From: Nanobdellota archaeon | Lineage (GTDB): Archaea > Nanobdellota > Nanobdellia > Pacearchaeales > GW2011-AR1 | Reading direction: 5' to 3' | Length of the DNA stretch: 64,000 nt | Assembly (NCBI GenBank): GCA_030611805.1 | Contig: JAUWPB010000001.1 | Span: forward strand, 24,765 to 88,764 | Shown: one piece after another, positions 1 to 64,000 of the stretch | Numbering within the stretch: position 1 is the stretch's first letter | Layout: each line of letters begins with the position of its first letter | Translations under genes and position numbers: made by a program | Notes under the pieces: generated by a model | Database searches by the model: none | What the model was told of the DNA's origin: nothing | The model's input: the letters and a program-made list of their open reading frames with translations, nothing else

Positions 1-426
1 CTCTGTTATAAATCTCCATGCAACTGGCAGATTTTTTAATTTGCCAGACGACATAAAATAATTAAAATATAAACCGCTTACAATATTTTTATCACAATTT
101 AATAATTCTTCTATGATATTTCTTGGGGGAATCACATCACAATCCATCATAAGCAAGTAATCATAATTATTTTCTAAAGCATATTCAATTATTTTATTTC
201 TACTGCTTATTAATCTCCTCATTTTATTTTTCTCAGAAACCTCATCTTTTAGGACCTGAATTCCTTTATCTTTTAGTTCATTAAAGTAATCATCTCCCTC
301 AGAATTATCTATCATCAAAAGATCATAATTAGAATAAGTCAAGTTATTTATTCTATCAAAAAATTTGTCCTGACAATATTTCATTCCTTTGTATGTTGGT
401 GACGCTACTAACACTTTAGGGTTCAT
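1..426 (-). CDS. Glycosyltransferase family 2-like protein, N-terminal part (gene continues beyond window start)
   Basis: Minus-strand ORF starting at rc-ATG 424-426: MNPKVLVASPTYKGMKYCQDKFFDRINNLTYSNYDLLMIDNSEGDDY...DYLLMMDCDVIPP; DXD-like motif typical of GT-A fold; not in ORF track because it runs off the edge. Confidence 0.45.
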   Translation of the reverse strand, partial: MNPKVLVASPTYKGMKYCQDKFFDRINNLTYSNYDLLMIDNSEGDDYFNELKDKGIQVLKDEVSEKNKMRRLISSRNKIIEYALENNYDYLLMMDCDVIPPRNIIEELLNCDKNIVSGLYFNYFMSSGKLKNLPVAWRFITE

Positions 427-502
427 AAAAAGGTAAAAATTAAATGGTATAAAAAACCTTTTATAGTATAAAAAAAGTTATAATCTATAAGGAAAAACTC
501 AA

Positions 503-1078
503 ATGAGAAAGATAATTTCAAAACAAAAACAAGGAAAAAGAAAGCAAATGATTGTTGGAATAGTTTTAATATTTGTCATGTTTGGGAGTATTTTTGGAGT
601 TATAGTTGGGTCGTTTGGAAAAAAAGATGGTGAACAAAAAGTAAATTATAATGGGTTTGATTTTGTAAAGCAAAGTGATTTTTGGTTTACCGGCAAAGGA
701 AATTTAAATTTTGTTTTTAAATATAATCCGACCGAGGTTGAGAGAATTGATTCTGAGTTAAAGTATATGGAAGATTATTATGGAAAACCGCTTTATATTT
801 TTTCAGAATACAGGGAAGCAGAAATAGAGATTTACAGGAATCTTGACCAGATTGCGCAGAGGATACAACCTGCTTGTTTTGAGCAAGAAGATGATGCAGA
901 AAAATGCGAAGAAAACTGGCCTGTTAAAACCTGCGAAGATAATTTTATTATAATTAAAGAAAGCAACATTACTAAAATAATTCAAAATAAAAGTTGTGTA
1001 TTTATACAAGGTGGGCAAGGAAATTTGACAAAAATCACTGATGCGTTTTTATTTAAGATGTTAGGTATAGCACAATAA
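503..1078 (+). CDS. Hypothetical membrane-anchored protein (N-terminal TM helix, Cys-containing ectodomain)
   Basis: ORF track; single N-terminal hydrophobic helix IVGIVLIFVMFGSIFGVIVG after basic N-terminus. Confidence 0.4.
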   Translation: MRKIISKQKQGKRKQMIVGIVLIFVMFGSIFGVIVGSFGKKDGEQKVNYNGFDFVKQSDFWFTGKGNLNFVFKYNPTEVERIDSELKYMEDYYGKPLYIFSEYREAEIEIYRNLDQIAQRIQPACFEQEDDAEKCEENWPVKTCEDNFIIIKESNITKIIQNKSCVFIQGGQGNLTKITDAFLFKMLGIAQ

Positions 1079-1109
1079 ATCTTAAAAAGGTAAAAATAAG
1101 AAATTAAAT

Positions 1110-1754
1110 ATGGAAAAAGACAAAGAATTAACATCTAAAAAAGACGTTTGTGAAGACGTCTCCTCAGCAACTAAGAAAGAGATTGAAGAGCAAAATAAAA
1201 TGTTAAGAAATATTTTTATTGGAATTGGAATATTTATATTTGTTATTCTATTGGTTGCTTTTTTTATTAATTCTGTAAGACATTTTGAATATAAAGACGT
1301 AAAATTTAAGATTGTTGAAGAGGGAGAGATTATTTTTTATAATACTGCTTTTCCAATGTTTCATTCAATGACTGGTGAACATATTGCAGATTATAATTTT
1401 TACATTAGGAATGACCCGCGAAAATTAGAGAAAGTTCCTTTTAATGGGGAACTTGTTTTATTAGATAATTTAGTAGTTAATATGACAGGGGATTTTCATT
1501 GTGATGGGAACGGCATTATTGCTATTGCAAATTTAGTAAAGCTTTATGAAATTATTGGAACAAATGTTATGAAAGATGAAAACGCAACTTGTGATTCTCA
1601 AGGAAGATATATGTTTATCCAGATACAAGAAGGGGATGAAACAAGCATAGAACAATTTGGACCAGCATGCTATAACATAAATGTTAATAATTGTGAAATT
1701 TTGGAAGCCACAGAAAGATTTATGACTGAAACTTTTGTCAATATTAATAATTAA
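1110..1754 (+). CDS. Hypothetical membrane-anchored protein (same architecture as preceding gene)
   Basis: ORF track; N-terminal TM helix IFIGIGIFIFVILLVAFFI, extracytoplasmic Cys-containing domain. Confidence 0.4.
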   Translation: MEKDKELTSKKDVCEDVSSATKKEIEEQNKMLRNIFIGIGIFIFVILLVAFFINSVRHFEYKDVKFKIVEEGEIIFYNTAFPMFHSMTGEHIADYNFYIRNDPRKLEKVPFNGELVLLDNLVVNMTGDFHCDGNGIIAIANLVKLYEIIGTNVMKDENATCDSQGRYMFIQIQEGDETSIEQFGPACYNINVNNCEILEATERFMTETFVNINN

Positions 1755-2382
1755 TCTTTGACTTCCTTCTTTTTTTTACTAATAAATAAATAAGTATTGC
1801 TATTAATGAAAATAATAAAAGAACCGCGGTTATAAGATTCATATTCCCGTTTATCCATTCAAAATTATTTCCAAAAAAGTATCCTATACAGATTAAAATA
1901 ATTGCCCACAATCCTGCGCCTAAACCAGTAAACAGGCAGAATTTAAAGAGATTCATCCTTGAGAATCCCGCCGGAACAGAAATAAACTGCCTGACTCCGA
2001 TGATAAGCCTTCCAATAAAAGTTGTTATCTCTCCGTGTTTTTTGAAATAATCGTCAGATTTCTTAAGTTTTTTCTTGTTTATAAAAAGAACTTTTCCATA
2101 TTTTGAAATTAATAAATCAATAGTTGTTCTTCCTAAAAATAATGCTAAAAAATAATTAATTAAAGCCCCAAGCAAGCTTCCAAACAACCCTGCAAGAAAA
2201 ACTAATATAAATGTCATCTCTCCTTTTGCAACCAAGACCCCTGCAGGAATTAGAATAACCTCGCTGGGAAAAGGAAAAAAAGAACTTTCAATAGTCATGC
2301 CAATAAAAATTCCTATGTAACCTAATTCTTTTATAATTAACAATAAATCCCCTATAAGCTGGTAAAATAATTCTCCTAACAT
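1744..2382 (-). CDS. DedA/SNARE-associated (TVP38/TMEM64) family membrane protein
   Basis: Motifs GYIGIFIGMTIESSFFPFPSEVILIPAG and GRLIIGVRQFISVPAGFSRM typical of the DedA family. Confidence 0.7.
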   Translation of the reverse strand: MLGELFYQLIGDLLLIIKELGYIGIFIGMTIESSFFPFPSEVILIPAGVLVAKGEMTFILVFLAGLFGSLLGALINYFLALFLGRTTIDLLISKYGKVLFINKKKLKKSDDYFKKHGEITTFIGRLIIGVRQFISVPAGFSRMNLFKFCLFTGLGAGLWAIILICIGYFFGNNFEWINGNMNLITAVLLLFSLIAILIYLLVKKRRKSKINY

Positions 2383-2972
2383 TTTAAATTGGATTTTTTA
2401 TAAAGAAATTTTATATCTGTGTAAAAAGGAATTTGTTTTATTTTAAATAATTTTACTTCTGCAAACCATATTCCAACTACAAGAACAATACTTCCCACAT
2501 ACCAGAAAATTTCATGAGCTAAAGCAAACCATGAAATTCCATAAAAAAAGATCATTGTTAAAATAATTATTCTCAAAATATTTACAATTAAAAAAGAACC
2601 AAAAGCAAAAAGAATCATTTTAATTCTCTTTTTAATATTGATGTCCGGGACAGAGAGATTTAAAATCAGCAGTAAATAATAAGCAGAACCTGCAACACAT
2701 GCATTAATCATCTGGATTAAAAAATGATTTTTTAAAATAACCAGATCTCCTATAACTAAAGTCTGAAAAAATATTTTAAGTAAAAAAGCAGTTAAATAAA
2801 TAGTTATTGGAGAAAAAATAAAATAAAAAATCCAGAGCCCTGAAAACGAAACTAATATTAAAATCAGGTACCTTATTGCGAGATGGAATAATTCTTTATG
2901 TGATTTTTTCATAATTAAAGCAGCAGAAATGTATTTAAATAATTTAATGTTTGTTAATTTATGAAAAAACAA
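2376..2972 (-). CDS. Exosortase/archaeosortase-family protein (short form)
   Basis: Polytopic membrane protein with catalytic-type Cys in INACVAGSAYY and Arg in VNILRIIIL (C...N-x-x-R spacing of EpsH/ArtA family). Confidence 0.5.
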   Translation of the reverse strand: MFFHKLTNIKLFKYISAALIMKKSHKELFHLAIRYLILILVSFSGLWIFYFIFSPITIYLTAFLLKIFFQTLVIGDLVILKNHFLIQMINACVAGSAYYLLLILNLSVPDINIKKRIKMILFAFGSFLIVNILRIIILTMIFFYGISWFALAHEIFWYVGSIVLVVGIWFAEVKLFKIKQIPFYTDIKFLYKKSNLKC

Positions 2973-3578
2973 AAACTAATTGTTATAAGCATGTTATTTG
3001 TGATTTCAATCTTCATAAGTTTATATTTTGATTCTCAGATTGTTAAAGGAGTTTCTTTGCTGAGAAATAATTTTCTTAATGAATGTTTTATGGGAATAAC
3101 TTTTGTGAGTTCAGGAATAATAATTTTCTTTTTTTTGACAAGTTTATTTTTATGGCAAGGGCACAAAAGAAAATGGATATTGCCTTTATGGTTTACTCTT
3201 GGTCTGTCAGTAATTGTTAGTTTTTTATTAAAATTTTCTGTGCAAAGACCAAGACCTTTCCAGTTAGGAATTGTTTTTATCATGCCTGTGCTGGAAAAGA
3301 GCAGTCATTTAATCTGGAATTTTTCTTTTCCTTCATTTCAGGCAATGCTGGCTTTTTGTGCTGTTCCTATTTTATCAAAAGAATTTCCTAAATTCAAATA
3401 TGTCTGGATTGTTTTTGCTTCATTCATGGCATTCTCGAGGGTTTATTTTGGACTGCATTTTCTAAGTGATGTGATTGCCGGAGGTTTGATAGGGTATTTG
3501 TTAGGATGGTTTGTAGTTAAAACCGAAAAAGAAAATAAATTTTGGGGAAGGATTTGGAAAAAGGTTTTTAGAAAGTGA
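2961..3578 (+). CDS. PAP2 (type 2 phosphatidic acid phosphatase) family membrane protein
   Basis: KFSVQRPRP (KxxxxxxRP), SFPSFQA (PSGH-like, His replaced by Gln), SRVYFGLHFLSD (SRxxxxxHxxxD). Confidence 0.6.
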   Translation: MKKQKLIVISMLFVISIFISLYFDSQIVKGVSLLRNNFLNECFMGITFVSSGIIIFFFLTSLFLWQGHKRKWILPLWFTLGLSVIVSFLLKFSVQRPRPFQLGIVFIMPVLEKSSHLIWNFSFPSFQAMLAFCAVPILSKEFPKFKYVWIVFASFMAFSRVYFGLHFLSDVIAGGLIGYLLGWFVVKTEKENKFWGRIWKKVFRK

Positions 3579-3657
3579 TTATTATTTCAAATTATAAACC
3601 AATGTTAATTTATCCACTGCAAAGGAAAAGGGTAATTTAATTTAAAAAGTGTTTTGT

Positions 3658-4695
3658 TTAGCCATTTGTTATACCAAAATCCTTCAAATTTTGTTTTAAT
3701 GAATTTATTAAAAATTTAAAGATTAAAGAATAATTTTCGTCATTTGCTTTTCTTACAGCTTGTAAATATTTTTGTCTCTGTCTATTGTAAATGTTAATCC
3801 AGGGGTAATCTCTTTTTGATAATAAAAAATTCATAATTAGTCTTGATACTCTTCCATTGCCATCTAAAAAAGGATGGATTGTTACTAATTTCATTGAGAC
3901 AACTGTTGCTAATTCAAACTGATGGAATTTATTTTTATTTTCTTTATACCAATAAATTAAATTCTTGACTAATTGAGGGACTTTTTCTGAGGAAGGGAAT
4001 TTTATATCAACTCCAAAAACTCTTATCGATGTTTCCCGATATTTTCCTGAGAATCTTCCTAAAATATTTTTTGTAATTATATTGTGCAATTTTAATATAA
4101 GTTCTTCATTTAAATCCCCTTTATAATCTTGTAAAAACTTTAATGCTTCAAAATGATTTTTTGCTTCGTAAATCTCCCTTAGAGTTGCTCCTTCAGGAAT
4201 AATCCCTTTATCAAGCACCATGGAAGTTTCCTGCAAAGACAAAGTGTTTCCTTCAATTGCATTACTATTATATGTTAGTTCTGTAAAAAATGTATTTTGA
4301 AATCTTTCATACTCTTCTTTTTTTAATTCTTTAATCTTTTTATTATAATTCTCTTTTAGATTCTCTATTTCTGCAACATCTTTGTTTTTTAAATATTCAT
4401 ATTTTTTATCCATTAATAGAAACTTTTCGAATTTCTTCTTTAAAATTGAAATCTTTCTCTTGCTAATCTCTCCACTTCCGATAAACTTTGATTTCTTTAT
4501 CCATTTCCCCCTCTCTCTTTTATTATGAATCAGATAATGTTTTTTCCCATTTACTTCCCTAACTTCGTGATAGACCATGAGACATTGGGTGGGCACATAT
4601 TTATAAATCTTTCTATTTGTGCCCATATATAAATTAGAGAAAGAAAATAAGTTTGGCGAGAGGATTTGGGGAAAAAGAACAAATACCGAAAACAA
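3658..4695 (-). CDS. Fic/DOC family protein (AMPylator-type motif)
   Basis: Canonical Fic motif HPFLDGNGRVSR; true start probably internal (MGTNRK... or later). Confidence 0.75.
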   Translation of the reverse strand: MFSVFVLFPQILSPNLFSFSNLYMGTNRKIYKYVPTQCLMVYHEVREVNGKKHYLIHNKRERGKWIKKSKFIGSGEISKRKISILKKKFEKFLLMDKKYEYLKNKDVAEIENLKENYNKKIKELKKEEYERFQNTFFTELTYNSNAIEGNTLSLQETSMVLDKGIIPEGATLREIYEAKNHFEALKFLQDYKGDLNEELILKLHNIITKNILGRFSGKYRETSIRVFGVDIKFPSSEKVPQLVKNLIYWYKENKNKFHQFELATVVSMKLVTIHPFLDGNGRVSRLIMNFLLSKRDYPWINIYNRQRQKYLQAVRKANDENYSLIFKFLINSLKQNLKDFGITNG

Positions 4696-4716
4696 TAAAA
4701 AGGAGCGAACACATCG

Positions 4717-4920
4717 TTGAATATGGAAAATGCATGCTTAAACCAGATAAATAATAATATAGAAATTTTGAAACAGATGGTATTTGAAATAAAAGAGAAC
4801 ATGGATTCAGGCATTATACTAAATTCAAATGATATTAAAGTATTGGAAGCATATGAAAAAGAAAAAAAAGAAGGAAGCCTGACATCTCATGAACATCTTA
4901 AAAAAGAATTAGGTTTATAA
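4717..4920 (+). CDS. Putative antitoxin of RelE/ParE-type toxin-antitoxin pair
   Basis: 67-aa acidic protein immediately upstream of RelE-like gene, stop/start overlap ATAATG at 4917-4922. Confidence 0.4.
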   Translation: MNMENACLNQINNNIEILKQMVFEIKENMDSGIILNSNDIKVLEAYEKEKKEGSLTSHEHLKKELGL

Positions 4921-5171
4921 TGTTCAGAGTAAAATATTCTAATCAAGCTAAAAAATTTCTTAAAAAAATAGATAAAGTTTTAGCTAAAAGAATTTTGGAT
5001 AAAATTGAAATACTCCAGAGAAACCCTTTTATCTCAGACTCTAAAAAGATGGGAGGAAAAAAATTATTCAAGACGCGAATAGGGAAATATAGAATTTTAT
5101 ATGAAATTGATTATGGGCTAAATATGATGGGTATTATAAAAATAGATAAGAGAAGCCGAGTTTATAGATAA
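4920..5171 (+). CDS. RelE/ParE-family toxin (type II TA)
   Basis: 83 aa, KYSNQAKKFLKKIDK...GKYRILYEIDYGLNMMGIIKIDKRSRVY resembles RelE/StbE plasmid stabilisation toxins. Confidence 0.6.
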   Translation: MFRVKYSNQAKKFLKKIDKVLAKRILDKIEILQRNPFISDSKKMGGKKLFKTRIGKYRILYEIDYGLNMMGIIKIDKRSRVYR

Positions 5172-5227
5172 TTTAAATTAAAGTTTAGTTGGAAAAAGGT
5201 TTTTAGAAAGTGATTAGTTAAAAAAAA

Positions 5228-5464
5228 TCATGCTGAAACTTTATATGGACAAACTCCATTCTCTCTAATTTCAAATTCCTGCTGAGCCAAATTACAATAA
5301 ATAGGTCCTTTTCTATGTCTACAAAAAACCTTAGAGAGCCCATTTTCATAGATAGTTACAATTATTGATTCTTCTTTATCTTTAGTTAATAAATGTTCCC
5401 CCCTTCTATCTATCCCTTTACACTTTAACTTAAATGCTCCAATTACTTTTTCTGTTAATACCAT
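5228..5464 (-). CDS. Hypothetical small Cys-containing protein
   Basis: ORF track; 4-nt gap to upstream 84-aa gene, possible two-gene module. Confidence 0.3.
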   Translation of the reverse strand: MVLTEKVIGAFKLKCKGIDRRGEHLLTKDKEESIIVTIYENGLSKVFCRHRKGPIYCNLAQQEFEIRENGVCPYKVSA

Positions 5465-5468
5465 TTTA

Positions 5469-5723
5469 TTATTTCAAATTATAAACCAACATTAATCTAT
5501 CAATGCAATTTTTAAAAAGAGGTTGATTTTTCAGCCCTTCGACTTCTTCTACTTTGGCAATCAAATCCCGGATTTCTCCCTGAGCATTATTTAATCCCCC
5601 TTCAACACCATGATTTCTTGCCTGAATAAATGCTCCAGCCCCATCTTCATATAATTGAAGAGAATGATATAATGTGCAAACAGTGGTTACGAAATCTTTT
5701 TGGGGGTGAATTTTCTCACTCAT
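5469..5723 (-). CDS. Hypothetical small protein
   Basis: ORF track; compact pair with 5228..5464. Confidence 0.3.
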   Translation of the reverse strand: MSEKIHPQKDFVTTVCTLYHSLQLYEDGAGAFIQARNHGVEGGLNNAQGEIRDLIAKVEEVEGLKNQPLFKNCIDRLMLVYNLK

Positions 5724-5724
5724 C

Positions 5725-7743
5725 TTATTGTTTAGAAACTCTCATAGCTACAACTATTATAATTAGTATTAAAAGTATGTTCAATGCTCCGATTGCCCAC
5801 AAGTACCAGTTTCCTTCAGAGATTACATTGCCTGTGATGCCTGCGAATCCATCTGATGCTATTGATTCTATTGAAACTGAAACAGGTTGTTTAATTTCTT
5901 CTCCGCCAGCTGGTGTTACTAAAATATTAAATGATTTTTCTCCTGAAGCTTCCTTGTCTACATTAAATATGATTAAAACTTCTTTTGATTCTCCTGCACC
6001 CAGGATAAATATGCTTGGTTCAATTGTCGGTGAAGATGCCCAGTCTGAATATTCTTCTGCGTTTACTTCATAAGTAACTAACGAACTTCCTGTGTTTGTG
6101 ACTGTTGTTGTAATTACTAATTCTTCTCCTGCTTGTCCGCCAGATTCTAAACTTGCAGAAACCATAGTAGTTTGTTCAACTAAACAACCGCCTTCTACTT
6201 TAAGATAAACATGAAAAATTGCTTCGTCATCTTCTGAATTCTCATAGACATCATTAGATAAAAGATCCTCGTCATCATACACAGTAAACTTAACGGCATA
6301 CCATGCTTCATCCATGTCTTCGGGAATATTAAAAGTAAATTCTATTTTTTCGTTATCCAAAGCACTTATATCTTCTACATCTATTATCTTATTAATTTTT
6401 AAATCACTATTATAAACCAAAATATAAAGTTCGTCTTCATCTATTTTATCATCACCAATATTCCAAGCATCAAATGAGATTGTTACTTCTGCTCCACATT
6501 GAACAATTTCCGGGAATTTAAAGTCATCCAATATAATAAAGTTTTCATCTGTTCTTATTTCTATTTCTTTTGAATCTGAAGCACATGTTTTTTCTCCGTC
6601 AGTTCCTTCTGGTGCCTCATTATCATCTATTTTACCTGTAGCTTTAATATATAATTCATAATTATTATTATCTTTGTTTAAGTCATCTGGGTCTATTTTG
6701 AAATTAATTAAAATTGTTTGCTCATCATCTTCTCCTCTTTTTTCAAGGTCAAAATCATTAGTATCAATAGACATGTCGTCTTCGTCCATTACACAAGTTC
6801 CTTCTTTTACATCAAGCAAGCATATCTGAATTTCAATATCCTCAATTTCCCAAATTCCTTCATTTTCAACTTCTATTTCAATTTCAATTTCATCAAGAGG
6901 ATACCAGTATTCTTCATCGTCTCCAAATCCTTCTTTAACATTAATATCTTTTATTTCAATATCTAACTCCCCAGGGTTTTGACAATCTTCACAAAATGGA
7001 TTTTCAAAACTAACTATTCCTGTAGAAGAAGTGCCATCACTTGCAGTTGCTGTAATTGTAACTTGATTTTCTCCAACTTTTAAATCATCTAAATCAGTTG
7101 TCCTTGTAACTTCAACATCTTGTGTTGCTCCTGCAGCTAAAGTGAAAGGTCCAGAAGGATTAAAAGAAACATCAAAATCTCCTGATTGAGTTAATGTAAT
7201 ATCTGATAAAGGAGTATTCCCCTCATTTTTTATTGTAATAGTTGTTGAATTTTCCCATTCAGGAATTGTTGAGGGAGAGACTGAGAGTTCATATGAATCT
7301 AAAATTGAGACTGAGAAAGCAAGAGTTTCATTAGTTGCAATCGCAGTATCTCCTACATTAATATTTCCTGTAATCGTCCCTGTTTGATATTTATCAAAAG
7401 AAATTGTAGCAGTAATAACTTCTGTTGTTGGTTCTTCTGGAGCTCCTAAAGCAATATAAAAATCATCAAAAGAGAAAGTTAATCCTGTGTGTGAAGAAGT
7501 AAAATTAAATAAATCCCAATATAAATCTCCTGCTATACCAACATTAGTTAAATCAAAAACAATATCAAACGAACCTGCATCGTGAGTAGTATTTTCAGGA
7601 ATAGTATATTCTGTGATGGGGTCTAAATCAACAGCACTAACTGCATTTATAAGAATTACGAAAATTAAAACACCTAAACCGAACAAACTGAATATTTTGG
7701 ATTTCATTTGTGTCATTTCGGAGTTGCGATGGTTTATAAGCAT
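5725..7743 (-). CDS. Large acidic secreted cell-surface protein with C-terminal TM helix + basic tail (possible sortase-type anchoring signal)
   Basis: N-terminal signal peptide (SKIFSLFGLGVLIFVILINAVSAVD), very D/E-rich repeats, C-terminus WYLWAIGALNILLILIIIVVAMRVSKQ. Confidence 0.5.
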   Translation of the reverse strand: MLINHRNSEMTQMKSKIFSLFGLGVLIFVILINAVSAVDLDPITEYTIPENTTHDAGSFDIVFDLTNVGIAGDLYWDLFNFTSSHTGLTFSFDDFYIALGAPEEPTTEVITATISFDKYQTGTITGNINVGDTAIATNETLAFSVSILDSYELSVSPSTIPEWENSTTITIKNEGNTPLSDITLTQSGDFDVSFNPSGPFTLAAGATQDVEVTRTTDLDDLKVGENQVTITATASDGTSSTGIVSFENPFCEDCQNPGELDIEIKDINVKEGFGDDEEYWYPLDEIEIEIEVENEGIWEIEDIEIQICLLDVKEGTCVMDEDDMSIDTNDFDLEKRGEDDEQTILINFKIDPDDLNKDNNNYELYIKATGKIDDNEAPEGTDGEKTCASDSKEIEIRTDENFIILDDFKFPEIVQCGAEVTISFDAWNIGDDKIDEDELYILVYNSDLKINKIIDVEDISALDNEKIEFTFNIPEDMDEAWYAVKFTVYDDEDLLSNDVYENSEDDEAIFHVYLKVEGGCLVEQTTMVSASLESGGQAGEELVITTTVTNTGSSLVTYEVNAEEYSDWASSPTIEPSIFILGAGESKEVLIIFNVDKEASGEKSFNILVTPAGGEEIKQPVSVSIESIASDGFAGITGNVISEGNWYLWAIGALNILLILIIIVVAMRVSKQ

Positions 7744-7785
7744 TTCTATTCTGAAAAAGATAGTTTAAATTAAGAATTTTTAGAA

Positions 7786-8667
7786 TTATTCTTTGCCCTC
7801 TCTTAATCTCATTAGTTCTTTCTCGTCTTCTATAATTTTCTTTTTAGCTTGTTTAATTTTATCCTGATTTTTTATTTTCCTTATATCTTCCTGAGCTTCT
7901 TTTATCTTTTCTTCTGCGTCTTCTATAATTTCTTTATTATCTTTAATCTTTTCTTTTTTCTCAGCCCCAAAGTCATTTAATTTTTGCCCTTTGTTAAAAT
8001 TTTTTTCTAAAATTTTTCGGGGTACGCCTGTGGTGTTAATCCCTTCTTTTGTGTCTAATTTTTTTCTCATTGTTTTTATAGCAAAGAACCCGATTAATAA
8101 AACAAGTATGCCTATAGTATAATAAATTGTTTTCTTTGTAAAAAACCCTTTGTCTCCAAAAATTGCAGAACCAGCAAGTTGAACATAAGTTTGTTGAGAA
8201 GTTGTGGAAACAACTTCGCTCGCCTCTTCAGATTCCATAAAAACTTCTGATTCATTTTCATCAGATGTTATGTTCCCTATTGTTTCATTTAGTGATTCTT
8301 CTGAAACATTTTCTACAGGTGTTTCAATAAACTCAAACCATGCCGGAGCTAATTCAAGGTAAACTGGTGTTCCAACAATAAAATTCTCTGTGTATTTTTT
8401 AAAAACAATTTTTTCCCCATCTTTTTTAACAAATAAAATTAAACCAAATTTAGCTTTATCAGAAGAATAAACAAAAGTGATGTCGCCATATTCATCAGAA
8501 TTATTTTTAAAACTTTCCAAAACTGATGAACTGGAAGCAGCGTATAAAATAGTGAGTTGCACTTCATGGTCTGGCAGTGTTTTAACTTTGATCTCAGTAT
8601 CAACTGCACTTACAATCTGCATTAATAAGAAGAATGTAACCAAACAAAAAACTAATTTTTTCACCAT
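7786..8667 (-). CDS. Secreted/membrane protein with signal peptide, single TM and K/E-rich cytoplasmic coiled tail
   Basis: MVKKLVFCLVTFFLLMQIVSAVD signal; TM IYYTIGILVLLIGFFAI; C-terminal KEKIKDNKEIIEDAEEKIKEAQEDIRKIK. Confidence 0.4.
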   Translation of the reverse strand: MVKKLVFCLVTFFLLMQIVSAVDTEIKVKTLPDHEVQLTILYAASSSSVLESFKNNSDEYGDITFVYSSDKAKFGLILFVKKDGEKIVFKKYTENFIVGTPVYLELAPAWFEFIETPVENVSEESLNETIGNITSDENESEVFMESEEASEVVSTTSQQTYVQLAGSAIFGDKGFFTKKTIYYTIGILVLLIGFFAIKTMRKKLDTKEGINTTGVPRKILEKNFNKGQKLNDFGAEKKEKIKDNKEIIEDAEEKIKEAQEDIRKIKNQDKIKQAKKKIIEDEKELMRLREGKE

Positions 8668-8777
8668 CTTTACTTTTTATAAATATTAAGAATTTATAAA
8701 CTTTTTTGTGTTGAAAGATAATAATAAATAGGGTTGCAAAACATTTATATAATTTAAAATCCTGTTTATTTAAGAAA

Positions 8778-9170
8778 ATGGTGATTAAATCTAAGGAAAA
8801 TTCTATGGGGGCGTGGGCATTTTTAGCAGGAGTCATACTTGCAGTAATGATAGGGGCAAGTGCATCTTCTTTTCTTTCAATTGATTCTATTATGAAATAC
8901 AGCACTCAGATTTATGCGATATTAGTTTTGCTTGGATTGTTTGTTGGATTTTCTATTAAAGTAGCAGGAAAAGATGCCCAAACATTCTTAATCACCGGAG
9001 CTATTTTAGTTATTGTCAGCAGATTTGGTATGGAAAGTGTTACTGGTTCATTAATCGGAATCGGAATCGGCGATGTGGTTTCATCAACATTTGCTGCATT
9101 GTTAGCATTATTTGTGCCTGCAACAATAATTGTAGCATTAAAATCAGTATTCTCAATTACTAAAATTTAA
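8778..9170 (+). CDS. Hypothetical polytopic membrane protein
   Basis: ORF track; 3-4 predicted TM helices. Confidence 0.35.
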   Translation: MVIKSKENSMGAWAFLAGVILAVMIGASASSFLSIDSIMKYSTQIYAILVLLGLFVGFSIKVAGKDAQTFLITGAILVIVSRFGMESVTGSLIGIGIGDVVSSTFAALLALFVPATIIVALKSVFSITKI

Positions 9171-9185
9171 TTTATCTTAACAAGA

Positions 9186-9584
9186 TTACTTGGAGTTTGA
9201 TTTTAATTTTTTTATTATATCTTCCTTGTTTTTTACTCTAATAATGTTCTTCTCATAATCTTTTGGAAATACTTTTGTTTTTTTAATTGGTTTTAATTTC
9301 TCTTCTGAAGCATATTGCCCTCTATGTCCTTTAATTGGGTTTTTTACCTCAACTTCATAAACATAACTTTCTTTTGGTTTTAAGTTTCCTAAAATTACTA
9401 ATTTATTTTTAGATACTCCAAAAGCAGTTTCTCCTTTTAGTGTTTTTCCAATTGCATATAGTGAAGAATGAAGAAATGTCTTAGTTAGAAAAACTCCTTT
9501 TATGTTTTCAAATTCGTTCATTCCTTTTGCTTGTTGAGGTTTTAATAAATCAAGCTTGTGTGGTGAACCATGATATAGTTTCAT
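9186..9584 (-). CDS. Hypothetical protein
   Basis: ORF track only. Confidence 0.3.
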   Translation of the reverse strand: MKLYHGSPHKLDLLKPQQAKGMNEFENIKGVFLTKTFLHSSLYAIGKTLKGETAFGVSKNKLVILGNLKPKESYVYEVEVKNPIKGHRGQYASEEKLKPIKKTKVFPKDYEKNIIRVKNKEDIIKKLKSNSK

Positions 9585-9606
9585 AATTAAAACAAAGGTT
9601 ACTCAC

Positions 9607-10257
9607 TTAAATATTTGTCGTAATCTTTGTGTGGATATTATCACATTCTACTTTGTCTATATTAATTATTCTATTATTATTCATATCCATTCTTGGACAT
9701 GCTGTGTTTACCCAAGAGTCTAATCCAAAGTTTTCAAACTCATTTACATTAATATTATTGCTAAGAAATAAATAGGATTTTTTAGTTTTTATTTTTTTCA
9801 CGAAATCTAAAGCCCTTTTCAAATTTTGCTGACCGGGTTTTGTTGAAACCAGAATTCCAACTTTATTTGCATTAAGAAATTTCACATAAGATGCTTTTTG
9901 TTTTTTTTCAAAGTTTTCAATATCCATTTTAGATATTTTTGTCAGTTGATTATTCTCTAATATATAAACAGGAAATTTTGTTTGAATTGCTAAAGAGATT
10001 GCGTGGAATCTGCCAGACCCGATTAATAGTATGGCTTGCGTGTTTTTTGGAAAATTAGGTCTAGAACAACCTAACACTTGGATAAATTTGGTTATCTTCT
10101 TTTCTTTGATTAGTATATTTTTTATTTCAAAAGCAATATCCTGATATTGAATAGAGTAAGTGATTGCAATTTTTTCAGGAAGTTTTTTAGAAAGAGAAAA
10201 AATTTTAGGTTTGTTTACTTTTGATTTTATTTTTGCCGGTAGGAATAAAGTTTTCAT
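9607..10257 (-). CDS. dph2: Dph2-like 2-(3-amino-3-carboxypropyl)histidine synthase homolog lacking the N-terminal domain
   Basis: QVLGCSRPNF...ILLIGSGRFHAISLAI...KVGILVSTKPGQ...VNTACPRMD match domains 2-3 of archaeal Dph2 (QVLGCN...LFIGSGIFHPLGLAV...VVVACPRVP); no equivalent of domain 1. Confidence 0.55.
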   Translation of the reverse strand: MKTLFLPAKIKSKVNKPKIFSLSKKLPEKIAITYSIQYQDIAFEIKNILIKEKKITKFIQVLGCSRPNFPKNTQAILLIGSGRFHAISLAIQTKFPVYILENNQLTKISKMDIENFEKKQKASYVKFLNANKVGILVSTKPGQQNLKRALDFVKKIKTKKSYLFLSNNINVNEFENFGLDSWVNTACPRMDMNNNRIINIDKVECDNIHTKITTNI

Positions 10258-10290
10258 ATTAGACTGCTAAAGATTTATAAGTTATAAAAC

Positions 10291-10836
10291 TTGTTAAAAT
10301 CAAAAATGAAAATAAGTAGAAAATATTTTTTGGAGGAGAATTTTGAACATTTAATAGAAAGTAATGCTGGTTATGCTCTCTTAATTTTTCAAGGAGCTAA
10401 AGGAAAGCAAGATTTGAGAGAACTATTTCAAATTATAAAAAACCAACCGAATAATAAGAGTATTTGGATTGAAAATCCAAAAAAGGAATATCATTTTTTG
10501 AAAATAATTTCAAAAGAAATTGGAATAAAAAATCTCTCTTCCACAAATTTAACTTATAATTATGTTATGGCTAAATTAGCAGATACTAAAATAAAAACCA
10601 ATTTATTTATTCCCTCACTGGAAAAAATATTCTACAACTTTGATAAACAATCCTATTCATTAAAAAAAGCCAGATTTAATGCCCGACTCCGTGCCTCATG
10701 GTACCACCATGATGGTTTATTGCACATTTGTGCCTCTGTTGAAAATGAAAATTCTGAAGAATATAAATCTACTCTGGGAAACCCTGATTTTCCTTTTTAT
10801 GTAAATAATTTTTGTGTAAAGGAAATCACAGATTGA
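10291..10836 (+). CDS. Hypothetical protein
   Basis: ORF track only. Confidence 0.3.
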   Translation: MLKSKMKISRKYFLEENFEHLIESNAGYALLIFQGAKGKQDLRELFQIIKNQPNNKSIWIENPKKEYHFLKIISKEIGIKNLSSTNLTYNYVMAKLADTKIKTNLFIPSLEKIFYNFDKQSYSLKKARFNARLRASWYHHDGLLHICASVENENSEEYKSTLGNPDFPFYVNNFCVKEITD

Positions 10837-10892
10837 TTGAAATAAAGTAAGATTAGGAGTTTTAAAGTTTTAGTTAAAAGAGATTCCGTTGA

Positions 10893-11189
10893 CTAATCTT
10901 TCAAAAGTGCATCTATTGCAGTAATACGAGAAGCTTCATCTTCCTTGAAAACTTCAATTATCTTTGTTGCCTGAAGAAACTTATATTGATTATTTCCAGC
11001 TTCATATGCATTAAGAAGCCTTTGTCTTCCAGGAAAAGAGTAACTATGTAATGTTTCTCTAAATATATCTGCATGAGTTTCAAAATTAAAGGGAATTTCT
11101 CCTGCTCTTAATATTGCTAAATCTTTTCTATAAATTTCTGCTATGACATCCCTATTTTCCTCAACAAGATCTTCGGAATTTTTAACCAT
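10893..11189 (-). CDS. Hypothetical protein
   Basis: ORF track only. Confidence 0.3.
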   Translation of the reverse strand: MVKNSEDLVEENRDVIAEIYRKDLAILRAGEIPFNFETHADIFRETLHSYSFPGRQRLLNAYEAGNNQYKFLQATKIIEVFKEDEASRITAIDALLKD

Positions 11190-11301
11190 AGCTTTTCCAA
11201 AAATAGTTAATTTAAAAAGATTATTGTTATTTTATTTCCTATAATTAATTGTATACTTTAAAATCAATTAAATATAATTTTTACTATTAGAAAAATAAAA
11301 T

Positions 11302-11694
11302 TCATTCCCATCTATCTTTTTTTTCTTGCTTTGGTTTTGTAGTTGCTTTACTAATTTTTGCAAAACTAGGTGTCACAATAACTGTGTTTTCACCAAAGCC
11401 AGCAATACTTCCTTCAAGAGCATCTGTTGTTTTTTTGATTTTTGAGATTGCTCTTTTTAATTCAATAGAATCTTTTTTCCTTAGTATTTTTATATCAATT
11501 ATGGCAATAGTATAACCCTCTCTTAAAGCATGAAGAATTTCAGTGACATCTTCGTAATCTTTTAGCACAAAGAGTTTCACAAGAACCTTGTTTTCTTTTT
11601 CATCTTTTCCCAAATCAATCTCTAAATATTCATCCTCGGCAAAATCATTGCCCATTGGATTTGAAAAAACTTTTTTTATTTTATTGAAAATCAT
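11302..11694 (-). CDS. sepF: Cell division protein SepF homolog
   Basis: KLFVLKDYEDVTEILHALREGYTIAIIDIKILRKKD...GENTVIVTPSFAKI resembles archaeal SepF (DUF552); FtsZ encoded 5.5 kb away. Confidence 0.6.
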   Translation of the reverse strand: MIFNKIKKVFSNPMGNDFAEDEYLEIDLGKDEKENKVLVKLFVLKDYEDVTEILHALREGYTIAIIDIKILRKKDSIELKRAISKIKKTTDALEGSIAGFGENTVIVTPSFAKISKATTKPKQEKKDRWE

Positions 11695-11821
11695 GATAAA
11701 TTGAACTTGTTAAGATTTATAAAGATTTCGGGGGTTTTTTGTATATATTTTTGAGAATAGGATTTAATTATTCAAATATATAGCAGAGGATAATAAAAGA
11801 TATAAAGAAGATATTTAGTTT

Positions 11822-12235
11822 TTGTATATTGATATTATCAGTTTAAAATTATTGCCTTTTAAAAATTCAGAAGATAGAGAAAGTGAGGGGGAATATTTCG
11901 GTGACAGTGGGATAGCTTTGGGATTTTGTGGGGGAGTGCATCCTCTTCGTGTTACAGGACTAGAAAGAGGAGCAGCCATTTATGAACTTGTGTTATTTAA
12001 AAAAATAATTCCTTTTACAATTGAAACTTATTGGGATGAAATTAAAGAGGGAAGATTTCAGAAATTGTTATGGAAAGATGAAAATGGGAAAAAATATCGT
12101 ACATTGTCTACTCTAACAAGACACCTAACACTTAAAGGTTTTAAGGATTTTTATGATAACTCCACCAGTGTAGAAGATTTTATAAAAAAAGGAGAAGGTT
12201 TGTCTAAATTTTTTGGATACTACATTTATTTTTGA
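11822..12235 (+). CDS. Hypothetical protein
   Basis: ORF track only. Confidence 0.3.
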   Translation: MYIDIISLKLLPFKNSEDRESEGEYFGDSGIALGFCGGVHPLRVTGLERGAAIYELVLFKKIIPFTIETYWDEIKEGRFQKLLWKDENGKKYRTLSTLTRHLTLKGFKDFYDNSTSVEDFIKKGEGLSKFFGYYIYF

Positions 12236-12247
12236 TTACAAATAAAA

Positions 12248-12571
12248 TTACTTCTTCATAGCTTTCATTATTTCTTCACGAAGTTTTTCTAACTGCTCTG
12301 CTAAAGAAGTTTCCTGCTTTTCAATTGTCTTTATTCTCAATGAAAGAAGTTTGTCTTTATTTGAAAGTTCTTCCTGCATTTTTGATTTGTCTGTTTTAAT
12401 CATTAACTGCCCGATAATTTTGAAAACTTCATCTCCTGAACTTTCTATTTCTTTTAATGCAGACTGAGTTTCAGATAATTCCATTTGAAAAGCTTGTTTT
12501 TGAAGAAGTAAATTCTGAAGATTTTGCTCAAGAAATTGTATTTCCTGTATTTTTTGATTTTGGTCTGCCAT
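12248..12571 (-). CDS. pfdB: Prefoldin beta subunit
   Basis: 107-aa coiled-coil protein, heptad-rich, position downstream of RpoP/L37ae as in archaeal exosome superoperon. Confidence 0.55.
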   Translation of the reverse strand: MADQNQKIQEIQFLEQNLQNLLLQKQAFQMELSETQSALKEIESSGDEVFKIIGQLMIKTDKSKMQEELSNKDKLLSLRIKTIEKQETSLAEQLEKLREEIMKAMKK

Positions 12572-12572
12572 A

Positions 12573-12710
12573 TTAATCTGAGCTTACCTTTTTTACTTTT
12601 GTTCTTGGTTTGAAAAAAATCTTGCTTCCACAAGCAGGGCAAACAAATCTTTTTTCAAGAATTTTATTTGTTATTTTTTTTCCACATTTAAAACATTTAT
12701 AAGTTGTCAT
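12573..12710 (-). CDS. rpoP: DNA-directed RNA polymerase subunit P (RpoP/Rpb12 homolog)
   Basis: Hand-translated 45 aa MTTYKCFKCGKKITNKILEKRFVCPACGSKIFFKPRTKVKKVSSD with two CxxC zinc-ribbon pairs; missed by ORF track (<60 aa). Confidence 0.65.
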   Translation of the reverse strand: MTTYKCFKCGKKITNKILEKRFVCPACGSKIFFKPRTKVKKVSSD

Positions 12711-12871
12711 TTTAAACCATTAATCCTCATATTTGTATATTGTATAATTTTAGCAACTTTTTCCTCGCATGATGAAACATAATAAGGATTGCTAAATCTT
12801 TTAATTTTTTTATTAGATGAATCTAATATTTCTCTTACTTTTTTTTGTTGATAATTTAATTGTTCATTCAT
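12707..12871 (-). CDS. Small hypothetical protein (54 aa) translationally coupled to rpoP
   Basis: MNEQLNYQQKKVREILDSSNKKIKRFSNPYYVSSCEEKVAKIIQYTNMRINGLK; its TGA overlaps rpoP ATG (ATGA). Confidence 0.35.
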   Translation of the reverse strand: MNEQLNYQQKKVREILDSSNKKIKRFSNPYYVSSCEEKVAKIIQYTNMRINGLK

Positions 12872-12901
12872 TTTATTATTTATTTTACTTATTTTATAAA
12901 T

Positions 12902-13123
12902 TTATTCATCTAAATAATATGTATCTGATGCAAATTTTTTATTGCATTTTGAACATTGCCAGATTCCTTTTGAGAGCCTTTTGACACCAAGTTTTTCGCA
13001 GAACGGGCATTTTTGCTTTACTCTTTGTCTTGTTTCTACTTTAACTAATTTTGTTCTTACTCTCTTTCCATATCTTGCTCCAAATCTTCCTGCTGATTTT
13101 GTTTTTTTTAATTTTGTTGGCAT
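12902..13123 (-). CDS. rpl37ae: Ribosomal protein L37Ae (eL43)
   Basis: C4 zinc ribbon CPFC...CSKC; RFGARYGKRVR motif. Confidence 0.8.
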   Translation of the reverse strand: MPTKLKKTKSAGRFGARYGKRVRTKLVKVETRQRVKQKCPFCEKLGVKRLSKGIWQCSKCNKKFASDTYYLDE

Positions 13124-13215
13124 GCGAGGACACCCACGGTTTCCTTCGAGTAACTTTCCCTCTTGTTGCAGTTGGGCGATTTTTTTTCACCCCTCGACGA
13201 AAATCGCACACAGAA
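13124..13215 (-). promoter_or_regulatory. GC-rich structured leader upstream of rpl37ae (hairpin GCGATTTT...AAAATCGC)
   Basis: Local GC content far above surroundings; perfect 8-bp stem gcgatttt/aaaatcgc and further pairing; no C/D or H/ACA boxes seen. Confidence 0.25.
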
Positions 13216-13298
13216 AGTTAAACGAATGATTTAATATATATTATATGTGAAAATTAGGTTTTAAAATGTTTTGCTTTGATTTTTCTGTACTTGGAATT

Positions 13299-13475
13299 TT
13301 ATCTCTTTTCATCAGCTCTTTTAGTAATAGCTAATAATCGCTCTTGGTTTATCTTCTCAAGAAGACAATCTTTCTTCGCAGAATCAAGATATCCTCTAGC
13401 TTGTTCAGGAGACAAATCTCTTGCTAGGATTCTATACCCTAAATTCTCATCTCCGTATATTCTTTTTTCTATCAT
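13299..13475 (-). CDS. Small hypothetical protein (58 aa)
   Basis: Hand-translated MIEKRIYGDENLGYRILARDLSPEQARGYLDSAKKDCLLEKINQERLLAITKRADEKR; charged, non-repetitive, looks more plausible than track ORF 13276..13506 on + strand. Confidence 0.25.
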   Translation of the reverse strand: MIEKRIYGDENLGYRILARDLSPEQARGYLDSAKKDCLLEKINQERLLAITKRADEKR

Positions 13476-13516
13476 CTTAATATTAAATTATAAAATCAGT
13501 TTTTAAAGTTTTGTGG

Positions 13517-13535
13517 ATGGGGTCGCCAGGATTTG
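13517..13535. repeat. 19-nt direct repeat of tRNA-Pro 3' end (atggggtcgccaggatttg)
   Basis: Identical to 13610..13628; degenerate T-arm beside it. Confidence 0.7.
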
Positions 13536-13610
13536 GCGTCGGAAATAAATTCCTCACTACATTTCGAACTTTGTTCAAAACATAAACCCGAGGGTTCAAA
13601 TCTAATTTTA

Positions 13611-13684
13611 TGGGGTCGCCAGGATTTGAACCTGGGTCTCGAAGTCCCAAACCTCGGATACTAACCAAGCTATACTACGACCCC
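13611..13684 (-). tRNA. tRNA-Pro (anticodon UGG)
   Basis: Cloverleaf folded by hand: acceptor GGGGTCG/CGACCCC, anticodon stem CGAGG/CTTCG loop TTTGGGA, T-arm CCAGG-TTCAAAT-CCTGG, discriminator A. Confidence 0.85.
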
Positions 13685-13716
13685 TGTTAAAATGAACAAT
13701 TATTTTATTTATAAAA

Positions 13717-14415
13717 CTATTTTTTCTTTCCCTCATCCTTTTTCTCTTCTTTATTCTCTTCTTTATTCTCTTCTGCTTCCTTAGCTTCCTCTTCTTTCTT
13801 TTCAACTTCAGCTTCTTTTTCTTTTTCTTCCTGCTTAATTAGTTTCTCTTGCTCGCTTTTTATTTCTGAGAAATATTCACTTAATTCTGCTTTTTTTTCT
13901 TCAGAAGTTTCTGTTTTCTCTTCTTGAATTTCTTTGTCATATTTTCCCGAATCAATCTCCTGCTCAACTTCAAAAGCAGGTTTACTCTCAACTAAAATTC
14001 CCAAACTAACACAACTTCCGACAACTGTTTTTACGGCCGTCTTTAAATCTTTACAAAGCAGATTTGGCAATTTGGTCTTTGCTACAGAGATTATTTGTTC
14101 TATAGAAGCATTTGCTACTTTTGTTTTAAGCTGCATCCCTGAACCTTTTTCAACACCTAATTCTTTCTTCAATAACTCTGAAACAGGAGGAGAAAACACT
14201 TTAATATCAAATTCTTTTGTTGACGTATCAATATCCAACTCCACAGGAACTTTTAACCCCTTGAAATCTTTTGTTGCTTCATTTACTTTTTGAATAACCT
14301 GACTAATGTTAATTCCTATTGGACCTAATTTTTGACTAAGAGCTGGTCCTGGTTTCATGCTTCCGCCTTCAACTAAAAGTTTAATTATCATCTTCTTCCT
14401 CCTCGTCTTGTTCAC
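13717..14415 (-). CDS. rpl11: Ribosomal protein L11 (uL11) with long K/E-rich C-terminal extension
   Basis: IIKLLVEGGSMKPGPALSQKLGPIGINISQVIQKVNEATKDFKG; probable start at internal MIIKL; 70-aa acidic/lysine tail. Confidence 0.85.
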   Translation of the reverse strand: MNKTRRKKMIIKLLVEGGSMKPGPALSQKLGPIGINISQVIQKVNEATKDFKGLKVPVELDIDTSTKEFDIKVFSPPVSELLKKELGVEKGSGMQLKTKVANASIEQIISVAKTKLPNLLCKDLKTAVKTVVGSCVSLGILVESKPAFEVEQEIDSGKYDKEIQEEKTETSEEKKAELSEYFSEIKSEQEKLIKQEEKEKEAEVEKKEEEAKEAEENKEENKEEKKDEGKKK

Positions 14416-14845
14416 GCCTTATAACTTTAACATTGTCCAACTTAACTGTAACTGGTAATGGAACCACTGCTCCCAATAAACTTACAACAACTTCTTCTTT
14501 TTGTTTGTCTATTCTTACAACTTTTGCTTTTTCTTTTTTAAAAGGTTCTGCAATCATTTCAACAATATCTCCGTTTTTTATTGAAATAGAAGTGGCTGAA
14601 GGTTCAATCATGTTTTTGACTTCCTCATAGCCGATTGTTTTTCCAATAATTCCTTTCACATAAGGCAGATTAAATACAGCTTCTTCTGCAGATTCCCTGT
14701 TTTCTGCTTCTAAAAGAATATATCCTCTTAAACCATGAGGCCTTGAGACTGAAAACACATTGAGGTTCTTTTTTTCAATTCTATCGCTAATCATATCTAC
14801 TGCTCTTTCTTCCTTATTTGTTGTGACCTTGATAATAAAAATCAT
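14381..14845 (-). CDS. spt5: Transcription elongation factor Spt5 (NusG homolog)
   Basis: NGN domain + KOW (GDIVEMIAEPFKKEKAKVVRIDKQKEEVVVSLL); conserved position between secE and rpl11. Confidence 0.85.
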   Translation of the reverse strand: MIFIIKVTTNKEERAVDMISDRIEKKNLNVFSVSRPHGLRGYILLEAENRESAEEAVFNLPYVKGIIGKTIGYEEVKNMIEPSATSISIKNGDIVEMIAEPFKKEKAKVVRIDKQKEEVVVSLLGAVVPLPVTVKLDNVKVIRREQDEEEEDDN

Positions 14846-14936
14846 TTTGTTCCATCTATCCTTTAATTGAAAATTATTAAAGAATAATAATATTGATTAA
14901 GAAAAGGGGTTTATAAAATTTGTGATAAAATAATTT

Positions 14937-15113
14937 CTAAATAAACATCTTCATAATTATTGAGATTAAAAATCCAAGAACGCCCAGTATTAAAATTCCA
15001 ATTGCAGAAACTTTTGTGATTGTCTCGAATTCTTTTCTCGTGGGTTTTTTCAAAACATGCCATACTCTTTTGCATTTCATAAAAAAAGATTTTGTTGGTG
15101 TCCAAAGTTCCAT
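14937..15113 (-). CDS. secE: Preprotein translocase subunit SecE (Sec61 gamma)
   Basis: Hand-translated MELWTPTKSFFMKCKRVWHVLKKPTRKEFETITKVSAIGILILGVLGFLISIIMKMFI (alternative start at 15080); matches archaeal SecE RVW.VLKKPT...AKVT.LGI; track ORF 14911..15105 is a different frame. Confidence 0.65.
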   Translation of the reverse strand: MELWTPTKSFFMKCKRVWHVLKKPTRKEFETITKVSAIGILILGVLGFLISIIMKMFI

Positions 15114-15433
15114 GGAAGAAAGAAGACGTGGGGGTTTTTAAAATATTCGGGAAAGGTTTATTTTATTAATTAATTTATCAACTATTCTCTTACTATCACC
15201 ACAATTTCAATTTTCGCAGTTCTAGAATTGCTACTAATTGTCAAAGTTGAATTTTACTGGCTCTTTTTAGAGCTCCAATAAAAGAGCGTGTGGCCCAGCC
15301 ACTTATTAAAGTTAGCTAGGAATATTATAAAGAAAAATTTATTTTTATATTTAACTATTTAAAATTTTGATGGCTTTTTCATATTTTTTATTGATTTCTG
15401 CTATCTGTTTTTCTCTTTCTTTTTGCAAATTAT

Positions 15434-16165
15434 TCAGAGATAATCTTCTAAAATTTTCGGCGCGACGCCTACGGCGTCCAAAACAACCACCCGACCATTG
15501 TCACTGGAATCAGCAAGACTGCCAAACCTGGAATTCAGGTAGTCATTCCTGTTCAAGTAAACCCTCGACAACCCATTCTCTTTTGTGTAAAGAGTTTTTG
15601 TCTGGTTTCCTAATTGAATTGTATTATTTTGATGAGCAAATCTTTTATCATTAATTATTTTTGTATCTTGTCCAATTTTCAAAAGTAAACCATATTTATT
15701 TTTAGAATTATTATCTTTAACTAATTCTAATCCAGAAATTCTTAAGGGATTTTCAGAAGAAAATTCATATTTTTCTTCTTGAACTTGTTTTACTAAATTT
15801 TCTAAAATATATTTGTTAGCATCGTAAGTTGGTATCCCTGTTCTTAAAATTATCTCTCGAACATCTGTGTAAAAAGAGTTATCAAAAAAATTATTTGTAT
15901 CAACAGAAGAATAAATTCTTTCAGTATCTTCTAATAAAATTACTTTTTGGGATTCTGGAAGAGATAAATTTGCTTCATTGTTAAATAAAAAGTTAGAACC
16001 TCGTCCATTTTCACAATCAATTCCATTCATTATTTTTTTGCAAGCTAAACTATTTTCTCCAAATTTTTCTCTTGTTTTTGCTTTTGTTTCTTGATAAATT
16101 TCACTTCCAGCAATAAAATATCTGTCCATTGGAACTTTAACTTTTGGTATTAGTATTTCTTTCAT
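15434..16165 (-). CDS. Hypothetical protein
   Basis: ORF track; 3' end includes GC-rich hairpin gacgcc-tac-ggcgtc. Confidence 0.35.
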   Translation of the reverse strand: MKEILIPKVKVPMDRYFIAGSEIYQETKAKTREKFGENSLACKKIMNGIDCENGRGSNFLFNNEANLSLPESQKVILLEDTERIYSSVDTNNFFDNSFYTDVREIILRTGIPTYDANKYILENLVKQVQEEKYEFSSENPLRISGLELVKDNNSKNKYGLLLKIGQDTKIINDKRFAHQNNTIQLGNQTKTLYTKENGLSRVYLNRNDYLNSRFGSLADSSDNGRVVVLDAVGVAPKILEDYL

Positions 16166-16334
16166 GCCAGTTCTAAAAATGTTTAATTTATAAATCTTTC
16201 TATTCTGTCACCTTTCAAAAATAGTTACATTACTTAACAAACCCAACTCTCTTCAATAACTCATTCCCAATTATCCTCCCTAAAACTCCTTTTCTTGCTT
16301 TTTCAATACCTTAGCACCTGTTATATTGGTTAAA

Positions 16335-16646
16335 TTAAGGTCCAAAGCGGTGCCCGATTTTTCCAGTTGAAACTTCATAATGTCTAAGATTTGGTTCTCC
16401 ATCTTTGCTTACTCCCTGAAAAATATATGGTAAAATAATCTCTCCATTCTTTCTATCAAGTGTGAGTTCTAAAATAGTCTCAGGTTTATTATTTCTAGAA
16501 GATGTCGTTGTAACCATTCCCTCAAGGGAATCAAGAGAATTATTAGAGTGAAAGAAATGACCAAAACCATAAGGCAATTCACGATAATTTTTTATTGGTT
16601 TACCTTTATTGTTAATGAGAACTCTGTTGATTATTTCATATTTCAT
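16335..16646 (-). CDS. Hypothetical small protein (ftsZ-downstream cluster)
   Basis: ORF track; tightly spaced with next two ORFs. Confidence 0.3.
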   Translation of the reverse strand: MKYEIINRVLINNKGKPIKNYRELPYGFGHFFHSNNSLDSLEGMVTTTSSRNNKPETILELTLDRKNGEIILPYIFQGVSKDGEPNLRHYEVSTGKIGHRFGP

Positions 16647-16658
16647 TTTATTTAAAAT

Positions 16659-16961
16659 TTACTTTTCTATCTTAATCTTAAAATATTCTCCCCAATTACA
16701 ATTAATTTCAAGATTTCCTGCTGAATTTAATAAAGGACGCCCAATTATATAACAGTAATGATTTGTTAATGCATTTTGTTCAGTTTCTATAGATTTAATG
16801 CACATCAAACTATTTGGATTGTATTCCCTTCCTCCTGAAATTGGGTGATTAAAAAAAACTTTTTCCGGCAAAACTCTAAGATAAGAACAATCAAAAGGAT
16901 TTTCTAATCCAATAGATTTAAGATATTCTGCAAATTGTTTTTGATCCATAAATTCTTTCAT
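16659..16961 (-). CDS. Hypothetical small protein (ftsZ-downstream cluster)
   Basis: ORF track. Confidence 0.3.
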   Translation of the reverse strand: MKEFMDQKQFAEYLKSIGLENPFDCSYLRVLPEKVFFNHPISGGREYNPNSLMCIKSIETEQNALTNHYCYIIGRPLLNSAGNLEINCNWGEYFKIKIEK

Positions 16962-16974
16962 TTTATTTAAAAAA

Positions 16975-17268
16975 CTAAACCCTCAATTCCTTTTGTTTAA
17001 CACTTTCAAGAGTTTTGTTAGAAGGGAGAGTAACAATATCTCTCAAATTTCTTCTTTGTTTCTGATTCAAAACTCTTTGTGCCCTCTCTGTAAAAATTAA
17101 TGTAGCTTTGGAAATTGTTTGGTTAAGTGGTTCTGTAAATATCTTAAAAACATCAACAAAATTATTATAGTTTCTATGTGATGCATATTGCCCTTTAGGG
17201 TCTTTGACAATCAGCCCCTCTTGAGAATTAAAATCTATTTTATATTCCATCTTATTCAAAAAACTCAA
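16975..17268 (-). CDS. Hypothetical small protein overlapping ftsZ stop
   Basis: ORF track; start overlaps last 17 nt of ftsZ. Confidence 0.3.
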   Translation of the reverse strand: MSFLNKMEYKIDFNSQEGLIVKDPKGQYASHRNYNNFVDVFKIFTEPLNQTISKATLIFTERAQRVLNQKQRRNLRDIVTLPSNKTLESVKQKELRV

Positions 17269-18358
17269 TCCCTAATTCCTCCTCAATTTCTTGGTGTTTT
17301 ATACTTTCAATGGTTTCTCCATGTCCAAGAATTTGGGAACTTTTTACTCCGGTTAATATAAGTAAAACCCTTATTGATTTTTCCATGTCTTCTGAAATTT
17401 GAGCTCCCCAAATTAGTTTTGCGTCAGGGCTTAATTTGTTTCCAACTGTTTCTATAATTGATTTGCATTCGTCCAAGCTCATTTCAGGACCCCCAATAAT
17501 ATTTACTAAAGCGCCAGTTGTATTTGAAATATCAACATCTAAAAGAGGGTTTTGGATTGCTTTTTCTACGGCTTCAATTGCTCTGTTTTCACTATCTGAT
17601 TCTCCCATGCCTATCAATGAAACTCCTCCATCAACCATTATTGTTTTGATGTCGGCAAAATCAAGGTTCACCAAACCAGAGGTAGTTACAAGTTCTGTTA
17701 TTCCTTTAACGGCGTTTGTTAGTATCTCGTCGGAAATTTTAAAGGCAGTATGTAAAGGCAAGTCTGGTGCCAGTTCAAGAAGCTTGTCATTTGGTATCAC
17801 AATTAAAGTATCCACAACTGATTCTAATCTTTCTAACCCGTCCATTGCATTCTCTATTCTTTTTCTTCCTTCAATTGTGAAAGGCAAGGTTACAATTCCG
17901 ATGGTTAAAGCCCCTTGTTTTTTTGCCAAACTTGCAATTACCGGGGCTGCTCCTGTACCTGTTCCCCCTCCTAAACCGCAAGTTATGAAAATCATGTCGC
18001 TTCCTGAAATTTTTTTCTTTATTTCAGAACTAGATTCTTTTGCTGATTCTTGTCCTATTTTAGGATTACTTCCTGAACCTAATCCCTGAGTCAATTCTTT
18101 TCCAATAAGAATTTTTTGATCTACATTTGCATATAATAAATCCTGGGCATCTGTATTCACTGCAATAAGCTCTCCGCCCCTGATTCCAATTTCTTTCATT
18201 CTGCTTAGAGAATTTCCTCCGCCTCCACCAACCCCAATTACCTTAATTTTAGTTGATTGTTTTTTCAAAAGTTCTTCCAATTCTCTGTCAATTTCCCTTA
18301 CTTCTTCAGACAAAACAGATACAGGCCTCTCATTATTTTGATTATAAATCTCTTCCAT
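17252..18358 (-). CDS. ftsZ: Cell division GTPase FtsZ
   Basis: Tubulin signature GGGTGTGAAPVIA and GVGGGGGN; T7 loop region NLDFADIKT. Confidence 0.9.
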   Translation of the reverse strand: MEEIYNQNNERPVSVLSEEVREIDRELEELLKKQSTKIKVIGVGGGGGNSLSRMKEIGIRGGELIAVNTDAQDLLYANVDQKILIGKELTQGLGSGSNPKIGQESAKESSSEIKKKISGSDMIFITCGLGGGTGTGAAPVIASLAKKQGALTIGIVTLPFTIEGRKRIENAMDGLERLESVVDTLIVIPNDKLLELAPDLPLHTAFKISDEILTNAVKGITELVTTSGLVNLDFADIKTIMVDGGVSLIGMGESDSENRAIEAVEKAIQNPLLDVDISNTTGALVNIIGGPEMSLDECKSIIETVGNKLSPDAKLIWGAQISEDMEKSIRVLLILTGVKSSQILGHGETIESIKHQEIEEELGIEFFE

Positions 18359-18389
18359 GTCTAAAATAATTAATTATTGTTTATAAGAA

Positions 18390-19139
18390 TTATTGTGGTG
18401 TTTTAGTGCTTTCTTTCTCAACTTCTTCAACCACTTTCCCGACTTCTTCACTAACTTTTTTCTTCACTTCTTTTTTCACTTTTTCAATCGCTTCTCCAAC
18501 CTCTTTTTTATTCTCACCAATCTCTTTAATCTCTAAATCTAATTCAAAAACTTCTTTAAATTTATCCTTAAACATCTCAACAAATTGAATCATTTGTTTT
18601 TCAACTTCTATAATTAATTTTTTATTTTTTATTTCAAATTTGAAATCTTTTCTAAATAAAAATTCATTGAATGCTTTTATTTTTTCGTTTAAATTATTTA
18701 TTTTTCTTAAAACTTTTAAATCATACAAGACGGTTTTTCCTGCGACAGGATTGTTAAAGTCAACCATTACTCTTCCTCCTGAAACTGTAAGTATTTTTGC
18801 CATTCTGCCATCAAAATTAAACATAAGTCTCTGAACAGGATTTATTTTTTGCTCTCTGAAAACTTTCATCGGAATCATCTGCACAAGTTTTGAGTCTCTG
18901 TTTCCAAAAGCATCTTCTGGTTGAAGTTCTATTTTATATTCTCCAACATCCTTGCCAATCAAAAAATTATCTATTCCCTTAAGAAACATGTTCTGACCTA
19001 AACAAAAAACAAAAGGTTTTGGGATTGTATCGGGGTTTATCTTCGCTAAATCTTTTTTAATATTTGAATCAAAAACTTCTCCGTCTTTGACTTTTCCTGT
19101 AAATTCAATTTCAATGAAGTCTTTTTCTTTTAGTGGCAT
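18390..19139 (-). CDS. FKBP-type peptidyl-prolyl cis-trans isomerase (archaeal long type with IF insert and K/E-rich tail)
   Basis: GKVKDGEVFDSN...FVFCLGQNMFLKGIDNFLIGKDVGE...GKTVLYDLKVL. Confidence 0.75.
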   Translation of the reverse strand: MPLKEKDFIEIEFTGKVKDGEVFDSNIKKDLAKINPDTIPKPFVFCLGQNMFLKGIDNFLIGKDVGEYKIELQPEDAFGNRDSKLVQMIPMKVFREQKINPVQRLMFNFDGRMAKILTVSGGRVMVDFNNPVAGKTVLYDLKVLRKINNLNEKIKAFNEFLFRKDFKFEIKNKKLIIEVEKQMIQFVEMFKDKFKEVFELDLEIKEIGENKKEVGEAIEKVKKEVKKKVSEEVGKVVEEVEKESTKTPQ

Positions 19140-19226
19140 CTTCCAAGAATATAAAGATAGTTTAAAAGTTTAATCATTGTGATTTAGAATATAAATCCTT
19201 AAAAAATATTAAATAAATAAAATAAA

Positions 19227-19526
19227 ATGCCTTTATTAAAAAAAATTTCATTTGATTCCCGAGGAAGGTTTATAGGTATTGTAGAAAAAGGAGAAACTAT
19301 TCTCTTGGGAGTGCCAACTACTCATTTAAGGTCGTTCTATTCAGATGCAATAAAAACAAAGGAGATGAATAAAAATCGGGAAAAAGATATTAGAAATGCC
19401 CAGAAAAATTTGGTTTCTTCTGCAAGGCAAGACCAAAGATTATATTACCAAATCCCAAAAAAACCAACAGAAACTAATATGTATTATATAAGATTTGCGT
19501 ATAACACTTTCCAAGAAAGAAAATAA
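19227..19526 (+). CDS. Hypothetical protein
   Basis: ORF track only. Confidence 0.3.
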   Translation: MPLLKKISFDSRGRFIGIVEKGETILLGVPTTHLRSFYSDAIKTKEMNKNREKDIRNAQKNLVSSARQDQRLYYQIPKKPTETNMYYIRFAYNTFQERK

Positions 19527-19577
19527 CTTTATTTTCTAATTAAAAACTTTTATAAATGTATTTTTTTTGAATAAGTT

Positions 19578-19964
19578 ATGGTTTTAAAAATAATCAATGC
19601 AACAGAGGCAAGAGTTGGTACAAATATCCTTCTTGATGGTAAGCCCTATACTATTAAAAAAATTGACATAAGCAAAACAGGTAAGCACGGGCATGCAAAG
19701 TGCAGGATAGAGGCTGTAGGAATAATCAATAAACAAAAAAAAGTTTTTGTTATTCCAGGACATGACCGGCTTGAAATCCCTTTGATAGATAAAAAAAAGG
19801 GTCAGGTTCTTTCAGTTGAGGAAAAGGTTAGTGTCATGGATTTGGAAAGTTTTGAAACAATAGAAATTGATTGCCCGGAAGAAATAAAATCAGAACTTGA
19901 AGAAAATTCTAATGTTGAATACTGGGATATTGAAGGTGTGAAAATAATCAAGAGGAAACTATAA
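19578..19964 (+). CDS. eif5a: Translation initiation factor 5A (aIF5A)
   Basis: Hypusination loop SKTGKHGHAKCRIEAVGI. Confidence 0.85.
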   Translation: MVLKIINATEARVGTNILLDGKPYTIKKIDISKTGKHGHAKCRIEAVGIINKQKKVFVIPGHDRLEIPLIDKKKGQVLSVEEKVSVMDLESFETIEIDCPEEIKSELEENSNVEYWDIEGVKIIKRKL

Positions 19965-20362
19965 TCCTAAAGTATAACAAAGTTTTAAAAAAAAGCTTTT
20001 AGTATATTAATGCAGGAGTTGTGAAAGAGAGGTTTATCATATAATTCTGAATAAAAATGATATCGGAGAAGGCAAAATTGAAAAAGTTTTATCTAATCTT
20101 CTAAGAAAGGTAATGCGAGAAGGTGCAAAAATTCCAGTTCATTTAAAAAAATTTTTACCAGAAAGCCCGTGTATAGAAAGGTATATTGTAGTAACAAATG
20201 GGGATGGAAATGTTAAATGTAAAGTAGTAAACAAAACATATTTAATAGGGGGCATCGTTTAGTAGAAATAAGTTCTCAAAAATATTCTAATCTGGAGAAG
20301 GATTTGCAAACACAAGGGCTTTGTTAAATAAGTCCTAATTTAAGCCTACTTTTTTAACAGAA

Positions 20363-20926
20363 TTATCTTATGATTTCTTCTTCTCTGAAAATATGGTCTA
20401 AAATATTATACATTAAATGAAAAGAATTTATAATTAGGACAATATTTCTTGAAGAATTCAATGTTTTATTCCCATGAACAAGATTGCTTCTCACCCTATA
20501 AAGAACTTCAATAATTTCTAATAAATTGCTTTTATCATTAATCCTTATGGAAGGTCTTGTTTTTGGTGCAGGAGTCATATCTATTAATGGTTGATTTTCC
20601 AACTCTTTAAATAAAGCTTCTATCCAAACATTACAAGAATCTTTGAATGTTAAAAATAAATCTTGGTAAGTTGAACAAAAAAATTCTCTTTGTTTCCATA
20701 TTCTTGATTCAGTTGGACTCATCAAACCTATCATGGCTTCAAATGGAACCATAACTGAAACAAGACCTACTGCTTTATCATATGCTTCTGGATTAGGATT
20801 TTTCCCTAAACCTTTTTTTAAATTCTGTTTCGCAGACGCTTCAGACATAAATAATTTTATAAGTTCTATCATGTCATTCTCCAAATAAATATTATTTCTT
20901 ATAATTGTCATCTTCCTCCACACCAC
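20363..20926 (-). CDS. HEPN-like protein (Rx4-6H motif), last gene of RM-linked operon
   Basis: YRVRSNLVHG near C-terminus fits R-x4-6-H HEPN signature; overlaps upstream nuclease gene by 19 nt. Confidence 0.35.
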   Translation of the reverse strand: MVWRKMTIIRNNIYLENDMIELIKLFMSEASAKQNLKKGLGKNPNPEAYDKAVGLVSVMVPFEAMIGLMSPTESRIWKQREFFCSTYQDLFLTFKDSCNVWIEALFKELENQPLIDMTPAPKTRPSIRINDKSNLLEIIEVLYRVRSNLVHGNKTLNSSRNIVLIINSFHLMYNILDHIFREEEIIR

Positions 20927-21555
20927 TCACAACTATCTTTAGGACAATCAGAGTTTAATAATTTAATTGCTTTTTTCCATACTTTCTCTGCACTTTCCAC
21001 ATCAACTTTCATCTTAACTAACTCAGTATCAAAGATAACTTCTCCAGTTGCCATAACTTCTTTGGGAATGTAAAACAATAGGAAAAAATAATCTTCTGTT
21101 TTGTATCCGTTCTTTCTTAAAAGAAAATTGTAAATATTTTGTTGTTGTCTGTAATGTTCTGCTGTGTCCTCTTTTAGTGGATAGCCTCGTGTCTTGTAGT
21201 CCAATACAATCAACTTTTTTCCTTTTACAAGGATATTATCAACTGCTCCGTGTAGTTCGTTTCCATCTTTATCTGTAAAAGAAACACCTTTGAAATTGCT
21301 TTGCCAGATTTTTAATTTTTCTTTATCTGTAAATAATTTCATTCCTTTGCATTCCCCATTCTCGCAAATTTCAGGAGGCAATTTTCCTTGTTCCATAAAT
21401 TTATTAAAATGAACTTTTAGAATTTTATCCATTCCATTTGGAAGGCTTGGGAATATTCCTGCTGGTCGTTTCCAAACTTTATGCTGTGCTAACCAAAAAC
21501 AACGAGGACATTCTTTCATTAGATTTAATGTTGAGGGCGATAGTTTGAATGTCAT
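20908..21555 (-). CDS. Cas4/RecB-like PD-(D/E)xK nuclease with Fe-S cysteine cluster
   Basis: N-terminal CPRC, catalytic GAVDNILV...IVLDYKTRG (D...D-x-K), QQQNIYNF (QxxxY), C-terminal CPKDSCEWC. Confidence 0.5.
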   Translation of the reverse strand: MTFKLSPSTLNLMKECPRCFWLAQHKVWKRPAGIFPSLPNGMDKILKVHFNKFMEQGKLPPEICENGECKGMKLFTDKEKLKIWQSNFKGVSFTDKDGNELHGAVDNILVKGKKLIVLDYKTRGYPLKEDTAEHYRQQQNIYNFLLRKNGYKTEDYFFLLFYIPKEVMATGEVIFDTELVKMKVDVESAEKVWKKAIKLLNSDCPKDSCEWCGGR

Positions 21556-21556
21556 T

Positions 21557-22801
21557 TTAATTGAAAATTATTTCTTTTTGCAATAAATTTTCTATTTTCA
21601 TTGAAGAATTATTTAAGTTTTGATTATACTCTTCTAACTTTTCATAATCTTTGACAATTTCTTTAATGTTGTTATTCAATTTTATTATAGAGATTTTAAT
21701 TATATCTAAAATTTTTGTTAATGGAAGAACAGACAAATCTGAACTTGAAACATATTTTAAAAATATTGGTTCTAAATAATACTTTAAAAACATCAAATAA
21801 ATTTTTTCATCTTCTTCTGAATTTATATTCAGTTCTTTTTTTATTTCATCCTTTAATAATAGAAGCATAGCATTAGTATTTGTTGCATAATTTCCTATTG
21901 GAAGATATTCTAATTTTCCAGCGTCCCCCCTCGTGATTATATGTAACCCCTGCTTCATTTTTACCGCATGTATTTTTTCTTCAAAAGGAACTATTCCATG
22001 AATATTTCTAAATGAACCTGATAAAACATTAATTTTTTCTTTTGAATTTACTAATCCTTGGCTTCTCTTATATATTCCCTCTTCACTTAATGCATCATTT
22101 CTACTGACATATTTTAAAAAATATGAAAGCATCTTTTCAGATTCAAATTGGTTATCAAACTCAAAAGATTTCTCCTTTATTTTTTTTATAACTTCAATTT
22201 TTTTCCTTAAGTTATTTTTTAGATGATATACTCTTTCATATAATTCTAATTGTTTTTTCTGTATTTTTATCTCTGGAACCTCTAAATCTACTTCATTAAT
22301 GATTTTTAACGGAATGGTGGATAACCCTTCTCGATTCACTAAATTACTAAATAATGGATTAAATCTCATATAAAACCATTTTAAATCTAAACCATCAAAA
22401 TTAGAATATTTTAATTTTATTTTAGAATCTTCTTGTTTAAAGAATGTAAAAATTGAGGTAGTTAAGCTAAACAAGGGGTATTTTTCAGAACTTCTATAAG
22501 ATAATTTTCCCGCATTACCACATCTAATCATAGTTATACATCCTTCTTTATTTATGAAATATCTTATTTTATTCTTCTCAATATAATGATTTTTTTCTTT
22601 AATATCTTCTGGAGTTAGAAAATTTGGGACAAAACCAAATAATCCTTCTTTAGAATCTGACCCAGATAGGACAGAAATTTTCTCGAATTTTTCTAAATAT
22701 GGCAAAAATTTGTATGTTTCTCTTTCTGTTAATTCAGGCATATTTTTAGTATTGGCTCCTCGAAAAGGGGTAAACATATCTTTAAATTTGATAATTTCCA
22801 T
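21557..22801 (-). CDS. Restriction-modification specificity (S) subunit with two target-recognition domains (BcgI-B-like / HsdS-like)
   Basis: Duplicated TRD-associated motifs ITMIRCGNAGKLSY and IITRGDAGKLEYLP with intervening coiled-coil spacers. Confidence 0.6.
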   Translation of the reverse strand: MEIIKFKDMFTPFRGANTKNMPELTERETYKFLPYLEKFEKISVLSGSDSKEGLFGFVPNFLTPEDIKEKNHYIEKNKIRYFINKEGCITMIRCGNAGKLSYRSSEKYPLFSLTTSIFTFFKQEDSKIKLKYSNFDGLDLKWFYMRFNPLFSNLVNREGLSTIPLKIINEVDLEVPEIKIQKKQLELYERVYHLKNNLRKKIEVIKKIKEKSFEFDNQFESEKMLSYFLKYVSRNDALSEEGIYKRSQGLVNSKEKINVLSGSFRNIHGIVPFEEKIHAVKMKQGLHIITRGDAGKLEYLPIGNYATNTNAMLLLLKDEIKKELNINSEEDEKIYLMFLKYYLEPIFLKYVSSSDLSVLPLTKILDIIKISIIKLNNNIKEIVKDYEKLEEYNQNLNNSSMKIENLLQKEIIFN

Positions 22802-22802
22802 T

Positions 22803-24884
22803 TTAAGACCCTATTATTTTTTTTAATTCTTCTTCTAATTCTTTTTTGGTGATATATCTTGGTTCGTATGGTCTTAACCAATACTCTGGTAACAAGTTGA
22901 AATAATTTTCTTTAAATAAATTCTTAATTGGAAGAAACATTACTTTCTTCATCTTTACTTCTTCCCCCTTTTCCGTAATCCATGTTACAAATTTTCCATC
23001 ATCATCGTGACCTAACCATCCTCCTTCTAATATTCCTTCTTTCTCTTCACCTTTTGTATTAACCCAACCAGAAATTTCATCATGCAACCAACCATTCCTA
23101 TTATTTCTTAATTTAGTTGGAAATCTTTTATCGGAATTAGCTAACCCATCATTGTCAATAATGTAAATCCAAATCGGATTTTTTTGTTTCTTTGTTTCAT
23201 TTTCACTTCTTTTAGTAAAAAATAAAGCATAAGTTTTTTCTTTAGTATATGGTGCAAAAGCAAATTTTGGTAGAGAAACGATTGCATTAATTTCACATCT
23301 TCCTAAAAGCCATTTTCTAAGAACTCCAAAAGTTGGATTTTCTAAAACACCATCTGGAAGAATTATACATGCTTTACCCCCAATTTTTAATAAATCTAAT
23401 ACCTTACAAAGAAATGCTATTTCTGTTCTATTTGAACTAATTGCATCTGTATTTGCTTTTATTGTTCCATTACCATATGGGGGATTAGTAATAATGTAAT
23501 CGTATTTTTCATTCTTCCATTTTTGTTTTGGTCTCAAGGTATTATCAACAAACATATTAGTATGTCCATCTCCCACAAGAAACATATTCAATTTAGTTCT
23601 TTGGATGTTCTCCTCTCTGACATCTACACCATAAAAACATTCCTTAGAAAGAAATTTTATTGCATCCTTATCTAAAGTTTTACTTACTTCATAATTATTT
23701 TTTAATACTTTAAAACTCTCAGTCAAGAATCCACCTGTTCCACAAGCCAAGTCAAGAATTTTAAATCTCCTATCTTTATTATAAACGATTTCCCCTTTTA
23801 ATAATAGTTTAGAAAATATGTGTGTGTAATGTCTCCTTGTAAAATACTCTCCAAAATCTTTTTTCTCTTTACTTGAGGCGAACATTTCATAAACTGCACC
23901 AAATAAATCAAAACCAGTTCCATGTAAGGGACCCATAGAAGTTATAACATCATATATTTGTTTAACATCAACTTTATCAATTAAAGGATTTTTTCCTGCT
24001 TCTCCAGAGATGTTAACCTTAACAGTTTCCATTAAATCTTTAAATTCGGTGAAGTTAGTTTCTCTCTCAAGTCTTCCAATATACTCAGACAAATTTGCTA
24101 CAATCTTACTTTCATTTTCATCGGAACACTCTGTCCAATAAATCTTAGTTCTATCTTTTTTTGTTTCTATTTGTTCTTTCTCTTCAAAAAATTTGAGTGA
24201 AACAAACCCAATTGTAAAATCAATCTTTTCTTGATTATTCTTGAAATTAATATTCCTATAAATGGTTGCTAATTCCCATAATTTCTTATTAAAAATGGCT
24301 TCAGAAATAGCCGATAGTGAATCAACATTGGTTCTTATGTTATCAAGAAATTTATCTTTATCTAATCTATTTTTAATTAAACGAAATATATCTATTGTTT
24401 GAAATTCTCTTATTGGATTATTATTTAACTTTATTTCTTTCCCTGTTGTAGAATTATAGAAGATGGTTGTTTTACAATTTGTAACAATAAAATAAGGTAG
24501 TTTTAATTTTTTAGATTTTCTCTCTCCTTGGTTTATTGCATCTTTCCATTCCGTATCTCCTACTGAACAGTTATCCTTTACTTCAGAATAAGCAACCAAA
24601 TTTTCTACGAATTGTTTTTGATTATTAGTTTCTTGGTCAAATTCAAATTCTGAAATTAATAGGTCTGGTCTCTTAAAGTCTGTGTACTCTGAAAAGGTTG
24701 TGTCATTGACTATTTGTCTTAAAGGAATACTTAACTGCCCAACTAAAATATCATGGATTAATCTTGTTACTGTTAAGGCTTCTCTCCTTGTCTTCTTTAC
24801 CATATTATAATTAGAATCATTAAGGGTATTTAAATTGCGTGGTTTCATATTTTTACTTTTAGGAGGTAACAAAAATCCTTTCAT
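22803..24884 (-). CDS. Type IIB/IIG restriction-modification enzyme (N-terminal PD-ExK endonuclease fused to gamma-class N6-adenine methyltransferase)
   Basis: PDLLI...SEVKD nuclease motif; motif I ILDLACGTGGFL; motif IV ITNPPYGNG. Confidence 0.7.
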   Translation of the reverse strand: MKGFLLPPKSKNMKPRNLNTLNDSNYNMVKKTRREALTVTRLIHDILVGQLSIPLRQIVNDTTFSEYTDFKRPDLLISEFEFDQETNNQKQFVENLVAYSEVKDNCSVGDTEWKDAINQGERKSKKLKLPYFIVTNCKTTIFYNSTTGKEIKLNNNPIREFQTIDIFRLIKNRLDKDKFLDNIRTNVDSLSAISEAIFNKKLWELATIYRNINFKNNQEKIDFTIGFVSLKFFEEKEQIETKKDRTKIYWTECSDENESKIVANLSEYIGRLERETNFTEFKDLMETVKVNISGEAGKNPLIDKVDVKQIYDVITSMGPLHGTGFDLFGAVYEMFASSKEKKDFGEYFTRRHYTHIFSKLLLKGEIVYNKDRRFKILDLACGTGGFLTESFKVLKNNYEVSKTLDKDAIKFLSKECFYGVDVREENIQRTKLNMFLVGDGHTNMFVDNTLRPKQKWKNEKYDYIITNPPYGNGTIKANTDAISSNRTEIAFLCKVLDLLKIGGKACIILPDGVLENPTFGVLRKWLLGRCEINAIVSLPKFAFAPYTKEKTYALFFTKRSENETKKQKNPIWIYIIDNDGLANSDKRFPTKLRNNRNGWLHDEISGWVNTKGEEKEGILEGGWLGHDDDGKFVTWITEKGEEVKMKKVMFLPIKNLFKENYFNLLPEYWLRPYEPRYITKKELEEELKKIIGS

Positions 24885-26128
24885 TCTTCCACTTCCTTTT
24901 CTATAATAAACTCTCCTCTAATACCCAACTCATTCACTTCTTGAATCACAACACAAATATTATGGCAGAGAACTTTCAAAAGTAATTCATTGATTTGTGC
25001 TTGTTTAATTTTGCTACGAAGATTATCTTTAAATTTAGTTTTAATCATATGAAAAACAGTTTCTACATTACTTCTTTTATGATAATATTTTTTAAAATCT
25101 TCATTCTTATACATAAAATAATAATACATTTTTTTCCAAATTGGTGAACCTCCTGCTTTACCAGTTACATTTTTCTTGAATGGAATGTAGGGAACAGCAC
25201 CTACATTGCTGATAAGCTCTAAGTTCTTTTTTGAACTATAAGCTTTGTCACAACAAACATCACCCATCTTAAATTGCTTAGCTGTTTCATTGACAAGTTT
25301 AGTTAGTTGAGGACTATCATTTTCGTGACCATCTGTAATTTCTGCACTTGTAATAATGTTTGTTTTATTTCCACAAATAATATGGGCTTTCATCCATAAT
25401 CTGTATTTATTTTTTTTACCCCATTTATAATCAAAATATCTTGCAAATCTACAAGTTGAAAAACCAGAGCTATCTGCAGAGAAAGAAGATTCAACAGAAC
25501 TTAGAGGAGAAGAACTAAGTTTAATCAATTCTTTCAAAATTTTTGTTAGTTCTTTTTTTTGCATAAAATTGCTAATGGTGGGATAAGTGCAAACATTCTC
25601 AACTAAACCCATTTCTTTAGCAATTTTCATATCTGACATAAATCTTCTTAATGAAAAAGTAGAATAAACTTTTAATGCAGATGCAAAAACCATTTCTGAA
25701 AAGGGTAATGTTGGTCTACCAAATTTATATTCTGGTTGTTCAATATTTTTACATAATTCTTTTAAAAGTTTTAAGAAAAATAGCTTTTCATTTGTTTGGG
25801 CATTATCATAAGCTTTCCATTTCTGAGAATATCCTATTCTTACTCTCTTTGTTTGAGATATATTTCCCTCTATGTCTATCGTTCTTTGAATAAATAATTC
25901 TACAGCTATTATGTGTTTGCATCTTCCGTGTCGTATCCTACAATCCAGACAATTACATTGTGGTTTATGTCCATTAAAATAAACCTCATAAAAACCTTTA
26001 CCAGATTGAGAAGGAACTCTCCATTTATCTTCAAGCTTTTTTATTTTTAAGTCTTTGGATATTAATTCTCCTCGTTTGTATCGTGTCAATTTCTTCCAGT
26101 TTGTTTTCATAGTATATTCAGGTACCAC
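24881..26128 (-). CDS. SWIM zinc-finger + DDE transposase (IS4/IS5/ISH3-type, DDE_Tnp_1) translationally coupled to the RM gene
   Basis: N-terminal CNCLDCRIRHGRCKH (CxCx_nCxH); DDE region with DVCCDKAYSS and Y-x2-R-x3-E-x6-K signature YHKRSNVETVFHMIK; stop TGA overlaps ATG of RM gene (ATGA). Confidence 0.7.
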   Translation of the reverse strand: MVPEYTMKTNWKKLTRYKRGELISKDLKIKKLEDKWRVPSQSGKGFYEVYFNGHKPQCNCLDCRIRHGRCKHIIAVELFIQRTIDIEGNISQTKRVRIGYSQKWKAYDNAQTNEKLFFLKLLKELCKNIEQPEYKFGRPTLPFSEMVFASALKVYSTFSLRRFMSDMKIAKEMGLVENVCTYPTISNFMQKKELTKILKELIKLSSSPLSSVESSFSADSSGFSTCRFARYFDYKWGKKNKYRLWMKAHIICGNKTNIITSAEITDGHENDSPQLTKLVNETAKQFKMGDVCCDKAYSSKKNLELISNVGAVPYIPFKKNVTGKAGGSPIWKKMYYYFMYKNEDFKKYYHKRSNVETVFHMIKTKFKDNLRSKIKQAQINELLLKVLCHNICVVIQEVNELGIRGEFIIEKEVEE

Positions 26129-26227
26129 CTGTTTATATATCTTTCGGTACCTTAAAGAGAATAGAAAAGCTTATAAATTAACCAGAAGTTATCTAAATAG
26201 ATAAGATATAGATAACATTCAGTTAAA

Positions 26228-26413
26228 ATGGAAAAAAAAGAAAATATCAATGTGAAGCTCACAATCGAACAAAAAGAAATATTAACAAGCTTAATTGGAC
26301 CTATGGGTAGTAGTGAGCCAGAGGTTTTAAGAAGTATTTTTTTAGCATGGTTATCTGAACAAAGGATACTTTCAGAAATAATTAAAAAAAAGATAATTAA
26401 CAAAAATGGATGA
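26228..26413 (+). CDS. Ribbon-helix-helix (CopG-like) small regulator
   Basis: 61 aa; beta-strand NINVKLTIEQ followed by two short helices; first gene of 4-gene overlapping operon. Confidence 0.4.
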   Translation: MEKKENINVKLTIEQKEILTSLIGPMGSSEPEVLRSIFLAWLSEQRILSEIIKKKIINKNG

Positions 26414-26960
26414 AGCTGAACTTGTAGAAAGAAATATGATTTTGTTACTTGGAGCAAAAGAAAGAGCTATCCCTTCTGACCTCCATCTACAAAAGGAGAT
26501 TTTCCTCCTTTCAAATTTTAAAGAAGGAATTTCAGATATTTTCAATTTTCAAAAACATTATCTTGGTCCTTATTCTCAAGTTTTAGATGAATCTCTAAAA
26601 AATCCTGCATATTTTCCAAAAGCATTTGATTTTGATTACAACAAAATTTCATTATCTAAAGATGGTAAAAAAGAATTTTCAAATATGATTAAAAAATTTT
26701 CAAAAGAAAAAAACTTTCAAATTCTTTTTTATTCGCTTAAACTTTTAAGAGATTTATATGATAAACTTACTAAAGAGGAATTAATGTTTCTTATCTATGA
26801 AACATATCCAACATATACAGAATTTTCACAAGTATCTAATAAATTGACTAAAAATGAATTTACACGAAGCAAATTATTAAATAGTATCCTTTCTAAAGGA
26901 TTAATTACCCAAGAAAGATACGAGGAATTAAAAAATGCAAAAAGAAAAATTAATACCTGA
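26406..26960 (+). CDS. Panacea-domain (DUF4065, SocA/GepA-like) antitoxin-type protein
   Basis: LHLQKEIFLLSNF...FNFQKHYLGPYSQVLDESL resembles DUF4065 core (kLqKllYf...f.aw.yGPv...ly). Confidence 0.5.
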   Translation: MDEAELVERNMILLLGAKERAIPSDLHLQKEIFLLSNFKEGISDIFNFQKHYLGPYSQVLDESLKNPAYFPKAFDFDYNKISLSKDGKKEFSNMIKKFSKEKNFQILFYSLKLLRDLYDKLTKEELMFLIYETYPTYTEFSQVSNKLTKNEFTRSKLLNSILSKGLITQERYEELKNAKRKINT

Positions 26961-27459
26961 CACCTCTTTTTTTTCATTCTTCTTGTATAACACTCAAGAA
27001 CAAGAATCTTTAAAGAAAATTTTAAAAGAGTTTTATGTAGAAGTATGCCCCAAGGTTCATAAAGAAATTAATAATTATGTTCCTGAAGATATTGAAAAAG
27101 AATTACATTTTTTCAACGATGAATTAGACTTTTCTGGATTGCTGAAACCACTTTTTTCAGAAGAACAAATAGAAAAAGGAGAACATGGGGTGATTGTATT
27201 AGCTTATTTTAATTATAATCTTGGAATTAAAGAATTTATAATCGTCCTCGATGACAAAGGAGCAAGAAGTTTTATGAAAAATAATTTTTCATATCTTGAA
27301 ATTCTTACTAAATGGACTGCAGAATTTATAAAATATTGTTATCCCAAAATATTTAATAAAGAACAAATATTAGATTTGTTAGATAAAATGGATAAATCAA
27401 CCTTTGCTATTGATAAGGATTCACTAAATAAAATCATTCAGGAAATCCAAAATGAGTGA
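26935..27459 (+). CDS. PIN-domain nuclease (candidate toxin)
   Basis: Acidic quartet placement: LIPDTSFF (D), EHGVIVLAY (E), IIVLDDKGARSF (D-D). Confidence 0.5.
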   Translation: MQKEKLIPDTSFFSFFLYNTQEQESLKKILKEFYVEVCPKVHKEINNYVPEDIEKELHFFNDELDFSGLLKPLFSEEQIEKGEHGVIVLAYFNYNLGIKEFIIVLDDKGARSFMKNNFSYLEILTKWTAEFIKYCYPKIFNKEQILDLLDKMDKSTFAIDKDSLNKIIQEIQNE

Positions 27460-28621
27460 TATTAATATTATTGAAACCATCCAAGATAAAAACTCTTTTT
27501 TTAATATAAAAAGATTCTCCCTTAAAAATCTTGGAAAAGATTTTTCTATCAAAACAATGGATATAAATAATATAACTAAAAAAATTTTTGAGGACAGTAA
27601 GATAATAAAAAATAAAAATATTATATTTGAGAAGAGTAAAATAATAAAAGATTTTAAAAATATAAAAGGGGTTATGGATGAAAGTAATGACTCTAAAATA
27701 AATGATTTTTTTGGTAGGAAAGCTTGGTTAGATGATAAATTTACATTATTCCATGCAACATTGAAATTTAATCCTTATAATTATATAAAAAAAGTTGATG
27801 AAATAAGTGGTTTCTTAAATTATTATTATTCTCATTCTAAATATCTCGTTTTGATTCCTAATGTTTTAAAACATTTCACTCCATATGATGAAGAAGGGAG
27901 GGCATCAAAGACAAAGACAGAAGTTATTTCTATAAATCATTACATAAAGTTAATAGATGAATTATATGAATTTTTTGAACAGATGAATAATAAACCCATC
28001 TTTGTCCCACTCTCACTAAAATTATCAATGAATGAATTAACAGAATTAGTGAGACACTATCTAAAAAAAGAAAGATTTTATTTTTGGATAGATTTTGAAT
28101 CTGCACCTGCTAATTTATCTAATGCTACTCTTGGGGGTAAGATTGGTCAGATTAATCGTTTATTAAGAAATTCTAAACAATTTGATAAAATGATTCTCCT
28201 CGCCACAAATATCAAGAGAGAAATAATCTCCAATTCCAAAGATAATAAAAGCCCTGCCTCTGATATTTTAACCACATTATGTGGTGCTAACATTGTTGGT
28301 GTTGATAGAGACCCTGCAAGGATGTTTAAAATAAAGGAAGGAGAAAAACAAAAGATTATAGAACATAAATCAAGACTTTTTAATGAGCAAACATATTATT
28401 ATAATATAAGGAAAGAACAGAAACCAAACAAGCCTCTTAATGTTACTATAAATTCAGTTAAACTATCAACTGAATTTGATAATCAAAAAAAGAATTTCTT
28501 AAAAGAATCTGGAATTTCAGATTACTTAAAAACAAAAGATATGCTAAAAAATTATTTGGGGGGAAAGATATTAAGGTCTCTACAACCAAGTATAAAAGAG
28601 TTCCAAAAAAAACTTTTCTAA
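27452..28621 (+). CDS. Hypothetical 389-aa protein, last gene of RHH-Panacea-PIN operon
   Basis: ORF track; start overlaps PIN gene stop; no recognisable motif by eye. Confidence 0.4.
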   Translation: MSDINIIETIQDKNSFFNIKRFSLKNLGKDFSIKTMDINNITKKIFEDSKIIKNKNIIFEKSKIIKDFKNIKGVMDESNDSKINDFFGRKAWLDDKFTLFHATLKFNPYNYIKKVDEISGFLNYYYSHSKYLVLIPNVLKHFTPYDEEGRASKTKTEVISINHYIKLIDELYEFFEQMNNKPIFVPLSLKLSMNELTELVRHYLKKERFYFWIDFESAPANLSNATLGGKIGQINRLLRNSKQFDKMILLATNIKREIISNSKDNKSPASDILTTLCGANIVGVDRDPARMFKIKEGEKQKIIEHKSRLFNEQTYYYNIRKEQKPNKPLNVTINSVKLSTEFDNQKKNFLKESGISDYLKTKDMLKNYLGGKILRSLQPSIKEFQKKLF

Positions 28622-28622
28622 A

Positions 28623-28781
28623 TTATCCTTTTGTCAAATAAATTTTATCCTTCTCTGCTTCAGCTTTAAGTTGCTTACCTTCTAATTTTGATTTCTCCAC
28701 AGCTTCCTTAGGCAAAGTCACAATATATTTGTAATACTTAGTATCCTTCACCTTTTTTGACAATACCTTAATAATCTTCAT
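28623..28781 (-). CDS. AbrB/MazE/SpoVT-like swapped-hairpin DNA-binding protein (52 aa)
   Basis: Hand-translated MKIIKVLSKKVKDTKYYKYIVTLPKEAVEKSKLEGKQLKAEAEKDKIYLTKG; pattern ...ItLPKe..ekl.l.eG..l..e.e.dkiyL.k; convergent with 389-aa gene. Confidence 0.4.
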   Translation of the reverse strand: MKIIKVLSKKVKDTKYYKYIVTLPKEAVEKSKLEGKQLKAEAEKDKIYLTKG

Positions 28782-29213
28782 AAAATAATAAGGTACCGAT
28801 TATTTATAAAGCTTATGGTACCTGAAGGAAGAAATATAAGTAATGAAAAACATATGTTAAAATGAGAAAATCAATATCAAAAAGTTTTGGAAGAGCTAAG
28901 TTTAAGGTAGGAATAAGTAAAACATTAAGCCCATATGCTATGGTAAGACTTAAGATTTCTAAAAATACTTCTGCTTCTGCCGATACAGGATTTAAAGGAA
29001 ATAGAATAAGAGTTAGTGCATGGAAAGATAATCTCAAGGCTACATTAGAACATAATAAAACTACAAAACAGACTAAAATAAAAGTTGATAATAAAAAAGC
29101 ACACTATTAGACTTTTTTAACAAGAGCTACTTATTTAACAAAGCCAAACACAAGAAAAACCTTAAAAACCTTCTTTTTCTTGGATTAATTAATAAGGAAT
29201 ATTAAAAAATAAA

Positions 29214-29375
29214 ATGGCTAAAATTCCAGAAGCGCAAAACAGATTGTTTAAGAATATTTTTGTCTGCAAAAAATGCCAGAGCAAGATTAGAGCAGACCCT
29301 CAAAAGATTCTCAAAGGCAAAGTGAAATGCAGGAAATGTAAGAAAAAAGCATTTAGACCTTTGAAAAAGAAATAG
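29214..29375 (+). CDS. rpl40e: Ribosomal protein L40e
   Basis: Hand-translated MAKIPEAQNRLFKNIFVCKKCQSKIRADPQKILKGKVKCRKCKKKAFRPLKKK (FPEA..R.F...C..C...C.KC...RP pattern); missed by track. Confidence 0.7.
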   Translation: MAKIPEAQNRLFKNIFVCKKCQSKIRADPQKILKGKVKCRKCKKKAFRPLKKK

Positions 29376-29409
29376 TTTTTTAAACAATCCTTTTCAATAA
29401 TTAATAGAA

Positions 29410-30891
29410 GTGATTAAAATGAATTTAAGTTTTTTTACCCCCTATGTAATTTTTGACCTGGCTCTTTTAATTATATTGCTTGTGTTATTAATTTTGTTTC
29501 TTAAGAGAAATAAATCTAATTTAAAACAAGAAGGAATTTTCTATTTGTATAAAACCAGCTGGGGCATAAAACTTATTAATATAATTGGTAATAAATACAA
29601 AAGAACTCTGAAATTTTTGAGTTATGTTTCTATTGTTTTAGGTTATTTTTTAATGGCAGGAATTTTATATTTAATCGGGAATACTTTTTGGAGTTATCTG
29701 ACAAGACCGGAAATGGTGGAATTGATTAGGGCGCCGCCTTTAGCCCCGCTGATTCCTTATTTTCCTGCAATATTTGGGTTGAGTGATTTTTTCCCTCCAC
29801 TATATGCTGTTTATTTTATTGTAGCTATTTTAATTGTTGCAACTGTCCATGAATTTTCACATGGAATTTTTGCCAAAAGATATGGGGTAAAAATAAAATC
29901 AACTGGTTTTGCTTTTTTAAAATATTTCCCAGTTATTTTGGGAGCATTTGTGGAACAAGATGAAAAAGACATGACAAAAAGAAAAAAATTTGAGCAGATG
30001 TCAATTTTATCTGCAGGGGTTTTTGCAAATGTTTTGATTGGGATTATATTTTTTATCATTTTAATTGGGTATTTTAATTTTGCTTTTACAGCTTCGGGAT
30101 TTGTCCCAAATAGTTATGCTTATTCGCTTGTTGAAATTTCCACAATAACTTTTGTTAATGGTCTTGCTTTGGAAAAACCCTCTTATAATACTTTGATTGC
30201 ATCAGTAGAAAATTTAAAAGAAAATGAAACAGACTTCATTAAAATTAAAACTGATGAGAAAGAATATTTGGCCACAAAAGTTTTTTTAGGAGTTCAAAAT
30301 CAGAGTAAAAACTATATTGCTCTTTATGAAGATGCTCCTGCAATAAATGCAGGGTTAGAGGGATTTATAGTCGGGATAAACAATGTTAAAATAACAGATG
30401 TGGAAAGTTTAAGCAATGAGTTAAATAAATATTCTCCCGGAGAGAAAATTATTGTCAGAACAAGAGATGACGGGCATTTTGAAGAATATGGAATCATCTT
30501 GGGAGAAAATCCTTCTGATAAAAATTTGCCATATATTGGCATATCTTTTGTAAAAGAGCGAAATTTTATTTTAAAAGAAAGTGCTCATTTTTTCACATCA
30601 CTTAAATCTAAGAATTTATATTTTAAAGAGAATACTTATTATCAGGCAAAATTTGGATTTTCTGAATTTGGTTATTATTTGATTTGGTGGATTGTTTTAA
30701 TTAACATTTTAGTTGCTTTATTCAACATGTTGCCGTTGGGAATGCTGGACGGAGGAAGGTTTTTTTATCTGAGTATTTGGAAAATTACCGGCTCTGAAAA
30801 ATTTGCTAAAAAATCTTTTTCATTTTTGACTTATTTAATTTTATTTGGATTTGTAGCACTTATGGTTAAATGGGCTTTGAGCTTTTTTTAA
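29410..30891 (+). CDS. Site-2 protease (M50 family) with PDZ domain
   Basis: HEFSHG zinc motif in TM helix, LDGG motif near C-terminus, internal PDZ-like region. Confidence 0.7.
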   Translation: MIKMNLSFFTPYVIFDLALLIILLVLLILFLKRNKSNLKQEGIFYLYKTSWGIKLINIIGNKYKRTLKFLSYVSIVLGYFLMAGILYLIGNTFWSYLTRPEMVELIRAPPLAPLIPYFPAIFGLSDFFPPLYAVYFIVAILIVATVHEFSHGIFAKRYGVKIKSTGFAFLKYFPVILGAFVEQDEKDMTKRKKFEQMSILSAGVFANVLIGIIFFIILIGYFNFAFTASGFVPNSYAYSLVEISTITFVNGLALEKPSYNTLIASVENLKENETDFIKIKTDEKEYLATKVFLGVQNQSKNYIALYEDAPAINAGLEGFIVGINNVKITDVESLSNELNKYSPGEKIIVRTRDDGHFEEYGIILGENPSDKNLPYIGISFVKERNFILKESAHFFTSLKSKNLYFKENTYYQAKFGFSEFGYYLIWWIVLINILVALFNMLPLGMLDGGRFFYLSIWKITGSEKFAKKSFSFLTYLILFGFVALMVKWALSFF

Positions 30892-30955
30892 ATTAGAAAA
30901 AGAAGTAATTTTGACATGGAGCAAACTTTAAAACCCTTCTCTTATTTTTATTTTT

Positions 30956-31951
30956 ATGATACCTGAAAAAATAAAAAAAATTTTAAGTAAACAACATTAT
31001 GAAATTACTGGGGAGCATTCGGCGGTTCAGATTTGCAGATGGACAAAAAAATCTCTCCGAAACGAGGGAGTTTGTTACAAAGAGCAGTTTTATGGAATTA
31101 AAGCTCACTTATGCTGTCAAATGACTCCTGCTGTAATGTGGTGTCCGAATAAATGTGTGCATTGTTGGAGAGCTATTGAGTTAACTATCGGACATGAGTT
31201 AAAAGAAAATATTGACTCTCCTAAAAAAATTATTGATGGATGTATTAAAGCGCAGAGGAAATTATTAATTGGTTTTAAGATTGACAAAAAAAGCAAGAAA
31301 AAGCAATTAAGTAAAGCAGACCAGAAAAAATATGAAGAAGCTCAGGAACCAATGCAGTTTGCGATTTCATTATCTGGTGAGCCGACAATCTATCCTTTAA
31401 TTGGAGATTTAATTGCAGAGCTTAGAAAGAGAGGTAAAACAAGTTTTCTTGTGACAAACGGGCTTTATCCAGAGAAGATAAAAGAAATTGCTGAAAAAAA
31501 TCAGCTTCCTACTCATCTTTATGTTTCTGTTAATACTTCAAATAAAAAACTTTATGATAAATTTCACAGGAGTTCTAAGGAAGATGCTTGGGAAAAGTTG
31601 AATGAAACTTTGGGATTAATGGGAAATCTCAAATGCAGGACTGTTTTTAGAATGAATCTTGTTAGGGATTTGAATATGAATGATGAGCATGTTAAAGAAT
31701 ATGCAGAGTTGATTAAAAAATCTTCGCCAATGTTTATTGAGATAAAAGGATTTATGAGTGTTGGTTTTGCAAGGCAGAGATTGGGTTATGATAGAATGCC
31801 TACGCATGAAGAGATGCGAGAGTTTTCTGAAAAGTTAGTTGGAGAATTAAAAAAACAAGGATATAAAATTCTTGATGAGAAAATTGAAAGCAGGGTTTTG
31901 GTTTTGGGTAAGGATAAAAAAGAGTTGAAAATTAAAGAAGGGGAGATTTAA
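30956..31951 (+). CDS. taw1: tRNA 4-demethylwyosine synthase Taw1 (TYW1 homolog, radical SAM)
   Basis: GEHSAVQICRWTKKSLRNEGVCYKEQFYGIKAHLCCQMTP...CPNKCVHCWR. Confidence 0.7.
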   Translation: MIPEKIKKILSKQHYEITGEHSAVQICRWTKKSLRNEGVCYKEQFYGIKAHLCCQMTPAVMWCPNKCVHCWRAIELTIGHELKENIDSPKKIIDGCIKAQRKLLIGFKIDKKSKKKQLSKADQKKYEEAQEPMQFAISLSGEPTIYPLIGDLIAELRKRGKTSFLVTNGLYPEKIKEIAEKNQLPTHLYVSVNTSNKKLYDKFHRSSKEDAWEKLNETLGLMGNLKCRTVFRMNLVRDLNMNDEHVKEYAELIKKSSPMFIEIKGFMSVGFARQRLGYDRMPTHEEMREFSEKLVGELKKQGYKILDEKIESRVLVLGKDKKELKIKEGEI

Positions 31952-32003
31952 TATTCTTGGCATAGTAATTGAAATTCTCTAAAACCCAGTATCATGAATA
32001 TCG

Positions 32004-32291
32004 CTATGCCAACAAAATTCCTTCTTCTTTAGATTTACTTCCCAAATCTTCTGCAGATTTCAATTTGCCGAAATAACCAATATCTTGTAAATCTTTTCTG
32101 TATTTTTGCTCCATTTCTCTAACGCAATCTATAGAATCTTTTAATCCAATTCCTAAATTTAATCTTGCGTTTTTCATTAATTCTACTTTATTAGGAATTG
32201 CTCTTTCTTTTAAATATTCAGTTTCAACAAAATCATAAAGTAAATCTGCTCCTGCTTCTATATCTTCTTGCATAGTTTTTTCGGATAACAT
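32004..32291 (-). CDS. Hypothetical protein
   Basis: ORF track only. Confidence 0.3.
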   Translation of the reverse strand: MLSEKTMQEDIEAGADLLYDFVETEYLKERAIPNKVELMKNARLNLGIGLKDSIDCVREMEQKYRKDLQDIGYFGKLKSAEDLGSKSKEEGILLA

Positions 32292-32333
32292 TTTCTAATC
32301 TAATAAAGTTTATTTTTAAATATTTATGTAAAA

Positions 32334-32723
32334 TTGGGAAAAACCATTTCTCTCCTAAACATATTTAAATTAGATACATCATATTATAATATGGCTCCAA
32401 CATATGCTCGACCTAAAACTGTTCCTTTGACTAAAGAAGAAATTAAAGGCAAGTATGAAGAGATTAAAGAAGAACTGCAAGAAGTTTTGGACTGGCAAAA
32501 AGAAGAGGAAAGTAAAATTAATAATCTGGAGTTTTCGCCTCAAAAAAGAGGGGCGGCAAAAAGAGCTTTGAAAAAAGCTGCGTGGAGGATTGATACTGTT
32601 CAGGGCCAAATAATTTATTGGAGTTGTAGATTAAAAGGCGAGAGTCATTTTAAAGCAAATATTGAGAAGAATGAATATTGGGCGAAGTGTAAGGAGAAAA
32701 AGATTGAAATTAACCTAAGGTAA
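32334..32723 (+). CDS. Hypothetical protein
   Basis: ORF track only. Confidence 0.3.
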   Translation: MGKTISLLNIFKLDTSYYNMAPTYARPKTVPLTKEEIKGKYEEIKEELQEVLDWQKEEESKINNLEFSPQKRGAAKRALKKAAWRIDTVQGQIIYWSCRLKGESHFKANIEKNEYWAKCKEKKIEINLR

Positions 32724-32759
32724 ATTGCTTATTGGAAGTTTAAGTAGAAAAAAATTATA

Positions 32760-33016
32760 AATTTCTATTGGTACCTTGCTTATTTCTGAGTCCTTTTCAG
32801 AAGAAGGTGGCACCTCCCCATTATGTAAAATACATTCTTCTAATTGGTTCTTTCTCAATTTTTCTCTTACTAAATCAACACATTCTGGCCAAAAATCTTT
32901 TGCACTTCTTGGGGTAGGAGTACTACCAGAATAAATAAATTTCCCATTAAGCTCTAATAGATACCATGACCTGTTCCATTGCCATAAGTATAAACATACA
33001 AATCCAAATGGTCTTT
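32760..33016 (-). pseudogene. Possible frameshifted gene fragment
   Basis: Two adjacent reading frames (MGEENSEKDHLDLYVYTYGNGTGHGIY* and ...LLELNGKFIYSGSTPTPRSAKDFWPECVDLVREKLRKNQLEECILHNGEVPP...) with no start in the longer frame. Confidence 0.2.
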
Positions 33017-33038
33017 TTCTGAATTTTCTTCTCCCATT

Positions 33039-33389
33039 TTACAAATCAATAACCCCTTCTTTTGTTAATGCTGCAAACCTGATTCCAACTGGGAGATTAA
33101 TTAAAGAAGAAATTAAAGCCATGTGTTGTTTGCCGTCGCCAGATGCAAGACTTAATGCAACTTCTGTTCCGTTAAATTTTCCTTTAAGTTTTATTGAAAA
33201 TTCATCTTTTAATTCTTTTAATTTTTTGTCTAAATCAACTTTGATAAATTCAAATTCTTTTTCATGCTTGAAACTTTCTGCAAAATCTCCTCCAAGAAGA
33301 ATCACTTTATCCCATTCTCCGTGTTTCATTAATCCAGAGACCTGTGCCCAGGTTCCTTTTCCTGTTGAGAGTAGTGCTACTAATTCCAT
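33039..33389 (-). CDS. Hypothetical protein
   Basis: ORF track only. Confidence 0.3.
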   Translation of the reverse strand: MELVALLSTGKGTWAQVSGLMKHGEWDKVILLGGDFAESFKHEKEFEFIKVDLDKKLKELKDEFSIKLKGKFNGTEVALSLASGDGKQHMALISSLINLPVGIRFAALTKEGVIDL

Positions 33390-33536
33390 ATCGGGATAAA
33401 ATTAATTTTGTTTTTAAGGATTATTGTGGTAAGAAAGTTTTATAAATGATTAATTTTTTGTAATCTTACCGTAGAACTACATCGTTGCAGAATAGTTTCT
33501 AGGTCTGTAGCGCATAATGTAGGAGGCATTAATAGA

Positions 33537-34169
33537 ATGACTGAACTTAAAGAACAATTGAAAGAAGCCTTATCTGAATTAAGAAAAGGCAAAGAAAGAA
33601 AATTTGACCAGACTGTAGACTTAATTGTGAATCTTCAAAAATTTGAGATTAAAAAAAGTCAAGTTAATTTATTTGTGAGTGTTCCGCATAAAATTAAGGA
33701 TAAAAAAATAGCAGGATTTTTAGAGTCAAAAAATAAAGATGTTGAGACAATTACTAAAGAAGAATTTAAAAAATATTCTGATAAAAAAGAGTCGAAAAAA
33801 CTTGTCAAAAAGTTTGATTTTTTTATTGCTCAGGCGAGTTTGATGCCAAAAGTTGCTACGACTTTTGGGAGGGTTTTAGGACCGGTTGGAAAAATGCCTT
33901 CTCCTCAATTAGGAATTTTATTTGATGTGAATGAAAAAGCAATAAAAGAATTAAAACAAAAAATAAACAATAGTGTAAAAATTAAAGCTAAAGAATCCAG
34001 TATAAAACTTGCGGTCGGAAAACAGAGCATGAAAGATGAAGACATTATAGAAAATATTCTTACTATTTATGATTCTATTTTAAAAGCATTGCCAAAAGAG
34101 AAAGACAATATAAAAAACATTGAAGTAAAATTCACAATGACTAAACCGGAGAAGATAGGAGTAAGATAA
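33537..34169 (+). CDS. rpl1: Ribosomal protein L1 (uL1)
   Basis: ELKEQLKEALSELRKGKERKFDQTVDLIVNL...; SD-like GGAGG 10 nt upstream. Confidence 0.85.
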   Translation: MTELKEQLKEALSELRKGKERKFDQTVDLIVNLQKFEIKKSQVNLFVSVPHKIKDKKIAGFLESKNKDVETITKEEFKKYSDKKESKKLVKKFDFFIAQASLMPKVATTFGRVLGPVGKMPSPQLGILFDVNEKAIKELKQKINNSVKIKAKESSIKLAVGKQSMKDEDIIENILTIYDSILKALPKEKDNIKNIEVKFTMTKPEKIGVR

Positions 34170-34170
34170 G

Positions 34171-34416
34171 ATGGAACAAGATCTACGGATTCATTTGGGG
34201 TATATGGATGCTTATCTAAATAATATTGGAGGTCTTGAATATACAAAGGATAATCAAAAAATGGCAAATGATTTAATTAAAAAATATTGTGCAGAAAGAG
34301 ATGGGCTTAAGGGAAGAATAAATTCAGAATTAATTGTACAAATGGATATTCAAATGCATGAGGCAATGGGGGAATGGAACAAAATGCCTGTCTCATTAGG
34401 AGGGCGTTATCGCTAA
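34171..34416 (+). CDS. Small hypothetical ORF between rpl1 and rpl10
   Basis: ORF track; ATG 1 nt after rpl1 stop; overlaps rpl10 start region; coding status uncertain. Confidence 0.25.
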   Translation: MEQDLRIHLGYMDAYLNNIGGLEYTKDNQKMANDLIKKYCAERDGLKGRINSELIVQMDIQMHEAMGEWNKMPVSLGGRYR

Positions 34417-34421
34417 TTAAA

Positions 34422-35360
34422 ATGAAACGAGAAACTCCGATACCAAAGTATAAATTAGATACAGTTAAAGAATTAGCAGAGCTTGTGAAAAATAAAAAAA
34501 CCATCCTGATTGCATCTATAAAAGACCTTCCAGCTTCGCAGTTTCAGGAAATTGGAAAAAAATTAAGAGGCAAGGCAATAGTTAAAGTTCCTAAAAAGAA
34601 TTTAATATTCAGAGCATTAGATTCTTCAGAGAATGAGGCAGTTAAAAAACTCAAAGAGCATGTTAAAGAGAGTGTTGCGATTTTGTTTTCAGATTTGGAT
34701 TGTTTTGAGCTTGCCGGAGAATTAATCAGAAGCAAAAGTCCTGCTAAAGCAAAAGCCGGGCAGGAAGCTCCGGAAGATATTGAAATTCAGGCAGGTCCAA
34801 CTGATTTAGTTCCTGGTCCGGCAATAAGTGAACTTGGAGCCCTTGGAATCCAGATTCAAATAGAAAAAGGCAAGATTCATATTAAAAATCCAAAAGTTAT
34901 TGCCAAAAAAGGTGAGAAAATTTCCGCAGGTGCAGCAAACATTATGAATAAATTAGACATAAAACCTTTTTCAATTGGGTTTGTTCCTTTGTCGGCATTT
35001 GATGTTAAAGAAGGAAAATTATATTTAGACATCAAGATAGACAGGGAGAAAACTTTAGAAGAGTTGAAAACAAGTTTTGGGAAGGCATTGGCTCTTGCTG
35101 TTGAAATTGGGTACACAACTAAAGATACAATTAACTTTTTAATTAGCAAGGCAGGAAGTCATGAAAAAGTTTTAGAGAAATTAGAAGATGAAGAAAAAGT
35201 GGAAGAAGTAAAACCAGATGAGAGTGAGGACAAAAAAGAAACAAAACCTGAAGAAAGTGAAGTGAAAAGTAATGAAGAAAAAGAAGAAATTAAAGAAACT
35301 AAAAAAGATGGAGAAGAGGATACTCAACCAGAGAATAAATCTGAGGAGGAAAATAAATAA
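34422..35360 (+). CDS. rpl10: Ribosomal protein L10 / acidic ribosomal protein P0
   Basis: [41 protein letters not shown]...; acidic K/E-rich tail; track start 34374 probably too far upstream. Confidence 0.8.
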
Positions 35361-35361
35361 A

Positions 35362-35658
35362 ATGGAATACACATACGCAGCACTCTTGTTGCATAAACTT
35401 GAAAAAGAAGTTAATGAAGGAAACATAAAAAGTGTTGTTGCAGCTGCTGGTGCAGAAGTTGATGAATCAAAAGTCAAATCTCTTGTTGCCAGTTTAAAGG
35501 GCGTTGATATAGCAAAAGAATTAGAAAGTGCTAGTTTGGTTGCTGCTGCTCCTGCTGGAGGTGCTTCTGAAGCCCCTGCAGAAAAAAAGGAAGAAGCAAA
35601 ACCAAAAGAAGAAAAGAAAGAAGCTGCAGCAGAAGGACTTAGTGCACTATTTGGATAA
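35362..35658 (+). CDS. rpl12: Ribosomal stalk protein L12 / P1
   Basis: [30 protein letters not shown]...[10 protein letters not shown]; track ORF extended upstream spuriously. Confidence 0.8.
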
Positions 35659-35784
35659 TTATTAAATTTTTAATGTGCTAAGTCTTAACTTTTTCTAGAT
35701 GTGGCTGGAGATAGTTTTAAAAATGTTTAATTTCTAAAAATATAAGAGGTGTGGTGCCTCAGAGCCTAATTCTGGGAAATTAAA

Positions 35785-36471
35785 ATGAAAAATCCATCAA
35801 TCATTTATCCTTTATGGGACGAAAGAGCTAAACCCGGGAGAGATGCAACTAGAATTATTGGAGAATCTACAGGATTGGGAAACATAGTTAGAGGAATAAA
35901 GTTAAGAAAAACCTTGCTTTACTTTGTTTTGGGGAAAGAGAAAAATATTTCTGAAGATTTTTTGAGGGAATTTAAAAAAAGTTCTTCTCAGGAATTATGT
36001 TTAGAAGGATATTCTCTAAAAAAGAATGCAAGAGTATTTAGGAACGCTTTTCTTAAGGAAAAAGGGCGAAGAATATATAGAGATGCCCCATATCAATTTA
36101 TACTAAAAAAAGACAAAAAATTTATTTCTAATATTGGTTTTATTCCCTTTAGAAAATTTATTTTGATCCAACAAATACAAGGAGTATATAAGAGTAAAAA
36201 AGCATTGGCTCCAATTAAGTGGAGTAAAATGTTAGTGAGAATTGTGACAAACTGGGCAGAAGAGTTTGGTATAGAAAATGTATGCATCCTTCCCTCCTCA
36301 AGAAATAGATGGGATAGAGTTAATGGGCAGACTGAACGTAGGAAATTAATTTATGATGTGACTGCAAAAAGAGAGGGTTTTAGATACGATCCGAGATTAA
36401 AAGTATATGTAAAGAATCTTCAACAAACTTCAGTTGATAATTATGGCCTCCAAGCACTTATTAAAAAATAA
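35785..36471 (+). CDS. Hypothetical protein
   Basis: ORF track only. Confidence 0.3.
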   Translation: MKNPSIIYPLWDERAKPGRDATRIIGESTGLGNIVRGIKLRKTLLYFVLGKEKNISEDFLREFKKSSSQELCLEGYSLKKNARVFRNAFLKEKGRRIYRDAPYQFILKKDKKFISNIGFIPFRKFILIQQIQGVYKSKKALAPIKWSKMLVRIVTNWAEEFGIENVCILPSSRNRWDRVNGQTERRKLIYDVTAKREGFRYDPRLKVYVKNLQQTSVDNYGLQALIKK

Positions 36472-36517
36472 TTCCAAAAATTTATAACCCTCAAACTTTT
36501 TCTCTCCACATCTTAAA

Positions 36518-38443
36518 ATGTGGTCTCTTTATCAAAACAACAAATTCCTTGAACCATTAAAATTTTCTAATGGAAAATCTCAGGCAGATATTGTTGGAGA
36601 AGTTTTAGATGCCATAAAAGAAGGACACAAAATTATTTTTATTCATGGAATTTGCGGGACTGGTAAAAGTTGCGTGGCTTTGAACATCGCAAGAAAACTT
36701 GGAAAGACCTCAATTGTTGTTCCGGGGAAAAATCTTCAAAACCAGTACAAAAAAGATTATGAAGAGGATAAATATATTTTAAAAGATAACAAAGAAAAAT
36801 TAAAAATCAGCGTCATAACCGGAAGAAATAATCACAAGTGCAGATTTTTAGAAGAGAATAAAAATGCCATCCCAAAAATAATGAAAGAAGTTGATTCAAA
36901 GCTTCATGATATTTTTTCAGGAAGAAGAGAAGAAATAAAAGAAAAAATTGGAGATGATATTTCTGCAGATAATCATAACATCCCCTGTAAAATAGAAATA
37001 AAAGAAAAAAATTTGAGAAAAATTAAACAATATTTAAAGCAAAATAAAAAAGTTAATTTAAATAATTTCACAGATATAAAAGATATTAAAAGAATGTCTA
37101 TTGCTCCTGTATGTCCTTATTGGAGTCCGGTGATTCCAGAAAAATATGAATTAAAGCTTAATGCCAAACAAAGAACTTACACCGGATTAAACAACACAAA
37201 GTTTATTTTTTATCAAAGAAAAGCAGGATGCAAGTTTTATGAACAATTTAATTCTTTTATTGATTCTGATGTGATTGTATTTAATTCTTTAAAATATAAA
37301 TTAGAATCTGCGCTTAATAGAAAACCCTCGACAGAGGTTGAAATAATTGATGAGTGTGATGAGTTTTTGGATAGTTTTGCAAATCAAAGAAACATTAATC
37401 TTGACCGGCTTCAGAATTCATTAATTCATGTTTTAAGTTCTGATGAAAAAGTGGGAGGCACAGTAAAGGAAATCAGTGGTGTATTAAAACAAATAAAAAG
37501 AAATAAGAGGATTAGCAATGCCATTGCATCTCAGGAGATAATCCCTTTAAGAGAAACAGGGATTTATGATTTGTTCAGGATTTTTTTGAATTCTTCAGAG
37601 TTTCTTGATGAAGTTGATGATGAAAGTTATCTCTTTAATATAGAAGAAACAGCGAGGATGTTTGAGGACTTTTTTGATGAAAGTTATCTGACATTTCATA
37701 AAAAGGAGAACAATGTTATAGCAAGTATTGTTACAACAGATTTAGCAAAAAGATTCAAAGAGATGGTTGATAAAAATAAAATTGTTGTTTTAATGTCCGG
37801 GACAATTCATGCAGAGAATGTTTTAAGAGATGTTTTTGGCCTGGATGATTTTAAAGTAATTGAAGCAGAAACACAGCATCAGGGAAAAATTGAAATCCAG
37901 AGAACTGGTTTGGAAATGGATTGCAAGTATTCAAATTTTTCTAATGGAAAATTTACAAGAGAAGACTATCTTAAAGCTTTGAACAAATGTGTTGAAATAG
38001 CAAAAAAACCAGTATTAATTCATATAAATGCCTTTGCTGACTTGCCATCTGAACAAGAACTTGAAGAATTTGAGATTAAGAATTTAATTAGCAGAGAGGA
38101 AATAAGAGAGAACCAAATAAAAGACAAAAAAGGTAGATTGATTGAAGAATTTAAAAAAGGGCAAACAGATGTTCTTTTTTCAACCCGGTGTGCGAGAGGA
38201 ATTGATTTTCCAGGAGAAGAATGCAACAGTATTATTTTTACAAAATATCCAAATCCAAATGTGCAGGATTCTTTTTGGAAAATTTTAGCTAAAACAAAAC
38301 CTCAGCATTACTGGGCTTTTTACAAGGACAAGGCAAAAAGAGAATTGTGGCAAAAAGTTTATCGGGGATTAAGATTTAAAGAAGACCATGTTTATTTATT
38401 AAGTCCTGATTTAAGAGTGCTTGAAAAGTTTGAAAAAATATGA
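36518..38443 (+). CDS. XPD/Rad3-family (DEAD_2) ATP-dependent DNA helicase with Fe-S cysteines
   Basis: N-terminal LEPLKF..GKSQADIVGEVLDAIKEGHKIIFIHGICGTGKS (XPD-like motif I), IIDECDEF (motif II), Cys at CRFLEE/PCKIEI/CPYWSP/GCKFYE. Confidence 0.55.
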   Translation: MWSLYQNNKFLEPLKFSNGKSQADIVGEVLDAIKEGHKIIFIHGICGTGKSCVALNIARKLGKTSIVVPGKNLQNQYKKDYEEDKYILKDNKEKLKISVITGRNNHKCRFLEENKNAIPKIMKEVDSKLHDIFSGRREEIKEKIGDDISADNHNIPCKIEIKEKNLRKIKQYLKQNKKVNLNNFTDIKDIKRMSIAPVCPYWSPVIPEKYELKLNAKQRTYTGLNNTKFIFYQRKAGCKFYEQFNSFIDSDVIVFNSLKYKLESALNRKPSTEVEIIDECDEFLDSFANQRNINLDRLQNSLIHVLSSDEKVGGTVKEISGVLKQIKRNKRISNAIASQEIIPLRETGIYDLFRIFLNSSEFLDEVDDESYLFNIEETARMFEDFFDESYLTFHKKENNVIASIVTTDLAKRFKEMVDKNKIVVLMSGTIHAENVLRDVFGLDDFKVIEAETQHQGKIEIQRTGLEMDCKYSNFSNGKFTREDYLKALNKCVEIAKKPVLIHINAFADLPSEQELEEFEIKNLISREEIRENQIKDKKGRLIEEFKKGQTDVLFSTRCARGIDFPGEECNSIIFTKYPNPNVQDSFWKILAKTKPQHYWAFYKDKAKRELWQKVYRGLRFKEDHVYLLSPDLRVLEKFEKI

Positions 38444-38486
38444 GGTTATTGCAAACTTTTTTATAACTACAATTCGATAAAGATAT

Positions 38487-39074
38487 ATGGAATACAAAAA
38501 TAAAAGAATATTAATTATTGGAATTTCGTTGTTTTTATTATTGGTATTCTATCTTTTTAAAAATCTTTCAACAAGCCTTAGAATTCTTTCATTTATCTTT
38601 GGACTTATTATTTTTTACCTTACAGATCATATGTTTGAAATTGACTTTAAATTAAGACACTATTACTACATCATTATAATTTTAGCTTTTGGATTTCTTT
38701 TTTCTCCATTGTATTTTCTTTCTTCTGTTTATGATAAAATTCTTCATTTGATTATGCCAATTTTAGGGTGTCTTTTAATTTTTCATATTGTTGATAAGAA
38801 AAAGTTAAGCATGCAATGGAAATTATTGATCACTTTTATGTTTATTATTTCATTTCTAGCGTTTCAAGAAATTGGAGAATACTTAGTGGATATTCTTTGG
38901 GATTTAAAACTTCAAGGAGTTTATATTAGAGATATTAGAGGGATAGAAAAACTGAATTTGGTGATGACTCAAATAGATGATACTATGATTGATTTAATCC
39001 TTGGCATAATTGGGGCGTTATCTTTTATTGCAGGGAAATCAATTAGTTATTTTTATAAGAAAAAGAGAAATTAA
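38487..39074 (+). CDS. Hypothetical polytopic membrane protein
   Basis: ORF track; multiple hydrophobic helices. Confidence 0.3.
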   Translation: MEYKNKRILIIGISLFLLLVFYLFKNLSTSLRILSFIFGLIIFYLTDHMFEIDFKLRHYYYIIIILAFGFLFSPLYFLSSVYDKILHLIMPILGCLLIFHIVDKKKLSMQWKLLITFMFIISFLAFQEIGEYLVDILWDLKLQGVYIRDIRGIEKLNLVMTQIDDTMIDLILGIIGALSFIAGKSISYFYKKKRN

Positions 39075-39126
39075 ACTTATAAGAGAATCAACATAAATTT
39101 AAAAATAAAAACTTCTTTGGAGAATA

Positions 39127-39606
39127 ATGATAACAACAATACATTTGCTTATTGGAGCGTTAATAGGGAAATCCTTCAAAAGTATATGGTTGATAATTAT
39201 TCTTGCTTTAGTTTCTCATTATATTCTTGATTTTATCCCCCACACTTCTCCACATGAAGTTGAGGGTTATCTTCATGGAGGTCTTAATGGAGTATCTAAT
39301 AGAGATTTAATTCTCAAAAGTATTGAACCGATTTTGGGTTTAATTTTAGTTGGCTATTTTATCTACTTGAATAAAGAGAAGGCATTGCTTATGGCGGTTG
39401 GAGCATTCTTTGCATGGTGCCCAGACTTAATTGTATATTTTGCTTGGTTAGATACACGATGGAATTTGTTAGATAAAATTGTCCCCAGACATGGAAATTT
39501 CCTTTATAATGAAGCCAAATCTTTAATAGTTGGTATCTTAACTCAGGCCATAGTTTTCATTACCACATTAATTTTTTTGATTCTCCCTCGAAAAGGAATA
39601 AACTAA
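39127..39606 (+). CDS. Hypothetical polytopic membrane protein
   Basis: ORF track; multiple hydrophobic helices. Confidence 0.3.
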   Translation: MITTIHLLIGALIGKSFKSIWLIIILALVSHYILDFIPHTSPHEVEGYLHGGLNGVSNRDLILKSIEPILGLILVGYFIYLNKEKALLMAVGAFFAWCPDLIVYFAWLDTRWNLLDKIVPRHGNFLYNEAKSLIVGILTQAIVFITTLIFLILPRKGIN

Positions 39607-39703
39607 AACCCAAAACAATCTCTATGAGATAACAAGCTTTTGTATTTCCATAATAAATTTGCTTTATTAGAATTACTATTAAAACCTAAATCTCTGTTTT
39701 CAT

Positions 39704-40036
39704 TTGCTTTTTTTATTACTTCGCATAAATTATTTTCGTTTCAAAGATTACTTAGGCCCTACTTCAGAAGAACAATTAGATATATTCGGCAGTTTGCCTA
39801 GGGAAAGAACAAAAATTCTCTATAAAGATAAAAAAGTATTGGAAGAATATGAAATTGAGGCGAAAGTTAAATTAAGAGAAGGACTTGTTGCTCAGGAAGT
39901 TTTAAAAGAAGCAGAAAGAAATTATGATTTAATTGTAATGGGTAGAAAAGGACAAAGAAGTTCTACATTTGGCCACAATTTAATTCCAATTGTTCAACAA
40001 TCTACAATCCCGGTTTTAGTCATTAAATCAAAATAA
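39704..40036 (+). CDS. Universal stress protein (UspA) family, C-terminal portion only (possibly truncated)
   Basis: DLIVMGRKGQRSSTFGHNLIPIVQQSTIPVLVIK matches USP C-terminal ATP-binding/beta-strand region; N-terminal half absent. Confidence 0.45.
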   Translation: MLFLLLRINYFRFKDYLGPTSEEQLDIFGSLPRERTKILYKDKKVLEEYEIEAKVKLREGLVAQEVLKEAERNYDLIVMGRKGQRSSTFGHNLIPIVQQSTIPVLVIKSK

Positions 40037-40051
40037 TTTAAAAATTACCAA

Positions 40052-40510
40052 ATGGAAGAAGAATTAATTATTAATAACTCAAGAAAATTATATTTGCCAA
40101 TCTATTTAATGATGATTATTTTAATTGCTATTATAGGTTTCATAAAATTTTACGATTTATCTTTAAATAATTTGGCTTTTACAGGAGCAGGCGTGTTTAT
40201 TATTTTAAGAATATGCATAACTGAAATTCATAGAAAGTTTGAATCTTATAAAATCACCCCGCATTATTTAATAGACTCCAAGGGCATAATTACTAAGAAG
40301 ACAAAAAAAAATTTTAATTAGTTACATAGTTGATATTGATTTAAAACAATCTTTTTGGCAGGTGTTGCTCAGGTATGGAAGTGTTGAGATTCATGCTGCT
40401 TCTGGTGCGAATACTATAAGAGTTAAAAATATTAACAGGCCAGATAAATTTATAGATATTTTAGAAGAAACAGTAAGTAGAAGAGCAAATCAGATTCATA
40501 AAAACGAATA
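40052..40510 (+). pseudogene. bPH_2 (DUF304, YdbT-like) membrane-flanked PH-domain protein interrupted by a frameshift in an A9 homopolymer
   Basis: ORF 40052..40321 (2 TM helices) stops after aagacaaaaaaaaatttt; removing one A joins it in-frame to ...VDIDLKQSFWQVLLRYGSVEIHAASGANTIRVKNINRPDKFIDILEETVSRRANQIHKNE ending at 40510. Confidence 0.5.
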
Positions 40511-40633
40511 AGTAATGAAGAAGGCTCCATAAACTTTTATTAGAAATTATGCATTCAACTAACTAAATCTTTTTAATTTAAATTTCCAAAATAAGGATAA
40601 ATATTTGGGTTTTAGTCCAGCACAGGGCTTTCA

Positions 40634-40724
40634 GCCCCATATACGCCCCCACCCCGAATCGAACGGGGATGGCCCGAAGGCCCCAGATCTCAAGTCTGGT
40701 GCAATACCATTATGCGATGGAGGC
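40634..40724 (-). tRNA. tRNA-Ser (anticodon UGA), type II with long variable arm
   Basis: Hand-folded: acceptor GCCTCCA/TGGGGGC, anticodon stem CCAGA/TCTGG loop CTTGAGA, variable arm GGCC-TTCG-GGCC, T-arm CCCCG-TTCGATT-CGGGG. Confidence 0.8.
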
Positions 40725-40771
40725 ATTAATATTAGAATAAATTGAGAAGTTTTAAAGCTTACTATTTAAAT

Positions 40772-41062
40772 TCAAAACCCAAAAACCCTTTTTAAAAAAG
40801 ATTTTTTAATTATTATTGGATTATCATTTTCATCAATAATTTCATATTTTATCACTGGCTTTTCTTTAAGTATTGGGGCTTTTTCAGCAAGTTCTTTGTT
40901 TACTATTTCAAGTGCTCTTTCAATTGCTGCTTTTGAATATCCCTGATTGATAAGAGCCCATTTAAGAGAATCAGAAGTATAACCTTTTTTCAAATTTTTC
41001 TTAAAATAATTCGCAAGCTTTCTTTTGTATGTTTCTGCCATAAATTTATGGAGAAAAATCAA
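40772..41062 (-). CDS. Hypothetical protein
   Basis: ORF track only. Confidence 0.3.
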   Translation of the reverse strand: MIFLHKFMAETYKRKLANYFKKNLKKGYTSDSLKWALINQGYSKAAIERALEIVNKELAEKAPILKEKPVIKYEIIDENDNPIIIKKSFLKRVFGF

Positions 41063-41083
41063 GTTTAAAAATTTAGTTGTGAT

Positions 41084-41416
41084 TTATTTTATTATATGCT
41101 CATTTGCCTTTTGGAAAGGTGGCGAATTAATCAGGATTGCTTTAAATGTGCCAACAAACTTATATTCTGTATTTGCAGGAATTAAAATTAAATCCCCGGA
41201 TTTTCCTTTAATAGTTTCATTAATGGTTATTTTCCCCTCTAAAATATAATATACTCTATCACTACTTGTTTTTGTCATCTCCTTATGATTTTTACCTTCA
41301 CTTGTTGCTACACTTAACTTTTGACTATGTTCACTTGTTATAAAATTCTTAACTGAATAAGTATTAGAAATTTTCCTAATAATTCTGTTTTCTTTTTTGA
41401 ATAATTTTATTTCCAT
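41084..41416 (-). CDS. Cupin-domain protein
   Basis: YYILEGKITINETIKGKSGDLILIPANTEYKF typical cupin beta-barrel motif. Confidence 0.5.
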   Translation of the reverse strand: MEIKLFKKENRIIRKISNTYSVKNFITSEHSQKLSVATSEGKNHKEMTKTSSDRVYYILEGKITINETIKGKSGDLILIPANTEYKFVGTFKAILINSPPFQKANEHIIK

Positions 41417-41422
41417 TTTATT

Positions 41423-42901
41423 TTACATCTTCACAGGTTTTTCTTTTTCATAAAACTCAACTGCATGTTTAAGTCTTGTCCTTGATTCTGAATAAATTGT
41501 CAGAAGTTTTTCGCGTTTTTTTACTTTATCTCCTACATGAAAATAAAGATAAAGCCCAGAAAATTTATCCACAGGGCAGCCGGCAATTCTTGCCAAAGAA
41601 TTTATTTTTTTATTATCTATCTCATAAATCTTTCCTGACTTTTTTGATAAAATATTTTTTTTAAATTTCGCTGGTGCAATATCTTTTAATTGTCCATTTT
41701 GGGCTTTAATAATTTGTTTGAATTTTTTAAATGCTTTTCCTGAATAAAGGATTTCTTTTGCCATTTCAATCCCTTTACCTTTTTTTGCTTTGCTGGTCAT
41801 TTCTAAAAGTTCTCCTGCTAAAAATAAAGATTTTTTTTCTAAATCTTTGGGGCTTTTTTCTTTAAGATCTAAAACTTTGAGCACATCAACCAATTCTAAT
41901 GCCGGACCAATCCCATTCCCTATTGGCTGACTTCCATCAGTCAAAACAACCTTTAATTTTTTATGAAAATATTTCCCAAGCTTTTCAAATTTTCTCTTTA
42001 ACCCCTGTGCTTTTGATTTATTTATTTTTGCGGTCTCCCCGCAAGGGATATCTATAAGAATATATTTGCTTCCCACAGCAAGTTTTTTTGACATTATCGA
42101 CGCCAATAACTGAGCTTCAGGATCTATTTTCAGTATTTTTTCAATTTTGATTATTTTTGAATCTGCCGGGACCATGCCCAAAGCCCCGCCCCAAACCATA
42201 CAAGCATCTGTTTTTTTAACAATCTTTTTCAATTCTTTTATAGAAAATTCTATGTCTGCAATTGTTTCTATAACATCTACTGTTCCTGCTGCACTAGTGA
42301 TTGCTTTTGAAGAAGTTTTTGGCATCATTAAACCAGCAGTAGCGCAAATTGAAACTATTATGGGCGTGGTCCTATTTCCTGCAACCCCTCCAATTGAATG
42401 CTTATCAATTATAGGTTTATGATTTAATGTAAGCTTATTTCCTGACTTCAATATTGCCTTTATCAAATAAATAGTTTCTTTCATAGTCATATGTTGTTCA
42501 TACATTGCTGAGATAAAAAGTGCGATTTCTGGTTCAGATAAAGAATTATTTACAATATCTTTAATAATTTCATTTATTTCTTTTTCAGACAGTGCTTTTT
42601 TATTTAATTTTTTCTTTATGAAAACCATGCTTTTCGGAGTTGGCGCAAGTTCCACGTCTACTTTTTGTCCAATCTTTAAATTTAATATTTTTTTAAGTTC
42701 TGACGAAACTGCGATTTCATTTTCCCCAACTAACCCTTTGATAGTATCAATGATTGTGGAAAGTTCTTTTGGTGGGTTTGAAAGTGTTTTAATAGAAACC
42801 CTATCCTTAGTATGAACTCCCATTTTACTTGCTGTTTTTTCATTGAACATCGCTACTGGTAATCCGGCAGACCATGTCAAAAGTTTAATTTTTAATTCCA
42901 T
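41423..42901 (-). CDS. AMP phosphorylase / thymidine phosphorylase family (glycosyltransferase family 3) with AMPpase-type N-terminal extension
   Basis: HSIGGVAGNRTTPIIVSICATAGLMMPKTSSKAITSAAGTVDVIE; 492 aa with ~80-aa N-terminal domain. Confidence 0.7.
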   Translation of the reverse strand: MELKIKLLTWSAGLPVAMFNEKTASKMGVHTKDRVSIKTLSNPPKELSTIIDTIKGLVGENEIAVSSELKKILNLKIGQKVDVELAPTPKSMVFIKKKLNKKALSEKEINEIIKDIVNNSLSEPEIALFISAMYEQHMTMKETIYLIKAILKSGNKLTLNHKPIIDKHSIGGVAGNRTTPIIVSICATAGLMMPKTSSKAITSAAGTVDVIETIADIEFSIKELKKIVKKTDACMVWGGALGMVPADSKIIKIEKILKIDPEAQLLASIMSKKLAVGSKYILIDIPCGETAKINKSKAQGLKRKFEKLGKYFHKKLKVVLTDGSQPIGNGIGPALELVDVLKVLDLKEKSPKDLEKKSLFLAGELLEMTSKAKKGKGIEMAKEILYSGKAFKKFKQIIKAQNGQLKDIAPAKFKKNILSKKSGKIYEIDNKKINSLARIAGCPVDKFSGLYLYFHVGDKVKKREKLLTIYSESRTRLKHAVEFYEKEKPVKM

Positions 42902-42943
42902 TGTTTTATATGAGGAAATAATTTTTATATTTATCCAGATAAA

Positions 42944-43978
42944 TTATGGATGTTGTTGCATAAAAATCCCAGGAGATTTCCTGTTCCTATAAATTTCAAG
43001 TATTATAAGGAGGTAGGCTAAAATTAAAGGCCCGAGGATAAATCCTAAAATACCAAAGAGAAATAGTCCTCCAATCATTCCAACAAGAATCAGTGAAGAA
43101 TGTATTTTTGTCCTTTTTGAAACAATTACTGGTCTTATAAAATTATCAATTGACGAGGAAACTAAACCAAATATTGCAACCCCCACAGCAGGAAAAGTAT
43201 TCCCTGCAATAAAAAGATAAATTATAACAGGAATCCATATAAGTGTTGTTCCAATAATCGGAAAAATCCCTGCTAAAGATGCGAGTAGTGTAAGGATTAA
43301 AGCATTGGGAACTTTAAAAATAAAAAATCCAACCCCAACAACAAGGCCTTGGAGCAGCCCTATAACAACCTGCCCATAGATGACCGAAGAGGTTATCCCT
43401 TTTGAAGATTCAAATAACTTTGTTTCAACATCTTTAGAAAAAGGCAACAAGCTTTTTATATAAGTTATAAGCTGTTCCTTATCTCTAAGCACAAAGAAAA
43501 ATGTAAAAAATACCACCAAAAATTGCAAGAATAAACCAGGGAAATTAAGTATTAACTGTGAAAGGGAATTCATTAAAGAATTAGTCATTTTAGTAACAAA
43601 AGAATGGAGAATAGAACCGATCTCTGCTGAAAATTCTTCTGAAGCAAATAACGACGGGAAAATGTTTTGAAGTGGCGCTACAAAATCTATTTGTTGAGAA
43701 GCAGTATAAATCTTAATGGATTGTTTTATAAGAATAGGGGTTAAAAACCAGAGAGGCAAAATTATCAGCAGGATTAAAAAAAAACAGATTAAAGTAGCTG
43801 AAAGATTTTTTGAATTTGTAAATTTGTGAAGTAGATTATATAGGGGATTAAAAATAAACGCTAAGATAACTCCAACGATTATTGATAATAAAATTGGTTT
43901 TAACAAAAGGAAAGATAAAACTATGAGTATGGCCAAAATAACTGTGGTTGTAATTTTCCTTAAATAAATGTCTTCCAT
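42944..43978 (-). CDS. AI-2E family transporter (PerM/UPF0118)
   Basis: 8-TM topology, size and TM-helix pattern by eye. Confidence 0.55.
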   Translation of the reverse strand: MEDIYLRKITTTVILAILIVLSFLLLKPILLSIIVGVILAFIFNPLYNLLHKFTNSKNLSATLICFFLILLIILPLWFLTPILIKQSIKIYTASQQIDFVAPLQNIFPSLFASEEFSAEIGSILHSFVTKMTNSLMNSLSQLILNFPGLFLQFLVVFFTFFFVLRDKEQLITYIKSLLPFSKDVETKLFESSKGITSSVIYGQVVIGLLQGLVVGVGFFIFKVPNALILTLLASLAGIFPIIGTTLIWIPVIIYLFIAGNTFPAVGVAIFGLVSSSIDNFIRPVIVSKRTKIHSSLILVGMIGGLFLFGILGFILGPLILAYLLIILEIYRNRKSPGIFMQQHP

Positions 43979-44118
43979 TTGTTACTGATAATAGGTAGTT
44001 TAAATTTATAAAGGTTTGTGGGTTGTAAAAAGTTTGTAGGGAATTGTAAAAGTTTTCTACTTAAAAATTTTGTAATTTAATACAAAAGATTTAAAAGTAA
44101 AATTAAATAATAAAAGAT

Positions 44119-44814
44119 ATGAATTTCATAAAAAAGATTTTTGATGGAAAAATTGATGAAGGGGTGCATTTACAATTTCAAAAATTTAGCAAAGGAGAAT
44201 TTCTGAATCGGGCGGTGATTGAGGCAAGGAAAACCGGGAAGGGTTATTCAATTAAAACTTCGGCTGAGTTTGTTAATGGATTGGTCAGGATTGTTGCTGA
44301 GAAGTTGGGCGAAGAGCGTGCAAGAGTTACAGGTGCGGTTGTTTCTACAAGTGATTTAACAGGGGAGCTGGAGTTTCATGACAAGAAACAGTTTCAGGGT
44401 GTTAAGAGATATTTGATTGATAAAGAAATGTCTGGAAAAGAGATAATTGAATTGCTGGATAAATTTCCAAAAACATTTTTTGCATTGAGTTTTGAGGGAG
44501 GAGATAGTATTTTGAAAACAAAACCAAAAGCCCCTAAATCTGCAAAAGCAAAAAGTAAAGATAAAAAAGCAAAACCAGATTTTTGCAGATTGAAAACAAC
44601 TGACAAGGAATTAGTAAATAGTTTTGTTTTTGAGAAGCCGGATTTTAAGAAAGCAGAGATAACTCATACTTTTTTTATTGACAAAATAATTCCTCCAGAG
44701 GGAGAGAGTGATTTTGTAAAGATTCGTGAAATGGCAAAAAGAAGCGGCAAGATTGTTAGAGAAGCTTTGATTGACGAGGTTGAGATGAAGAAAGAATTTG
44801 AGTTTGAGGCATAG
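44119..44814 (+). CDS. Hypothetical protein
   Basis: ORF track only. Confidence 0.3.
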   Translation: MNFIKKIFDGKIDEGVHLQFQKFSKGEFLNRAVIEARKTGKGYSIKTSAEFVNGLVRIVAEKLGEERARVTGAVVSTSDLTGELEFHDKKQFQGVKRYLIDKEMSGKEIIELLDKFPKTFFALSFEGGDSILKTKPKAPKSAKAKSKDKKAKPDFCRLKTTDKELVNSFVFEKPDFKKAEITHTFFIDKIIPPEGESDFVKIREMAKRSGKIVREALIDEVEMKKEFEFEA

Positions 44815-44823
44815 GAAGATTTT
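44804..44823. repeat. 20-nt direct repeat TTGAGGCATAGGAAGATTTT (copy 1)
   Basis: Identical copy at 45136..45155. Confidence 0.8.
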
Positions 44824-44848
44824 TAAATAAACTTTCTTCAGGGAGAAT

Positions 44849-45139
44849 ATGAAATTAGGTTATTTTATCCCAAAAATAGAGTCATTTGTGCCAATTGTAT
44901 CTGGAAGGAACATGGCTCAAGCAATGATTCAAAATCCTACTCAAAGAGATTTAGAAGCTTACGGAAAGGACTTAGGGGCGGTTTCAAGAAATGTTTGTCA
45001 AATTCAAGAAGCAAAAAGAGTTGCATTATCAGGGTTTTGTGCACTTGCTATAAATCCTTTAATTGGAGCAGGAGTGTGGGCAGCATATAGTTACGGCATG
45101 GATTTAATTACAAAGTATATAGAAAAAGATAGAACTTGA
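44849..45139 (+). CDS. Hypothetical small protein flanked by 20-nt direct repeats
   Basis: ORF track. Confidence 0.3.
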   Translation: MKLGYFIPKIESFVPIVSGRNMAQAMIQNPTQRDLEAYGKDLGAVSRNVCQIQEAKRVALSGFCALAINPLIGAGVWAAYSYGMDLITKYIEKDRT

Positions 45140-45155
45140 GGCATAGGAAGATTTT
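45136..45155. repeat. 20-nt direct repeat TTGAGGCATAGGAAGATTTT (copy 2)
   Basis: Identical to 44804..44823. Confidence 0.8.
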
Positions 45156-45407
45156 TCTTATAAACTATATTGAAGAATAGTAATAACCAATTGAACATGT
45201 TTTTTTCTGCATTAACTCCTTCTATTAATTCTACTAAATCATACATTCCTTTTGCATAAGAAAGATTAATCTTTTCATGTCTTGTCAACACTTATTTTCT
45301 GGTAAAGAACTCTCTCAAAACACTCACCGAATGTTTTATAAATCAACTTTTTCTCCTTATTTTATTCCAGGGATTAAATAAAATGTTATCCGCAACAATA
45401 TTGAGAA

Positions 45408-46346
45408 ATGCCTACAAGAAAATCACCACGAAAAGGAAGTTTGCAGTTTTGGCCGAGAAAGCGGGCCACTAAATTTTTGCCTAGAGTGAACTGGGATGCG
45501 ATTGATTCTGGAAAAAACCTCAAGGGATTTATTTGTTACAAAGCAGGCATGGCTTCAGGATATGTAAAAGACAATACTCCTGATTCTATGACTAAGGGGA
45601 AGAAAATCATTATTCCTTTGACAATTCTTGAATGCCCTCCTTTAAAGATATTCTCTGTCAGATTTTATAAAAACGGCAAGGTTAGTAAAGATGTGCTGAC
45701 AGAAAATCTGGACAAAGAACTGAAAAGAAAACTAAAGCTTCCGAAAAAAAGCAAGGGAAAAATTGAGGATGTCAAAGATTATGATGATGTTAAAGTTATA
45801 GGCTATTCTATTGTTAAAAAAACCGGGTTGAAAAAGAAACCAGATTTGATTGAGATTGGACTTGCTGGAAGTGTTGAAGAAAAAATTAATTTTATTAAAG
45901 AAAATTTAAGCAAGGAAATTTCTGTTCTGGATGTTTTTGAAAAAGGTCAGCTTGTTGATTTAAGGGGTTTGACAAAAGGAAAGGGTTTTTCAGGACCTGT
46001 AAAAAGATTTGGAATTAAGCTGAAATTCCACAAGTCAGAAAAAGGTCGTAGAAGACCGGGAAGCCTGGGACCATGGCATCCTGCAAGAGTTATTTTCAGA
46101 GTTCCTATGGCAGGACAGCTTGGGATGTTTACAAGAGTTATTTATAATAATAAAATAATTGACATCGGAAAATCATCTGATAAGGAATTACAAAATATTA
46201 AAAATTATGGGAATATTAAAACAGATTATATTCTTGTGAGAGGCTCTATTCAGGGTTCTGCAAAAAGGCAATTAATTATCACGCATCCCTTAAGACAAAC
46301 TAAAAAACAAATTAAAAAAGATTATGAATTATTGGAGATAAGATAA
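45408..46346 (+). CDS. rpl3: Ribosomal protein L3
   Basis: PRKGSLQFWPRKRA... Confidence 0.9.
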   Translation: MPTRKSPRKGSLQFWPRKRATKFLPRVNWDAIDSGKNLKGFICYKAGMASGYVKDNTPDSMTKGKKIIIPLTILECPPLKIFSVRFYKNGKVSKDVLTENLDKELKRKLKLPKKSKGKIEDVKDYDDVKVIGYSIVKKTGLKKKPDLIEIGLAGSVEEKINFIKENLSKEISVLDVFEKGQLVDLRGLTKGKGFSGPVKRFGIKLKFHKSEKGRRRPGSLGPWHPARVIFRVPMAGQLGMFTRVIYNNKIIDIGKSSDKELQNIKNYGNIKTDYILVRGSIQGSAKRQLIITHPLRQTKKQIKKDYELLEIR

Positions 46347-46681
46347 TGAAATATCAAGTTAATAAAAAAACGCTAGATGAAGGAATTCATGAACAAATAA
46401 AAATGGAAATTAATAATTTAGAAAGTAATTTAATAAAACATGTTAATTTTGTGAAAGGCCACATAAGAATAGAAAATGAGATAGAACTTGGAAAAGGCAA
46501 AGAAATAAAAGAATTAGCTATTAAAAATTTTCCACATCATGTAATTGGGATTGGAAATCGTCTTGCATGTTTAGAGAGTTTTGGTTATTTTTTGGATGTA
46601 AAAGAAGTATTCAAATATCAAAAAGTGGTTTCAGAGATAATAAATAATTGCTTGGAGGACCTTAAAAATTATCAGCTATAA
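46346..46681 (+). CDS. Hypothetical protein intercalated between rpl3 and rpl4
   Basis: ORF track; stop/start overlaps with both neighbours. Confidence 0.4.
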   Translation: MKYQVNKKTLDEGIHEQIKMEINNLESNLIKHVNFVKGHIRIENEIELGKGKEIKELAIKNFPHHVIGIGNRLACLESFGYFLDVKEVFKYQKVVSEIINNCLEDLKNYQL

Positions 46682-46682
46682 A

Positions 46683-47525
46683 ATGAAAGCAAATATATTA
46701 ACAATTGAAGGGAAAAAGAAAACTGCAATTGATTTGCCTAAATGTTTTTCTGCTGAGATTAGGGAAGATATTGTTGCGAAGGTTTTAGAAGCTAAAAAAA
46801 CAAAACAGCCTTATGCACCGTCGCCTGTGGCAGGAAAGCAACATTCAGCAAGTGGAAAAATAAAACACAGGAGACATGTTTGGAAAACTCATTATGGCCA
46901 GGGGATTTCAAGAATTCCAAGAAAAATAATTTCAAAAAAAGGGAGCAGATTTAATTGGATAGGTGCTGAAGTTTCTTCAACTCGTGGAGGGAGAAGAGCC
47001 CACCCTCCAAAAATTCTTTCAATGATTAATACTAAAAGAATAAATAAAAAGGAATTGAAAACTGCTTTAATTTCTGCAATAAGTGCAACAGCGAATGAAA
47101 AAGAGATGATTAAAAGATATGAAAGACTGAAAAATAAAAAGATAGATAATCTTCCATTAATTGTTGAACCAAAATTAGTTTCTCTGAAAACAAAAGATTT
47201 GATTTCAAGTTTGAAAAAAATTCTTGGCAAGGATTTGTTTGAATTGGCTTTGCAGAAAAAATCAGTTAGAGCAGGGAAGGGAAAATTAAGAGGAAGGAAA
47301 TACAAATCAAATGCAGGATTATTATTAGTCACCGGGAAAGATGAAAAATTAAAAACAAATGCTTTTGAAGTTGTTGAAGTTAAATTTTTAGGAGTTGCTG
47401 ATTTGGCGAGAGGAGGAGTTGGGAGATTGACTATTTATACTGAAGGTGCAATTAGAGAACTTGTAAACAAGTTCGATAGTTCGTCTAAAAGCCAAACTAA
47501 AGAATCTGGAGAAAAATTAAAATGA
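46683..47525 (+). CDS. rpl4: Ribosomal protein L4
   Basis: Archaeal/eukaryal L4 (L1e) N-terminal region. Confidence 0.85.
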   Translation: MKANILTIEGKKKTAIDLPKCFSAEIREDIVAKVLEAKKTKQPYAPSPVAGKQHSASGKIKHRRHVWKTHYGQGISRIPRKIISKKGSRFNWIGAEVSSTRGGRRAHPPKILSMINTKRINKKELKTALISAISATANEKEMIKRYERLKNKKIDNLPLIVEPKLVSLKTKDLISSLKKILGKDLFELALQKKSVRAGKGKLRGRKYKSNAGLLLVTGKDEKLKTNAFEVVEVKFLGVADLARGGVGRLTIYTEGAIRELVNKFDSSSKSQTKESGEKLK

Positions 47526-48175
47526 TAGTATTAGACATGGAATCAAGTGGATTGGATACAGGAAAATGCGGAATCTGGCAAATAGGTGCAATAGAATTAG
47601 AAAATCCTGAAAACCAGTTTTTAGAGGAAGCGCGAATTGATGATGAAGACCAAGTAGAAGAAGGAGCATTAAAGGTTACAGGAAAAACAGAAGAAGAATT
47701 AAGAGACAAAAATAAACAATCACAAAAACAGTTGATTTTAAATTTTATGGAATGGGCAAAAACTTGTAAAACAAAATTAATTGTAGGGCACAATGTAGGG
47801 TGGGATTTTTTCTTTATGAGAAATAAATGTTGCAAATATAATGTGGTAACTGAATTTATGGAGGTAGTAGGTCATAATGTAATAGATACTTATTCTGTTG
47901 CACAAATAAAATATTTAAAAATAAATGGAAATTTTGCATTTAAAGAAAATGGTCTAGGGAAAATGGGTCTTAAAAGAGTATTAAAATTATGTGGATTAAA
48001 AGATAATAGAATGCATTTAAATGATAAGGAAGAGGTAGATAATGAAGGAACTCCTCACAACGCACTTGAAGATGCTAAACTTACAGCAGAATGTTTTTCA
48101 AGATTAATATATGGGAAAAATCTTTTTCCAGAATATGCTGAATATGAAATACCAGAGGAGTTGAAAAAAGAATGA
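47522..48175 (+). CDS. DEDDh 3'-5' exonuclease (DnaQ-like) embedded in r-protein operon
   Basis: Exo I VLDMESSGLD, Exo II GHNVGWDFFFM, Exo III HNALEDAKLTAECF. Confidence 0.7.
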   Translation: MIVLDMESSGLDTGKCGIWQIGAIELENPENQFLEEARIDDEDQVEEGALKVTGKTEEELRDKNKQSQKQLILNFMEWAKTCKTKLIVGHNVGWDFFFMRNKCCKYNVVTEFMEVVGHNVIDTYSVAQIKYLKINGNFAFKENGLGKMGLKRVLKLCGLKDNRMHLNDKEEVDNEGTPHNALEDAKLTAECFSRLIYGKNLFPEYAEYEIPEELKKE

Positions 48176-48293
48176 AAGCAAATCATAGATTTTCATTCAT
48201 CCAAACACAAAGAAAGGTGTTACAGAGAAAGGGATCATTCCCTATAGGGGCGTCAGCATCTTTGATGCAAGTAAATATCGGGGGTTATTTTTA

Positions 48294-48530
48294 ATGAAAC
48301 CAATAGTAACTGAAAAAGCTGTTATGATGATTGAAGCACAGAATATTTTGACATTTGAAACAGGAAAAGATAAAACAAAAACTGAAATAAAAAAAGAAAT
48401 TGAAGAATTGTTTGACGTGAAAGTTGAAAAAGTGAGGAGTTTGATTAGAAGAAATAAAAAATGTGTTTATGTTAAATTAAATAAAAAATTTCCAGCTATT
48501 GATGTGGCGACGAAGCTGGGGTTAATGTAA
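48294..48530 (+). CDS. rpl23: Ribosomal protein L23
   Basis: Size, position before rpl2, sequence pattern. Confidence 0.8.
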   Translation: MKPIVTEKAVMMIEAQNILTFETGKDKTKTEIKKEIEELFDVKVEKVRSLIRRNKKCVYVKLNKKFPAIDVATKLGLM

Positions 48531-48531
48531 A

Positions 48532-49230
48532 ATGGGAAAAAGAATAATTCAACAGCGAAGAGGAAGGGGAACTCACACTTATAAAGTTCGGAGAAAGGCA
48601 TTTAGATTCAAGCTTCAGTATCCACCAAGACTTTCCGGAGAAGGAAGTGTGATTAAACTTTTTAATTCAGCAGGACATAGTGCTCCTTTGGCAAAAATAA
48701 AATATAGTGACGGAACTTTTTTTGTGCCTGCGTTTAAAGGCATGGTTGAAGGACAGAAAATAAGTTTTGAAGATGCAAAAATAAATAAAGGAAATATTAT
48801 GAAATTGAAAGACATTCCAGTAAAAACTAAAATTTATAATATTGAATCAAGACCAGGGGATGGGGGGATGTTCATAAAGAGTGCTGGAAATTCTGCAGTT
48901 ATTAATAAAATTATTGGGAAAGATGTTTTTGTTTTAATGCCCTCAAAAAAAGAAAAAAAGTTTAATCAAAATTGCCGGGCAATTATTGGCATAGCTGCTG
49001 GAGCAGGCAGACTTGATAAACCTGTTATTAAAGCCGGGAAAAAGCATCATATTAAAAAGTCAAAAAGTAAATTATGGCCAAGGACATCTGCAGTAAAGAT
49101 GAATGTAATAGACCATCCTTTTGGTTCAGGAAGGGCGAAGAATGTGAAGAGCAAAATTGCCAAGAGAAATGCGCCTCCTGGAAGAAAAGTTGGATTAATA
49201 AGGCCTAGAAGAACAGGTAAAAAGAAATAA
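48532..49230 (+). CDS. rpl2: Ribosomal protein L2
   Basis: RRGRGTHTYKVRRK...GAGRLDKPVIKAG. Confidence 0.9.
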   Translation: MGKRIIQQRRGRGTHTYKVRRKAFRFKLQYPPRLSGEGSVIKLFNSAGHSAPLAKIKYSDGTFFVPAFKGMVEGQKISFEDAKINKGNIMKLKDIPVKTKIYNIESRPGDGGMFIKSAGNSAVINKIIGKDVFVLMPSKKEKKFNQNCRAIIGIAAGAGRLDKPVIKAGKKHHIKKSKSKLWPRTSAVKMNVIDHPFGSGRAKNVKSKIAKRNAPPGRKVGLIRPRRTGKKK

Positions 49231-49231
49231 A

Positions 49232-49627
49232 ATGGAAATACAAAAAAAACAATTTGCATACAAAGGCAAGGCAATTGAAGAATTAAAATCTTTAGATGTA
49301 AGAGAATTTGCAAAGTTAGTCAGGTCAAGGCAGAGAAGAACTATTTTGAGGAATTTCCAAAAGGTTGAGGATTTTATTAATCGGAGCAAGATAAAAATTG
49401 AAAGAAAAAAACCAATAAAAACTCATCAAAGAGATTTGGTTGTTGTTCCGGAGATGGTTGGATGGAAAATATTCATTTATAATGGAAATAAATTTGTTCC
49501 TGTGGAAGTTACAGGAGAAATGCTTGGACATAAATTTGGAGAGTTTGCCCCGACAAGAGCAAGGGTAAAGCATGGAAAAACCGGGGTAGGTGCAACTAAA
49601 GGAACTAAACACAAGGCTAAAAAATGA
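49232..49627 (+). CDS. rps19: Ribosomal protein S19
   Basis: NGNKFVPVEVTGEMLGHKFGEFAPTR. Confidence 0.9.
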   Translation: MEIQKKQFAYKGKAIEELKSLDVREFAKLVRSRQRRTILRNFQKVEDFINRSKIKIERKKPIKTHQRDLVVVPEMVGWKIFIYNGNKFVPVEVTGEMLGHKFGEFAPTRARVKHGKTGVGATKGTKHKAKK

Positions 49628-49968
49628 TAACTAATAAAATAACTGGGAAAAAATATGAAAAAGGTATTGGATTTTGTAGAGAAGAAAATATGCCAACTGC
49701 CCAAGAGATTATTTCCTGCTCTCCTTCTAAAATAACCACAATTCATTTTGGTGGTCAAAACATAACATATGAAGAATTAATTGAAAAAAATATTCTTCCT
49801 TATTTTGAAAAAGAAGCGATTAATTCTTGCGTTGTTTTTCCTCTTCAAACACCTTTTCCTATATGTGAACCCGCATCAACACAAGAATTAGAGATTATCA
49901 AAAGGAATCTCTCAAATAAAGGATTAGATGTTTTACTATATGATAAAACATTTGCAATTAGATTATAA
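49624..49968 (+). CDS. Hypothetical Cys-rich protein intercalated between rps19 and rpl22
   Basis: ORF track; overlaps rps19 stop. Confidence 0.4.
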   Translation: MITNKITGKKYEKGIGFCREENMPTAQEIISCSPSKITTIHFGGQNITYEELIEKNILPYFEKEAINSCVVFPLQTPFPICEPASTQELEIIKRNLSNKGLDVLLYDKTFAIRL

Positions 49969-49969
49969 A

Positions 49970-50728
49970 ATGGGAATTAATACAGAAAAACCAATGACAA
50001 AACAAGAATCAAAAAAACAAGGAGTAGTTGGTGCTATAAAACAAAAAATTGATTTGGCTAAAGTACCTGTTGAAAAGAAAACAGATGAAAAAAAAGATAA
50101 GCAATTAACTACTGGGAAAGTCTCTGAACCAAAAGATGAAGTAAAACCTGATTATAAAAACTTGGCACCCAAGGGTGTACACCACCGAGTAGGTCCAGAG
50201 GAAGGAGGTGCGAGTACCTCTTCGCCAAGTAGGTCTGAAAGAAGCCCTTCTGTAAAAGAAGATATAAACATAGAGGACAAAAAAAAGAAACCAATACAAA
50301 AAAAACCTGTTGTTAAAAAAACCGAGGCTGTTGTAAATGCAAGGAGTCTTCCAATCTCAACAAAATATTCTATGGCGATTTGCAGATTTATTAAAAACAA
50401 GAAAATTGGGAAAGCAATAGTTGATTTAGGACAAGTTATTACGAAGAAAAAAGCAGTACCAATGAAAGGCGAGATTCCTCATAAAAAAGGCAGAGGAATG
50501 ATGTCAGGAAGATATCCTAAAAAAGCTTCAGAGCATTTTATTGAAATATTGAAAAGCCTGCAAGCAAACGCTAATGCTAATGAAATAGAGAATCCGAGAA
50601 TTGTTGAAGCTGTTGCAAATCTTGCCTCAAGACCTTATGGGAGATTTGGAAGAATAAGGAAAAAGCGAACTCATGTTAAGTTAGTTGCTAAAAATAAATT
50701 AAATAAAGAAAAGGAGAATAGAAAATGA
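49970..50728 (+). CDS. rpl22: Ribosomal protein L22 with ~120-aa low-complexity N-terminal extension
   Basis: C-terminal ARSLPISTKYSMAICRFIKNKKIGKAIVDL...; start chosen at MGINTEK (track start 49928 overlaps upstream gene). Confidence 0.8.
   Translation: MGINTEKPMTKQESKKQGVVGAIKQKIDLAKVPVEKKTDEKKDKQLTTGKVSEPKDEVKPDYKNLAPKGVHHRVGPEEGGASTSSPSRSERSPSVKEDINIEDKKKKPIQKKPVVKKTEAVVNARSLPISTKYSMAICRFIKNKKIGKAIVDLGQVITKKKAVPMKGEIPHKKGRGMMSGRYPKKASEHFIEILKSLQANANANEIENPRIVEAVANLASRPYGRFGRIRKKRTHVKLVAKNKLNKEKENRK
50165..50180 (+). repeat. GC-rich 16-nt element GCACCCAAGGGTGTAC inside rpl22 (copy 1)
   Basis: Identical 16-mer at 51656..51671 inside rps3; both translate to APKGV. Confidence 0.7.
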
Positions 50729-51027
50729 GTTTAATTAATGTTAAAACAAAAATATATTGTAATTTTAAAATTGATGGGTATGTTGCTTGCTTAGAATATA
50801 CTGCCAATGAATCTCAAAAAGAAATTGGATTATTGGTTCCAAAAGAATTAAGGAGAAAAGACCAAGCTACTTCAAATGCTCTTAAATATTTATTCACTCA
50901 AAAAAAAGAAAGTCCTTTTATTGTAAATATAGGGGAACTAGAAGAAATTCTTTCTCCAAATTTTGTAGAAGATATTAAAAAATCAAATTTACCTAAAAAA
51001 ATTAAACAAAATATTCAAGGAATTTAA
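50725..51027 (+). CDS. Hypothetical protein intercalated between rpl22 and rps3
   Basis: ORF track; overlapping stops/starts. Confidence 0.4.
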   Translation: MSLINVKTKIYCNFKIDGYVACLEYTANESQKEIGLLVPKELRRKDQATSNALKYLFTQKKESPFIVNIGELEEILSPNFVEDIKKSNLPKKIKQNIQGI

Positions 51028-51028
51028 T

Positions 51029-51751
51029 ATGGAAGAGAAAAAAACAGTTCAGTTTAAGAAAGAAGAATTTGCGATTAAGGAATCTATAAAAAATGCACTT
51101 GGAAAGGGAAAAGTGAGCAAGGTTATTATAGAGTATACGCCGGTGGGAGAAAAAATAATTATCTCTACTCATAAGCCAGGGTTGGTAATTGGAAGAAAGG
51201 GTGTGAAAATCGGGGAACTAACTCAAATGTTAAGAACTGAATTTAAACTTGAAAATCCTCATATTGAAATAGATGAAATAATGCAACCAGAACTTGACGC
51301 CCAGATAATGGCAGATGAAATTGCTCTTTCGTTGGAAAGATTCGGGCCTTTGAGGTTTAAGGTTACTGCATACAGAACATTGCAAAAAATAATCAAGGCA
51401 GGGGCTTTGGGAGTTGAAATAAGATTAAATGGGAAACTTCCGAGTGCAAGAGCAAGGTCGTGGAGATTTGCACAAGGATATTTAAAGAAAACAGGGGACA
51501 GTGCAAAGGTTGTTGACAGGGCGCAATCAAGAGCACAGACAAAACCAGGAACTGTGGGAGTGAAAGTGAGTATCTTGTCTCCAGATGTTGAATTAAAAGA
51601 TAGAATCAAGATTGACGACGAACTTATAAAAAAATTAAAGGAAAATTCAGAAGTTGCACCCAAGGGTGTACCCCCAAGTACTGGATTAGGGGGCAAAGAA
51701 AAACCAAAAACCAAAAAAGTAATTAAAAAAGTAAAGAAGGATAAAAATTAA
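51029..51751 (+). CDS. rps3: Ribosomal protein S3
   Basis: KH domain IIISTHKPGLVIGRKGVKIGEL. Confidence 0.9.
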   Translation: MEEKKTVQFKKEEFAIKESIKNALGKGKVSKVIIEYTPVGEKIIISTHKPGLVIGRKGVKIGELTQMLRTEFKLENPHIEIDEIMQPELDAQIMADEIALSLERFGPLRFKVTAYRTLQKIIKAGALGVEIRLNGKLPSARARSWRFAQGYLKKTGDSAKVVDRAQSRAQTKPGTVGVKVSILSPDVELKDRIKIDDELIKKLKENSEVAPKGVPPSTGLGGKEKPKTKKVIKKVKKDKN

Positions 51752-51752
51752 A

Positions 51753-51962
51753 ATGGCAACTTTAAAATTCAAAGACATACAAAAATTAAGCAAACAAGAA
51801 AGAGAAAAGAAATTTAAGGAATTGAAAATGGAATTGATTAAATCAAAAGTTAAATCCTCAAAAACAGGGAGTTCAAAGATTAAGGAAATTAAAAAAATAA
51901 TTGCCAGAATACTCACGCTCAAAAAACACAATGGAAATATGTCCAAAATGTGGCTTGCCTGA
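51753..51962 (+). CDS. rpl29: Ribosomal protein L29
   Basis: MATLKFKDIQKLSKQEREKKFKELKMELIK. Confidence 0.8.
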   Translation: MATLKFKDIQKLSKQEREKKFKELKMELIKSKVKSSKTGSSKIKEIKKIIARILTLKKHNGNMSKMWLA

Positions 51963-52230
51963 GCAAGCATGTGTATGTGAACAGATTGTTAAAAGTTCGC
52001 AAAGAGTAAAGATAACGACAGACAGAAAGCGATATGGGAAAATCGTGACTGTTGTTACAGGATTCGAGAGTGGAATCAATGTGAAGAAAATCGCAAAGGC
52101 TCTGAAAAACGAGTTGGCCTGCGGTGGGACTTACAAGGGTAACATGATTGAACTCCAAGGAGACCACAGAAAGAAGATAAAAGAACTGCTGGTCAAGTTG
52201 GGGTTTGAGGAAGAATCAATCTCTGAATAA
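51901..52230 (+). CDS. eif1: Translation initiation factor aIF1 (SUI1)
   Basis: CPKCGLPEQACVCEQ...RKRYGKIVTVVTGFE...ELQGDHRKKIKELL; likely start at internal MEICPK (51931). Confidence 0.8.
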   Translation: MPEYSRSKNTMEICPKCGLPEQACVCEQIVKSSQRVKITTDRKRYGKIVTVVTGFESGINVKKIAKALKNELACGGTYKGNMIELQGDHRKKIKELLVKLGFEEESISE

Positions 52231-52260
52231 ACAAAAAGCATACACAAACAAAAAAATAAA

Positions 52261-52623
52261 ATGGAAAAAAAGAAAACAACAGAAGGAAAAATAGAGAAAA
52301 AATCAGAAGTAGTTGGAAATGTCTGCGATGACAGAAATTGCCATATCCATGGGAACTTAAAAACCAGAGGAAGAGTCTTTGAAGGAGAAGTTATCAGAAA
52401 GTTCCATAAGAGAATTACAATTGAATTTGAAAGAATGACTTATGTAAGAAAATATGAAAGATATAAAAAATCAAAAACAAAAATTCATGCACGGCTTCCT
52501 GTTTGTATGGAAGATGAAATCCATATTGGTGATTTAATAAAAGTGCAGGAATGCAGACCTTTGAGCAAGATAATTCATTTTGTGGTTATTGAGAAAATTA
52601 AATCAGGAGAAAATGGGAAATGA
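52261..52623 (+). CDS. rps17: Ribosomal protein S17
   Basis: Size/position and OB-fold pattern. Confidence 0.85.
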   Translation: MEKKKTTEGKIEKKSEVVGNVCDDRNCHIHGNLKTRGRVFEGEVIRKFHKRITIEFERMTYVRKYERYKKSKTKIHARLPVCMEDEIHIGDLIKVQECRPLSKIIHFVVIEKIKSGENGK

Positions 52624-53021
52624 AAGCAATATCAGCAAGAGCAACAAGAGGATTGAATTTGGGTGCAAAGATGATTGCGTCTGATAATAGCGGAGCAAAG
52701 ATTGTGAGATTGGTTTCAGTAAAAAGAGGGAAAGGGAGAAAGGGGAAGCAAGGATGTGCTAAGATTGCTGACTGGGTAAAGGTAAGTGTTAGAAAAGGTA
52801 TTCCTGACATGAAAGGGAAAGTTTTTGATGCTGTTTTAATAAGGCAAAAAAAATCTTACAGAAGATTAAACGGAGAGAGAATTGCTTTTGAAGATAATGC
52901 TGTGGCAATTTTAAAAGATGATAAAGGAAATCCAAAAGCAACTCAAATTAAAGGACCAATTGCAAGGGAGGTATTAGAGCGATGGCCGAGTGTGGCAAAA
53001 ATCGCTAGTATTGTTGTTTAA
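52620..53021 (+). CDS. rpl14: Ribosomal protein L14
   Basis: MKAISARATRGLNLGAKMIASDNSGAKIVRLVSV. Confidence 0.9.
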   Translation: MKAISARATRGLNLGAKMIASDNSGAKIVRLVSVKRGKGRKGKQGCAKIADWVKVSVRKGIPDMKGKVFDAVLIRQKKSYRRLNGERIAFEDNAVAILKDDKGNPKATQIKGPIAREVLERWPSVAKIASIVV

Positions 53022-53022
53022 A

Positions 53023-53514
53023 ATGAAAAAAGAATTTAGTAAACACTGGAAATCAAGCAAACAACCTCGGAAGCAGAGGAAATACAGAGCTAAAGCTCCG
53101 TTGCATATTAAAAGAAAATTTGTGGGAATTAATTTGTCAAAAGAATTGAGAAAGAAATATGGAAAGAGAAATATGGTTGTAAAAAAAGGCGATGTTGTGA
53201 AAGTTATGAGGGGCAAATTTAAAGGCAAGCAGGGGAAAATCACAGAAGTAAAATTAAAGATTTCAAAAGTCGCAATAGAAGGAATTCAGGTTAAGAAGAT
53301 GGATGGTTCAAAAGTTAATGTGAGGTTGCAACCTTCAAATTTGCAAATTATTGAATTAAATTTAGAAGATGGAAAAAGAATGAAGAAAGAAAGAAAAACA
53401 ACAGAAAAAAAAGAAGATAAAATAAAAGTTGAAGATAAAAAGATTGAAAAGGAAAAAATGCAAACACCTAAAAAGATAGATTCAAAGAAATTAAATAAGG
53501 AGAAGAAAAAATGA
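53023..53514 (+). CDS. rpl24: Ribosomal protein L24 with K/E-rich C-terminal extension
   Basis: KOW motif VKKGDVVKVMRGKFKGKQGKITEV; start at MKKEFSK right after rpl14 stop. Confidence 0.85.
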   Translation: MKKEFSKHWKSSKQPRKQRKYRAKAPLHIKRKFVGINLSKELRKKYGKRNMVVKKGDVVKVMRGKFKGKQGKITEVKLKISKVAIEGIQVKKMDGSKVNVRLQPSNLQIIELNLEDGKRMKKERKTTEKKEDKIKVEDKKIEKEKMQTPKKIDSKKLNKEKKK

Positions 53515-53777
53515 GAATAGAAGATAAAACAAGGGATTATTTAAAACCCATATTGGATGGAAATAAATATGTAGAAACAGGAATGCTACTAATGATCCCC
53601 CAAATAGGAGAAGTTGCCATAACATCCCAATTGAAAAAGGGATTCAATGGGCATGATTGCCAGAGGGAATATTTCACATTCAAAAAAGATTTGATTTGGG
53701 GAAAAGTAACGAGGATCAACGGAAAATATTTTATAAAAACCACTAAGGGAGGCAACAATTTAAAATGGCACACTTAA
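53511..53777 (+). CDS. Hypothetical protein intercalated between rpl24 and rps4e
   Basis: ORF track; overlapping junctions. Confidence 0.4.
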   Translation: MRIEDKTRDYLKPILDGNKYVETGMLLMIPQIGEVAITSQLKKGFNGHDCQREYFTFKKDLIWGKVTRINGKYFIKTTKGGNNLKWHT

Positions 53778-54415
53778 AACGACACAAAGTTCCAAAGAGT
53801 TGGCCAATACCTCGGAAAGGCACAACATATGTAGTCAGACCTAACTTCAATATAAATAAAGGTATTCCGGTTTTAATTATTTTAAGAGATATTTTAAAAG
53901 TCGCCCAAATCAGAAAAGAAGTGAAAAAAGCAATTCACGCAAAACATATTTTGCTCAACAACAAGGTAGTCAGGGACGAAAAAAATAATGCTCTTTTGTT
54001 TGATACAATAGAAATTATTCCTTCTAAAAAATATTATAGAATTAATTTGTCTAATAAAGGAAAATTCAAAGTTCAGGAAATAAAACAATCTGAAGTGGAT
54101 AAAAAAATATCAAAAGTTATTGATAAAAAAACTTTGAAAGGTAAAAAAACACAGTTAAATTTAAGTGATGGAAGAAATTTTCTGTCAGATATTAAATGCA
54201 AGGTTAATGATTCTGTTTTAATTGATTTTAAAAAAAGTAAAATAGAAAAATGTCTACCGTTAAAAGAAGGGGCAAAGGTAATGGTCTTTGCAGGGAAACA
54301 TTCCGGGGAAACAGGGATTATTAGAAATATAAAACCCCAAAGAAAAATGGCGGGATTAAATATTGGCGAAAAAGAACTCAATGTTTTAATTAAACAATTA
54401 ATGGTGGTTGAATAA
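53765..54415 (+). CDS. rps4e: Ribosomal protein S4e
   Basis: MAHLKRHKVPKSWPIPRKGTTYVVRP. Confidence 0.9.
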   Translation: MAHLKRHKVPKSWPIPRKGTTYVVRPNFNINKGIPVLIILRDILKVAQIRKEVKKAIHAKHILLNNKVVRDEKNNALLFDTIEIIPSKKYYRINLSNKGKFKVQEIKQSEVDKKISKVIDKKTLKGKKTQLNLSDGRNFLSDIKCKVNDSVLIDFKKSKIEKCLPLKEGAKVMVFAGKHSGETGIIRNIKPQRKMAGLNIGEKELNVLIKQLMVVE

Positions 54416-54870
54416 TGGAAAAAGGAACAATTGAAGAAAAAGTATTAAATGAAATGAACAGGGCATTTAAAGAACATTCTCATTATAGCATTGAAAAAAA
54501 TGGAGAACTCAGTATTTTTGGTCCAGAAAAAATATCTCCTGAAGAATTTTATCAGCGAAAAAGAGATATGCAATTAAGTAAACCTTTGGAAGAAATTTCA
54601 GAGAGAGATGTAATAATTAGTGAACACAAAGGAAACCAACAGAAAGAATATGTTATACAAAAAGGAGAGGAAACTAATTTAATAAAAGCTTGTATTGATA
54701 CTCTTGCAAAAGAAAAAAACAAATTAAATGAAGATTGCATTGCCTTAAAAACATATTTTATTGTTAAAGGGGGAAAAGAAATAATTTGTGATACTCTTCT
54801 GTCATTTCCTAAAGAGGATTTTCAATATCAGCATATTTATAAAAAGTTAAAGGGATGTGGAGCAATATAA
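54415..54870 (+). CDS. Hypothetical protein intercalated between rps4e and rpl5
   Basis: ORF track; ATG overlaps rps4e stop. Confidence 0.4.
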   Translation: MEKGTIEEKVLNEMNRAFKEHSHYSIEKNGELSIFGPEKISPEEFYQRKRDMQLSKPLEEISERDVIISEHKGNQQKEYVIQKGEETNLIKACIDTLAKEKNKLNEDCIALKTYFIVKGGKEIICDTLLSFPKEDFQYQHIYKKLKGCGAI

Positions 54871-54872
54871 AA

Positions 54873-55376
54873 ATGTCTAAAGAAAATATAATGCGTGAAA
54901 TAAAAATTGAAAAGGTTGTTTTAAGTACAGGCGGGACTGGAGAGGATTTGGAAAAAGGAGTTAAGCTTCTTAAAATTCTTACTGGGAAAAAACCTGCAAA
55001 AATGAAGTCCAAGAAAAGGATTCCTTCCTGGAGTGTTCGACCAAATTTAGAAGTTGGCACAGTTGTGACTATTAGAAAAAATCCGGAAGAACTTTTGAAA
55101 AGAATGTTAATCACAATAGATAATGTTCTAAAGAAAAAACAAATAAGTGAAAATAATTTTTCTTTTGGTATAAAAGAATATATAGAAATTCCCGGAGTAG
55201 AATATCAAAGAGATATTGGGATAATGGGCTTTGATGTTACAGTTGTTTTTAAAAGGACCGGGAGAAGGGTTAAGTTAAGGAAAATAAAAAAAGGAAAAAT
55301 CCCAAAAAAACATATGATTAGCAAAGATGAAATAATTAAATTCATGGAAGAAAAATTCCAGACGAGGTTTGAATAA
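54873..55376 (+). CDS. rpl5: Ribosomal protein L5
   Basis: Typical uL5 sequence; start at MSKENIM after upstream stop. Confidence 0.85.
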   Translation: MSKENIMREIKIEKVVLSTGGTGEDLEKGVKLLKILTGKKPAKMKSKKRIPSWSVRPNLEVGTVVTIRKNPEELLKRMLITIDNVLKKKQISENNFSFGIKEYIEIPGVEYQRDIGIMGFDVTVVFKRTGRRVKLRKIKKGKIPKKHMISKDEIIKFMEEKFQTRFE

Positions 55377-55606
55377 TGACAGCAAGTGATTGGAGAAAAA
55401 TATTAAAACAACTTGAAAATAAGCCACAATTAAAGGCAAAGTTTTTGAAACACTGCAAGCCAAAAGAGAGAAAGATTGGAATCGCTGTAAAGAAATGCGA
55501 GAGGTGTGGAAGATTCGGGGCTCACATAAAATCATACGGATTAAATTTATGCCGACACTGCTTTAGGGGAATCGCAGAAGAAATCGGATTTCAAAAATAT
55601 AGTTAA
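55376..55606 (+). CDS. rps14: Ribosomal protein S14 (zinc-binding type, S29e-like)
   Basis: CERCGRFGAHIKSYGLNLCRHCFR. Confidence 0.85.
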   Translation: MTASDWRKILKQLENKPQLKAKFLKHCKPKERKIGIAVKKCERCGRFGAHIKSYGLNLCRHCFRGIAEEIGFQKYS

Positions 55607-55607
55607 A

Positions 55608-55772
55608 ATGGAAAATGAAATTTTGTACACAGGAGATTGCCCAAATCCAGGGGATTTTGAGAAAGTTCAGGAAAACTTAGCAAGGCTTATTAAAATGCAA
55701 GACGAATTTTATGAACAGAAAAAGAAACAACCTCTTCAACCAATTAAATATTATGAAAGGGGTTTAAACTAA
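55608..55772 (+). CDS. Small hypothetical ORF (54 aa) between rps14 and rps8
   Basis: Hand-translated MENEILYTGDCPNPGDFEKVQENLARLIKMQDEFYEQKKKQPLQPIKYYERGLN; 1-nt spacers on both sides. Confidence 0.35.
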   Translation: MENEILYTGDCPNPGDFEKVQENLARLIKMQDEFYEQKKKQPLQPIKYYERGLN

Positions 55773-55773
55773 A

Positions 55774-56025
55774 ATGGAAATAACAAATATGGATAAAAAA
55801 TTACAACAAGAATATCAGAGAGCATATACAGAAGATCTTAGAAGATGTCTTTTATTTACAAGAACGCGTGTTCCTATAGAAGAAGTTAGTACAGACACAA
55901 TGAAAGCTAATATACAATGTGCAAGAGAATCTTATGAAAAAATACCTGATAAACAAGCAGTTTCACTTTTATTAGGGGATTTAAATCAACTTGAAAGAAA
56001 ATATGGTGCGGAGGCTACAAAATGA
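55774..56025 (+). CDS. Hypothetical protein between rps14 and rps8
   Basis: ORF track; stop overlaps rps8 start. Confidence 0.4.
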   Translation: MEITNMDKKLQQEYQRAYTEDLRRCLLFTRTRVPIEEVSTDTMKANIQCARESYEKIPDKQAVSLLLGDLNQLERKYGAEATK

Positions 56026-56402
56026 GTCAAGACATAGTTGCTGATGCTTTGAATATGATAAGAAATGCCAAGAAAGCGAGAAAAGAAATTGTAAAGATAA
56101 ATCGGATTTCAAATTTGTTGATTGAGATTTTAAAGATAATGAAACAAGAAGGTGCAATAAAGAAATATAAAATTAACAGCAAGGAAAAATATGTTGAGAT
56201 TACAATCGGCGAGTTGTCAGAATGCAAGGCGATAAAACCGCGGTTTAGTGTTGATAAAACCCAGATTGAAAAATACCGAAGAAGATATCTGCCTGCGAGA
56301 AATTTAGGGACTATGATTATTTCAACTAACAAAGGTTTGACAACTCATGAAGAAACTCAAAAAGAACAAACAGGGGGATGCTTGATTGCATATTTTTATT
56401 AA
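56022..56402 (+). CDS. rps8: Ribosomal protein S8
   Basis: MSQDIVADALNMIRNAKKARKEIV. Confidence 0.9.
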   Translation: MSQDIVADALNMIRNAKKARKEIVKINRISNLLIEILKIMKQEGAIKKYKINSKEKYVEITIGELSECKAIKPRFSVDKTQIEKYRRRYLPARNLGTMIISTNKGLTTHEETQKEQTGGCLIAYFY

Positions 56403-56403
56403 A

Positions 56404-56754
56404 ATGGAACAAACAATACACCCTCACGAAATGATGGCAGACTTTGTAAATAAATATGAATCCCGAATAAAACCTGTGCTTCAAAAAGGAAAAAATATTA
56501 ATGATTTGATTGGCTTAATATTTGAACAAGATTTAAGATATAAAGAAATGGGAAGTTTAACAATTCAACCAAACCCAAAAGCTCAGGCTCATTATCGTCT
56601 CGCGATTAATTTTCTTGGACAATTAACAATGAAAACGCTGACTCAAGATCTTTTTAAATTTGGAATTGAAAGGGTAGAAGCACAAGTTAAAAAGTTAAAC
56701 ACAATATTGCATGAAGATTCACATTATAAATTATATCGAGAGGAATCAAGATGA
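56404..56754 (+). CDS. Hypothetical protein intercalated between rps8 and rpl6
   Basis: ORF track (start moved to MEQTIHP after rps8 stop). Confidence 0.4.
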   Translation: MEQTIHPHEMMADFVNKYESRIKPVLQKGKNINDLIGLIFEQDLRYKEMGSLTIQPNPKAQAHYRLAINFLGQLTMKTLTQDLFKFGIERVEAQVKKLNTILHEDSHYKLYREESR

Positions 56755-57293
56755 AAAAAGAATTATTTCAAACAATTGAAATTCCAGAAGGAGTGGAAGC
56801 AAGTATAGACTGGGGTAGTGTAACTGTGAAAGGTAAAGAAGGGGAAAATAAAAGAACATTTAATCTTGGGAAATTAGATTTTGAGAAAAAAGAAAACAAA
56901 ATAATTATTGGAAATAAAAAGGCAACAAAAACTGAAAAGAAAATGATGAACACAATTGCGTCTCATATAAATAATATGATTAAAGGTGTGCAGGAAAAAT
57001 TTGAATACAAATTGAAAGTATGTTTTAGCCATTTTCCTATGAATGTTAAAATAGAAGGCAATGAAGCGGTAATAAAGAATTTTTTAGGAGAAAAAATCCC
57101 AAGAAAAGTGAGAATTCCTGAAGGCACTGAAGTTGTAATTGATAAGGATATTATCACTGTCAAATCTACTGATAAAGAATTAGGGGGACAGGCTGCAGCA
57201 AATTTTGAAACAGCTACGAGAATTATTGGCAAAGACAGAAGGGTTTTCCAGGACGGGATTTATATTACAAGTAAATGTGGGAGGGAAATTTAA
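56751..57293 (+). CDS. rpl6: Ribosomal protein L6
   Basis: Two-domain uL6 pattern. Confidence 0.85.
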   Translation: MKKELFQTIEIPEGVEASIDWGSVTVKGKEGENKRTFNLGKLDFEKKENKIIIGNKKATKTEKKMMNTIASHINNMIKGVQEKFEYKLKVCFSHFPMNVKIEGNEAVIKNFLGEKIPRKVRIPEGTEVVIDKDIITVKSTDKELGGQAAANFETATRIIGKDRRVFQDGIYITSKCGREI

Positions 57294-57294
57294 A

Positions 57295-57729
57295 ATGGTT
57301 AAATTTTTAAGAAGAAGCTGGGACAGATATTCAAAACTTGGAAAAGGAAGAAAGAAAAAACAGGTTTGGAGAAAGCCAAGAGGCAGAGATAATAAAATGA
57401 GAGAAAAAAGAAAAGGATATCCTGTAGTAGTGAGCATAGGATATAAAAAACCTGGAAAGAAGATTGATGAGAAAAAATTAATTATTATGAATGTTAGAGA
57501 TTTGAACAAAGTTAAAGAAAATAAAATTGTAATAATTGGGAAAGTTGGAACAAAGAAAAAAATAGAAATAGTTAAAAAAGCAAATGAAAAGAAAATTAAA
57601 ATTCATAATTTAAATGTTAAAAAATTTTTGAAGGAGTTAGAGAAGAAAGAAAAGAAAACAAAGGAGAAAGAAAACAAAAAACCAGAAAAGAAACCTGATA
57701 AAACTAAAAGCAAGGAGGAGAAAAAATGA
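57295..57729 (+). CDS. rpl32e: Ribosomal protein L32e with K-rich C-terminal extension
   Basis: MVKFLRRSWDRYSKLGKGRKKKQVWRKPRGRDNKMR; track start 57205 overlaps rpl6. Confidence 0.85.
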   Translation: MVKFLRRSWDRYSKLGKGRKKKQVWRKPRGRDNKMREKRKGYPVVVSIGYKKPGKKIDEKKLIIMNVRDLNKVKENKIVIIGKVGTKKKIEIVKKANEKKIKIHNLNVKKFLKELEKKEKKTKEKENKKPEKKPDKTKSKEEKK

Positions 57730-58133
57730 ACCTACGCAAGAAAAAAGAATTAGCTGTAAGGACTTTAAAAGTTGGAAAAGAAAGAATTGTTTTTTTGCAG
57801 TCAAGGTTAGAGGAAATAAAAGAAGCAATTACTAAACAAGATATTCGGGACTTGAAAAAAGAAGGAGGAATAATTGTAAAAGAAATTAAGGGAAGAAAAA
57901 AGATTAAGAAGGTGGGTAAAAAAAGAGGTCCTGGGAAAATAAGAAAAAAAGTTAATAAAAGAAAACAAGAATATGTTAAAATGACCAGAAAATTAAGGAA
58001 ATACACTGGTGAAATGAAAAAGCAAGGAAAATTATCTAAAGAAAATGTTGAAGATATTAAAAAGAAAATAAGAAACAGAATTTTTAGAAGCAAGGCACAT
58101 TTGAAAACTTATATTGGAGGATTGAAAAAATGA
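57726..58133 (+). CDS. rpl19e: Ribosomal protein L19e
   Basis: MNLRKKKELAVRTLKVGKERIVF. Confidence 0.85.
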   Translation: MNLRKKKELAVRTLKVGKERIVFLQSRLEEIKEAITKQDIRDLKKEGGIIVKEIKGRKKIKKVGKKRGPGKIRKKVNKRKQEYVKMTRKLRKYTGEMKKQGKLSKENVEDIKKKIRNRIFRSKAHLKTYIGGLKK

Positions 58134-58426
58134 AAATAGAAAATGAAATTAAATATATAGAAATCCGGAAAGACTGGGAAAAAGTAACCAGAGCTGATAA
58201 AGTGATTGCGAATGAGGGGCTTCAAGAAGGATTTTTCTTTGGAAAAAGATATCTCCCCCACTCTGGTACAAAGCTTATACAAAAAGAGTTCCCAATTTTA
58301 ATAAGAAGAGAAATAAATTCAATAATTGAGGATGTCGTTGGTGAAGCAATCATTGTCCATGATCAGGGAGTTTCAGGAGATTATGACAAATTAGATAAAT
58401 TTTTAAGAACGGAGTGTAATGCATAA
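58130..58426 (+). CDS. Hypothetical protein intercalated between rpl19e and rpl18
   Basis: ORF track; overlapping junction. Confidence 0.4.
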   Translation: MKIENEIKYIEIRKDWEKVTRADKVIANEGLQEGFFFGKRYLPHSGTKLIQKEFPILIRREINSIIEDVVGEAIIVHDQGVSGDYDKLDKFLRTECNA

Positions 58427-58428
58427 AA

Positions 58429-58923
58429 ATGAAAACATTAAAACGAAGAAGAAAAGAATGTAAAACAGATTACGGAAAAAGGATTAAATTGCTGAAAAGC
58501 GGGAAGCCAAGAATTGTTTTTAGAAGAACAAACAAGTATGTTATTGCACAATATGTAACAAGCAAAGAAGCGCAGGATAAAGTTGAAATAGGAATTAGTT
58601 CAAAAAACTTGTCAAAATATGGATGGTCAAAAGAATTTTCAGGGAGTTTAAAATCAACATCAGCATCATATCTTACAGGATTATTAATGGGTAAAAAAAT
58701 TATAAAACAAAAATTAAAAACCCCGATTGTTGATTTTGGGATGGCCAGAATATTGCATAAAACAAGGGTTTATGGTTTTTTGAAAGGATTAATCGACGCG
58801 GGAATTGATATAAAATGTAAAAAAGAAGCTTTTCCAGGTGAAGATAGAATAAAAGGAAAACACATGAAAAAAGATTTTTCAAAAATATTTGAAGAAATTA
58901 AATCTAAAATAGAAAAAGAATAA
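58429..58923 (+). CDS. rpl18: Ribosomal protein L18
   Basis: GKPRIVFRRTNKYVIAQYV. Confidence 0.85.
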   Translation: MKTLKRRRKECKTDYGKRIKLLKSGKPRIVFRRTNKYVIAQYVTSKEAQDKVEIGISSKNLSKYGWSKEFSGSLKSTSASYLTGLLMGKKIIKQKLKTPIVDFGMARILHKTRVYGFLKGLIDAGIDIKCKKEAFPGEDRIKGKHMKKDFSKIFEEIKSKIEKE

Positions 58924-59756
58924 TGGAAGAAAAAATAAATACAAGTTCGGGAAAAGATGAATATGCAGAAAAACCTGAAGAAGTTTTAGAAGAATCAGAA
59001 TTAAAAGAACTTGAAGAAATGAAAAAAGAAGTTGAAAAAAAGGTAAATGGAACAGATAAAGAAAGTTATAGGAATATGAGCCGGGCTGAAAGAGAGAAAA
59101 AAGCTCAGCAAGATGCAATATCTTCCTGGGAACCGAAAACAAAACTTGGGCAAGAAGTAAAAGATGGAAAAATAAAAAGTATTGATGAGATTTTAGACAG
59201 CAAAAGAAAAATTCTTGAAGCAGAAATTGTTGATTCGTTGATTGAGGTTAAATCTGAATTGAGCTCTATTGGTCAGTCAAAAGGAAAGTTTGGAGGCGGA
59301 AAAAGAAGAGCATGGAGACAAACGCAAAGAAAAACAAAAGAAGGAAATGTCCCAAGTTTTTCAACGCTTGCTATTGTTGGTGATGAAAATGGACATATTG
59401 GAATTGGCTCTGGAAAAGCTAAAGAAACTTTGCCAGCGAGAGACAAGGCCATAAGAAAAGCTAAATTAAATCTCATGAAAATAAAAAGAGCTTGTGCAGG
59501 ATTTGATTGCTCTTGTTCAGAATTACATTCAATCCCATTTAAAATAACCGGAAAATGCGGTAGTGTTAAAGTAACTTTAATCCCTGCACCACAAGGGACA
59601 GGGTTAGTTGTTGGAAGAGAATTAAGAAAGATATTAAAACTTGCAGGAATTAAAGATGTTTATAGCAGAACCTCGGGGAGAAAAAGGACTACTTTTAATT
59701 TAGTTAAATCTTGTATTGATGCTTTGAAGAAAACAAATGTGGAGGCAGAAAAATGA
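58923..59756 (+). CDS. rps5: Ribosomal protein S5 with acidic N-terminal extension
   Basis: GGGKRRAWRQTQRKTKEGNVPSFSTLAIVGDENGHIGIGSGKAKE. Confidence 0.9.
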   Translation: MEEKINTSSGKDEYAEKPEEVLEESELKELEEMKKEVEKKVNGTDKESYRNMSRAEREKKAQQDAISSWEPKTKLGQEVKDGKIKSIDEILDSKRKILEAEIVDSLIEVKSELSSIGQSKGKFGGGKRRAWRQTQRKTKEGNVPSFSTLAIVGDENGHIGIGSGKAKETLPARDKAIRKAKLNLMKIKRACAGFDCSCSELHSIPFKITGKCGSVKVTLIPAPQGTGLVVGRELRKILKLAGIKDVYSRTSGRKRTTFNLVKSCIDALKKTNVEAEK

Positions 59757-60046
59757 CAAGCATAGTTAAGTTAAAAGATGGAAGTAATTTAGTAACAGGA
59801 TTAGTATATATTCTAAAGGGAGAGAATAAACAAGTGGAAGCAATTTTCACAGATTGTAATAAAAAGAATCTTGAATTTTTAGAAAAGTCTCCACAAGGTT
59901 TTGTAAAATATTTAGTAAAAGAAAATTCAATAGAAATGGTCAATTCAAGAATAGGTGTTGGATACAGACGTCTAAAAGTGAAGGATAATTTAAAGGGGCA
60001 AAAAATACCTAAAGAACTAATAAAAAATTTGGAGGATTTTAAATGA
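59753..60046 (+). CDS. Hypothetical protein intercalated between rps5 and rpl30
   Basis: ORF track; overlapping junctions. Confidence 0.4.
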   Translation: MTSIVKLKDGSNLVTGLVYILKGENKQVEAIFTDCNKKNLEFLEKSPQGFVKYLVKENSIEMVNSRIGVGYRRLKVKDNLKGQKIPKELIKNLEDFK

Positions 60047-60468
60047 TAGCAATAATCAGAATTCATGGAATGGTGAAAATAAAAAAAAGACTAGAGGAAA
60101 CTTTGCAAAGATTGAGATTGAAGAGGAAGTATAGTTGTGTTGTTTTAGTTAAACCTAAGAAAGAGCAATTAGGGATGATAAAAAATATTAAGAATTTTGT
60201 GGCTTTTGGAGAAATTAACAAAGAAACTTTTGAGAAGTTAATTGAACAGCGTGGACAATTAATAAATAAGAAAAAGAAAATTAATTTTAAAGAAGTTGTT
60301 AAAGAATTAGAAAAAGGAAAGAAATATGAGGAATTAAACTTAAAACCATTTTTTAGATTGCATCCTCCTCGTAAAGGGATTGATAGTAAAAAACATTTTG
60401 GTGTTAGAAAAGGAGTCTTAGGAAATAACAAGGAAAAAATAAATGAATTAATTGGGAGGATGTTGTGA
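60043..60468 (+). CDS. rpl30: Ribosomal protein L30
   Basis: MIAIIRIHGMVKIKKRLEETLQRLRLKRK; C-terminus ...LIGRML. Confidence 0.85.
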   Translation: MIAIIRIHGMVKIKKRLEETLQRLRLKRKYSCVVLVKPKKEQLGMIKNIKNFVAFGEINKETFEKLIEQRGQLINKKKKINFKEVVKELEKGKKYEELNLKPFFRLHPPRKGIDSKKHFGVRKGVLGNNKEKINELIGRML

Positions 60469-60473
60469 GATGG
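60451..60473 (+). repeat. Repeated junction cassette GGGAGGATGTTGTGA-n-ATGG (copy 1; encodes G-R-M-L-stop + SD + ATG)
   Basis: Near-identical copies at 60682..60703 and 60969..60987. Confidence 0.7.
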
Positions 60474-60697
60474 TAGAAAAAAAATTAATAATAAAAGGAT
60501 TAGAATACTATACATCACATAGAGGTGGAACTGTTGTGGATACAGAAAATAGAAAAACAAGAACGATAGTTAAACAAGTTTATGACACAAGTTTTTTTGG
60601 AATAAGAAAAGTTTTAAGAGAATCAAAAATCATTACAGAGATAAGAGATAACGCAGAATATTCTGTTTATAATCAATTAATGGGGAGGATGTTGTGA
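60470..60697 (+). CDS. Hypothetical small protein 1 of 3 between rpl30 and rpl15 (C-terminus ...MGRML)
   Basis: ATG 1 nt after rpl30 TGA; track used upstream TTG. Confidence 0.4.
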   Translation: MVEKKLIIKGLEYYTSHRGGTVVDTENRKTRTIVKQVYDTSFFGIRKVLRESKIITEIRDNAEYSVYNQLMGRML

Positions 60698-60698
60698 A

Positions 60699-60983
60699 AT
60701 GGGAAAGGTTGAATTAAACAAAATGCAAGATTATAAAGTTGAATTATATCCTGGACAAGTTATATTGGAAGGGAAATACCTGAATCAATTAGAAGATACA
60801 CATGTTTTTGAACATGAAAAAAAAGGAGAAAAACATTACATATTAGTAGAAGGCCACTGGATGATTAAAGAAGAAGATATTATAACTCACAAAAATATTT
60901 CTTCTTTTCCAATCAAAGTTATTCCTGAAAAAAAGGCTTATCTGGTTAAAGGTTTACAGAAATTAATAGGGGGAATGTTGTAA
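60699..60983 (+). CDS. Hypothetical small protein 2 of 3 (C-terminus ...LIGGML)
   Basis: ORF track. Confidence 0.4.
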   Translation: MGKVELNKMQDYKVELYPGQVILEGKYLNQLEDTHVFEHEKKGEKHYILVEGHWMIKEEDIITHKNISSFPIKVIPEKKAYLVKGLQKLIGGML

Positions 60984-61198
60984 TGGGAAAAATAACTTAT
61001 CAAACAATAGTTGGAGGAGAAAAAATAGCAATTTTTAGAGAAGGAGGAATTGTAGAAATTGGGCATAAAGAAAAACTAACAGGAGAATGTAAGTTAGATA
61101 CATACCACAAAATTGCCGGAGGATACAAAAAGGTTCTTACTCAAACAGCTGAAGAAGGGAGTGTTTTGTATAGAGAATTAATGAGGATTTCAAAATGA
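60983..61198 (+). CDS. Hypothetical small protein 3 of 3
   Basis: ORF track; taATG overlap. Confidence 0.4.
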   Translation: MGKITYQTIVGGEKIAIFREGGIVEIGHKEKLTGECKLDTYHKIAGGYKKVLTQTAEEGSVLYRELMRISK

Positions 61199-61698
61199 TA
61201 AAAACACACAAACGAACAAAATCATCAAAAATGCATGGAAGAGGTAGAGGGACTCATGGTTATGGAGAAAGAAAGAAACATAAAAAATCAGGGCATAAAG
61301 GTGGAAAAGGAATGTCTGGAAGCGGGAAGAGAGCAGACCATAAAAAAACTCTTGTGTTAAAAAAATATGGACATAAGTATTTTGGAAAACAGGGAATAAC
61401 AAGCAGGGGAACAAAAAGAGATATTAGAAAAAGAATTAATCTTCAACAAATTGAATTAAATCTTGAAAAGTATGGGCAGAAAAAAAATGATGTGTGGGAA
61501 ATTAATTTAAAAAATTATAAAATTCTTGGAACTGGCGAGGTTAAAAATAAATTAATTATAAATGCTAAAGAAGCTTCTAAATCAGCGATTGAGAAAGTGA
61601 AAAAAGCTGGGGGCGAAATAATAATTAAGAAAGGGCACACAAAGGTTGAAAAAGTTAAAGATAATGCTAAAGAGGAGAAAGAGGTTATTAAAAAATAA
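61195..61698 (+). CDS. rpl15: Ribosomal protein L15
   Basis: KMHGRGRGTHGYGERKKHKKSGHKGGKG. Confidence 0.85.
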   Translation: MIKTHKRTKSSKMHGRGRGTHGYGERKKHKKSGHKGGKGMSGSGKRADHKKTLVLKKYGHKYFGKQGITSRGTKRDIRKRINLQQIELNLEKYGQKKNDVWEINLKNYKILGTGEVKNKLIINAKEASKSAIEKVKKAGGEIIIKKGHTKVEKVKDNAKEEKEVIKK

Positions 61699-61700
61699 TC

Positions 61701-63140
61701 ATGGACTTAAGAAAAATATTTGATTTTATCCCGGAAGTTAGAAAACCAGATGAGAAAAAACTCGGCTTTAATGTAAAATTAAAATGGACTTTGATTATTT
61801 TAGTTTCGTTTTTTGTCCTTGCTAATATTTCTCTTTTTGGTTTGTCGCATAATGCTCTTGAGAGATTTGAGTATCTGGCTATAATCCTTGGAACAGATTT
61901 TGGGAGTATTATTTCATTGGGTATCGGACCAATTGTAATGGCATCTATTATTTTGCAGTTGCTTACTGGCTCAGGGATATTAAATATTGATACTGCAACT
62001 GTGGAAGGGAAGCGGTTTTTTGGCGGGCTGCAAAAATTATTGGTTTTCTTTTTTATAGTTTTTGAGGCAATGGTTTATGTTTTAATGCAGGGGCTTCAGG
62101 CAATGCCGGGACTTGCCCCATTACTTATTTTTCAGTTAATACTCGGGGGTCTGGCAATTTTTTACATGAGTGAAGTCTGCGAAAAATGGGGCTTTGGCTC
62201 TGGTGTTAGTTTGTTTATAGGAGCAGGTGTTAGCTGGAGAATATTCACAAGTGCTCTTCAATTTGTAAACCAACAAGGACGGAATTGTTTACTTGATTTT
62301 AAAGGAACACCATGTTCTGGGAAAATTTTAGTTATGATTCAATCAATAATAAATAAATATCCAATAGAATTTGTATCTGCACTTGGAGCAATTTTAGCGA
62401 CTATCCTAATTTTCTTAATAGTTGTCTGGGCACAATCATTAAAAGTTGAACTCCCTTTATCGTATGGAAGAATCAGAGGGTATGGTGTTAAATGGCCTTT
62501 GTCTTTTTTTTATGCTTCTGTTATCCCGGTAATTTTGTGTGCTGCTTTAGTTGCCAATATCCAGCTCTTTGGAGGAATTATTGAAAATGCCGCAGCTCCG
62601 TGTTTTATAGAAGAAGGCGTCTGCACTGGCATGGCAAAATTTGCTTCACACCTGGGTTTTTTAGGGCATTTTGTTGAGGGGCAGCCGATTTCTGGTTTAG
62701 CCTTTTGGATGGGTTCAACTAATCTCTTAGAATTATTTATCAGAGGAGGATTTATGTTTAGGTATTTATTGCAAGGTTTCACACATATTTTATTTTTTGT
62801 ATTTTTCTGTACAATCTTCTCTATATTCTGGGTTAAAACTTCGGGCATGGATTCAAAAGCACAGGCACATAAGATTGTTTCATCTGGATTGCAGGTAGCT
62901 GGATTCAGACAAGATGAAAGAATTTTGGAGAGCATTCTTGACAGGTATATTATGCCGTTGACAGTTATGGGCGGAGCAGCAATAGGATTGCTCGCTGCAT
63001 CCACTGATTTGCTTGGGGCATTGGTTTCAGGAACAGCGATATTATTAGTAATCATGATTATGTTCCAGTTTTATCAAAACATTGCGCAACAACACCAGAT
63101 GGATATGGCTCCTGCGATGAAGAAATTTATGCAAGGATAA
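61701..63140 (+). CDS. secY: Preprotein translocase subunit SecY
   Basis: 10-TM protein, position after rpl15. Confidence 0.9.
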   Translation: MDLRKIFDFIPEVRKPDEKKLGFNVKLKWTLIILVSFFVLANISLFGLSHNALERFEYLAIILGTDFGSIISLGIGPIVMASIILQLLTGSGILNIDTATVEGKRFFGGLQKLLVFFFIVFEAMVYVLMQGLQAMPGLAPLLIFQLILGGLAIFYMSEVCEKWGFGSGVSLFIGAGVSWRIFTSALQFVNQQGRNCLLDFKGTPCSGKILVMIQSIINKYPIEFVSALGAILATILIFLIVVWAQSLKVELPLSYGRIRGYGVKWPLSFFYASVIPVILCAALVANIQLFGGIIENAAAPCFIEEGVCTGMAKFASHLGFLGHFVEGQPISGLAFWMGSTNLLELFIRGGFMFRYLLQGFTHILFFVFFCTIFSIFWVKTSGMDSKAQAHKIVSSGLQVAGFRQDERILESILDRYIMPLTVMGGAAIGLLAASTDLLGALVSGTAILLVIMIMFQFYQNIAQQHQMDMAPAMKKFMQG

Positions 63141-63213
63141 ACTTGCAAAATATAAAAATAAATTTTAACACAAGGGGGTTAAGATTTAAAAACCAAATTC
63201 CTATTATATTAAG

Positions 63214-63750
63214 ATGGACAAAAAGGCAAGTTTTAAACCAATTATTTATGTAATGATTGCTTCAATGGCGATTGCTTTTTTTTGGAATAGCATGCCTGTT
63301 ATAAAAAATACTGCGAATATGATTTTAGGTCCGACTGCAGGAGCTTTGCTTGATTGGAATCTGACTTATGGGATGATGATTCTTATTTTGATAATATCTT
63401 TATTTATGACTTTGCTTCAAAAATATGCAACAGATCAAAAAGAAATAAGAAGACTGAAAAAAGAACAAAAAGATTTGCAAAAAGACATGAAGGAATATAA
63501 AGACCATCCAGAGAAATTAATGGAGATGCAAAAGAGTTCTTTTCCTTTGATGATTGAGTTGATGAAACACAGCATGAGACCAATGATATTTACTGGTGTG
63601 CCTTTGATTTTATTTTTCAGATGGTTTATGGATTTTTTTACTGCCTTGGGAGACCCTAGATTTTTCGGTTTTTTAAGCTGGTTTTGGTTTTATTTAATTG
63701 GCTCAATGATTTTTAGTATAATTTTAAGAAAGATAATGAAGGTTGTTTGA
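63214..63750 (+). CDS. DUF106 (EMC3/TMCO1-like) archaeal Oxa1/YidC-superfamily membrane insertase candidate
   Basis: 3-TM topology with central charged coiled-coil KEIRRLKKEQKDLQKDMKEYKDHPEK; location downstream of secY as in many archaea. Confidence 0.45.
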   Translation: MDKKASFKPIIYVMIASMAIAFFWNSMPVIKNTANMILGPTAGALLDWNLTYGMMILILIISLFMTLLQKYATDQKEIRRLKKEQKDLQKDMKEYKDHPEKLMEMQKSSFPLMIELMKHSMRPMIFTGVPLILFFRWFMDFFTALGDPRFFGFLSWFWFYLIGSMIFSIILRKIMKVV

Positions 63751-63751
63751 T

Positions 63752-64000
63752 ATGAAAAACTCTATAAAAAAAGGTTTTGGATTTGGTCTGACTTCCGGCA
63801 TAATTACAACCTTGGGGCTTATTGTGGGTTTGCATTCCAGCACAAATTCAGTTCTTATTATAATTGGAGGGATTATTATAATTGCCGTCGCAGATTCGCT
63901 TTCAGATTCACTCGGCATTCATATTTCTGAAGAGTTTAATCACAAGAATTCGCAAAAAGAAATTTGGGAAGCCACTCTTTCTACATTGTTTTTCAAGTTT
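63752..64000 (+). CDS. VIT1/CCC1-like (DUF125) membrane protein, N-terminal part (continues beyond window)
   Basis: GFGFGLTSGIITTLGLIVGL...IIIIAVADSLSDSLGIHISEE resembles VIT family helix pattern. Confidence 0.35.
   Translation, partial: MKNSIKKGFGFGLTSGIITTLGLIVGLHSSTNSVLIIIGGIIIIAVADSLSDSLGIHISEEFNHKNSQKEIWEATLSTLFFKF

Follow-up and report, generated by a model that had tools for sequence, protein, structure and literature searches.

A transposase gene heads a tightly packed operon on the minus strand, followed by genes for a restriction-modification (RM) enzyme, its specificity (S) subunit, a Cas4-like nuclease and a HEPN-fold protein, in the 64-kb stretch of archaeal DNA analysed here (the window). 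Has the transposase been taken into a defence operon, or is the operon itself carried by a transposon? The question bears on DPANN archaea in general, which have tiny genomes and in which the gain and loss of defence genes are poorly understood. The preliminary description favoured a domesticated transposase. The positions and tight packing of the five open reading frames that it gave were confirmed, whereas our results indicate that the five genes are very probably the transposase and the right-hand cargo arm of an 8.8-kb IS5-family unit transposon with IS903-type ends, which was recently inserted.

Ends and genes of the element

Perfect 17-bp inverted repeats flanked directly by a 9-bp duplication were found with their outer ends at 20317 and 29145, which is 3-5 kb beyond the transposase gene region (24860-26150) and is at odds with domestication. 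The features of the element are as follows.

20308-20316, no strand: target-site duplication, copy 1, AAACACAAG; the same 9-mer lies immediately outside both inverted repeats
20317-20333, plus: right-end (cargo-side) terminal inverted repeat, GGCTTTGTTAAATAAGT; 29129-29145 is its exact reverse complement
20363-20911, minus: HEPN-fold protein, 182 aa, Rx4H motif R141-S-N-L-V-H146 (fold search and motif)
20908-21555, minus: Cas4-family PD-(D/E)xK nuclease, 215 aa (Pfam PDDEXK_1, 2.6e-9; PADLOC Cas4, 2e-7)
21557-22801, minus: S subunit, 414 aa, two target-recognition domains (recognised via homologues)
22803-24884, minus: fused RM enzyme, 693 aa, N-terminal PD...EVK nuclease and gamma-class N6-adenine methyltransferase
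24881-26110, minus: SWIM-DDE transposase, 409 aa, IS5 family (Pfam DDE_Tnp_1, 1.8e-24)
26121-26151, minus: promoter of the transposase operon, TATA box between two GGTACC operators 25 nt apart
26228-28621, plus: left-arm cargo operon, four overlapping genes (61, 184, 174 and 389 aa; open reading frames, independently gene-called)
28623-28781, minus: AbrB/MazE-type small DNA-binding protein, 52 aa, putative regulator of the element (homologues co-occur with the operators)
28792-28822, no strand: second promoter with paired GGTACC operators (25-nt spacing), beside the AbrB gene
29110-29145, plus: left end, terminal inverted repeat ACTTATTTAACAAAGCC (29129-29145) and a second, subterminal copy of its motif in tandem
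29146-29154, no strand: target-site duplication, copy 2, AAACACAAG

The unit delimited by the repeats measures 8,829 bp (20317-29145), encloses the five-gene operon and is inserted between the aIF5A and L40e genes of an archaeon of low GC content that is most likely a DPANN member. The 17-bp repeat had two matches in the whole window and no more even at three mismatches, and one copy of the element was present. The 36-nt left end is kept in the related loci L008, L009 and L030. No empty site for the aIF5A/L40e insertion was found by an exact-match search of one metagenome contig collection, and an Rfam scan of 19500-29600 gave no match. With its size and at least ten passenger genes, the element is not a strict insertion sequence (IS), which would hold transposition genes only in about 1-2 kb. 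A composite transposon was ruled out as well, since there are no two flanking IS copies and a single transposase gene is accompanied by a single pair of ends.

The first protein had been described as an IS4/IS5-type DDE transposase, and the DDE_Tnp_1 match together with its Y-2-R-3-E-6-K signature supports this. The protein has kept the catalytic residues D213, D288 and E350 as well as Y343, R346 and K357, each of which is conserved in at least 97% of 123 relatives, and the enzyme is predicted to be catalytically intact. The SWIM zinc finger scored slightly short of the Pfam cut-off (1.6e-3), and its residues C52/C54/C64/H66 are conserved in at least 97% of 123 family members. The start was placed at ATG 26110, which is used by gene callers; GTG 26128 is situated inside the promoter, with the TATA box on one side of it and the second GGTACC operator on the other. 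The best NCBIfam model was transpos_IS5_2 (116.7 bits, short of the cut-off of 140) and the catalytic core aligned with the IS903B transposase at 21% identity, so that the main grounds for the affiliation with IS903 are the ends and the length of the duplication. Transposase relatives in metagenomes number in the thousands, with roughly 4,500 homologues in all. Since the 17-bp repeats and the 9-bp duplication are present here and the same hallmarks occur at 16 other insertions, the protein is predicted to be the working recombinase of a cargo transposon. Its N-terminal SWIM region would bind the repeats, and the whole 8.8 kb would be moved in the fashion of IS903.

The RM enzyme matched N6_Mtase (8e-34) and weakly HSDR_N_2 (0.012) in Pfam, and its sequence matches in the PDB were HsdM proteins and the Type IIB enzyme RM.BsaXI (1.9e-16). 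The motifs PD...EVK, DLACGTGG and NPPY are kept in 17 relatives. The S subunit itself gave no Pfam match and a PADLOC match to Specificity_I of 2e-4; homologues with 38-40% identity to it matched Methylase_S at 1.8e-19, and the family profile matched the solved Type I S subunit 1YF2 in two stretches (5.8e-4). The defining behaviour of Type IIB enzymes is to cut the DNA to both sides of the site that they recognise and so to release a short fragment. The pair is predicted from its genes to have the BcgI/BsaXI-like (Type IIB) architecture, as had been proposed. An enzyme of this kind would methylate the host DNA and cut unmodified incoming DNA, and this activity would benefit the host and also make loss of the element costly.

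The assignment of the fourth protein as a Cas4/RecB-like PD-(D/E)xK nuclease was upheld by the PDDEXK_1 match. Its sequence has an N-terminal CxxC (C16/C19) and a C-terminal Cx4Cx2C (C204/C209/C212), the cysteines of a predicted iron-sulfur cluster. The score with TIGR00372, the curated Cas4 model, was 20 bits and did not reach the cut-off of 65, and neither the element nor the related loci that were inspected contained cas genes. Its family gave 3,245 matches, the top 120 of which are at least 79% identical. The fifth protein is assigned to HEPN, as suggested earlier from an Rx4-6H motif, because it has both the all-helical HEPN fold and the Rx4H motif. Within this motif, 92 homologues show no variation at N143 and H146, and R141 is kept in at least 90% of them. 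Sequence searches with it gave no match in Pfam, PADLOC, NCBIfam, PHROGs or PDB sequence profiles. Faint matches to HEPN_Apea and RiboL-PSP-HEPN (1.2e-3 to 0.14) were given by its homologues and not by the window protein.

The gene junctions were read directly. The transposase and RM genes overlap by 4 nt (ATGA), and the RM/S and S/nuclease junctions are both TAA-A-ATG with a 1-nt gap, all three as originally reported. The nuclease and HEPN genes had been said to overlap by 19 nt; the overlap is 4 nt (ATGA), because the HEPN gene starts at ATG 20911, as in ten of ten homologues. A nearly leaderless transcript starting from the TATA box at about 26133-26140 would span all five genes, of which the downstream ones would be translated by coupling through ATGA and TAAaATG. 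The same GGTACC/TATA design was found upstream of the transposase gene in eight related loci. Among the 29 full-length loci in which the transposase promoter was read, AbrB homologues are present in exactly eight, namely those with GGTACC-type operators. The 52-aa AbrB-like protein, whose match to MazE_antitoxin in Pfam (5.7e-4) is below the cut-off, would bind both pairs of GGTACC sites, one at its own promoter and one at that of the transposase, and would thereby set the expression of transposition and of cargo. It is unlikely that GGTACC is a recognition or methylation site of the RM system that controls the promoter, because GGTACC-type elements have unrelated RM or methyltransferase cargo yet all have the AbrB gene. 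The second GGTACC promoter might have served an 82-aa open reading frame at 28862-29110, which was considered and rejected: none of the related elements has a homologue of this frame, and they do have homologues of the 52-aa AbrB-like frame on the opposite strand. In the left arm, the 184-, 174- and 389-aa proteins have conserved counterparts (36-41%) in the corresponding position of L008 and L009, and PADLOC gave weak matches to PDC-M19A/DarG-like (2e-6) and PDC-S70 (1.8e-4).

Related elements and their cargo

Sixteen more independent insertions of 3.7-11.4 kb were found with the same ends, perfect repeats of 11-18 bp and perfect 9-bp duplications. Their hosts are mostly DPANN archaeal genomes, and one insertion lies on an IMG/VR viral contig. 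In L009 the repeats were found and a clean 9-bp duplication was absent. A DNA methyltransferase or restriction system is present in 15 of 17 complete elements, and even the smallest relatives (3.7-3.9 kb) have a C5 methyltransferase. An N6_Mtase RM gene is carried by 11 of the 17, three of which (window, L002, L043) have the Cas4-like nuclease too, and only two of the 17 (window, L002) have the HEPN protein. Proteins of about 360-420 aa in several elements were considered as a shared accessory, which was rejected; they are mutually unrelated and comprise a C5 methyltransferase, PDDEXK nucleases and one unknown protein.

The order Tnp-RM-S-Cas4-...-HEPN was found again in another organism (L002). 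The two loci are 66% identical in the transposase, 83% in the nuclease and 69% in the HEPN protein, and 25% in the RM enzyme; the S subunits have no detectable similarity. Across relatives, the identities of transposase and RM enzyme disagree (78/27, 62/63 and 44-48/69%, the last pair in a bacterial copy). Judged from these sequence comparisons, cargo is swapped between elements.

Other readings of the locus

The preliminary description also considered a composite or undescribed defence module. Against this, the Cas4-like nuclease and the HEPN protein are each found in many unrelated contexts, and for this reason they are predicted to be promiscuous mobile-element genes rather than obligate partners of RM systems; they would be extra genes of mobile elements, acquired separately. 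A version in which the RM system, the nuclease and the HEPN protein cooperate and the transposon is only their vehicle seems unlikely. For example, the nuclease may process restriction products and the HEPN protein may be an abortive-infection back-up. Nuclease and HEPN genes stand together beside the two unrelated RM cassettes of the window and L002, one HEPN homologue adjoins a Type III RM system and a DUF2779 (Cas4-like) nuclease, and Cas4 homologues adjoin Type I and Type II RM systems elsewhere, as some stand-alone Cas4 genes of DPANN genomes adjoin RM genes (PMC5704561). However, HEPN homologues in L064, L065 and L066 have neither RM nor Cas4 genes nearby, one replication module contains a Cas4 homologue and has no RM system next to it, and the two genes are rare among the complete elements, most N6_Mtase RM genes lacking the nuclease.

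It is somewhat more doubtful that the nuclease, possibly with the HEPN protein, works for the mobile element and not for the host, with end processing, post-transposition gap repair, cargo-swapping recombination or counter-defence as possible roles. The nuclease matches the viral protein family phrog_31195 (2.4e-38), replication modules of viral or plasmid character also house its homologues, four elements have it close to their right end, and between the window and L002 it is better conserved than the transposase. Most elements of the family nevertheless transpose without it.

That the SWIM-DDE protein lost its transposon and became a component of an RM-centred defence operon is highly improbable. 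Inverted repeats bracketing the transposase gene alone are indeed lacking, as had been noted (24500-26600 contained only chance-level AT-rich matches), its ATGA coupling to the RM gene is kept in many loci, and most homologues are known from one contig each. Yet a larger element is bounded by perfect repeats and duplications in the window and at 16 further sites, none of the catalytic residues is lost, the relatives occupy many different sites, and in L029, L059 and L019, where the transposase gene adjoins the right end, non-RM cargo or none lies downstream. The earlier suggestion that an RM system was captured and mobilised by a domesticated transposase thus holds as to mobilisation by a transposase and fails as to domestication, the repeats and the duplication being present. 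The chance arrival of an ordinary small IS just upstream of an existing RM operon has a negligible probability even though IS insertions beside RM genes are known (PMC3031569), since no repeats or duplication surround 24860-26150, a 4-nt stop/start overlap joins the transposase to the next gene in at least nine loci with differing cargo, and the true ends enclose the RM genes, in agreement with the initial view that these do not simply adjoin a compact autonomous IS.

Implications and comparison with known systems

The insertion of a cargo transposon offers a concrete vehicle by which DPANN archaea gain defence genes: an IS903-like transposon which, in the sampled elements, nearly always has methyltransferase or restriction cargo, and which is also known from bacteria and can be present on viral contigs. 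Its matched pairs of regulator and operator would make the family a tractable model of how a transposon controls its own movement together with potentially lethal cargo. A far-reaching reading, which we put forward only tentatively and think unlikely as a whole, is that the element belongs to an extensive, so far undescribed family of cargo transposons of DPANN archaea whose speciality is the transport of genes for DNA modification and restriction. In such a family, transposase and restriction enzyme would be deliberately co-expressed from one element-controlled promoter, restriction addiction would be linked mechanistically to transposition, and a role in transposition or in the exchange of cargo cassettes might fall to the ultra-conserved Cas4-like nuclease. 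No description of the transposon family was found in the literature searched, and such absence is no proof of novelty. To our knowledge, there are few descriptions of archaeal DDE unit transposons with several genes.

Stand-alone (solo) Cas4 genes occur in DPANN genomes, sometimes beside RM genes (Hudaiberdiev et al. 2017, PMC5704561). The window nuclease resembles them as a stand-alone Cas4-family nuclease with no CRISPR genes near. In contrast to that work, in which the gene was not placed in a transposon, it is here the cargo of an IS903-like element, and it is frequent, too, in surroundings that resemble viruses or plasmids. The finding accounts for the association of solo Cas4 with RM genes, since at least some of these genes move jointly within one transposon. 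For the HEPN protein, the best structural matches were the toxins of HEPN-MNT systems (PDB 8XDJ, 7AE2, 5YEP), with Rx4H equivalently placed; it differs from these toxins in an additional N-terminal helical pair, in the lack of an MNT partner gene beside it and in reaching no Pfam HEPN family threshold. Like BcgI and BsaXI (PDB 8W0P), the RM enzyme combines an N-terminal PD-(D/E)xK nuclease and a gamma-class N6-adenine methyltransferase in one polypeptide beside a separate two-domain S subunit, whereas the solved structures align with its methyltransferase half only.

Tn3-family unit transposons have embedded toxin-antitoxin modules beside their transposition genes with shared regulation (PMC7157771). 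The present element likewise holds an addiction- or defence-type module under shared regulation inside a unit transposon, but it is archaeal, its transposase belongs to another family with another mechanism, it has no resolvase, and its module is an RM rather than a toxin-antitoxin system. IS-linked mobility of RM genes has been reported with flanking IS copies, as composite or laboratory events (PMC3031569). There, too, a DDE transposase moves RM genes; the element described here differs in having one transposase, one pair of ends and an RM gene translationally coupled to the transposase.

The closest likeness in the ends is with the IS903 group, which has terminal repeats of about 18 bp starting with GGC (a perfect 17 bp here), a 9-bp target duplication and a DDE transposase with the Y-2-R-3-E-6-K signature. 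The control, IS903B on plasmid Rts1, gave the repeat GGCTTTGTTGAATAAATC and a 9-bp duplication; the window repeat GGCTTTGTTAAATAAGTC, with the next base (C, 20334) included, agrees with it at 16 of 18 positions. Unlike the bacterial IS903, which has one gene in 1,057 bp, the window element carries at least ten cargo genes in 8,829 bp. The window transposase exceeds that of IS903 by about 100 aa, has a SWIM zinc finger at its N-terminus and is only 21% identical to it in the core, the left end of the element has a tandem second copy of the end motif, and the hosts of such elements are mostly DPANN archaea.

The element that carries the operon

The five-gene operon, which encodes a SWIM-DDE transposase (Tnp), a fused nuclease-methyltransferase (RM), a specificity subunit (S), a Cas4-like nuclease and a HEPN protein, lies in an AT-rich window (GC ~29%), and its locus is flanked by the archaeal markers FtsZ, aIF5A and L40e. 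ORF calling found all five minus-strand ORFs at the positions given in the preliminary description. Direct reading confirmed the tightly packed junctions that it had reported, with ATGA at the Cas4/HEPN junction, but two gene starts were corrected. The HEPN gene starts at ATG 20911 (182 aa), as do 10 of 10 homologues, and the transposase gene starts at ATG 26110 (409 aa); the upstream GTG falls within the promoter.

Gene junctions, read directly
Tnp/RM: ATGA
RM/S: TAA-A-ATG
S/Cas4: TAA-A-ATG
Cas4/HEPN: ATGA

The preliminary description had noted that a terminal inverted repeat would not fit between the transposase gene and the next gene, and indeed no repeats bracket the transposase gene alone. 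A HEPN homologue led to a locus from another organism (L002) with the order Tnp-RM-S-Cas4-(two small genes)-HEPN and the same ATGA overlap of Tnp and RM. DNA similarity between the window and L002 was limited to the transposase, Cas4 and HEPN genes and ended ~50 nt past the HEPN stop codon, at ...ACAAAGCC. This end motif has exactly two copies in the window, inverted relative to each other (GGCTTTGTTAAATAAGT at the cargo end), and the 9-mer AAACACAAG lies directly outside each of the two inverted repeats. Therefore, the operon belongs to an element of 8,829 bp that sits between aIF5A and L40e, is bounded by perfect 17-bp terminal inverted repeats and is flanked by a 9-bp target-site duplication.

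Features of the locus
19578-19964, aIF5A
20317-20333, right (cargo) terminal inverted repeat
20363-26110 (-), Tnp-RM-S-Cas4-HEPN operon
26228-28621 (+), second cargo operon
28623-28781 (-), 52-aa ORF
28862-29110 (+), 82-aa basic ORF, probably not a gene
29129-29145, left terminal inverted repeat
~29215-29376, L40e

The left end carries a second tandem copy of the end motif (GGCTTTGTTAAATAAGT-AGCTCTTGTTAAAAAAGTC; window 29110-29145, L002 2729-2760, and 70-105 in the related locus L008). Because the right end has a single copy, the two ends are asymmetric. An exact-match search of one metagenome contig collection found no empty insertion site.

The domain calls made earlier for the transposase, RM, S and Cas4-like proteins were borne out by Pfam, NCBIfam, PADLOC and PDB profile matches, conserved motifs and homologues. 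The transposase matched DDE_Tnp_1 at 1.8e-24 and SWIM at 1.6e-3, slightly below the Pfam cut-off, and its top NCBIfam model, an IS5-family one, scored 116.7 bits (cut-off 140). The window transposase keeps the SWIM ligands C52/C54/C64/H66 and the catalytic residues D213/D288/E350, along with Y343/R346/K357, all of which are ≥97% conserved among 123 aligned relatives. The RM protein matched N6_Mtase at 8e-34 and HSDR_N_2 nuclease weakly; its motifs PD...EVK, DLACGTGG and NPPY are kept among 17 relatives, and its PDB sequence matches were HsdM proteins and the Type IIB enzyme RM.BsaXI. By architecture alone, the RM system appears Type IIB-like. The 414-aa S subunit itself had no Pfam match, but homologues 38-40% identical matched Methylase_S at 1.8e-19, and the family profile matched two stretches of 1YF2, an S subunit of solved structure. 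The 215-aa Cas4-like nuclease matched PDDEXK_1 at 2.6e-9 as well as PADLOC Cas4 models. The structural model of the HEPN protein was of moderate confidence.

Left arm and transposase promoters

In the second cargo operon, four genes overlap and encode proteins of 61, 184, 174 and 389 aa. Elements L008 and L009 conserve the three larger ones (36-41%), and the only matches were weak PADLOC ones (PDC-M19A/DarG-like, 2e-6; PDC-S70, 1.8e-4). The 61-aa protein looks by eye like a ribbon-helix-helix regulator. The 82-aa ORF, which separates the left inverted repeat from the AbrB promoter, had no homologue in any related element; since elements show no conservation of the ~300-nt subterminal region, it is probably not a gene.

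The TATA box of the transposase promoter lies between two GGTACC sites with 25-nt spacing (26121, 26146), and an identical arrangement is found at 28792/28817. The window has seven GGTACC sites where 2.25 would be expected; isolated ones outside the element are at 2867, 10700 and 32770. The 52-aa ORF, with a sub-threshold AbrB/MazE match (5.7e-4), adjoins the second GGTACC site. Transposase promoters were read in 29 related loci of full length; this ORF has homologues in 8/8 of those with GGTACC-type promoters and in 0/21 others. In other subfamilies the palindromes around the TATA box differ, and so does the small protein beside the promoter, which is either a ribbon-helix-helix protein of 43-63 aa (RHH_1, 1.8e-3) or a zinc-ribbon protein of 50-72 aa. 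We infer that the promoter-side proteins are element-encoded putative repressors co-evolving with their operators.

Related elements and their cargo

The transposase had 4,539 relatives (E<=1e-5), with identities of 61-100% and lengths of ~410 aa among the best 120. Fifty loci were taken from species-representative genomes, most of them from DPANN archaea (Woese-, Pace- and Nanoarchaeota) and a few from bacterial assemblies, for example Blastocatellia and Terriglobia; one extra locus came from IMG/VR. The fetched loci and L002 yielded 16 further independent elements of 3.7-11.4 kb, each inserted at a different site, with the same GGCTTTGT... ends and a perfect 9-bp duplication. No bare IS was found among elements with such ends and duplications. 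A DNA methyltransferase was present in 15 of the 17 complete elements (window included), and the gene after the transposase has a 4-nt start overlap in at least nine loci.

Cargo of the 17 complete elements
N6_Mtase-type nuclease-methyltransferase fusions, some with a fused S domain: 11
C5 methyltransferase: 2
MT-A70: 1
Dam + GmrSD: 1
Type III Res + Mod: 1
HerA + NurA: 1
Glycosyltransferases: 1

Identity to the window proteins
L009: transposase 78%, RM 27%
L026: transposase 62%, RM 63%
L037 (Blastocatellia bacterium): transposase 44-48%, RM 69%

Because cargo and transposase identities disagree, cassettes have evidently been swapped between elements. In L037 (9911-16698, contig DNNE01000076.1), two transposase homologues are followed by the RM enzyme and an S subunit, and no GGCTTTGT-type ends were seen; the identity of these RM (69%) and S (38%) proteins to those of the archaeal window suggests cassette exchange across domains.

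L009 has clean inverted repeats at 7029 and 15383; in place of a clean 9-bp duplication, the 8-mer ATCAGCGT occurs in both flanks, at shifted positions. In L030, a second left-end-like sequence (GGCTTTGTTAAGTT..., 16287-16320) starts right after the right-end duplication, which may reflect a tandem or nested insertion. The L002 transposon (9869-19716 context) sits within a virus- or plasmid-like element: a D5-type primase/DUF5906 gene and an integrase adjoin it, along with dozens of small ORFs.

The Cas4-like family, with 3,245 matches of which the best 120 are ≥79% identical, is very large and unusually conserved, and the window protein matches the viral family phrog_31195 at 2.4e-38. Sampled homologues lie in a PCNA/primase replication module, beside a Type I RM system, and in an element that has an integrase, a C5 methyltransferase and a ThaI endonuclease. 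DPANN solo-Cas4 genes beside RM genes were already noted by Hudaiberdiev et al. (PMC5704561). A different, larger PDDEXK_1/Cas4-type nuclease (392-402 aa) lies beside the RM genes of L014 (5242-6420) and L027 (8484-9692), which are also elements of this family. HEPN homologues occur within this transposon type in the window and L002, beside a Type III RM system and DUF2779 nuclease in L005-7, and adjoining unrelated genes in L064, L065 and L066. The homologue in L005 (3136-10546, a Nanoarchaeia MAG) is 61% identical, is preceded by two small ORFs, and adjoins the Type III Mod/Res pair and DUF2779 nuclease directly upstream of the ribosomal protein L3-L4-L23 operon. As judged from these varied contexts, the Cas4 and HEPN genes are promiscuous cargo of mobile elements and may, but need not, be functionally linked to the RM system.

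Comparison with known systems

IS elements are known in principle as movers of RM systems (PMC3031569), and IS-like transposons are described as having one or two genes in a review of integrated elements in archaea (PMC6563490). Our literature search found no description of a SWIM-DDE, IS903-ended, always-cargo-bearing family in DPANN archaea, nor of its bias to methyltransferase/RM cargo, its translational coupling of transposase with RM, or its regulator-operator pairs. IS903B (IS5 family) on plasmid Rts1, retrieved as a control, has the repeat GGCTTTGTTGAATAAATC and a 9-bp duplication. The window end is identical to this repeat at 16 of 18 positions, counting C at 20334, whereas the transposases are only 21% identical in the catalytic core. 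The element appears to resemble IS903 at its ends, and its organisation resembles that of cargo-bearing unit transposons, such as Tn3-family transposons with embedded toxin-antitoxin genes (PMC7157771).

Follow-up and report, generated by a model that had tools for sequence, protein, structure and literature searches.

A three-gene, translationally coupled operon (g2-g3-g4) adjoins a restriction-modification (RM) island in the window analysed here, a 64,000-nucleotide stretch of DNA from a Nanobdellota archaeon, and recurs in distant archaeal lineages. We propose that it forms the core of a toxin-antitoxin (TA)-like module, which most likely serves mobile archaeal islands as an abortive-infection, defence or addiction unit; to this reading we assign a probability of about one half. 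The operon is apparently undescribed so far: no account of the triad was found in the literature on TGT-like/PIN/archaea, DpdA/PIN/antitoxin, YwgA or DUF3368/UPF0175. The features discussed below are as follows.

24881-26128, - strand: IS5-family DDE + SWIM transposase-like gene (DDE_Tnp_1 E 1.8e-24; IS5 E 1.3e-33)
26121-26151: candidate operator in the divergent promoter region, a GGTACC-N19-GGTACC pair around a TTTATATA box
26228-26413, + strand: g1, 61 aa, small RHH-like putative regulator in a variable, non-core slot
26406-26960, + strand: g2, 184 aa, DarG-C-terminal-domain/Panacea-like protein with an embedded winged-helix element and a short SHOCT-like C-terminal tail
26935-27459, + strand: g3, 174 aa, COG2405/DUF3368-type PIN-like nuclease; predicted effector/toxin
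27452-28621, + strand: g4, 389 aa, predicted nucleic-acid-directed enzyme of an unannotated family; strongly basic TIM barrel with the TGT fold
28623-28781, - strand: convergent AbrB/MazE-like gene, 52 aa
28792-28822: GGTACC-N19-GGTACC/TTTATAAA, the second such site, immediately 5' of the AbrB-like gene

Organization and conservation of the triad

An earlier, sequence-only reading of this DNA had described four overlapping + strand genes, and the ORF listing confirmed them at these coordinates, with overlaps of 8, 26 and 8 nt. When all ORFs were scanned with the Pfam, NCBIfam, PADLOC and PHROGs HMMs, g1 to g4 gave no above-threshold match, and PDB searches with the single sequences returned no matches. 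The same reading had placed the operon back to back with the RM operon at a shared promoter. The divergent arrangement stands, but the directly divergent gene is IS5 transposase-like and the RM genes lie behind it. Its broader proposal, a conserved and unannotated TA-like or defence-like operon adjoining an RM island, was borne out.

The genes g2, g3 and g4 are collinear in 41 of the 43 informative loci (non-redundant, with enough upstream sequence), with median intergenic gaps of -8 and -7 nt, and this recurrence is far beyond chance. In keeping with the suggestion that they form one system, the neighbourhood check on homologues of the 389-aa protein found these essentially always together with g2 and g3. 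Carriers include DPANN, Asgard, Nitrososphaerota, Bathyarchaeia, Thermococci, Archaeoglobi and methanogens, and represent at least eight archaeal lineages. A distant sister subfamily, whose g4 matches the g4 profile only at E ~1e-17, also keeps the triad, and on one metagenomic contig (L048) g2 and g3 are fused as a single ORF.

This distribution bears on whether the triad might be a housekeeping tRNA-processing or tRNA-modification complex and not a conflict system. Such a role would suit the fold that g4 has in common with tRNA-modifying TGTs, the several loci found among housekeeping or core genes, and the canonical TGT that adjoins one locus. However, the g4 family is rare and patchy (only 303 cluster representatives among 1.84 billion), the pattern scan recovered at least 45 loci from 185,579 species genomes, scattered over many lineages, and one decayed module copy was found. 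The regulator gene is also variable, and the flanks carry integrases, transposases and defence genes. We therefore give a housekeeping function next to no credence. Relatives of g4 were absent from the viral contigs, phage records and plasmid records searched.

g3 resembles COG2405 PIN nucleases

Across 43 g3 sequences, E44, G82 and D106 are invariant, while D9, E83, D107 and T128 are near-invariant. The family has the acidic active-site residues (Asp in strand 1, Glu, Asp in strand 3) together with a GE...LDD..AR...GT.G pattern, which we take to be a hallmark of COG2405. Members of the COG2405 group carry two to five acidic residues (Matelska et al. 2017, PMC5499597). The Pfam scan of g3 itself gave no match to DUF3368 (PF11848) or PF01850; among its homologues, DUF3368 was matched in 6/43 (best E 8e-5) and PIN and PIN_12 in one each, all below the gathering score, and the PADLOC model PDC-S70 matched g3 at a sub-threshold 1.8e-4. 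Orthologues of g3 in the sister subfamily have precomputed DUF3368 matches, and a direct scan of the sister protein gave PF01850 (PIN) at E 1.1e-3 and DUF3368 at E 0.014, both below the gathering thresholds. The g3 profile found no PIN chain in the PDB. Altogether, the weak HMM matches and the motifs point to a PIN-like protein of the COG2405/DUF3368 type. The earlier assignment had relied on DTSFF and VLDDKGARSF, both of which are present in g3, and it is upheld by the invariant or near-invariant D9, E44, E83, D106 and D107 and by the DUF3368/PIN matches in family members. The PDB matches of the g4 and g3 profiles (eL22, calsenilin) were rejected as chance only.

The closest known arrangement is that of the UPF0175 (COG2886)-COG2405/DUF3368 PIN pairs, in which, as in the g3 family, the partner comes first and the PIN second, the genes overlap and the carriers are mostly archaeal. 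UPF0175 has no partners other than COG2405 PINs, a group of predicted TA toxins (PMC5499597, PMC2701414). g3 belongs to or adjoins this PIN family, and its partner g2 in the sister subfamily has UPF0175 at the C-terminal end, with a match better than the gathering score (E 1.3e-6). The C-terminal tail of g2 in the window occupies the same place; in this subfamily, however, the tail is SHOCT-like (SHOCT_2 in 13/40 family members), with no recognisable UPF0175. The triad further differs from these pairs in the ~150-aa DarG-CTD/Panacea-like domain added by g2, in its obligatory TGT-fold third gene and in the separate small regulator that is often present. COG2405 PINs are also known in three-gene TA-like operons (PMC5499597). 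The three-component systems of Matelska et al. 2017 combine a PIN with an HTH protein and a DUF955 protease, whereas the third component of our triad is a TGT-fold TIM barrel and not a Zn-peptidase.

g2 is related to the C-terminal domain of DarG

The sequence-only reading had called g2 a Panacea protein, and the core that it quoted, LHLQKEIFLLS...FQKHYLGPYSQVLDESL, is indeed in g2. PF13274 was nevertheless unmatched by g2 (E<=1) and by 40/40 homologues (E<=0.1). One homologue, that of Thermococcus peptonophilus, bears the UniRef name 'Antitoxin SocA-like Panacea...' and has no PF13274 match either; a remote relative (P0181) reached E 0.0055, below the gathering score. What does hold is a relationship to DarG. 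With the AlphaFold2 (AF2) model of g2 (pLDDT 93), the best Foldseek match was 7yk3_B/D (prob 1.00, E 1.7e-3, TM 0.46-0.48; next match at E>1), and the g2 profile retrieved 7yk3_B from the PDB at E 0.0072. By profile and by fold, 7yk3, the DarG C-terminal antitoxin domain, is the sole significant solved relative of g2. Below threshold, PADLOC returned DarG (2.6e-5) and PDC-M19A (2e-6).

A 2026 paper (PMC13621843) reports homology between DUF4065 proteins and the DarG C-terminal domain. The DarG fragment from the HMMER alignment gave no PF13274 match in a Pfam scan, so the link between DarG and Panacea is that drawn in PMC13621843. Judged from sequence and modelled structure, g2 thus appears to be Panacea-like at the superfamily level only. 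We predict that it is a neutraliser or an adaptor. It also resembles winged-helix regulators of the PadR/MarR type, and could therefore be simply a transcription factor.

Like the triad, PanAT (Kurata et al. 2022, PMC8832971) is an overlapping operon in which an antitoxin-like domain goes with a toxin-like enzyme. g2 also has the ...QK..F.....F....GPYS... core, and both g2 and DUF4065 proteins match the DarG C-terminal domain, even though PF13274 matches neither g2 nor its 40 homologues. Whereas the third gene of the triad is essentially invariant, any given accessory third gene in the PanAT study occurred in only a small fraction of genomes (PMC8832971); the accessible part of the supplementary text of that study names no transglycosylase. 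The other obvious comparison is DarTG, where the DarG C-terminal domain binds a base-modifying toxin directly to inhibit it (PMC13621843). g2 resembles that domain (PDB 7yk3), but the triad has no macrodomain and no DarT (DUF4433) ADP-ribosyltransferase, and the partners of g2 are a PIN and a TGT-fold protein.

g4 adopts a TGT-like fold

The 389-aa protein had been described as lacking any recognisable motif. This no longer holds at the level of structure: the AF2 model (pLDDT 90.9, pTM 0.90) and a Foldseek search make its fold recognisable as a TGT-fold TIM barrel. The TGT superfamily was the top structural match in two programs, the best Foldseek match was QTRT1 (E 3.5e-6, TM 0.52/0.55), and tRNA TGTs outscored DpdA. 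g4 has the N-terminal beta-hairpin and (beta/alpha)8 barrel common to TGT, ArcTGT, DpdA and Cap10; it differs from them in lacking the Zn-binding Cys/His cluster, in its unrecognisable DSGGFQ and GxDxFD motifs, in its helical C-terminal part and in having no QueC or DpdB partners. An endonuclease IV-like reading was rejected for its lower TM-scores and the lack of a conserved His cluster.

At the sequence level, g4 has no Pfam, NCBIfam, PADLOC or PDB match, Pfam holds no precomputed domain for 75/75 homologues, and nine distant relatives were also unmatched. Identity to TGT structures is 6-10%, and the g4 family profile found no TGT in the PDB. With hhalign, the g4 family and a canonical TGT (from L017) aligned at a probability of 0.5%, so the kinship is one of structure only. 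No Cys is conserved in 45 or in 162 family sequences (median 2 Cys per protein), which indicates that the zinc site is absent. The family, whose median pI is 9.3, keeps a conserved polar constellation: D271 is near-invariant (155/162), G283 is conserved, and Asp stands at position 214 and/or 280 in 159/162, with Asp at 280 in 23 of the 26 members that have Asn at 214. Such a pattern in the alignment would be expected of an active site and not of a scaffold. The equivalence of these Asp residues to TGT D102/D280, taken from strand order, is only guessed.

Given the kinship of g2 with DarG, one may ask whether g4 is the real toxin of a DarTG-like system, acting on DNA or tRNA bases and neutralised by g2 through nucleic-acid mimicry, with the PIN g3 in the role of a second or accessory effector. 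In favour of this idea, nucleobases within nucleic acids are the substrates of DarT and of TGT-family enzymes alike, and the sole solved relative of g2 is the very domain of DarG that binds DarT. Moreover, g4 is basic, looks catalytically constrained and, at a mean column identity of 41% vs 34-36% in g2 and g3, is the most conserved protein of the triad. This last feature cuts both ways, as toxins usually evolve faster than g4 does. The g2 tail of the sister subfamily, UPF0175, is the dedicated partner of this PIN family and argues for a g2-g3 contact, and it is g3, not g4, that g2 adjoins, overlaps and is once fused with. On balance, we consider a DarTG-like arrangement fairly unlikely.

The TGT fold has precedents in defence systems, namely DpdA and Cap10. 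As in Dpd modification-restriction, g4 might insert a modified base into host DNA or exchange one there, with g3 restricting unmodified DNA and g2 serving as a winged-helix specificity or regulatory subunit. The basic character of g4, the winged-helix-like features of g2 and the position of the module beside RM genes, here and elsewhere, would fit. We nonetheless regard this as unlikely. A DpdB-like ATPase, DpdC and QueC/D/E/FolE genes are not conserved nearby: no DpdB-, DpdC- or QueC/D/E-type family was among the top 25 families of 143 flanking ORFs, and annotated module contexts contained no DpdB, DpdC or QueC/D/E genes. In addition, neither the zinc site nor canonical TGT motifs are present in g4, its model is matched better by tRNA TGTs than by DpdA, and the ancestry of the PIN and UPF0175 lies with TA modules.

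Cap10, which is TGT-like, modifies the CD-NTase in type IV CBASS. A type VII-like control, in which g4 would similarly modify a protein (g2 or g3), is in our view very improbable, as tRNA TGTs match g4 better, no QueC-like partner lies nearby and the strong positive charge of g4 suits nucleic acid better.

Flanking genes and mobile context

The neighbours of the module are heterogeneous (143 flanking ORFs) and include RM genes, a type IIG RM system with CBASS, Hma-like genes, a MazE/ParE pair, integrases and IS5-type transposases. In the window, the transposase-like gene carries a SWIM finger and lies divergent, ~100 bp from the module; it is found in the same place in L001, L009, L012, L023 and L025, and is thus recurrent in DPANN-type loci. 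The AbrB/MazE-like gene (MazE_antitoxin E 5.7e-4, below the gathering score) accompanies the module at some of the loci only. It has the same position in L001, and its region is ~80% identical in DNA to L001 and L025.

These observations raise the possibility that an IS5-type transposable unit carries the module as its addiction or stabilisation cargo. The recurrent transposase-like gene, the GGTACC-N19-GGTACC sites common to the loci and a DNA homology that ends sharply on both flanks point in this direction, and Tn3-family transposons reportedly carry TA pairs embedded beside the transposase. Most lineages, however, have the triad without an IS5-type transposase, and terminal inverted repeats were looked for at the unit and none were found. 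An IS end would find no space between the transposase gene and the N6-methyltransferase gene, as the stop codon of the former and the start of the latter overlap by 4 nt, and the transposase is far more conserved (76-85% aa identity) than the module (37-61%). We find this origin quite improbable. It is compatible with our preferred reading of a TA-like module, and not exclusive of it. The module as a self-contained transposon was rejected for its lack of terminal inverted repeats.

The regulator slot and candidate operators

g1 had been taken for an RHH regulator and a member of the operon. Its likeness to RHH proteins is sub-threshold: it has no Pfam match, and ParG and KacA, the best PDB matches of its profile, are non-significant (E 0.59 and 0.79). 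As a part of the conserved core it did not stand up. g1 was detected in 4 loci only and other regulator folds fill the slot elsewhere, for which reason we rejected it as a core component; the small genes found there are RHH-, AbrB- or wHTH-like (in L014, MazE/AbrB at E 5.8e-4). A variable regulator slot is also seen in TA operons.

GGTACC-N19-GGTACC occurs exactly twice in the window, against 0.01 expected. The promoter-region motif has the same position in L001, L012, L023 and L025, and the site upstream of the AbrB-like gene is nearly base-for-base conserved in L001 and L025.

Proposed mechanism and significance

In the TA-like module that we favour, g3 would be the nuclease effector and g2 its protein partner and neutraliser. 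The DarG C-terminal domain, a homologue of the main domain of g2, inhibits its DNA-base-modifying toxin by occupying the nucleic-acid groove of the latter. g4, with its TGT fold and strongly basic surface, would be an obligatory third enzyme, probably one that binds nucleic acid and excises, exchanges or recognises a base, so as to sense or mark a target or hand it over to the PIN nuclease. Autoregulation of the operon would fall to a small DNA-binding protein that is freely swapped (here the RHH-like g1).

A bolder version has, we believe, a small but real chance of being right. In it, the TGT-fold enzyme would have re-invented an active site of two carboxylates, with which it would recognise and excise or exchange a base in tRNA or in the DNA of an invader, thereby licensing cleavage by the PIN, while the DarG/Panacea-like adaptor would restrain both until infection, the putative trigger. 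This would make the triad a new archaeal immune class whose base-flipping sensor-effector mechanism sets it apart from RM, Dpd, DarTG and CBASS.

Archaeal defence systems are under-explored, and here a TGT-fold barrel family with no Pfam, NCBIfam or PADLOC model is tied to a PIN/antitoxin pair in most of the major archaeal lineages, including Asgard and DPANN. The place of TGT-fold enzymes in immunity is a recent recognition (DpdA, Cap10), and a third, independent recruitment would broaden the view of base-directed chemistry in defence. The DarG-CTD/Panacea antitoxin superfamily would likewise extend to a deep archaeal branch missed by current HMMs. Thermococcus peptonophilus, a carrier listed with a 1.85-Mb contig, is presumably in culture; if so, the hypothesis is directly testable.

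A conserved triad of overlapping genes

The ORF table returns exactly the four overlapping plus-strand genes of the sequence-only reading (here g1 to g4), with overlaps of 8, 26 and 8 nt at the g1/g2, g2/g3 and g3/g4 junctions.

Genes of the four-gene unit
26228-26413, +, g1, 61 aa
26406-26960, +, g2, 184 aa
26935-27459, +, g3, 174 aa
27452-28621, +, g4, 389 aa

Related loci (L numbers) were collected by pattern-based retrieval from GTDB species genomes (at least 45 loci), and further ones by exact-protein look-up. We then ran iterative HMM searches over all ORFs of the retrieved loci and counted non-redundant loci with enough upstream sequence. The proposed association of the 389-aa gene with g2 and g3 was borne out, as the three are collinear (g2-g3-g4) in 41 of 43 loci, with median gaps of -8 and -7 nt. 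We conclude that g2, g3 and g4 form a translationally coupled triad. In one of the two exceptions, L035, g2 is undetectable. In the other, the Nitrosopumilaceae chromosome L037, g2 and g3 are missing and the g4 homologue is split (5956-6606 and 7604-7882) by an insertion of about 1 kb; this decayed copy fits a module that is accessory and dispensable. The 4.4-kb metagenomic contig L048 carries g2 and g3 as a single ORF (519-1727, +), whether by true fusion or through a one-base error in the assembly; in its close relative L046 the two genes are separate and overlapping.

The triad is sporadic in distribution. Its hosts include DPANN-type lineages (Nanoarchaeota, Woesearchaeota, Pacearchaeota, Aenigmatarchaeota, Parvarchaeota, Micrarchaeota) as well as Promethearchaeota (Asgard), Nitrososphaerota, Bathyarchaeia, Thermoplasmata, Archaeoglobi, Thermococci and several methanogens. 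A contig of 3 kb falls in a Cloacimonadota bin, and another locus has Paceibacterota in its record title.

The most distant g4 relatives (E about 1e-17, without Pfam matches) form a sister subfamily. In these, too, g4 follows homologues of g2 (E 4e-27 and 5e-24) and g3 (4e-14 and 4e-11), which shows the g4 gene to be an ancient and obligatory third member of the triad.

A predicted TGT fold in g4

The sequence-only reading had found no recognisable motif in g4. Indeed, every sequence library scanned (including Pfam, NCBIfam, PADLOC and PHROGs) left it unrecognised, yet its predicted fold is that of a TGT. The AlphaFold2 model, built from 45 sequences, is confident (pLDDT 90.9, pTM 0.90), and its top Foldseek match is QTRT1 (E 3.5e-6, TM 0.52/0.55). 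The kinship that the model predicts is structural only. Identity to the TGT structural matches is 6-10%, the family profile retrieved no TGT from the PDB, hhalign against canonical TGT gave a probability of 0.5%, and no conserved Cys/His zinc cluster was found in alignments of 45 and 162 sequences.

There are 75 close database homologues, none with a Pfam domain; almost all are from archaea, and the source of one gives it as Paceibacterota. As a profile search of 1.84 billion cluster representatives finds 303 members, 117 of them with E<=1e-30, we consider the family real but small. Its proteins are consistently basic (median pI 9.3, net charge about +12). Across 162 full-length members, K34, E60, N179, K181, D271, R308, Y315, Y317, N334, E341 and K362 are near-universal polar residues, P136 is also near-universal and G283 is invariant. 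Positions 214 and 280 are linked: one or both are Asp in 159/162 members, and Asp occupies 280 in 23 of the 26 with Asn at 214, counts that come from related sequences and are not statistically independent. Such a pattern would be expected of an active site needing a carboxylate. Judging from the order of secondary-structure elements, these residues are predicted to lie at the C-terminal ends of adjacent barrel strands. As modelled, g4 is a basic TGT-fold protein whose conserved pocket resembles that of an enzyme.

A Dpd-like system, with g4 as a self-marking DNA modifier, is one of the two main alternatives to the toxin-antitoxin (TA)-like module that we favour, in which g4 would instead sense, mark or present a substrate.

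g2 and g3 as a partner pair

The assignment of g2 to Panacea holds at the level of the superfamily and fails at that of the Pfam model. SocA_Panacea (PF13274) matches neither g2 nor any of 40 homologues at E<=0.1. On the other hand, a 51-sequence g2 profile finds PDB chain 7yk3_B (E 0.007), the DarG C-terminal domain from the M. tuberculosis DarT-DarG complex. The confident g2 model (pLDDT 93) is matched meaningfully in Foldseek by 7yk3_B/D alone, over the full length (probability 1.00, E 1.7e-3; runner-up E>1). In PADLOC, g2 weakly matches DarG, in its C-terminal part, and the candidate PDC-M19A. A 2026 paper reports DUF4065 proteins to be homologous to the same DarG domain, with similarly marginal E-values (PMC13621843). 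Because of these profile and fold matches and that report, together with the UniRef name of the Thermococcus peptonophilus homologue ('Antitoxin SocA-like Panacea...') and the scores of a remote relative (PadR 2e-7, SocA_Panacea 0.0055), we conclude that g2 represents, within the DarG-CTD/Panacea superfamily, a deep archaeal branch overlooked by the current HMM. It contains an embedded winged-helix-like element, and 13 of its 40 homologues carry a C-terminal SHOCT_2-like motif.

The other main alternative, a DarTG-like system, differs from our reading over which protein is the toxin. We favour g3 in that role, as a putative nuclease.

In an alignment of 43 g3 homologues, E44, G82 and D106 are invariant and D9, E83, D107 and T128 nearly so, the acidic pattern of PIN domains as laid out in COG2405 ('GE...LDD..AR...GT.G'). 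DUF3368 is matched by 6 of the 43 (best E 8e-5), and PIN and PIN_12 by one each. The proposed PIN identity is supported by these matches and by the acidic pattern, although the g3 profile finds no PIN chain in the PDB by sequence search. Hence g3 is PIN-like and, by its alignment, appears to retain the catalytic residues.

In the sister subfamily, the g3 orthologue is annotated DUF3368. The g2 orthologue has UPF0175 at its C-terminus (E 1.3e-6, 28.4 bits; gathering score 27.9), in place of the SHOCT-like tail of the window's g2. UPF0175 reportedly occurs exclusively with COG2405 PINs, themselves predicted TA toxins 'including new three-component systems' (PMC5499597, PMC2701414). The g2 and g3 domains of the sister subfamily thus link the two as a partner pair.

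An exchangeable putative regulator

In contrast to the triad, g1 lies outside the conserved core: its homologues were detected in four loci only. The short ORF adjoining g2 varies, with RHH-like and AbrB/MazE-like versions in different loci and a wHTH-like one in a single locus. The RHH label given to g1 draws on non-significant PDB profile matches to ParG and KacA. TA and defence operons typically show this kind of exchange of a small regulator.

The island and its mosaic conservation

The island spans about 20.4-28.8 kb and is bordered by FKBP/FtsZ at one end and by L40e, an M50 peptidase and TYW1 at the other, with a G+C of about 24-29%, similar to the remainder of the window.

Further genes and paired GGTACC-N19-GGTACC palindromes
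20363-20926, -, 187-aa ORF without family match, left end of the RM island
21557-22801, -, S-subunit-like protein, 414 aa (weak: PADLOC Specificity_I, E 2e-4)
24881-26128, -, IS5-family DDE transposase-like gene with SWIM finger, divergent from g1
28623-28781, -, convergent 52-aa AbrB-like ORF; its stop codon begins 1 nt past the g4 stop
26121-26151, palindrome, transposase/g1 divergent promoter
28792-28822, palindrome, upstream of the AbrB-like gene
L001, palindromes, 4671-4701 and 7348-7378
L025, palindromes, 3089-3119 and 5648-5677
L012, palindrome, 4653-4685
L023, palindrome, 4705-4735

An RM operon had been placed directly divergent from g1; that position is occupied instead by the transposase-like gene. 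Its stop overlaps the start of an N6-adenine methyltransferase gene (693 aa) by 4 nt (24881-24884), beyond which lie the S-subunit-like gene and a PD-(D/E)XK nuclease (the three span 20908-24884). The overlap suggests that all four are co-transcribed; the transposase-like gene has either been domesticated or, by its insertion, taken over the promoter of the operon. The RM system is atypical, as the best-scoring models of its methyltransferase are MADS mad2 and type I.

The 64 kb window holds exactly two copies of the palindrome, where 0.01 would be expected. Each brackets a TATA-like box, and the palindrome is kept in related loci with the same transposase (L001, L012, L023, L025). It looks like a candidate shared operator, which the AbrB-like protein perhaps binds. 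Across the window, L001, L023 and L025, the transposase-like protein is 76-85% identical, whereas identity falls to just 37-61% for g2 and g4. DNA identity over the AbrB-like gene and its palindrome is about 80% in L001 and L025 and 66% in L023. DNA homology breaks off with the stop codon of the transposase-like gene on one side and shortly past the right-hand palindrome on the other, and no terminal inverted repeats were found around the unit. Conservation of transposase, module and AbrB-like gene is therefore mosaic.

Elsewhere in the window, an Rfam RT-16 RNA match (15161-15320, -; 68.8 bits against a gathering score of 50) sits between a NusG/Spt5 gene and a 243-aa ORF without annotation (15434-16165); a scan of neighbouring ORFs showed no gene for a reverse transcriptase.

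Several copies of the triad adjoin defence or mobile-element genes.

Flanks of representative loci
Window: type I-like RM, transposase
L001: C5 methylase, ICEA, transposase
L002: MazE/ParE pair, integrase
L003 (Asgard): XPB, DUF790, N4/N6 methylase
L004 (Methanobacterium): type IIG RM, CD-NTase with Cap15, integrase
L053 (T. peptonophilus): DUF1156 methylase, DUF499, SNF2 helicase (Hma-like), HSDR_N protein
L006: metabolic genes only

A census of 143 flanking ORFs gave many RM, MADS, PbeA, Hma, AriA, LmuA, cyclase, integrase and transposase matches, and no further conserved partner among the most frequent families listed. Searches of viral contigs and of phage and plasmid records returned no g4 relatives. 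In the Nanoarchaeota MAG L017, a canonical bacterial-type TGT (405 aa, 3404-4621, -) with DSGGFQ, GIDSFDC and the zinc cysteines lies divergently beside the triad, possibly by coincidence in this single case.

A possible mode of action

We give roughly even odds (about 0.5) to the triad being a TA-like defence or addiction module. In such a module, g3 would be the nuclease effector, restrained by g2 through its tail, at the position equivalent to UPF0175. The DarG-like domain of g2 may also fill the nucleic-acid groove of g4 or g3. We propose that g4 could bind nucleic acid and act on a base, and thereby sense, mark or present the substrate, and that the small regulator might autoregulate the operon.

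The logic of the g2-g3 pair is known, as a variant of that of UPF0175-COG2405 and Panacea-type TA systems. What appears new is its combination with an invariant, putative TGT-fold enzyme, and the g4 family itself; neither was found in Pfam, NCBIfam, PADLOC, PHROGs or the literature searched. Should g4 prove to be a base-directed sensor or effector, the module would represent a new kind of system. T. peptonophilus, a named and presumably cultured species, carries the triad at 8001-10520 of L053 (g2 homologue A0127_05655) and, if cultured, would be a convenient experimental host.

Follow-up and report, generated by a model that had tools for sequence, protein, structure and literature searches.

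The normally invariant ribosomal protein operon of a tiny-celled, Pacearchaeota-like DPANN archaeon was found to hold small, mostly unique genes whose presence varies even between near-identical strains. Within the window (the whole 64,000-nt stretch of DNA analysed), 13 small family-less ORFs (i1 to i13), a DEDDh exonuclease and a mini-ORF are interspersed along the superoperon (Table 1). The inserts are probably translationally coupled accessory cassettes that ride on the operon and are turned over by junction recombination. They seem likely to belong to a pool of small, fast-evolving and mostly lineage-specific cassettes, lodged exactly between cistrons in Pacearchaeota-type DPANN archaea.

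Pfam matches and tblastn (60-80 relatives per ribosomal protein gene) gave the order L3-L4-L23-L2-S19-L22-S3-L29-aIF1(SUI1)-S17-L14-L24-S4e-L5-S14-S8-L6-L32e-L19e-L18-S5-L30-L15-SecY, and all listed ORFs were found at their coordinates on the + strand. The conserved superoperon with uncharacterised coupled ORFs described in the first-pass annotation was borne out, at about half of the junctions. The lack of Rpp29 noted there also held for the L29-S17 interval, where no such ORF was present. L22 displayed a K/E/P-rich N-terminal extension of ~110 aa, and the most likely starts of L22, L24, L5 and L32e were at 49970, 53023, 54873 and 57295.

Table 1. Features of the superoperon, in window coordinates
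Feature	Coordinates	Strand	Evidence or remark
Superoperon L3 to SecY	45408-63140	+	
L3 (uL3)	45408..46346	+	translation; tblastn-conserved in 64 relatives
i1, 111 aa	46346..46681	+	L3/L4; frame-0 codon signal
L4 (uL4)	46683..47525	+	translation, tblastn conservation
DEDDh 3'-5' exonuclease, 217 aa	47522..48175	+	L4/L23; Pfam RNase_T, 1.3e-12
Mini-ORF, 40 codons	48172..48294	+	between exonuclease and L23; nhmmer match 48166-48206, E 3.7e-8
L23	48294-48530	+	translation, tblastn conservation
L2	48532-49230	+	translation, tblastn conservation
S19	49232-49627	+	translation, tblastn conservation
i2, 114 aa	49624..49968	+	S19/L22; frame-0 signal; singleton cluster
L22 (uL22)	49970..50728	+	Pfam Ribosomal_L22 on residues 138-254 of 266-aa ORF
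i3, 100 aa	50725..51027	+	L22/S3; frame-0 signal; no family match
S3	51029-51751	+	Pfam matches on identical genes, tblastn
L29	51753-51962	+	Pfam matches on identical genes, tblastn
aIF1/SUI1	51901 or 51931 to 52230	+	Pfam SUI1
S17	52261-52623	+	Pfam matches on identical genes, tblastn
L14	52620-53021	+	Pfam matches on identical genes, tblastn
L24	53023-53514	+	Pfam matches on identical genes, tblastn
i4, 88 aa	53511..53777	+	L24/S4e; frame-0 signal; no family match
S4e	53765..54415	+	Pfam matches on identical genes, tblastn
i5, 151 aa	54415..54870	+	S4e/L5; one further cluster known
L5	54873-55376	+	Pfam matches on identical genes, tblastn
S14	55376-55606	+	Pfam matches on identical genes, tblastn
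i6, 54 aa	55608..55772	+	S14/S8; homologues in L104, L170
i7, 83 aa	55774..56025	+	S14/S8; no family match
S8	56022..56402	+	Pfam matches on identical genes, tblastn
i8, 116 aa	56404..56754	+	S8/L6; homologues in L015/L115, L170
L6	56751-57293	+	tblastn, Pfam matches on identical genes
L32e	57295-57729	+	tblastn, Pfam matches on identical genes
L19e	57726-58133	+	tblastn, Pfam matches on identical genes
i9, 98 aa	58130..58426	+	L19e/L18; homologue in L168
L18	58429-58923	+	Pfam matches on identical genes
S5, N-terminally extended	58923-59756	+	Pfam S5 N- and C-terminal domains
i10, 97 aa	59753..60046	+	S5/L30; counterparts in L168, L170
L30 (uL30)	60043..60468	+	C-terminal motif ...INELIGRML-stop kept in all relatives
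i11, 75 aa	60470..60697	+	L30/L15; last ~28 nt copy L30 3' end and junction
i12, 94 aa	60699..60983	+	L30/L15; four homologues
i13, 71 aa	60983..61198	+	L30/L15
L15	61195-61698	+	tblastn, Pfam matches on identical genes
SecY	61701-63140	+	tblastn, Pfam matches on identical genes

Junction occupancy is a property of a whole DPANN clade. At least one junction was occupied in 83% of 72 near-complete related operons (median 2, range 0-10), and L30/L15 in 36% of them. The density previously called highly unusual does lie at the clade extreme, as the window's operon ties the maximum of 10 occupied junctions, but it is not a peculiarity of one genome. The 349 distinct junction ORFs formed 259 clusters, 219 of them singletons, and the window's inserts were missing from most relatives. 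Small genes were just as dense elsewhere in the genome as in the operon, so that the operon may be no special target but simply where insertions can be recognised. In the non-operon DNA sampled (only ~25% of the total, plus the window's own 45 kb), no donor copies turned up.

Significant homologue pairs were located at the same junction in 92% of cases (6% expected), and same-junction pairs were 3.5-fold enriched in the twilight zone of similarity; many orphans may have resided there for long and changed too much to be recognised, rather than having arrived recently. Several inserts were conserved at the same junctions in other genomes, with dN/dS below 1. Weak homologues of i1 were present in five relatives, also at L3/L4, and a search of 5.8 billion proteins returned its self match alone. 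The other i5 cluster, the only one among 1.84 billion representatives, was 70% identical and also at S4e/L5. Homologues of i6 (58% identity in L104, 63% in L170) and i8 (34% in L015/L115, 52% in L170) all kept their junctions, as did the 108-aa counterparts of i10 in L168 and L170 (41% and 29%). The L168 homologues of i9 and i11 were 71% and 62% identical; i7, i9 and i11 were missing from L170. Every i12 homologue was at L30/L15; an alignment of five homologues held 39 invariant columns, and the predicted structure (AF2 pLDDT 79.5) was a small beta-barrel with a C-terminal helix. The position-stable families comprised the DEDDh exonuclease (17-18 loci, at L4/L23, 49-65% identity; PDB relatives DnaQ/PolC exonuclease and Cas2-DEDDh), a 155-aa L19e/L18 family (10) and an S17/L14 family (6).

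None of the 13 small inserts matched Pfam, NCBIfam, PHROG or PADLOC, and family searches gave no r-protein domain, in line with the earlier reading. Median pI was 7.0 for inserts and 10.2 for r-proteins, with K+R contents of 16% and 24.5%, respectively: the inserts are not core ribosomal proteins. It is unlikely that they are instead lineage-specific ribosome-associated or translation/assembly factors, serving strain-specific ribosome specialisation or protection. Their near confinement to r-protein operons in the sampled DNA, the constant junction of i5 and i12 homologues among billions of proteins, the position-stable families and dN/dS below 1 would suit such a role, and the DEDDh exonuclease, the 155-aa family and the i1 family could still be translation-related. 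However, the proteins differ from RNA-binding r-proteins in being neutral to acidic, are missing in most of the close relatives, vary in presence between strains of 96-99.8% identity, and gave fold matches below usual significance. Relatives' inserts include house-cleaning or metabolic enzymes (MazG, 2-thiouracil desulfurase (DUF523), DUF5680), and one gene can occupy different junctions. About 30 homologue pairs, aligning start to stop, linked different junctions, such as a 164-aa ORF (S3/L29 and L3/L4, 62% identity), DUF523 (L14/L24 and L30/L15) and MazG (L32e/L19e and L30/L15); i4 had a weak relative at L32e/L19e in L152 (35% identity, E 4e-5), and one operon held two paralogues at different junctions. 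Between the two readings offered by the first-pass annotation, cargo fits much better than a ribosome-associated set, because of patchy distribution, strain polymorphism, junction moves, mixed families, non-basic composition and relaxed constraint.

Turnover of cassettes, whether by gain, loss or relocation, proceeds in exact single-ORF steps. Loci 96-99.8% identical differed by exact one-ORF indels (L107 vs L110/L122, L153 vs L155, L145 vs L147, window vs sister strain L163), each bordered by 6-13 nt repeats containing ATG. These repeats are partly automatic, because all junctions share one consensus, and do not prove a microhomology mechanism. Across 12.3 kb, L163 matched the window at 99.76% identity; the value was 99.8% downstream of L22 but fell to 88-90% within it, exactly where cassette content differs, a pattern taken to support recombinational import. 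L163 lacked i3, at whose site (L22/S3) a 58-nt mini-ORF element was found, and displayed three other ORFs; the 3' end of i2 was present, followed there by another ORF.

At L30/L15, insertions were nested: L30-i12-L15 gave L30-i11-i12-L15 and then L30-i11-i12-i13-L15, with ~28 nt of junction copied at each step (for i11, repeat D4, 60442-60488 vs 60671-60717). In the window, the ancestral i12 C-terminus KLIENDKN-stop was replaced by the L30-like KLIGGML-stop. Of the three, i13 is the newest; it was missing from L168 and L170-L172 and showed no homology to i11 or i12. The statement that no insert resembles another thus stands for the protein bodies but not for the 3' junction of ~28-30 nt common to L30, i11 and i12. 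The window's mini-ORF is an expanded copy of a highly conserved, strand-specific junction element of ~60 nt (MKANxRFSFIQ...GGYF-stop), found in 78 copies in 51 relatives and at at least 12 junction types, whose nearly invariant 4-fold sites suggest recent spread.

Such ORF-precise moves, the duplicated junction sequence of up to ~28 nt, this element and an RT-associated RNA motif in the same genome could point to a dedicated mobile-cassette system at start-codon junctions (integron-like, IS200/605-PATE-like or a retro-element), its enzyme located elsewhere and the ORFs and element being cargo or footprints. This is distinctly unlikely, as cassette ends share only Shine-Dalgarno, stop and start, family searches found no integrase, transposase or homing-endonuclease domains in the inserts, and no reverse-transcriptase domain accompanied the RT-16 match. 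Neither the element nor i12 was present in IMG/VR, and none of the 13 inserts matched phage genomes. The earlier "selfish cargo" is kept as cargo on a highly expressed operon, its selfish part being unsupported: neither a mobility gene nor terminal inverted repeats nor an attC-like site was found at the inserts.

Constraint on the inserts was weak. In six or seven of them dN/dS was below 1, at 0.28-0.76 (rounded, 0.3-0.8) compared to 0.02-0.28 for r-proteins (values from single pairs): 0.53 for i5 (0.05 for L5), 0.41 and 0.63 for i6 and i8 against L170, 0.29 and 0.76 for i9 and i11 against L168, 0.4-0.6 for i10 against both, and 0.28-0.34 for i12 against its homologues. As dN/dS lies below 1, at least several inserts would encode useful proteins, and this weak purifying selection means that several probably do something for the cell. 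Strain-level SNPs within inserts (6 nonsynonymous, 0 synonymous) fit neutrality. Together with the higher dN/dS of i11 and i8, extreme orphan status, and the way each insert fills its gap exactly and provides the following gene with a Shine-Dalgarno and start, they lend a slim chance to non-functional filler, whose frames would stay open only to avoid broken coupling or polarity in an essential operon, the products being irrelevant. Against this stand the dN/dS of ~0.3 in i9 and i12, the invariant columns and confident predicted fold of i12, codon usage fully fitted to frame, and recognisable enzymes among relatives' inserts. Filler is also unnecessary, because insert-free relatives work with direct junctions.

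On sequence evidence, the inserts are confirmed as genuine genes. Every insert scored best in its own frame when the long ORFs of the window served to train the codon model (the signal of i7 being highest among the small ORFs), and GC1>GC2>GC3 in each, as in r-proteins. At the tight or overlapping stop/start junctions reported earlier, which read ATGA or TAA(A)ATG, the measured gaps were -4 to +2 nt; a Shine-Dalgarno of their own is present for most inserts. Chance open frames of 54-151 codons are very unlikely, because the DNA is 30% GC and stops are frequent. Although the data are wholly metagenomic, chimeric MAG contigs or spurious ORFs of AT-rich spacers have a negligible probability given identical sequence in at least four independent assemblies (including Logan SRR12623520/21, SRR14865926 and ENA ERZ4220366), codon signal in frame, homologues kept at the same junctions in other species, and open frames filling the gaps exactly.

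As coupled accessory cassettes, the inserts would be driven by the operon's own transcription. Each cassette would start on or beside the preceding stop, its Shine-Dalgarno usually inside the 3' end of the preceding gene, and provide the gene after it with the same signals, which would keep translation coupled along the operon. Turnover may proceed by illegitimate or microhomology recombination at the near-universal A-rich and ATG junction (TAAAATG, AAAATGA), sometimes copying up to ~28 nt, and spread between lineages by homologous recombination with conserved r-protein genes as arms. Neither terminal inverted repeats nor attC-like structures flank the ORF cassettes; the operon inserts resemble moron- or cassette-like gene insertion.

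The r-protein (ribosomal protein) genes formed an archaeal S10-spc-type superoperon in the canonical order L3-L4-L23-L2-S19-L22-S3-L29-(SUI1)-S17-L14-L24-S4e-L5-S14-S8-L6-L32e-L19e-L18-S5-L30-L15-SecY on a single strand, with all long ORFs of the span on the forward strand of a window of about 30% GC. This order, proposed in the first-pass annotation, was correct according to Pfam searches of the window (L22, S5, SUI1 and a downstream EMC3/DUF106-like gene), precomputed Pfam assignments on identical genes of public contigs (L24, S4e, L5, S14, S8, L6, L32e, L19e, L18, S5, L30, L15, SecY, S3, L29, S17 and L14) and tblastn (60 to 80 related loci per r-protein). Thirteen small ORFs (i1 to i13, hereafter inserts) were interleaved among these genes, along with a DEDDh exonuclease gene whose translation carried the DxE (LDMES), D (GWDFF) and H-x4-D (HNALED) motifs. 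Stop-to-start spacing was -4 to +2 nt nearly everywhere in the operon. A GGAGG-like motif was found 5 to 14 nt upstream of the start, within the preceding gene, for about 10 of the 13 inserts, and each insert also supplied such a signal for the next gene.

The same annotation had called for a check of the coding signal of the intercalated ORFs, which proved to be in frame for every insert: in a codon model trained on 34 long ORFs from the window, with six frames scored, their own annotated frame was always the best-scoring one. Per-codon log-likelihood margins and GC1>GC2>GC3 profiles of the inserts were indistinguishable from those of r-proteins. Because of this in-frame signal, and because insert-bearing DNA recurred in independent assemblies, the inserts are neither chance ORFs nor assembly artefacts.

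Features of the superoperon, the rest of the window and related loci (L followed by three digits denotes a related locus, L163 being the sister strain)
Feature	Locus	Coordinates	Strand	Remarks
S10-spc-type superoperon, L3 to SecY	window	45408-63140	+	
i1-i13	window			13 ORFs, 54-151 aa, interleaved among r-protein genes
DEDDh exonuclease, 217 aa	window	47522-48175	+	Pfam RNase_T PF00929, 1.3e-12, residues 2-192; PDB DnaQ/DEDDh relatives
Mini-ORF, 40 codons	window	48172-48294	+	
Mini-ORF element copy	window	48166-48294	+	expanded
Mini-ORF element copy	L163	1155-1211		
Mini-ORF element copy	L049	6466-6525		
Mini-ORF element copies	L013	8157-8216; 10506-10565		
L22 divergent tract	window	49966-50718		
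L22 divergent tract	L163	460-1146		
L24/S4e insert	L107	9073-9288		also in L018
L22 N-terminal extension	window	49970-50300		K/E-rich, ~110 aa
S3 C-terminal tail	window	51650-51751		K/E-rich
L24 C-terminal tail	window	53350-53514		K/E-rich
L32e C-terminal tail	window	57600-57729		K/E-rich
S5 N-terminal extension	window	58923-59300		K/E-rich
231-aa protein	window	44119-44814	+	upstream of L3
96-aa ORF	window	44849-45139		between 231-aa protein and L3
L11	window	13717-14391		
Spt5	window	14381-14845		
RT-16 RNA match (RF03019)	window	15161-15320	-	68.8 bits, gathering score 50
243-aa ORF	window	15434-16165		
Three ORFs, 91-103 aa	window	16335-16646; 16659-16961; 16975-17250	-	no Pfam match
FtsZ	window	17252-18358		

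Several r-proteins carried long, low-complexity, K/E-rich extensions, and the S3 tail was not the same in the window and the sister strain. The 231-aa protein encoded upstream of L3 had no Pfam match; it was conserved in the relatives checked (58 to 75% identity; 61 related loci overall) and is therefore regarded as a position-stable neighbour of the operon.

The presence of junction inserts is a clade-wide phenomenon. Searching with L5 recovered 80 metagenome contigs and 80 species-level genomes carrying the label Pacearchaeota, Woesearchaeota or Nanoarchaeota (69 to 84% L5 identity), and the inserts of the window itself were almost never present in these relatives. Junction occupancy, defined as more than 150 nt of extra DNA, was surveyed across a non-redundant set of 72 operons, each with 20 or more junctions that could be scored. 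Between 0 and 10 junctions were occupied per operon (median 2), with at least one in 83% of operons, while the window displayed 10 by the same criterion (11 if i2, at S19/L22, is counted). The most frequently occupied junctions were L30/L15 (36%), L4/L23 (28%), L3/L4 (27%), L14/L24 (23%), L15/SecY (22%) and S17/L14 (19%), and L29/SUI1, SUI1/S17, L6/L32e and S4e/L5 were cold. Close relatives differed greatly, some loci at 80% L5 identity having no insert at all.

The operon may simply be where a flux of small genes through the whole genome can be seen, since genes of at most 160 aa were equally dense outside it (33 in 45 kb) and inside it (13 inserts in 17.7 kb). Such genes accounted for 33 of the 64 predicted genes at positions 1-45300 of the window, and, outside the operon, neighbouring genes of like orientation overlapped or were separated by at most 6 nt at about 40% of their junctions. 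The FtsZ-SecE-Spt5-L11 array of the same window also held small ORFs lacking a family assignment, and appeared to be a second conserved archaeal array invaded likewise, because three small ORFs and a 243-aa ORF separate FtsZ from Spt5 and L11. An Rfam match to RT-16 RNA was located between this 243-aa ORF and the cluster of a putative SecE, Spt5 and L11; no reverse-transcriptase domain was detected in eight ORFs neighbouring the match.

Between close strains, junction content turned over in units of exactly one ORF. Pairs of loci 96 to 99.7% identical differed by the presence or absence of single ORFs at L24/S4e (214 nt) and L30/L15 (341 nt) between L107 and L110/L122, at L22/S3 (220 nt) and S14/S8 (336 nt) between L153 and L155, and by a 14-codon mini-ORF between L145 and L147. 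Each indel was bounded by a direct repeat of 6 to 13 nt containing a start codon (TAAAATG, AATGGCA or AAAATGA). These repeats fit microhomology-mediated insertion or deletion without proving it, as nearly all junctions carry that consensus. The L24/S4e insert occurred in L107 and L018 only, though by overall similarity L107 pairs with L110 and L018 with L122, an incongruence that implies recurrent precise loss or recombination.

Over 12.3 kb the sister strain and the window shared 99.76% identity, which then dropped to 97.5% in S3 and 88 to 90% in L22. Its divergent stretch lacked i3 (the L22/S3 insert) and contained an additional ORF between i2 and L22, and two further ORFs (164 and 105 aa) lay between S3 and L29. 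The L22 region resembles a recombination tract with borders at the points where insert content differs, and from the drop in identity together with the cassette change we infer that imported DNA recombined via the conserved flanks.

Successive insertions were recorded at the L30/L15 junction, which harbors i11, i12 and i13. The L30 C-terminus reads ...INELIxRML* in all relatives, and about 28 to 30 nt of the L30 3' end (AATTAATNGGGAGGATGTTGTGANATGG) were repeated in the window at the ends of i11 and i12, with a degraded version at the end of i13. Intermediate stages were found in nearer species, with the arrangement L30-i12-L15 in L170-172 and L30-i11-i12-L15 in L168/169. The i12 product ended in KLIENDKN* in L168-L172 and in the L30-like KLIGGML* in the window, precisely where i13 had joined. 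As the bodies of i11, i12 and i13 were mutually unrelated, the copied junctions and the intermediate stages indicate that unrelated ORFs were inserted one after another, the junction being copied each time.

Relocation between junctions concerned a minority of the junction ORF families. BLAST clustering sorted 349 distinct junction ORFs, with a median of 96 aa, into 259 clusters, 219 of them singletons, and 92% of the pairs significant at 1e-5 were at the same junction (6% expected). Same-junction pairs were also enriched 3.5-fold in the twilight bin (1e-3 to 0.1), so some orphans are diverged orthologues. Families with a stable position included the exonuclease at L4/L23 (17 loci), a protein of about 155 aa at L19e/L18 (10 loci) and, with 6 loci each, a family at S17/L14 and the i1 family at L3/L4. 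Different junctions were linked by about 30 significant pairs that aligned from first to last residue; the ORF itself is thus the unit that moves. For example, the 164-aa ORF found at S3/L29 in the sister strain occurred at L3/L4 in L099 (62% identity), a 2-thiouracil desulfurase (DUF523) gene at both L14/L24 and L30/L15, and a MazG gene at both L32e/L19e and L30/L15, while L027 contained two paralogues inside a single operon. The cargo was heterogeneous, Pfam domains among relatives' inserts including MazG, 2-thiour_desulf and DUF5680. After removal of contig-end artefacts, 2 to 3 of 2138 junction-ORF matches fell outside the operon span, only about one quarter of the sampled DNA being non-operon.

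The inserts of the window had no meaningful family match in Pfam (all 13), nor in NCBIfam, PHROGs or PADLOC (10 inserts each). They were singletons or doubletons among 90%-identity clusters from about 15 billion proteins; a full HMMER pass with i5 over 1.84 billion cluster representatives yielded one other cluster (70% identity), and a word-indexed search of 5.8 billion proteins with i1 alone recovered only i1 itself. That the inserts are additional r-proteins was rejected: no r-protein family was matched (10 inserts against Pfam and NCBIfam; i6, i11 and i13 against Pfam only), their composition ranged from mildly acidic through neutral to mildly basic (median pI 7.0 versus 10.2 for flanking r-proteins; K+R 16% versus 24.5%), and they were missing from most of the 149 related loci. 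Defence or toxin-antitoxin functions received no PADLOC match for 10 inserts, which were mostly single genes as opposed to the paired organization of toxin-antitoxin modules. Free-standing homing endonucleases were likewise not detected (no HNH, GIY-YIG, LAGLIDADG or similar domain, by Pfam for 13 inserts and PHROG for 10), the DEDDh exonuclease being the sole nuclease found by domain. No match was obtained by tblastn of all inserts against 50,697 phage genomes, or in IMG/VR with an i12 profile. Degraded duplication of adjoining r-protein genes, or of other inserts, was rejected as well, with Smith-Waterman z-scores against shuffles of at most about 3.8 over about 500 comparisons and hhalign probabilities below 1%; junction nucleotides were the sole similarity, and the initial impression that no insert resembles another was thereby borne out for the insert bodies. 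Recoding or read-through joining inserts to their neighbours was ruled out, since inserts have their own ATG and lie in different frames.

Contigs of nearer species were reached by using i12 and i5 as queries, and there all homologues of the window inserts were found at the window's junction. L170 shared i6, i8, i10 and i12 but not i5, i7, i9, i11 or i13; L168 shared i9, i10, i11 and i12 but not i13; and L167, a short contig, shared i5. With the Nei-Gojobori method applied to the same pairs for inserts and r-proteins, dN/dS was 0.02-0.28 for r-proteins, 0.28-0.34 for i12, 0.29 for i9, 0.41 for i6, 0.41-0.59 for i10, 0.53 for i5, 0.63 for i8 and 0.76 for i11. Constraint is therefore weak but real for at least i9 and i12. 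Compared with the 99.76%-identical sister strain, inserts displayed 6 nonsynonymous and 0 synonymous SNPs versus 10 and 11 in other genes, small numbers that are consistent with relaxed constraint. The i12 protein was confidently predicted by AlphaFold, with a 5-sequence alignment (pLDDT 79.5, pTM 0.74), to be a small beta-barrel with a C-terminal helix, for which Foldseek gave PC4 (E 0.2) among generic matches. A single-sequence model of i5 (pLDDT 45) was too low for use.

A mini-ORF element of about 60 nt was present in 78 copies in 51 of the 149 relatives (ATGAAAGCAAAT-NNN-ARATTTTCATTCATCC-N8-12-GGAGGTTATTTTGAATGA; product MKANQRFSFIQ..GGYFE*). It was invariably on the operon strand, at no fewer than 12 junction types (mainly S17/L14 and L5/S14), and its opening codons tended to match the first codons of the downstream gene; the sister strain carried a canonical copy at the i3 site of the window. 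Its 4-fold degenerate sites were nearly invariant while dS exceeded 0.5 in adjoining genes, a pattern suggesting either constraint at the nucleotide level or a recent spread. RNAalifold gave weak stems pairing both start codons with the UUUUCAUUCAU tract, and such predicted stems may occlude both start codons. The element had no Rfam family and was absent from IMG/VR.

In the proposed scheme, the inserts would be expressed through read-through of the operon and coupled translation. Recombination at the common junction motif would account for their gain, loss and relocation, and homologous recombination through the r-protein flanks for the spread of cassettes. A dedicated junction-targeting mechanism underneath these events has a minority chance. 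An unlikely but more far-reaching proposal is that Pacearchaeota-type DPANN possess a new kind of gene mobility, in which single ORFs would move from start to stop between coupled junctions, preferentially in the r-protein superoperon, with the mini-ORF element as the smallest unit, its two 'CAU' tracts being able to pair with both start codons. The driver of such mobility may be a dedicated enzyme or copying from an RNA template. If this proposal were true, the most conserved operon would be a high-expression display rack for a hypervariable repertoire of small proteins.

Operons of r-proteins are textbook examples of frozen gene order, and their genes serve as markers for binning and placing uncultured lineages. 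In one large DPANN clade, this operon accommodates as many as about 10 unrelated small genes and continues to exchange them. It thus provides a natural and exactly scorable system for gene insertion into essential coupled operons without breakage, in which rates of orphan-gene birth, death and relocation can be measured, and it raises the question of which small proteins an obligate symbiont expresses at r-protein levels. In practice, inserts alter operon length and can mislead synteny-based annotation and contig-chimera checks.

The inserts are rated as accessory-gene insertion into conserved operons, resembling morons and integron cassettes without the defining features of either. Morons are extra genes that interrupt the conserved gene series of phage operons, lambdoid ones among them, and each is by definition autonomous, having a promoter and a terminator of its own. 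As here, they are unrelated small genes placed exactly at the boundaries of conserved co-oriented genes, vary in presence between close relatives, and bring heterogeneous cargo (including MazG-type enzymes) outside the core function of the host operon. In contrast, the -4 to +2 nt spacing leaves no room for a promoter or terminator, so the inserts must rely on the operon's transcript and on coupled translation; they reside in a cellular r-protein operon, and similarity to phage proteins was not found. Integrons have reportedly been described in archaea in 2022. Their cassettes are likewise promoterless, co-oriented and mostly orphan small ORFs served by an upstream promoter, and they are acquired, lost and reshuffled rapidly, one ORF at a time; variation between close relatives was found here too. 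Integron cassettes form one array at attI, whereas the inserts were scattered among essential genes; no attC-like imperfect inverted repeats flanked them (scan of 45300-63300, low-complexity chance pairs only), and Pfam detected no integrase domain in the operon ORFs. With regard to transposons, MITEs and IS elements, no terminal inverted repeats were found, and no transposase domains in operon ORFs; cassette bodies and ends were mutually unrelated, and the direct repeats flanking indels (6 to 13 nt; about 28 nt at L30/L15), a candidate target-site duplication, coincided with the common junction consensus.

In r-protein operons of bacteria and archaea, fixed members are expressed through overlapping, translationally coupled cistrons (ATGA/TAATG). 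The inserts have the same junction architecture, presumably with the same re-initiation-based expression, but here it appears to serve as a landing or excision point for variable genes. The non-ribosomal members of archaeal S10-spc operons (aIF1/SUI1, RNase P Rpp29, SecY, Adk, Cmk and DUF106/EMC3-like), of which SUI1, SecY and the EMC3-like gene occur in the window, are co-transcribed passengers like the inserts; however, they are ancient, position-fixed and Archaea-wide, while the inserts are lineage- or strain-specific and relocating. A survey of archaeal r-protein clusters describes no such junction ORFs (PMC10833476), and no description of them in DPANN r-protein operons was found in the literature searched. 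The inserts also share the properties of orphan genes and of the small-protein 'dark matter' of DPANN and CPR, being small and fast-evolving, with homologues only in very close relatives, and small genes were equally dense elsewhere in the window genome. Unlike orphans in general, they are placed in the most conserved gene array, so that gain, loss and relocation can be scored junction by junction.
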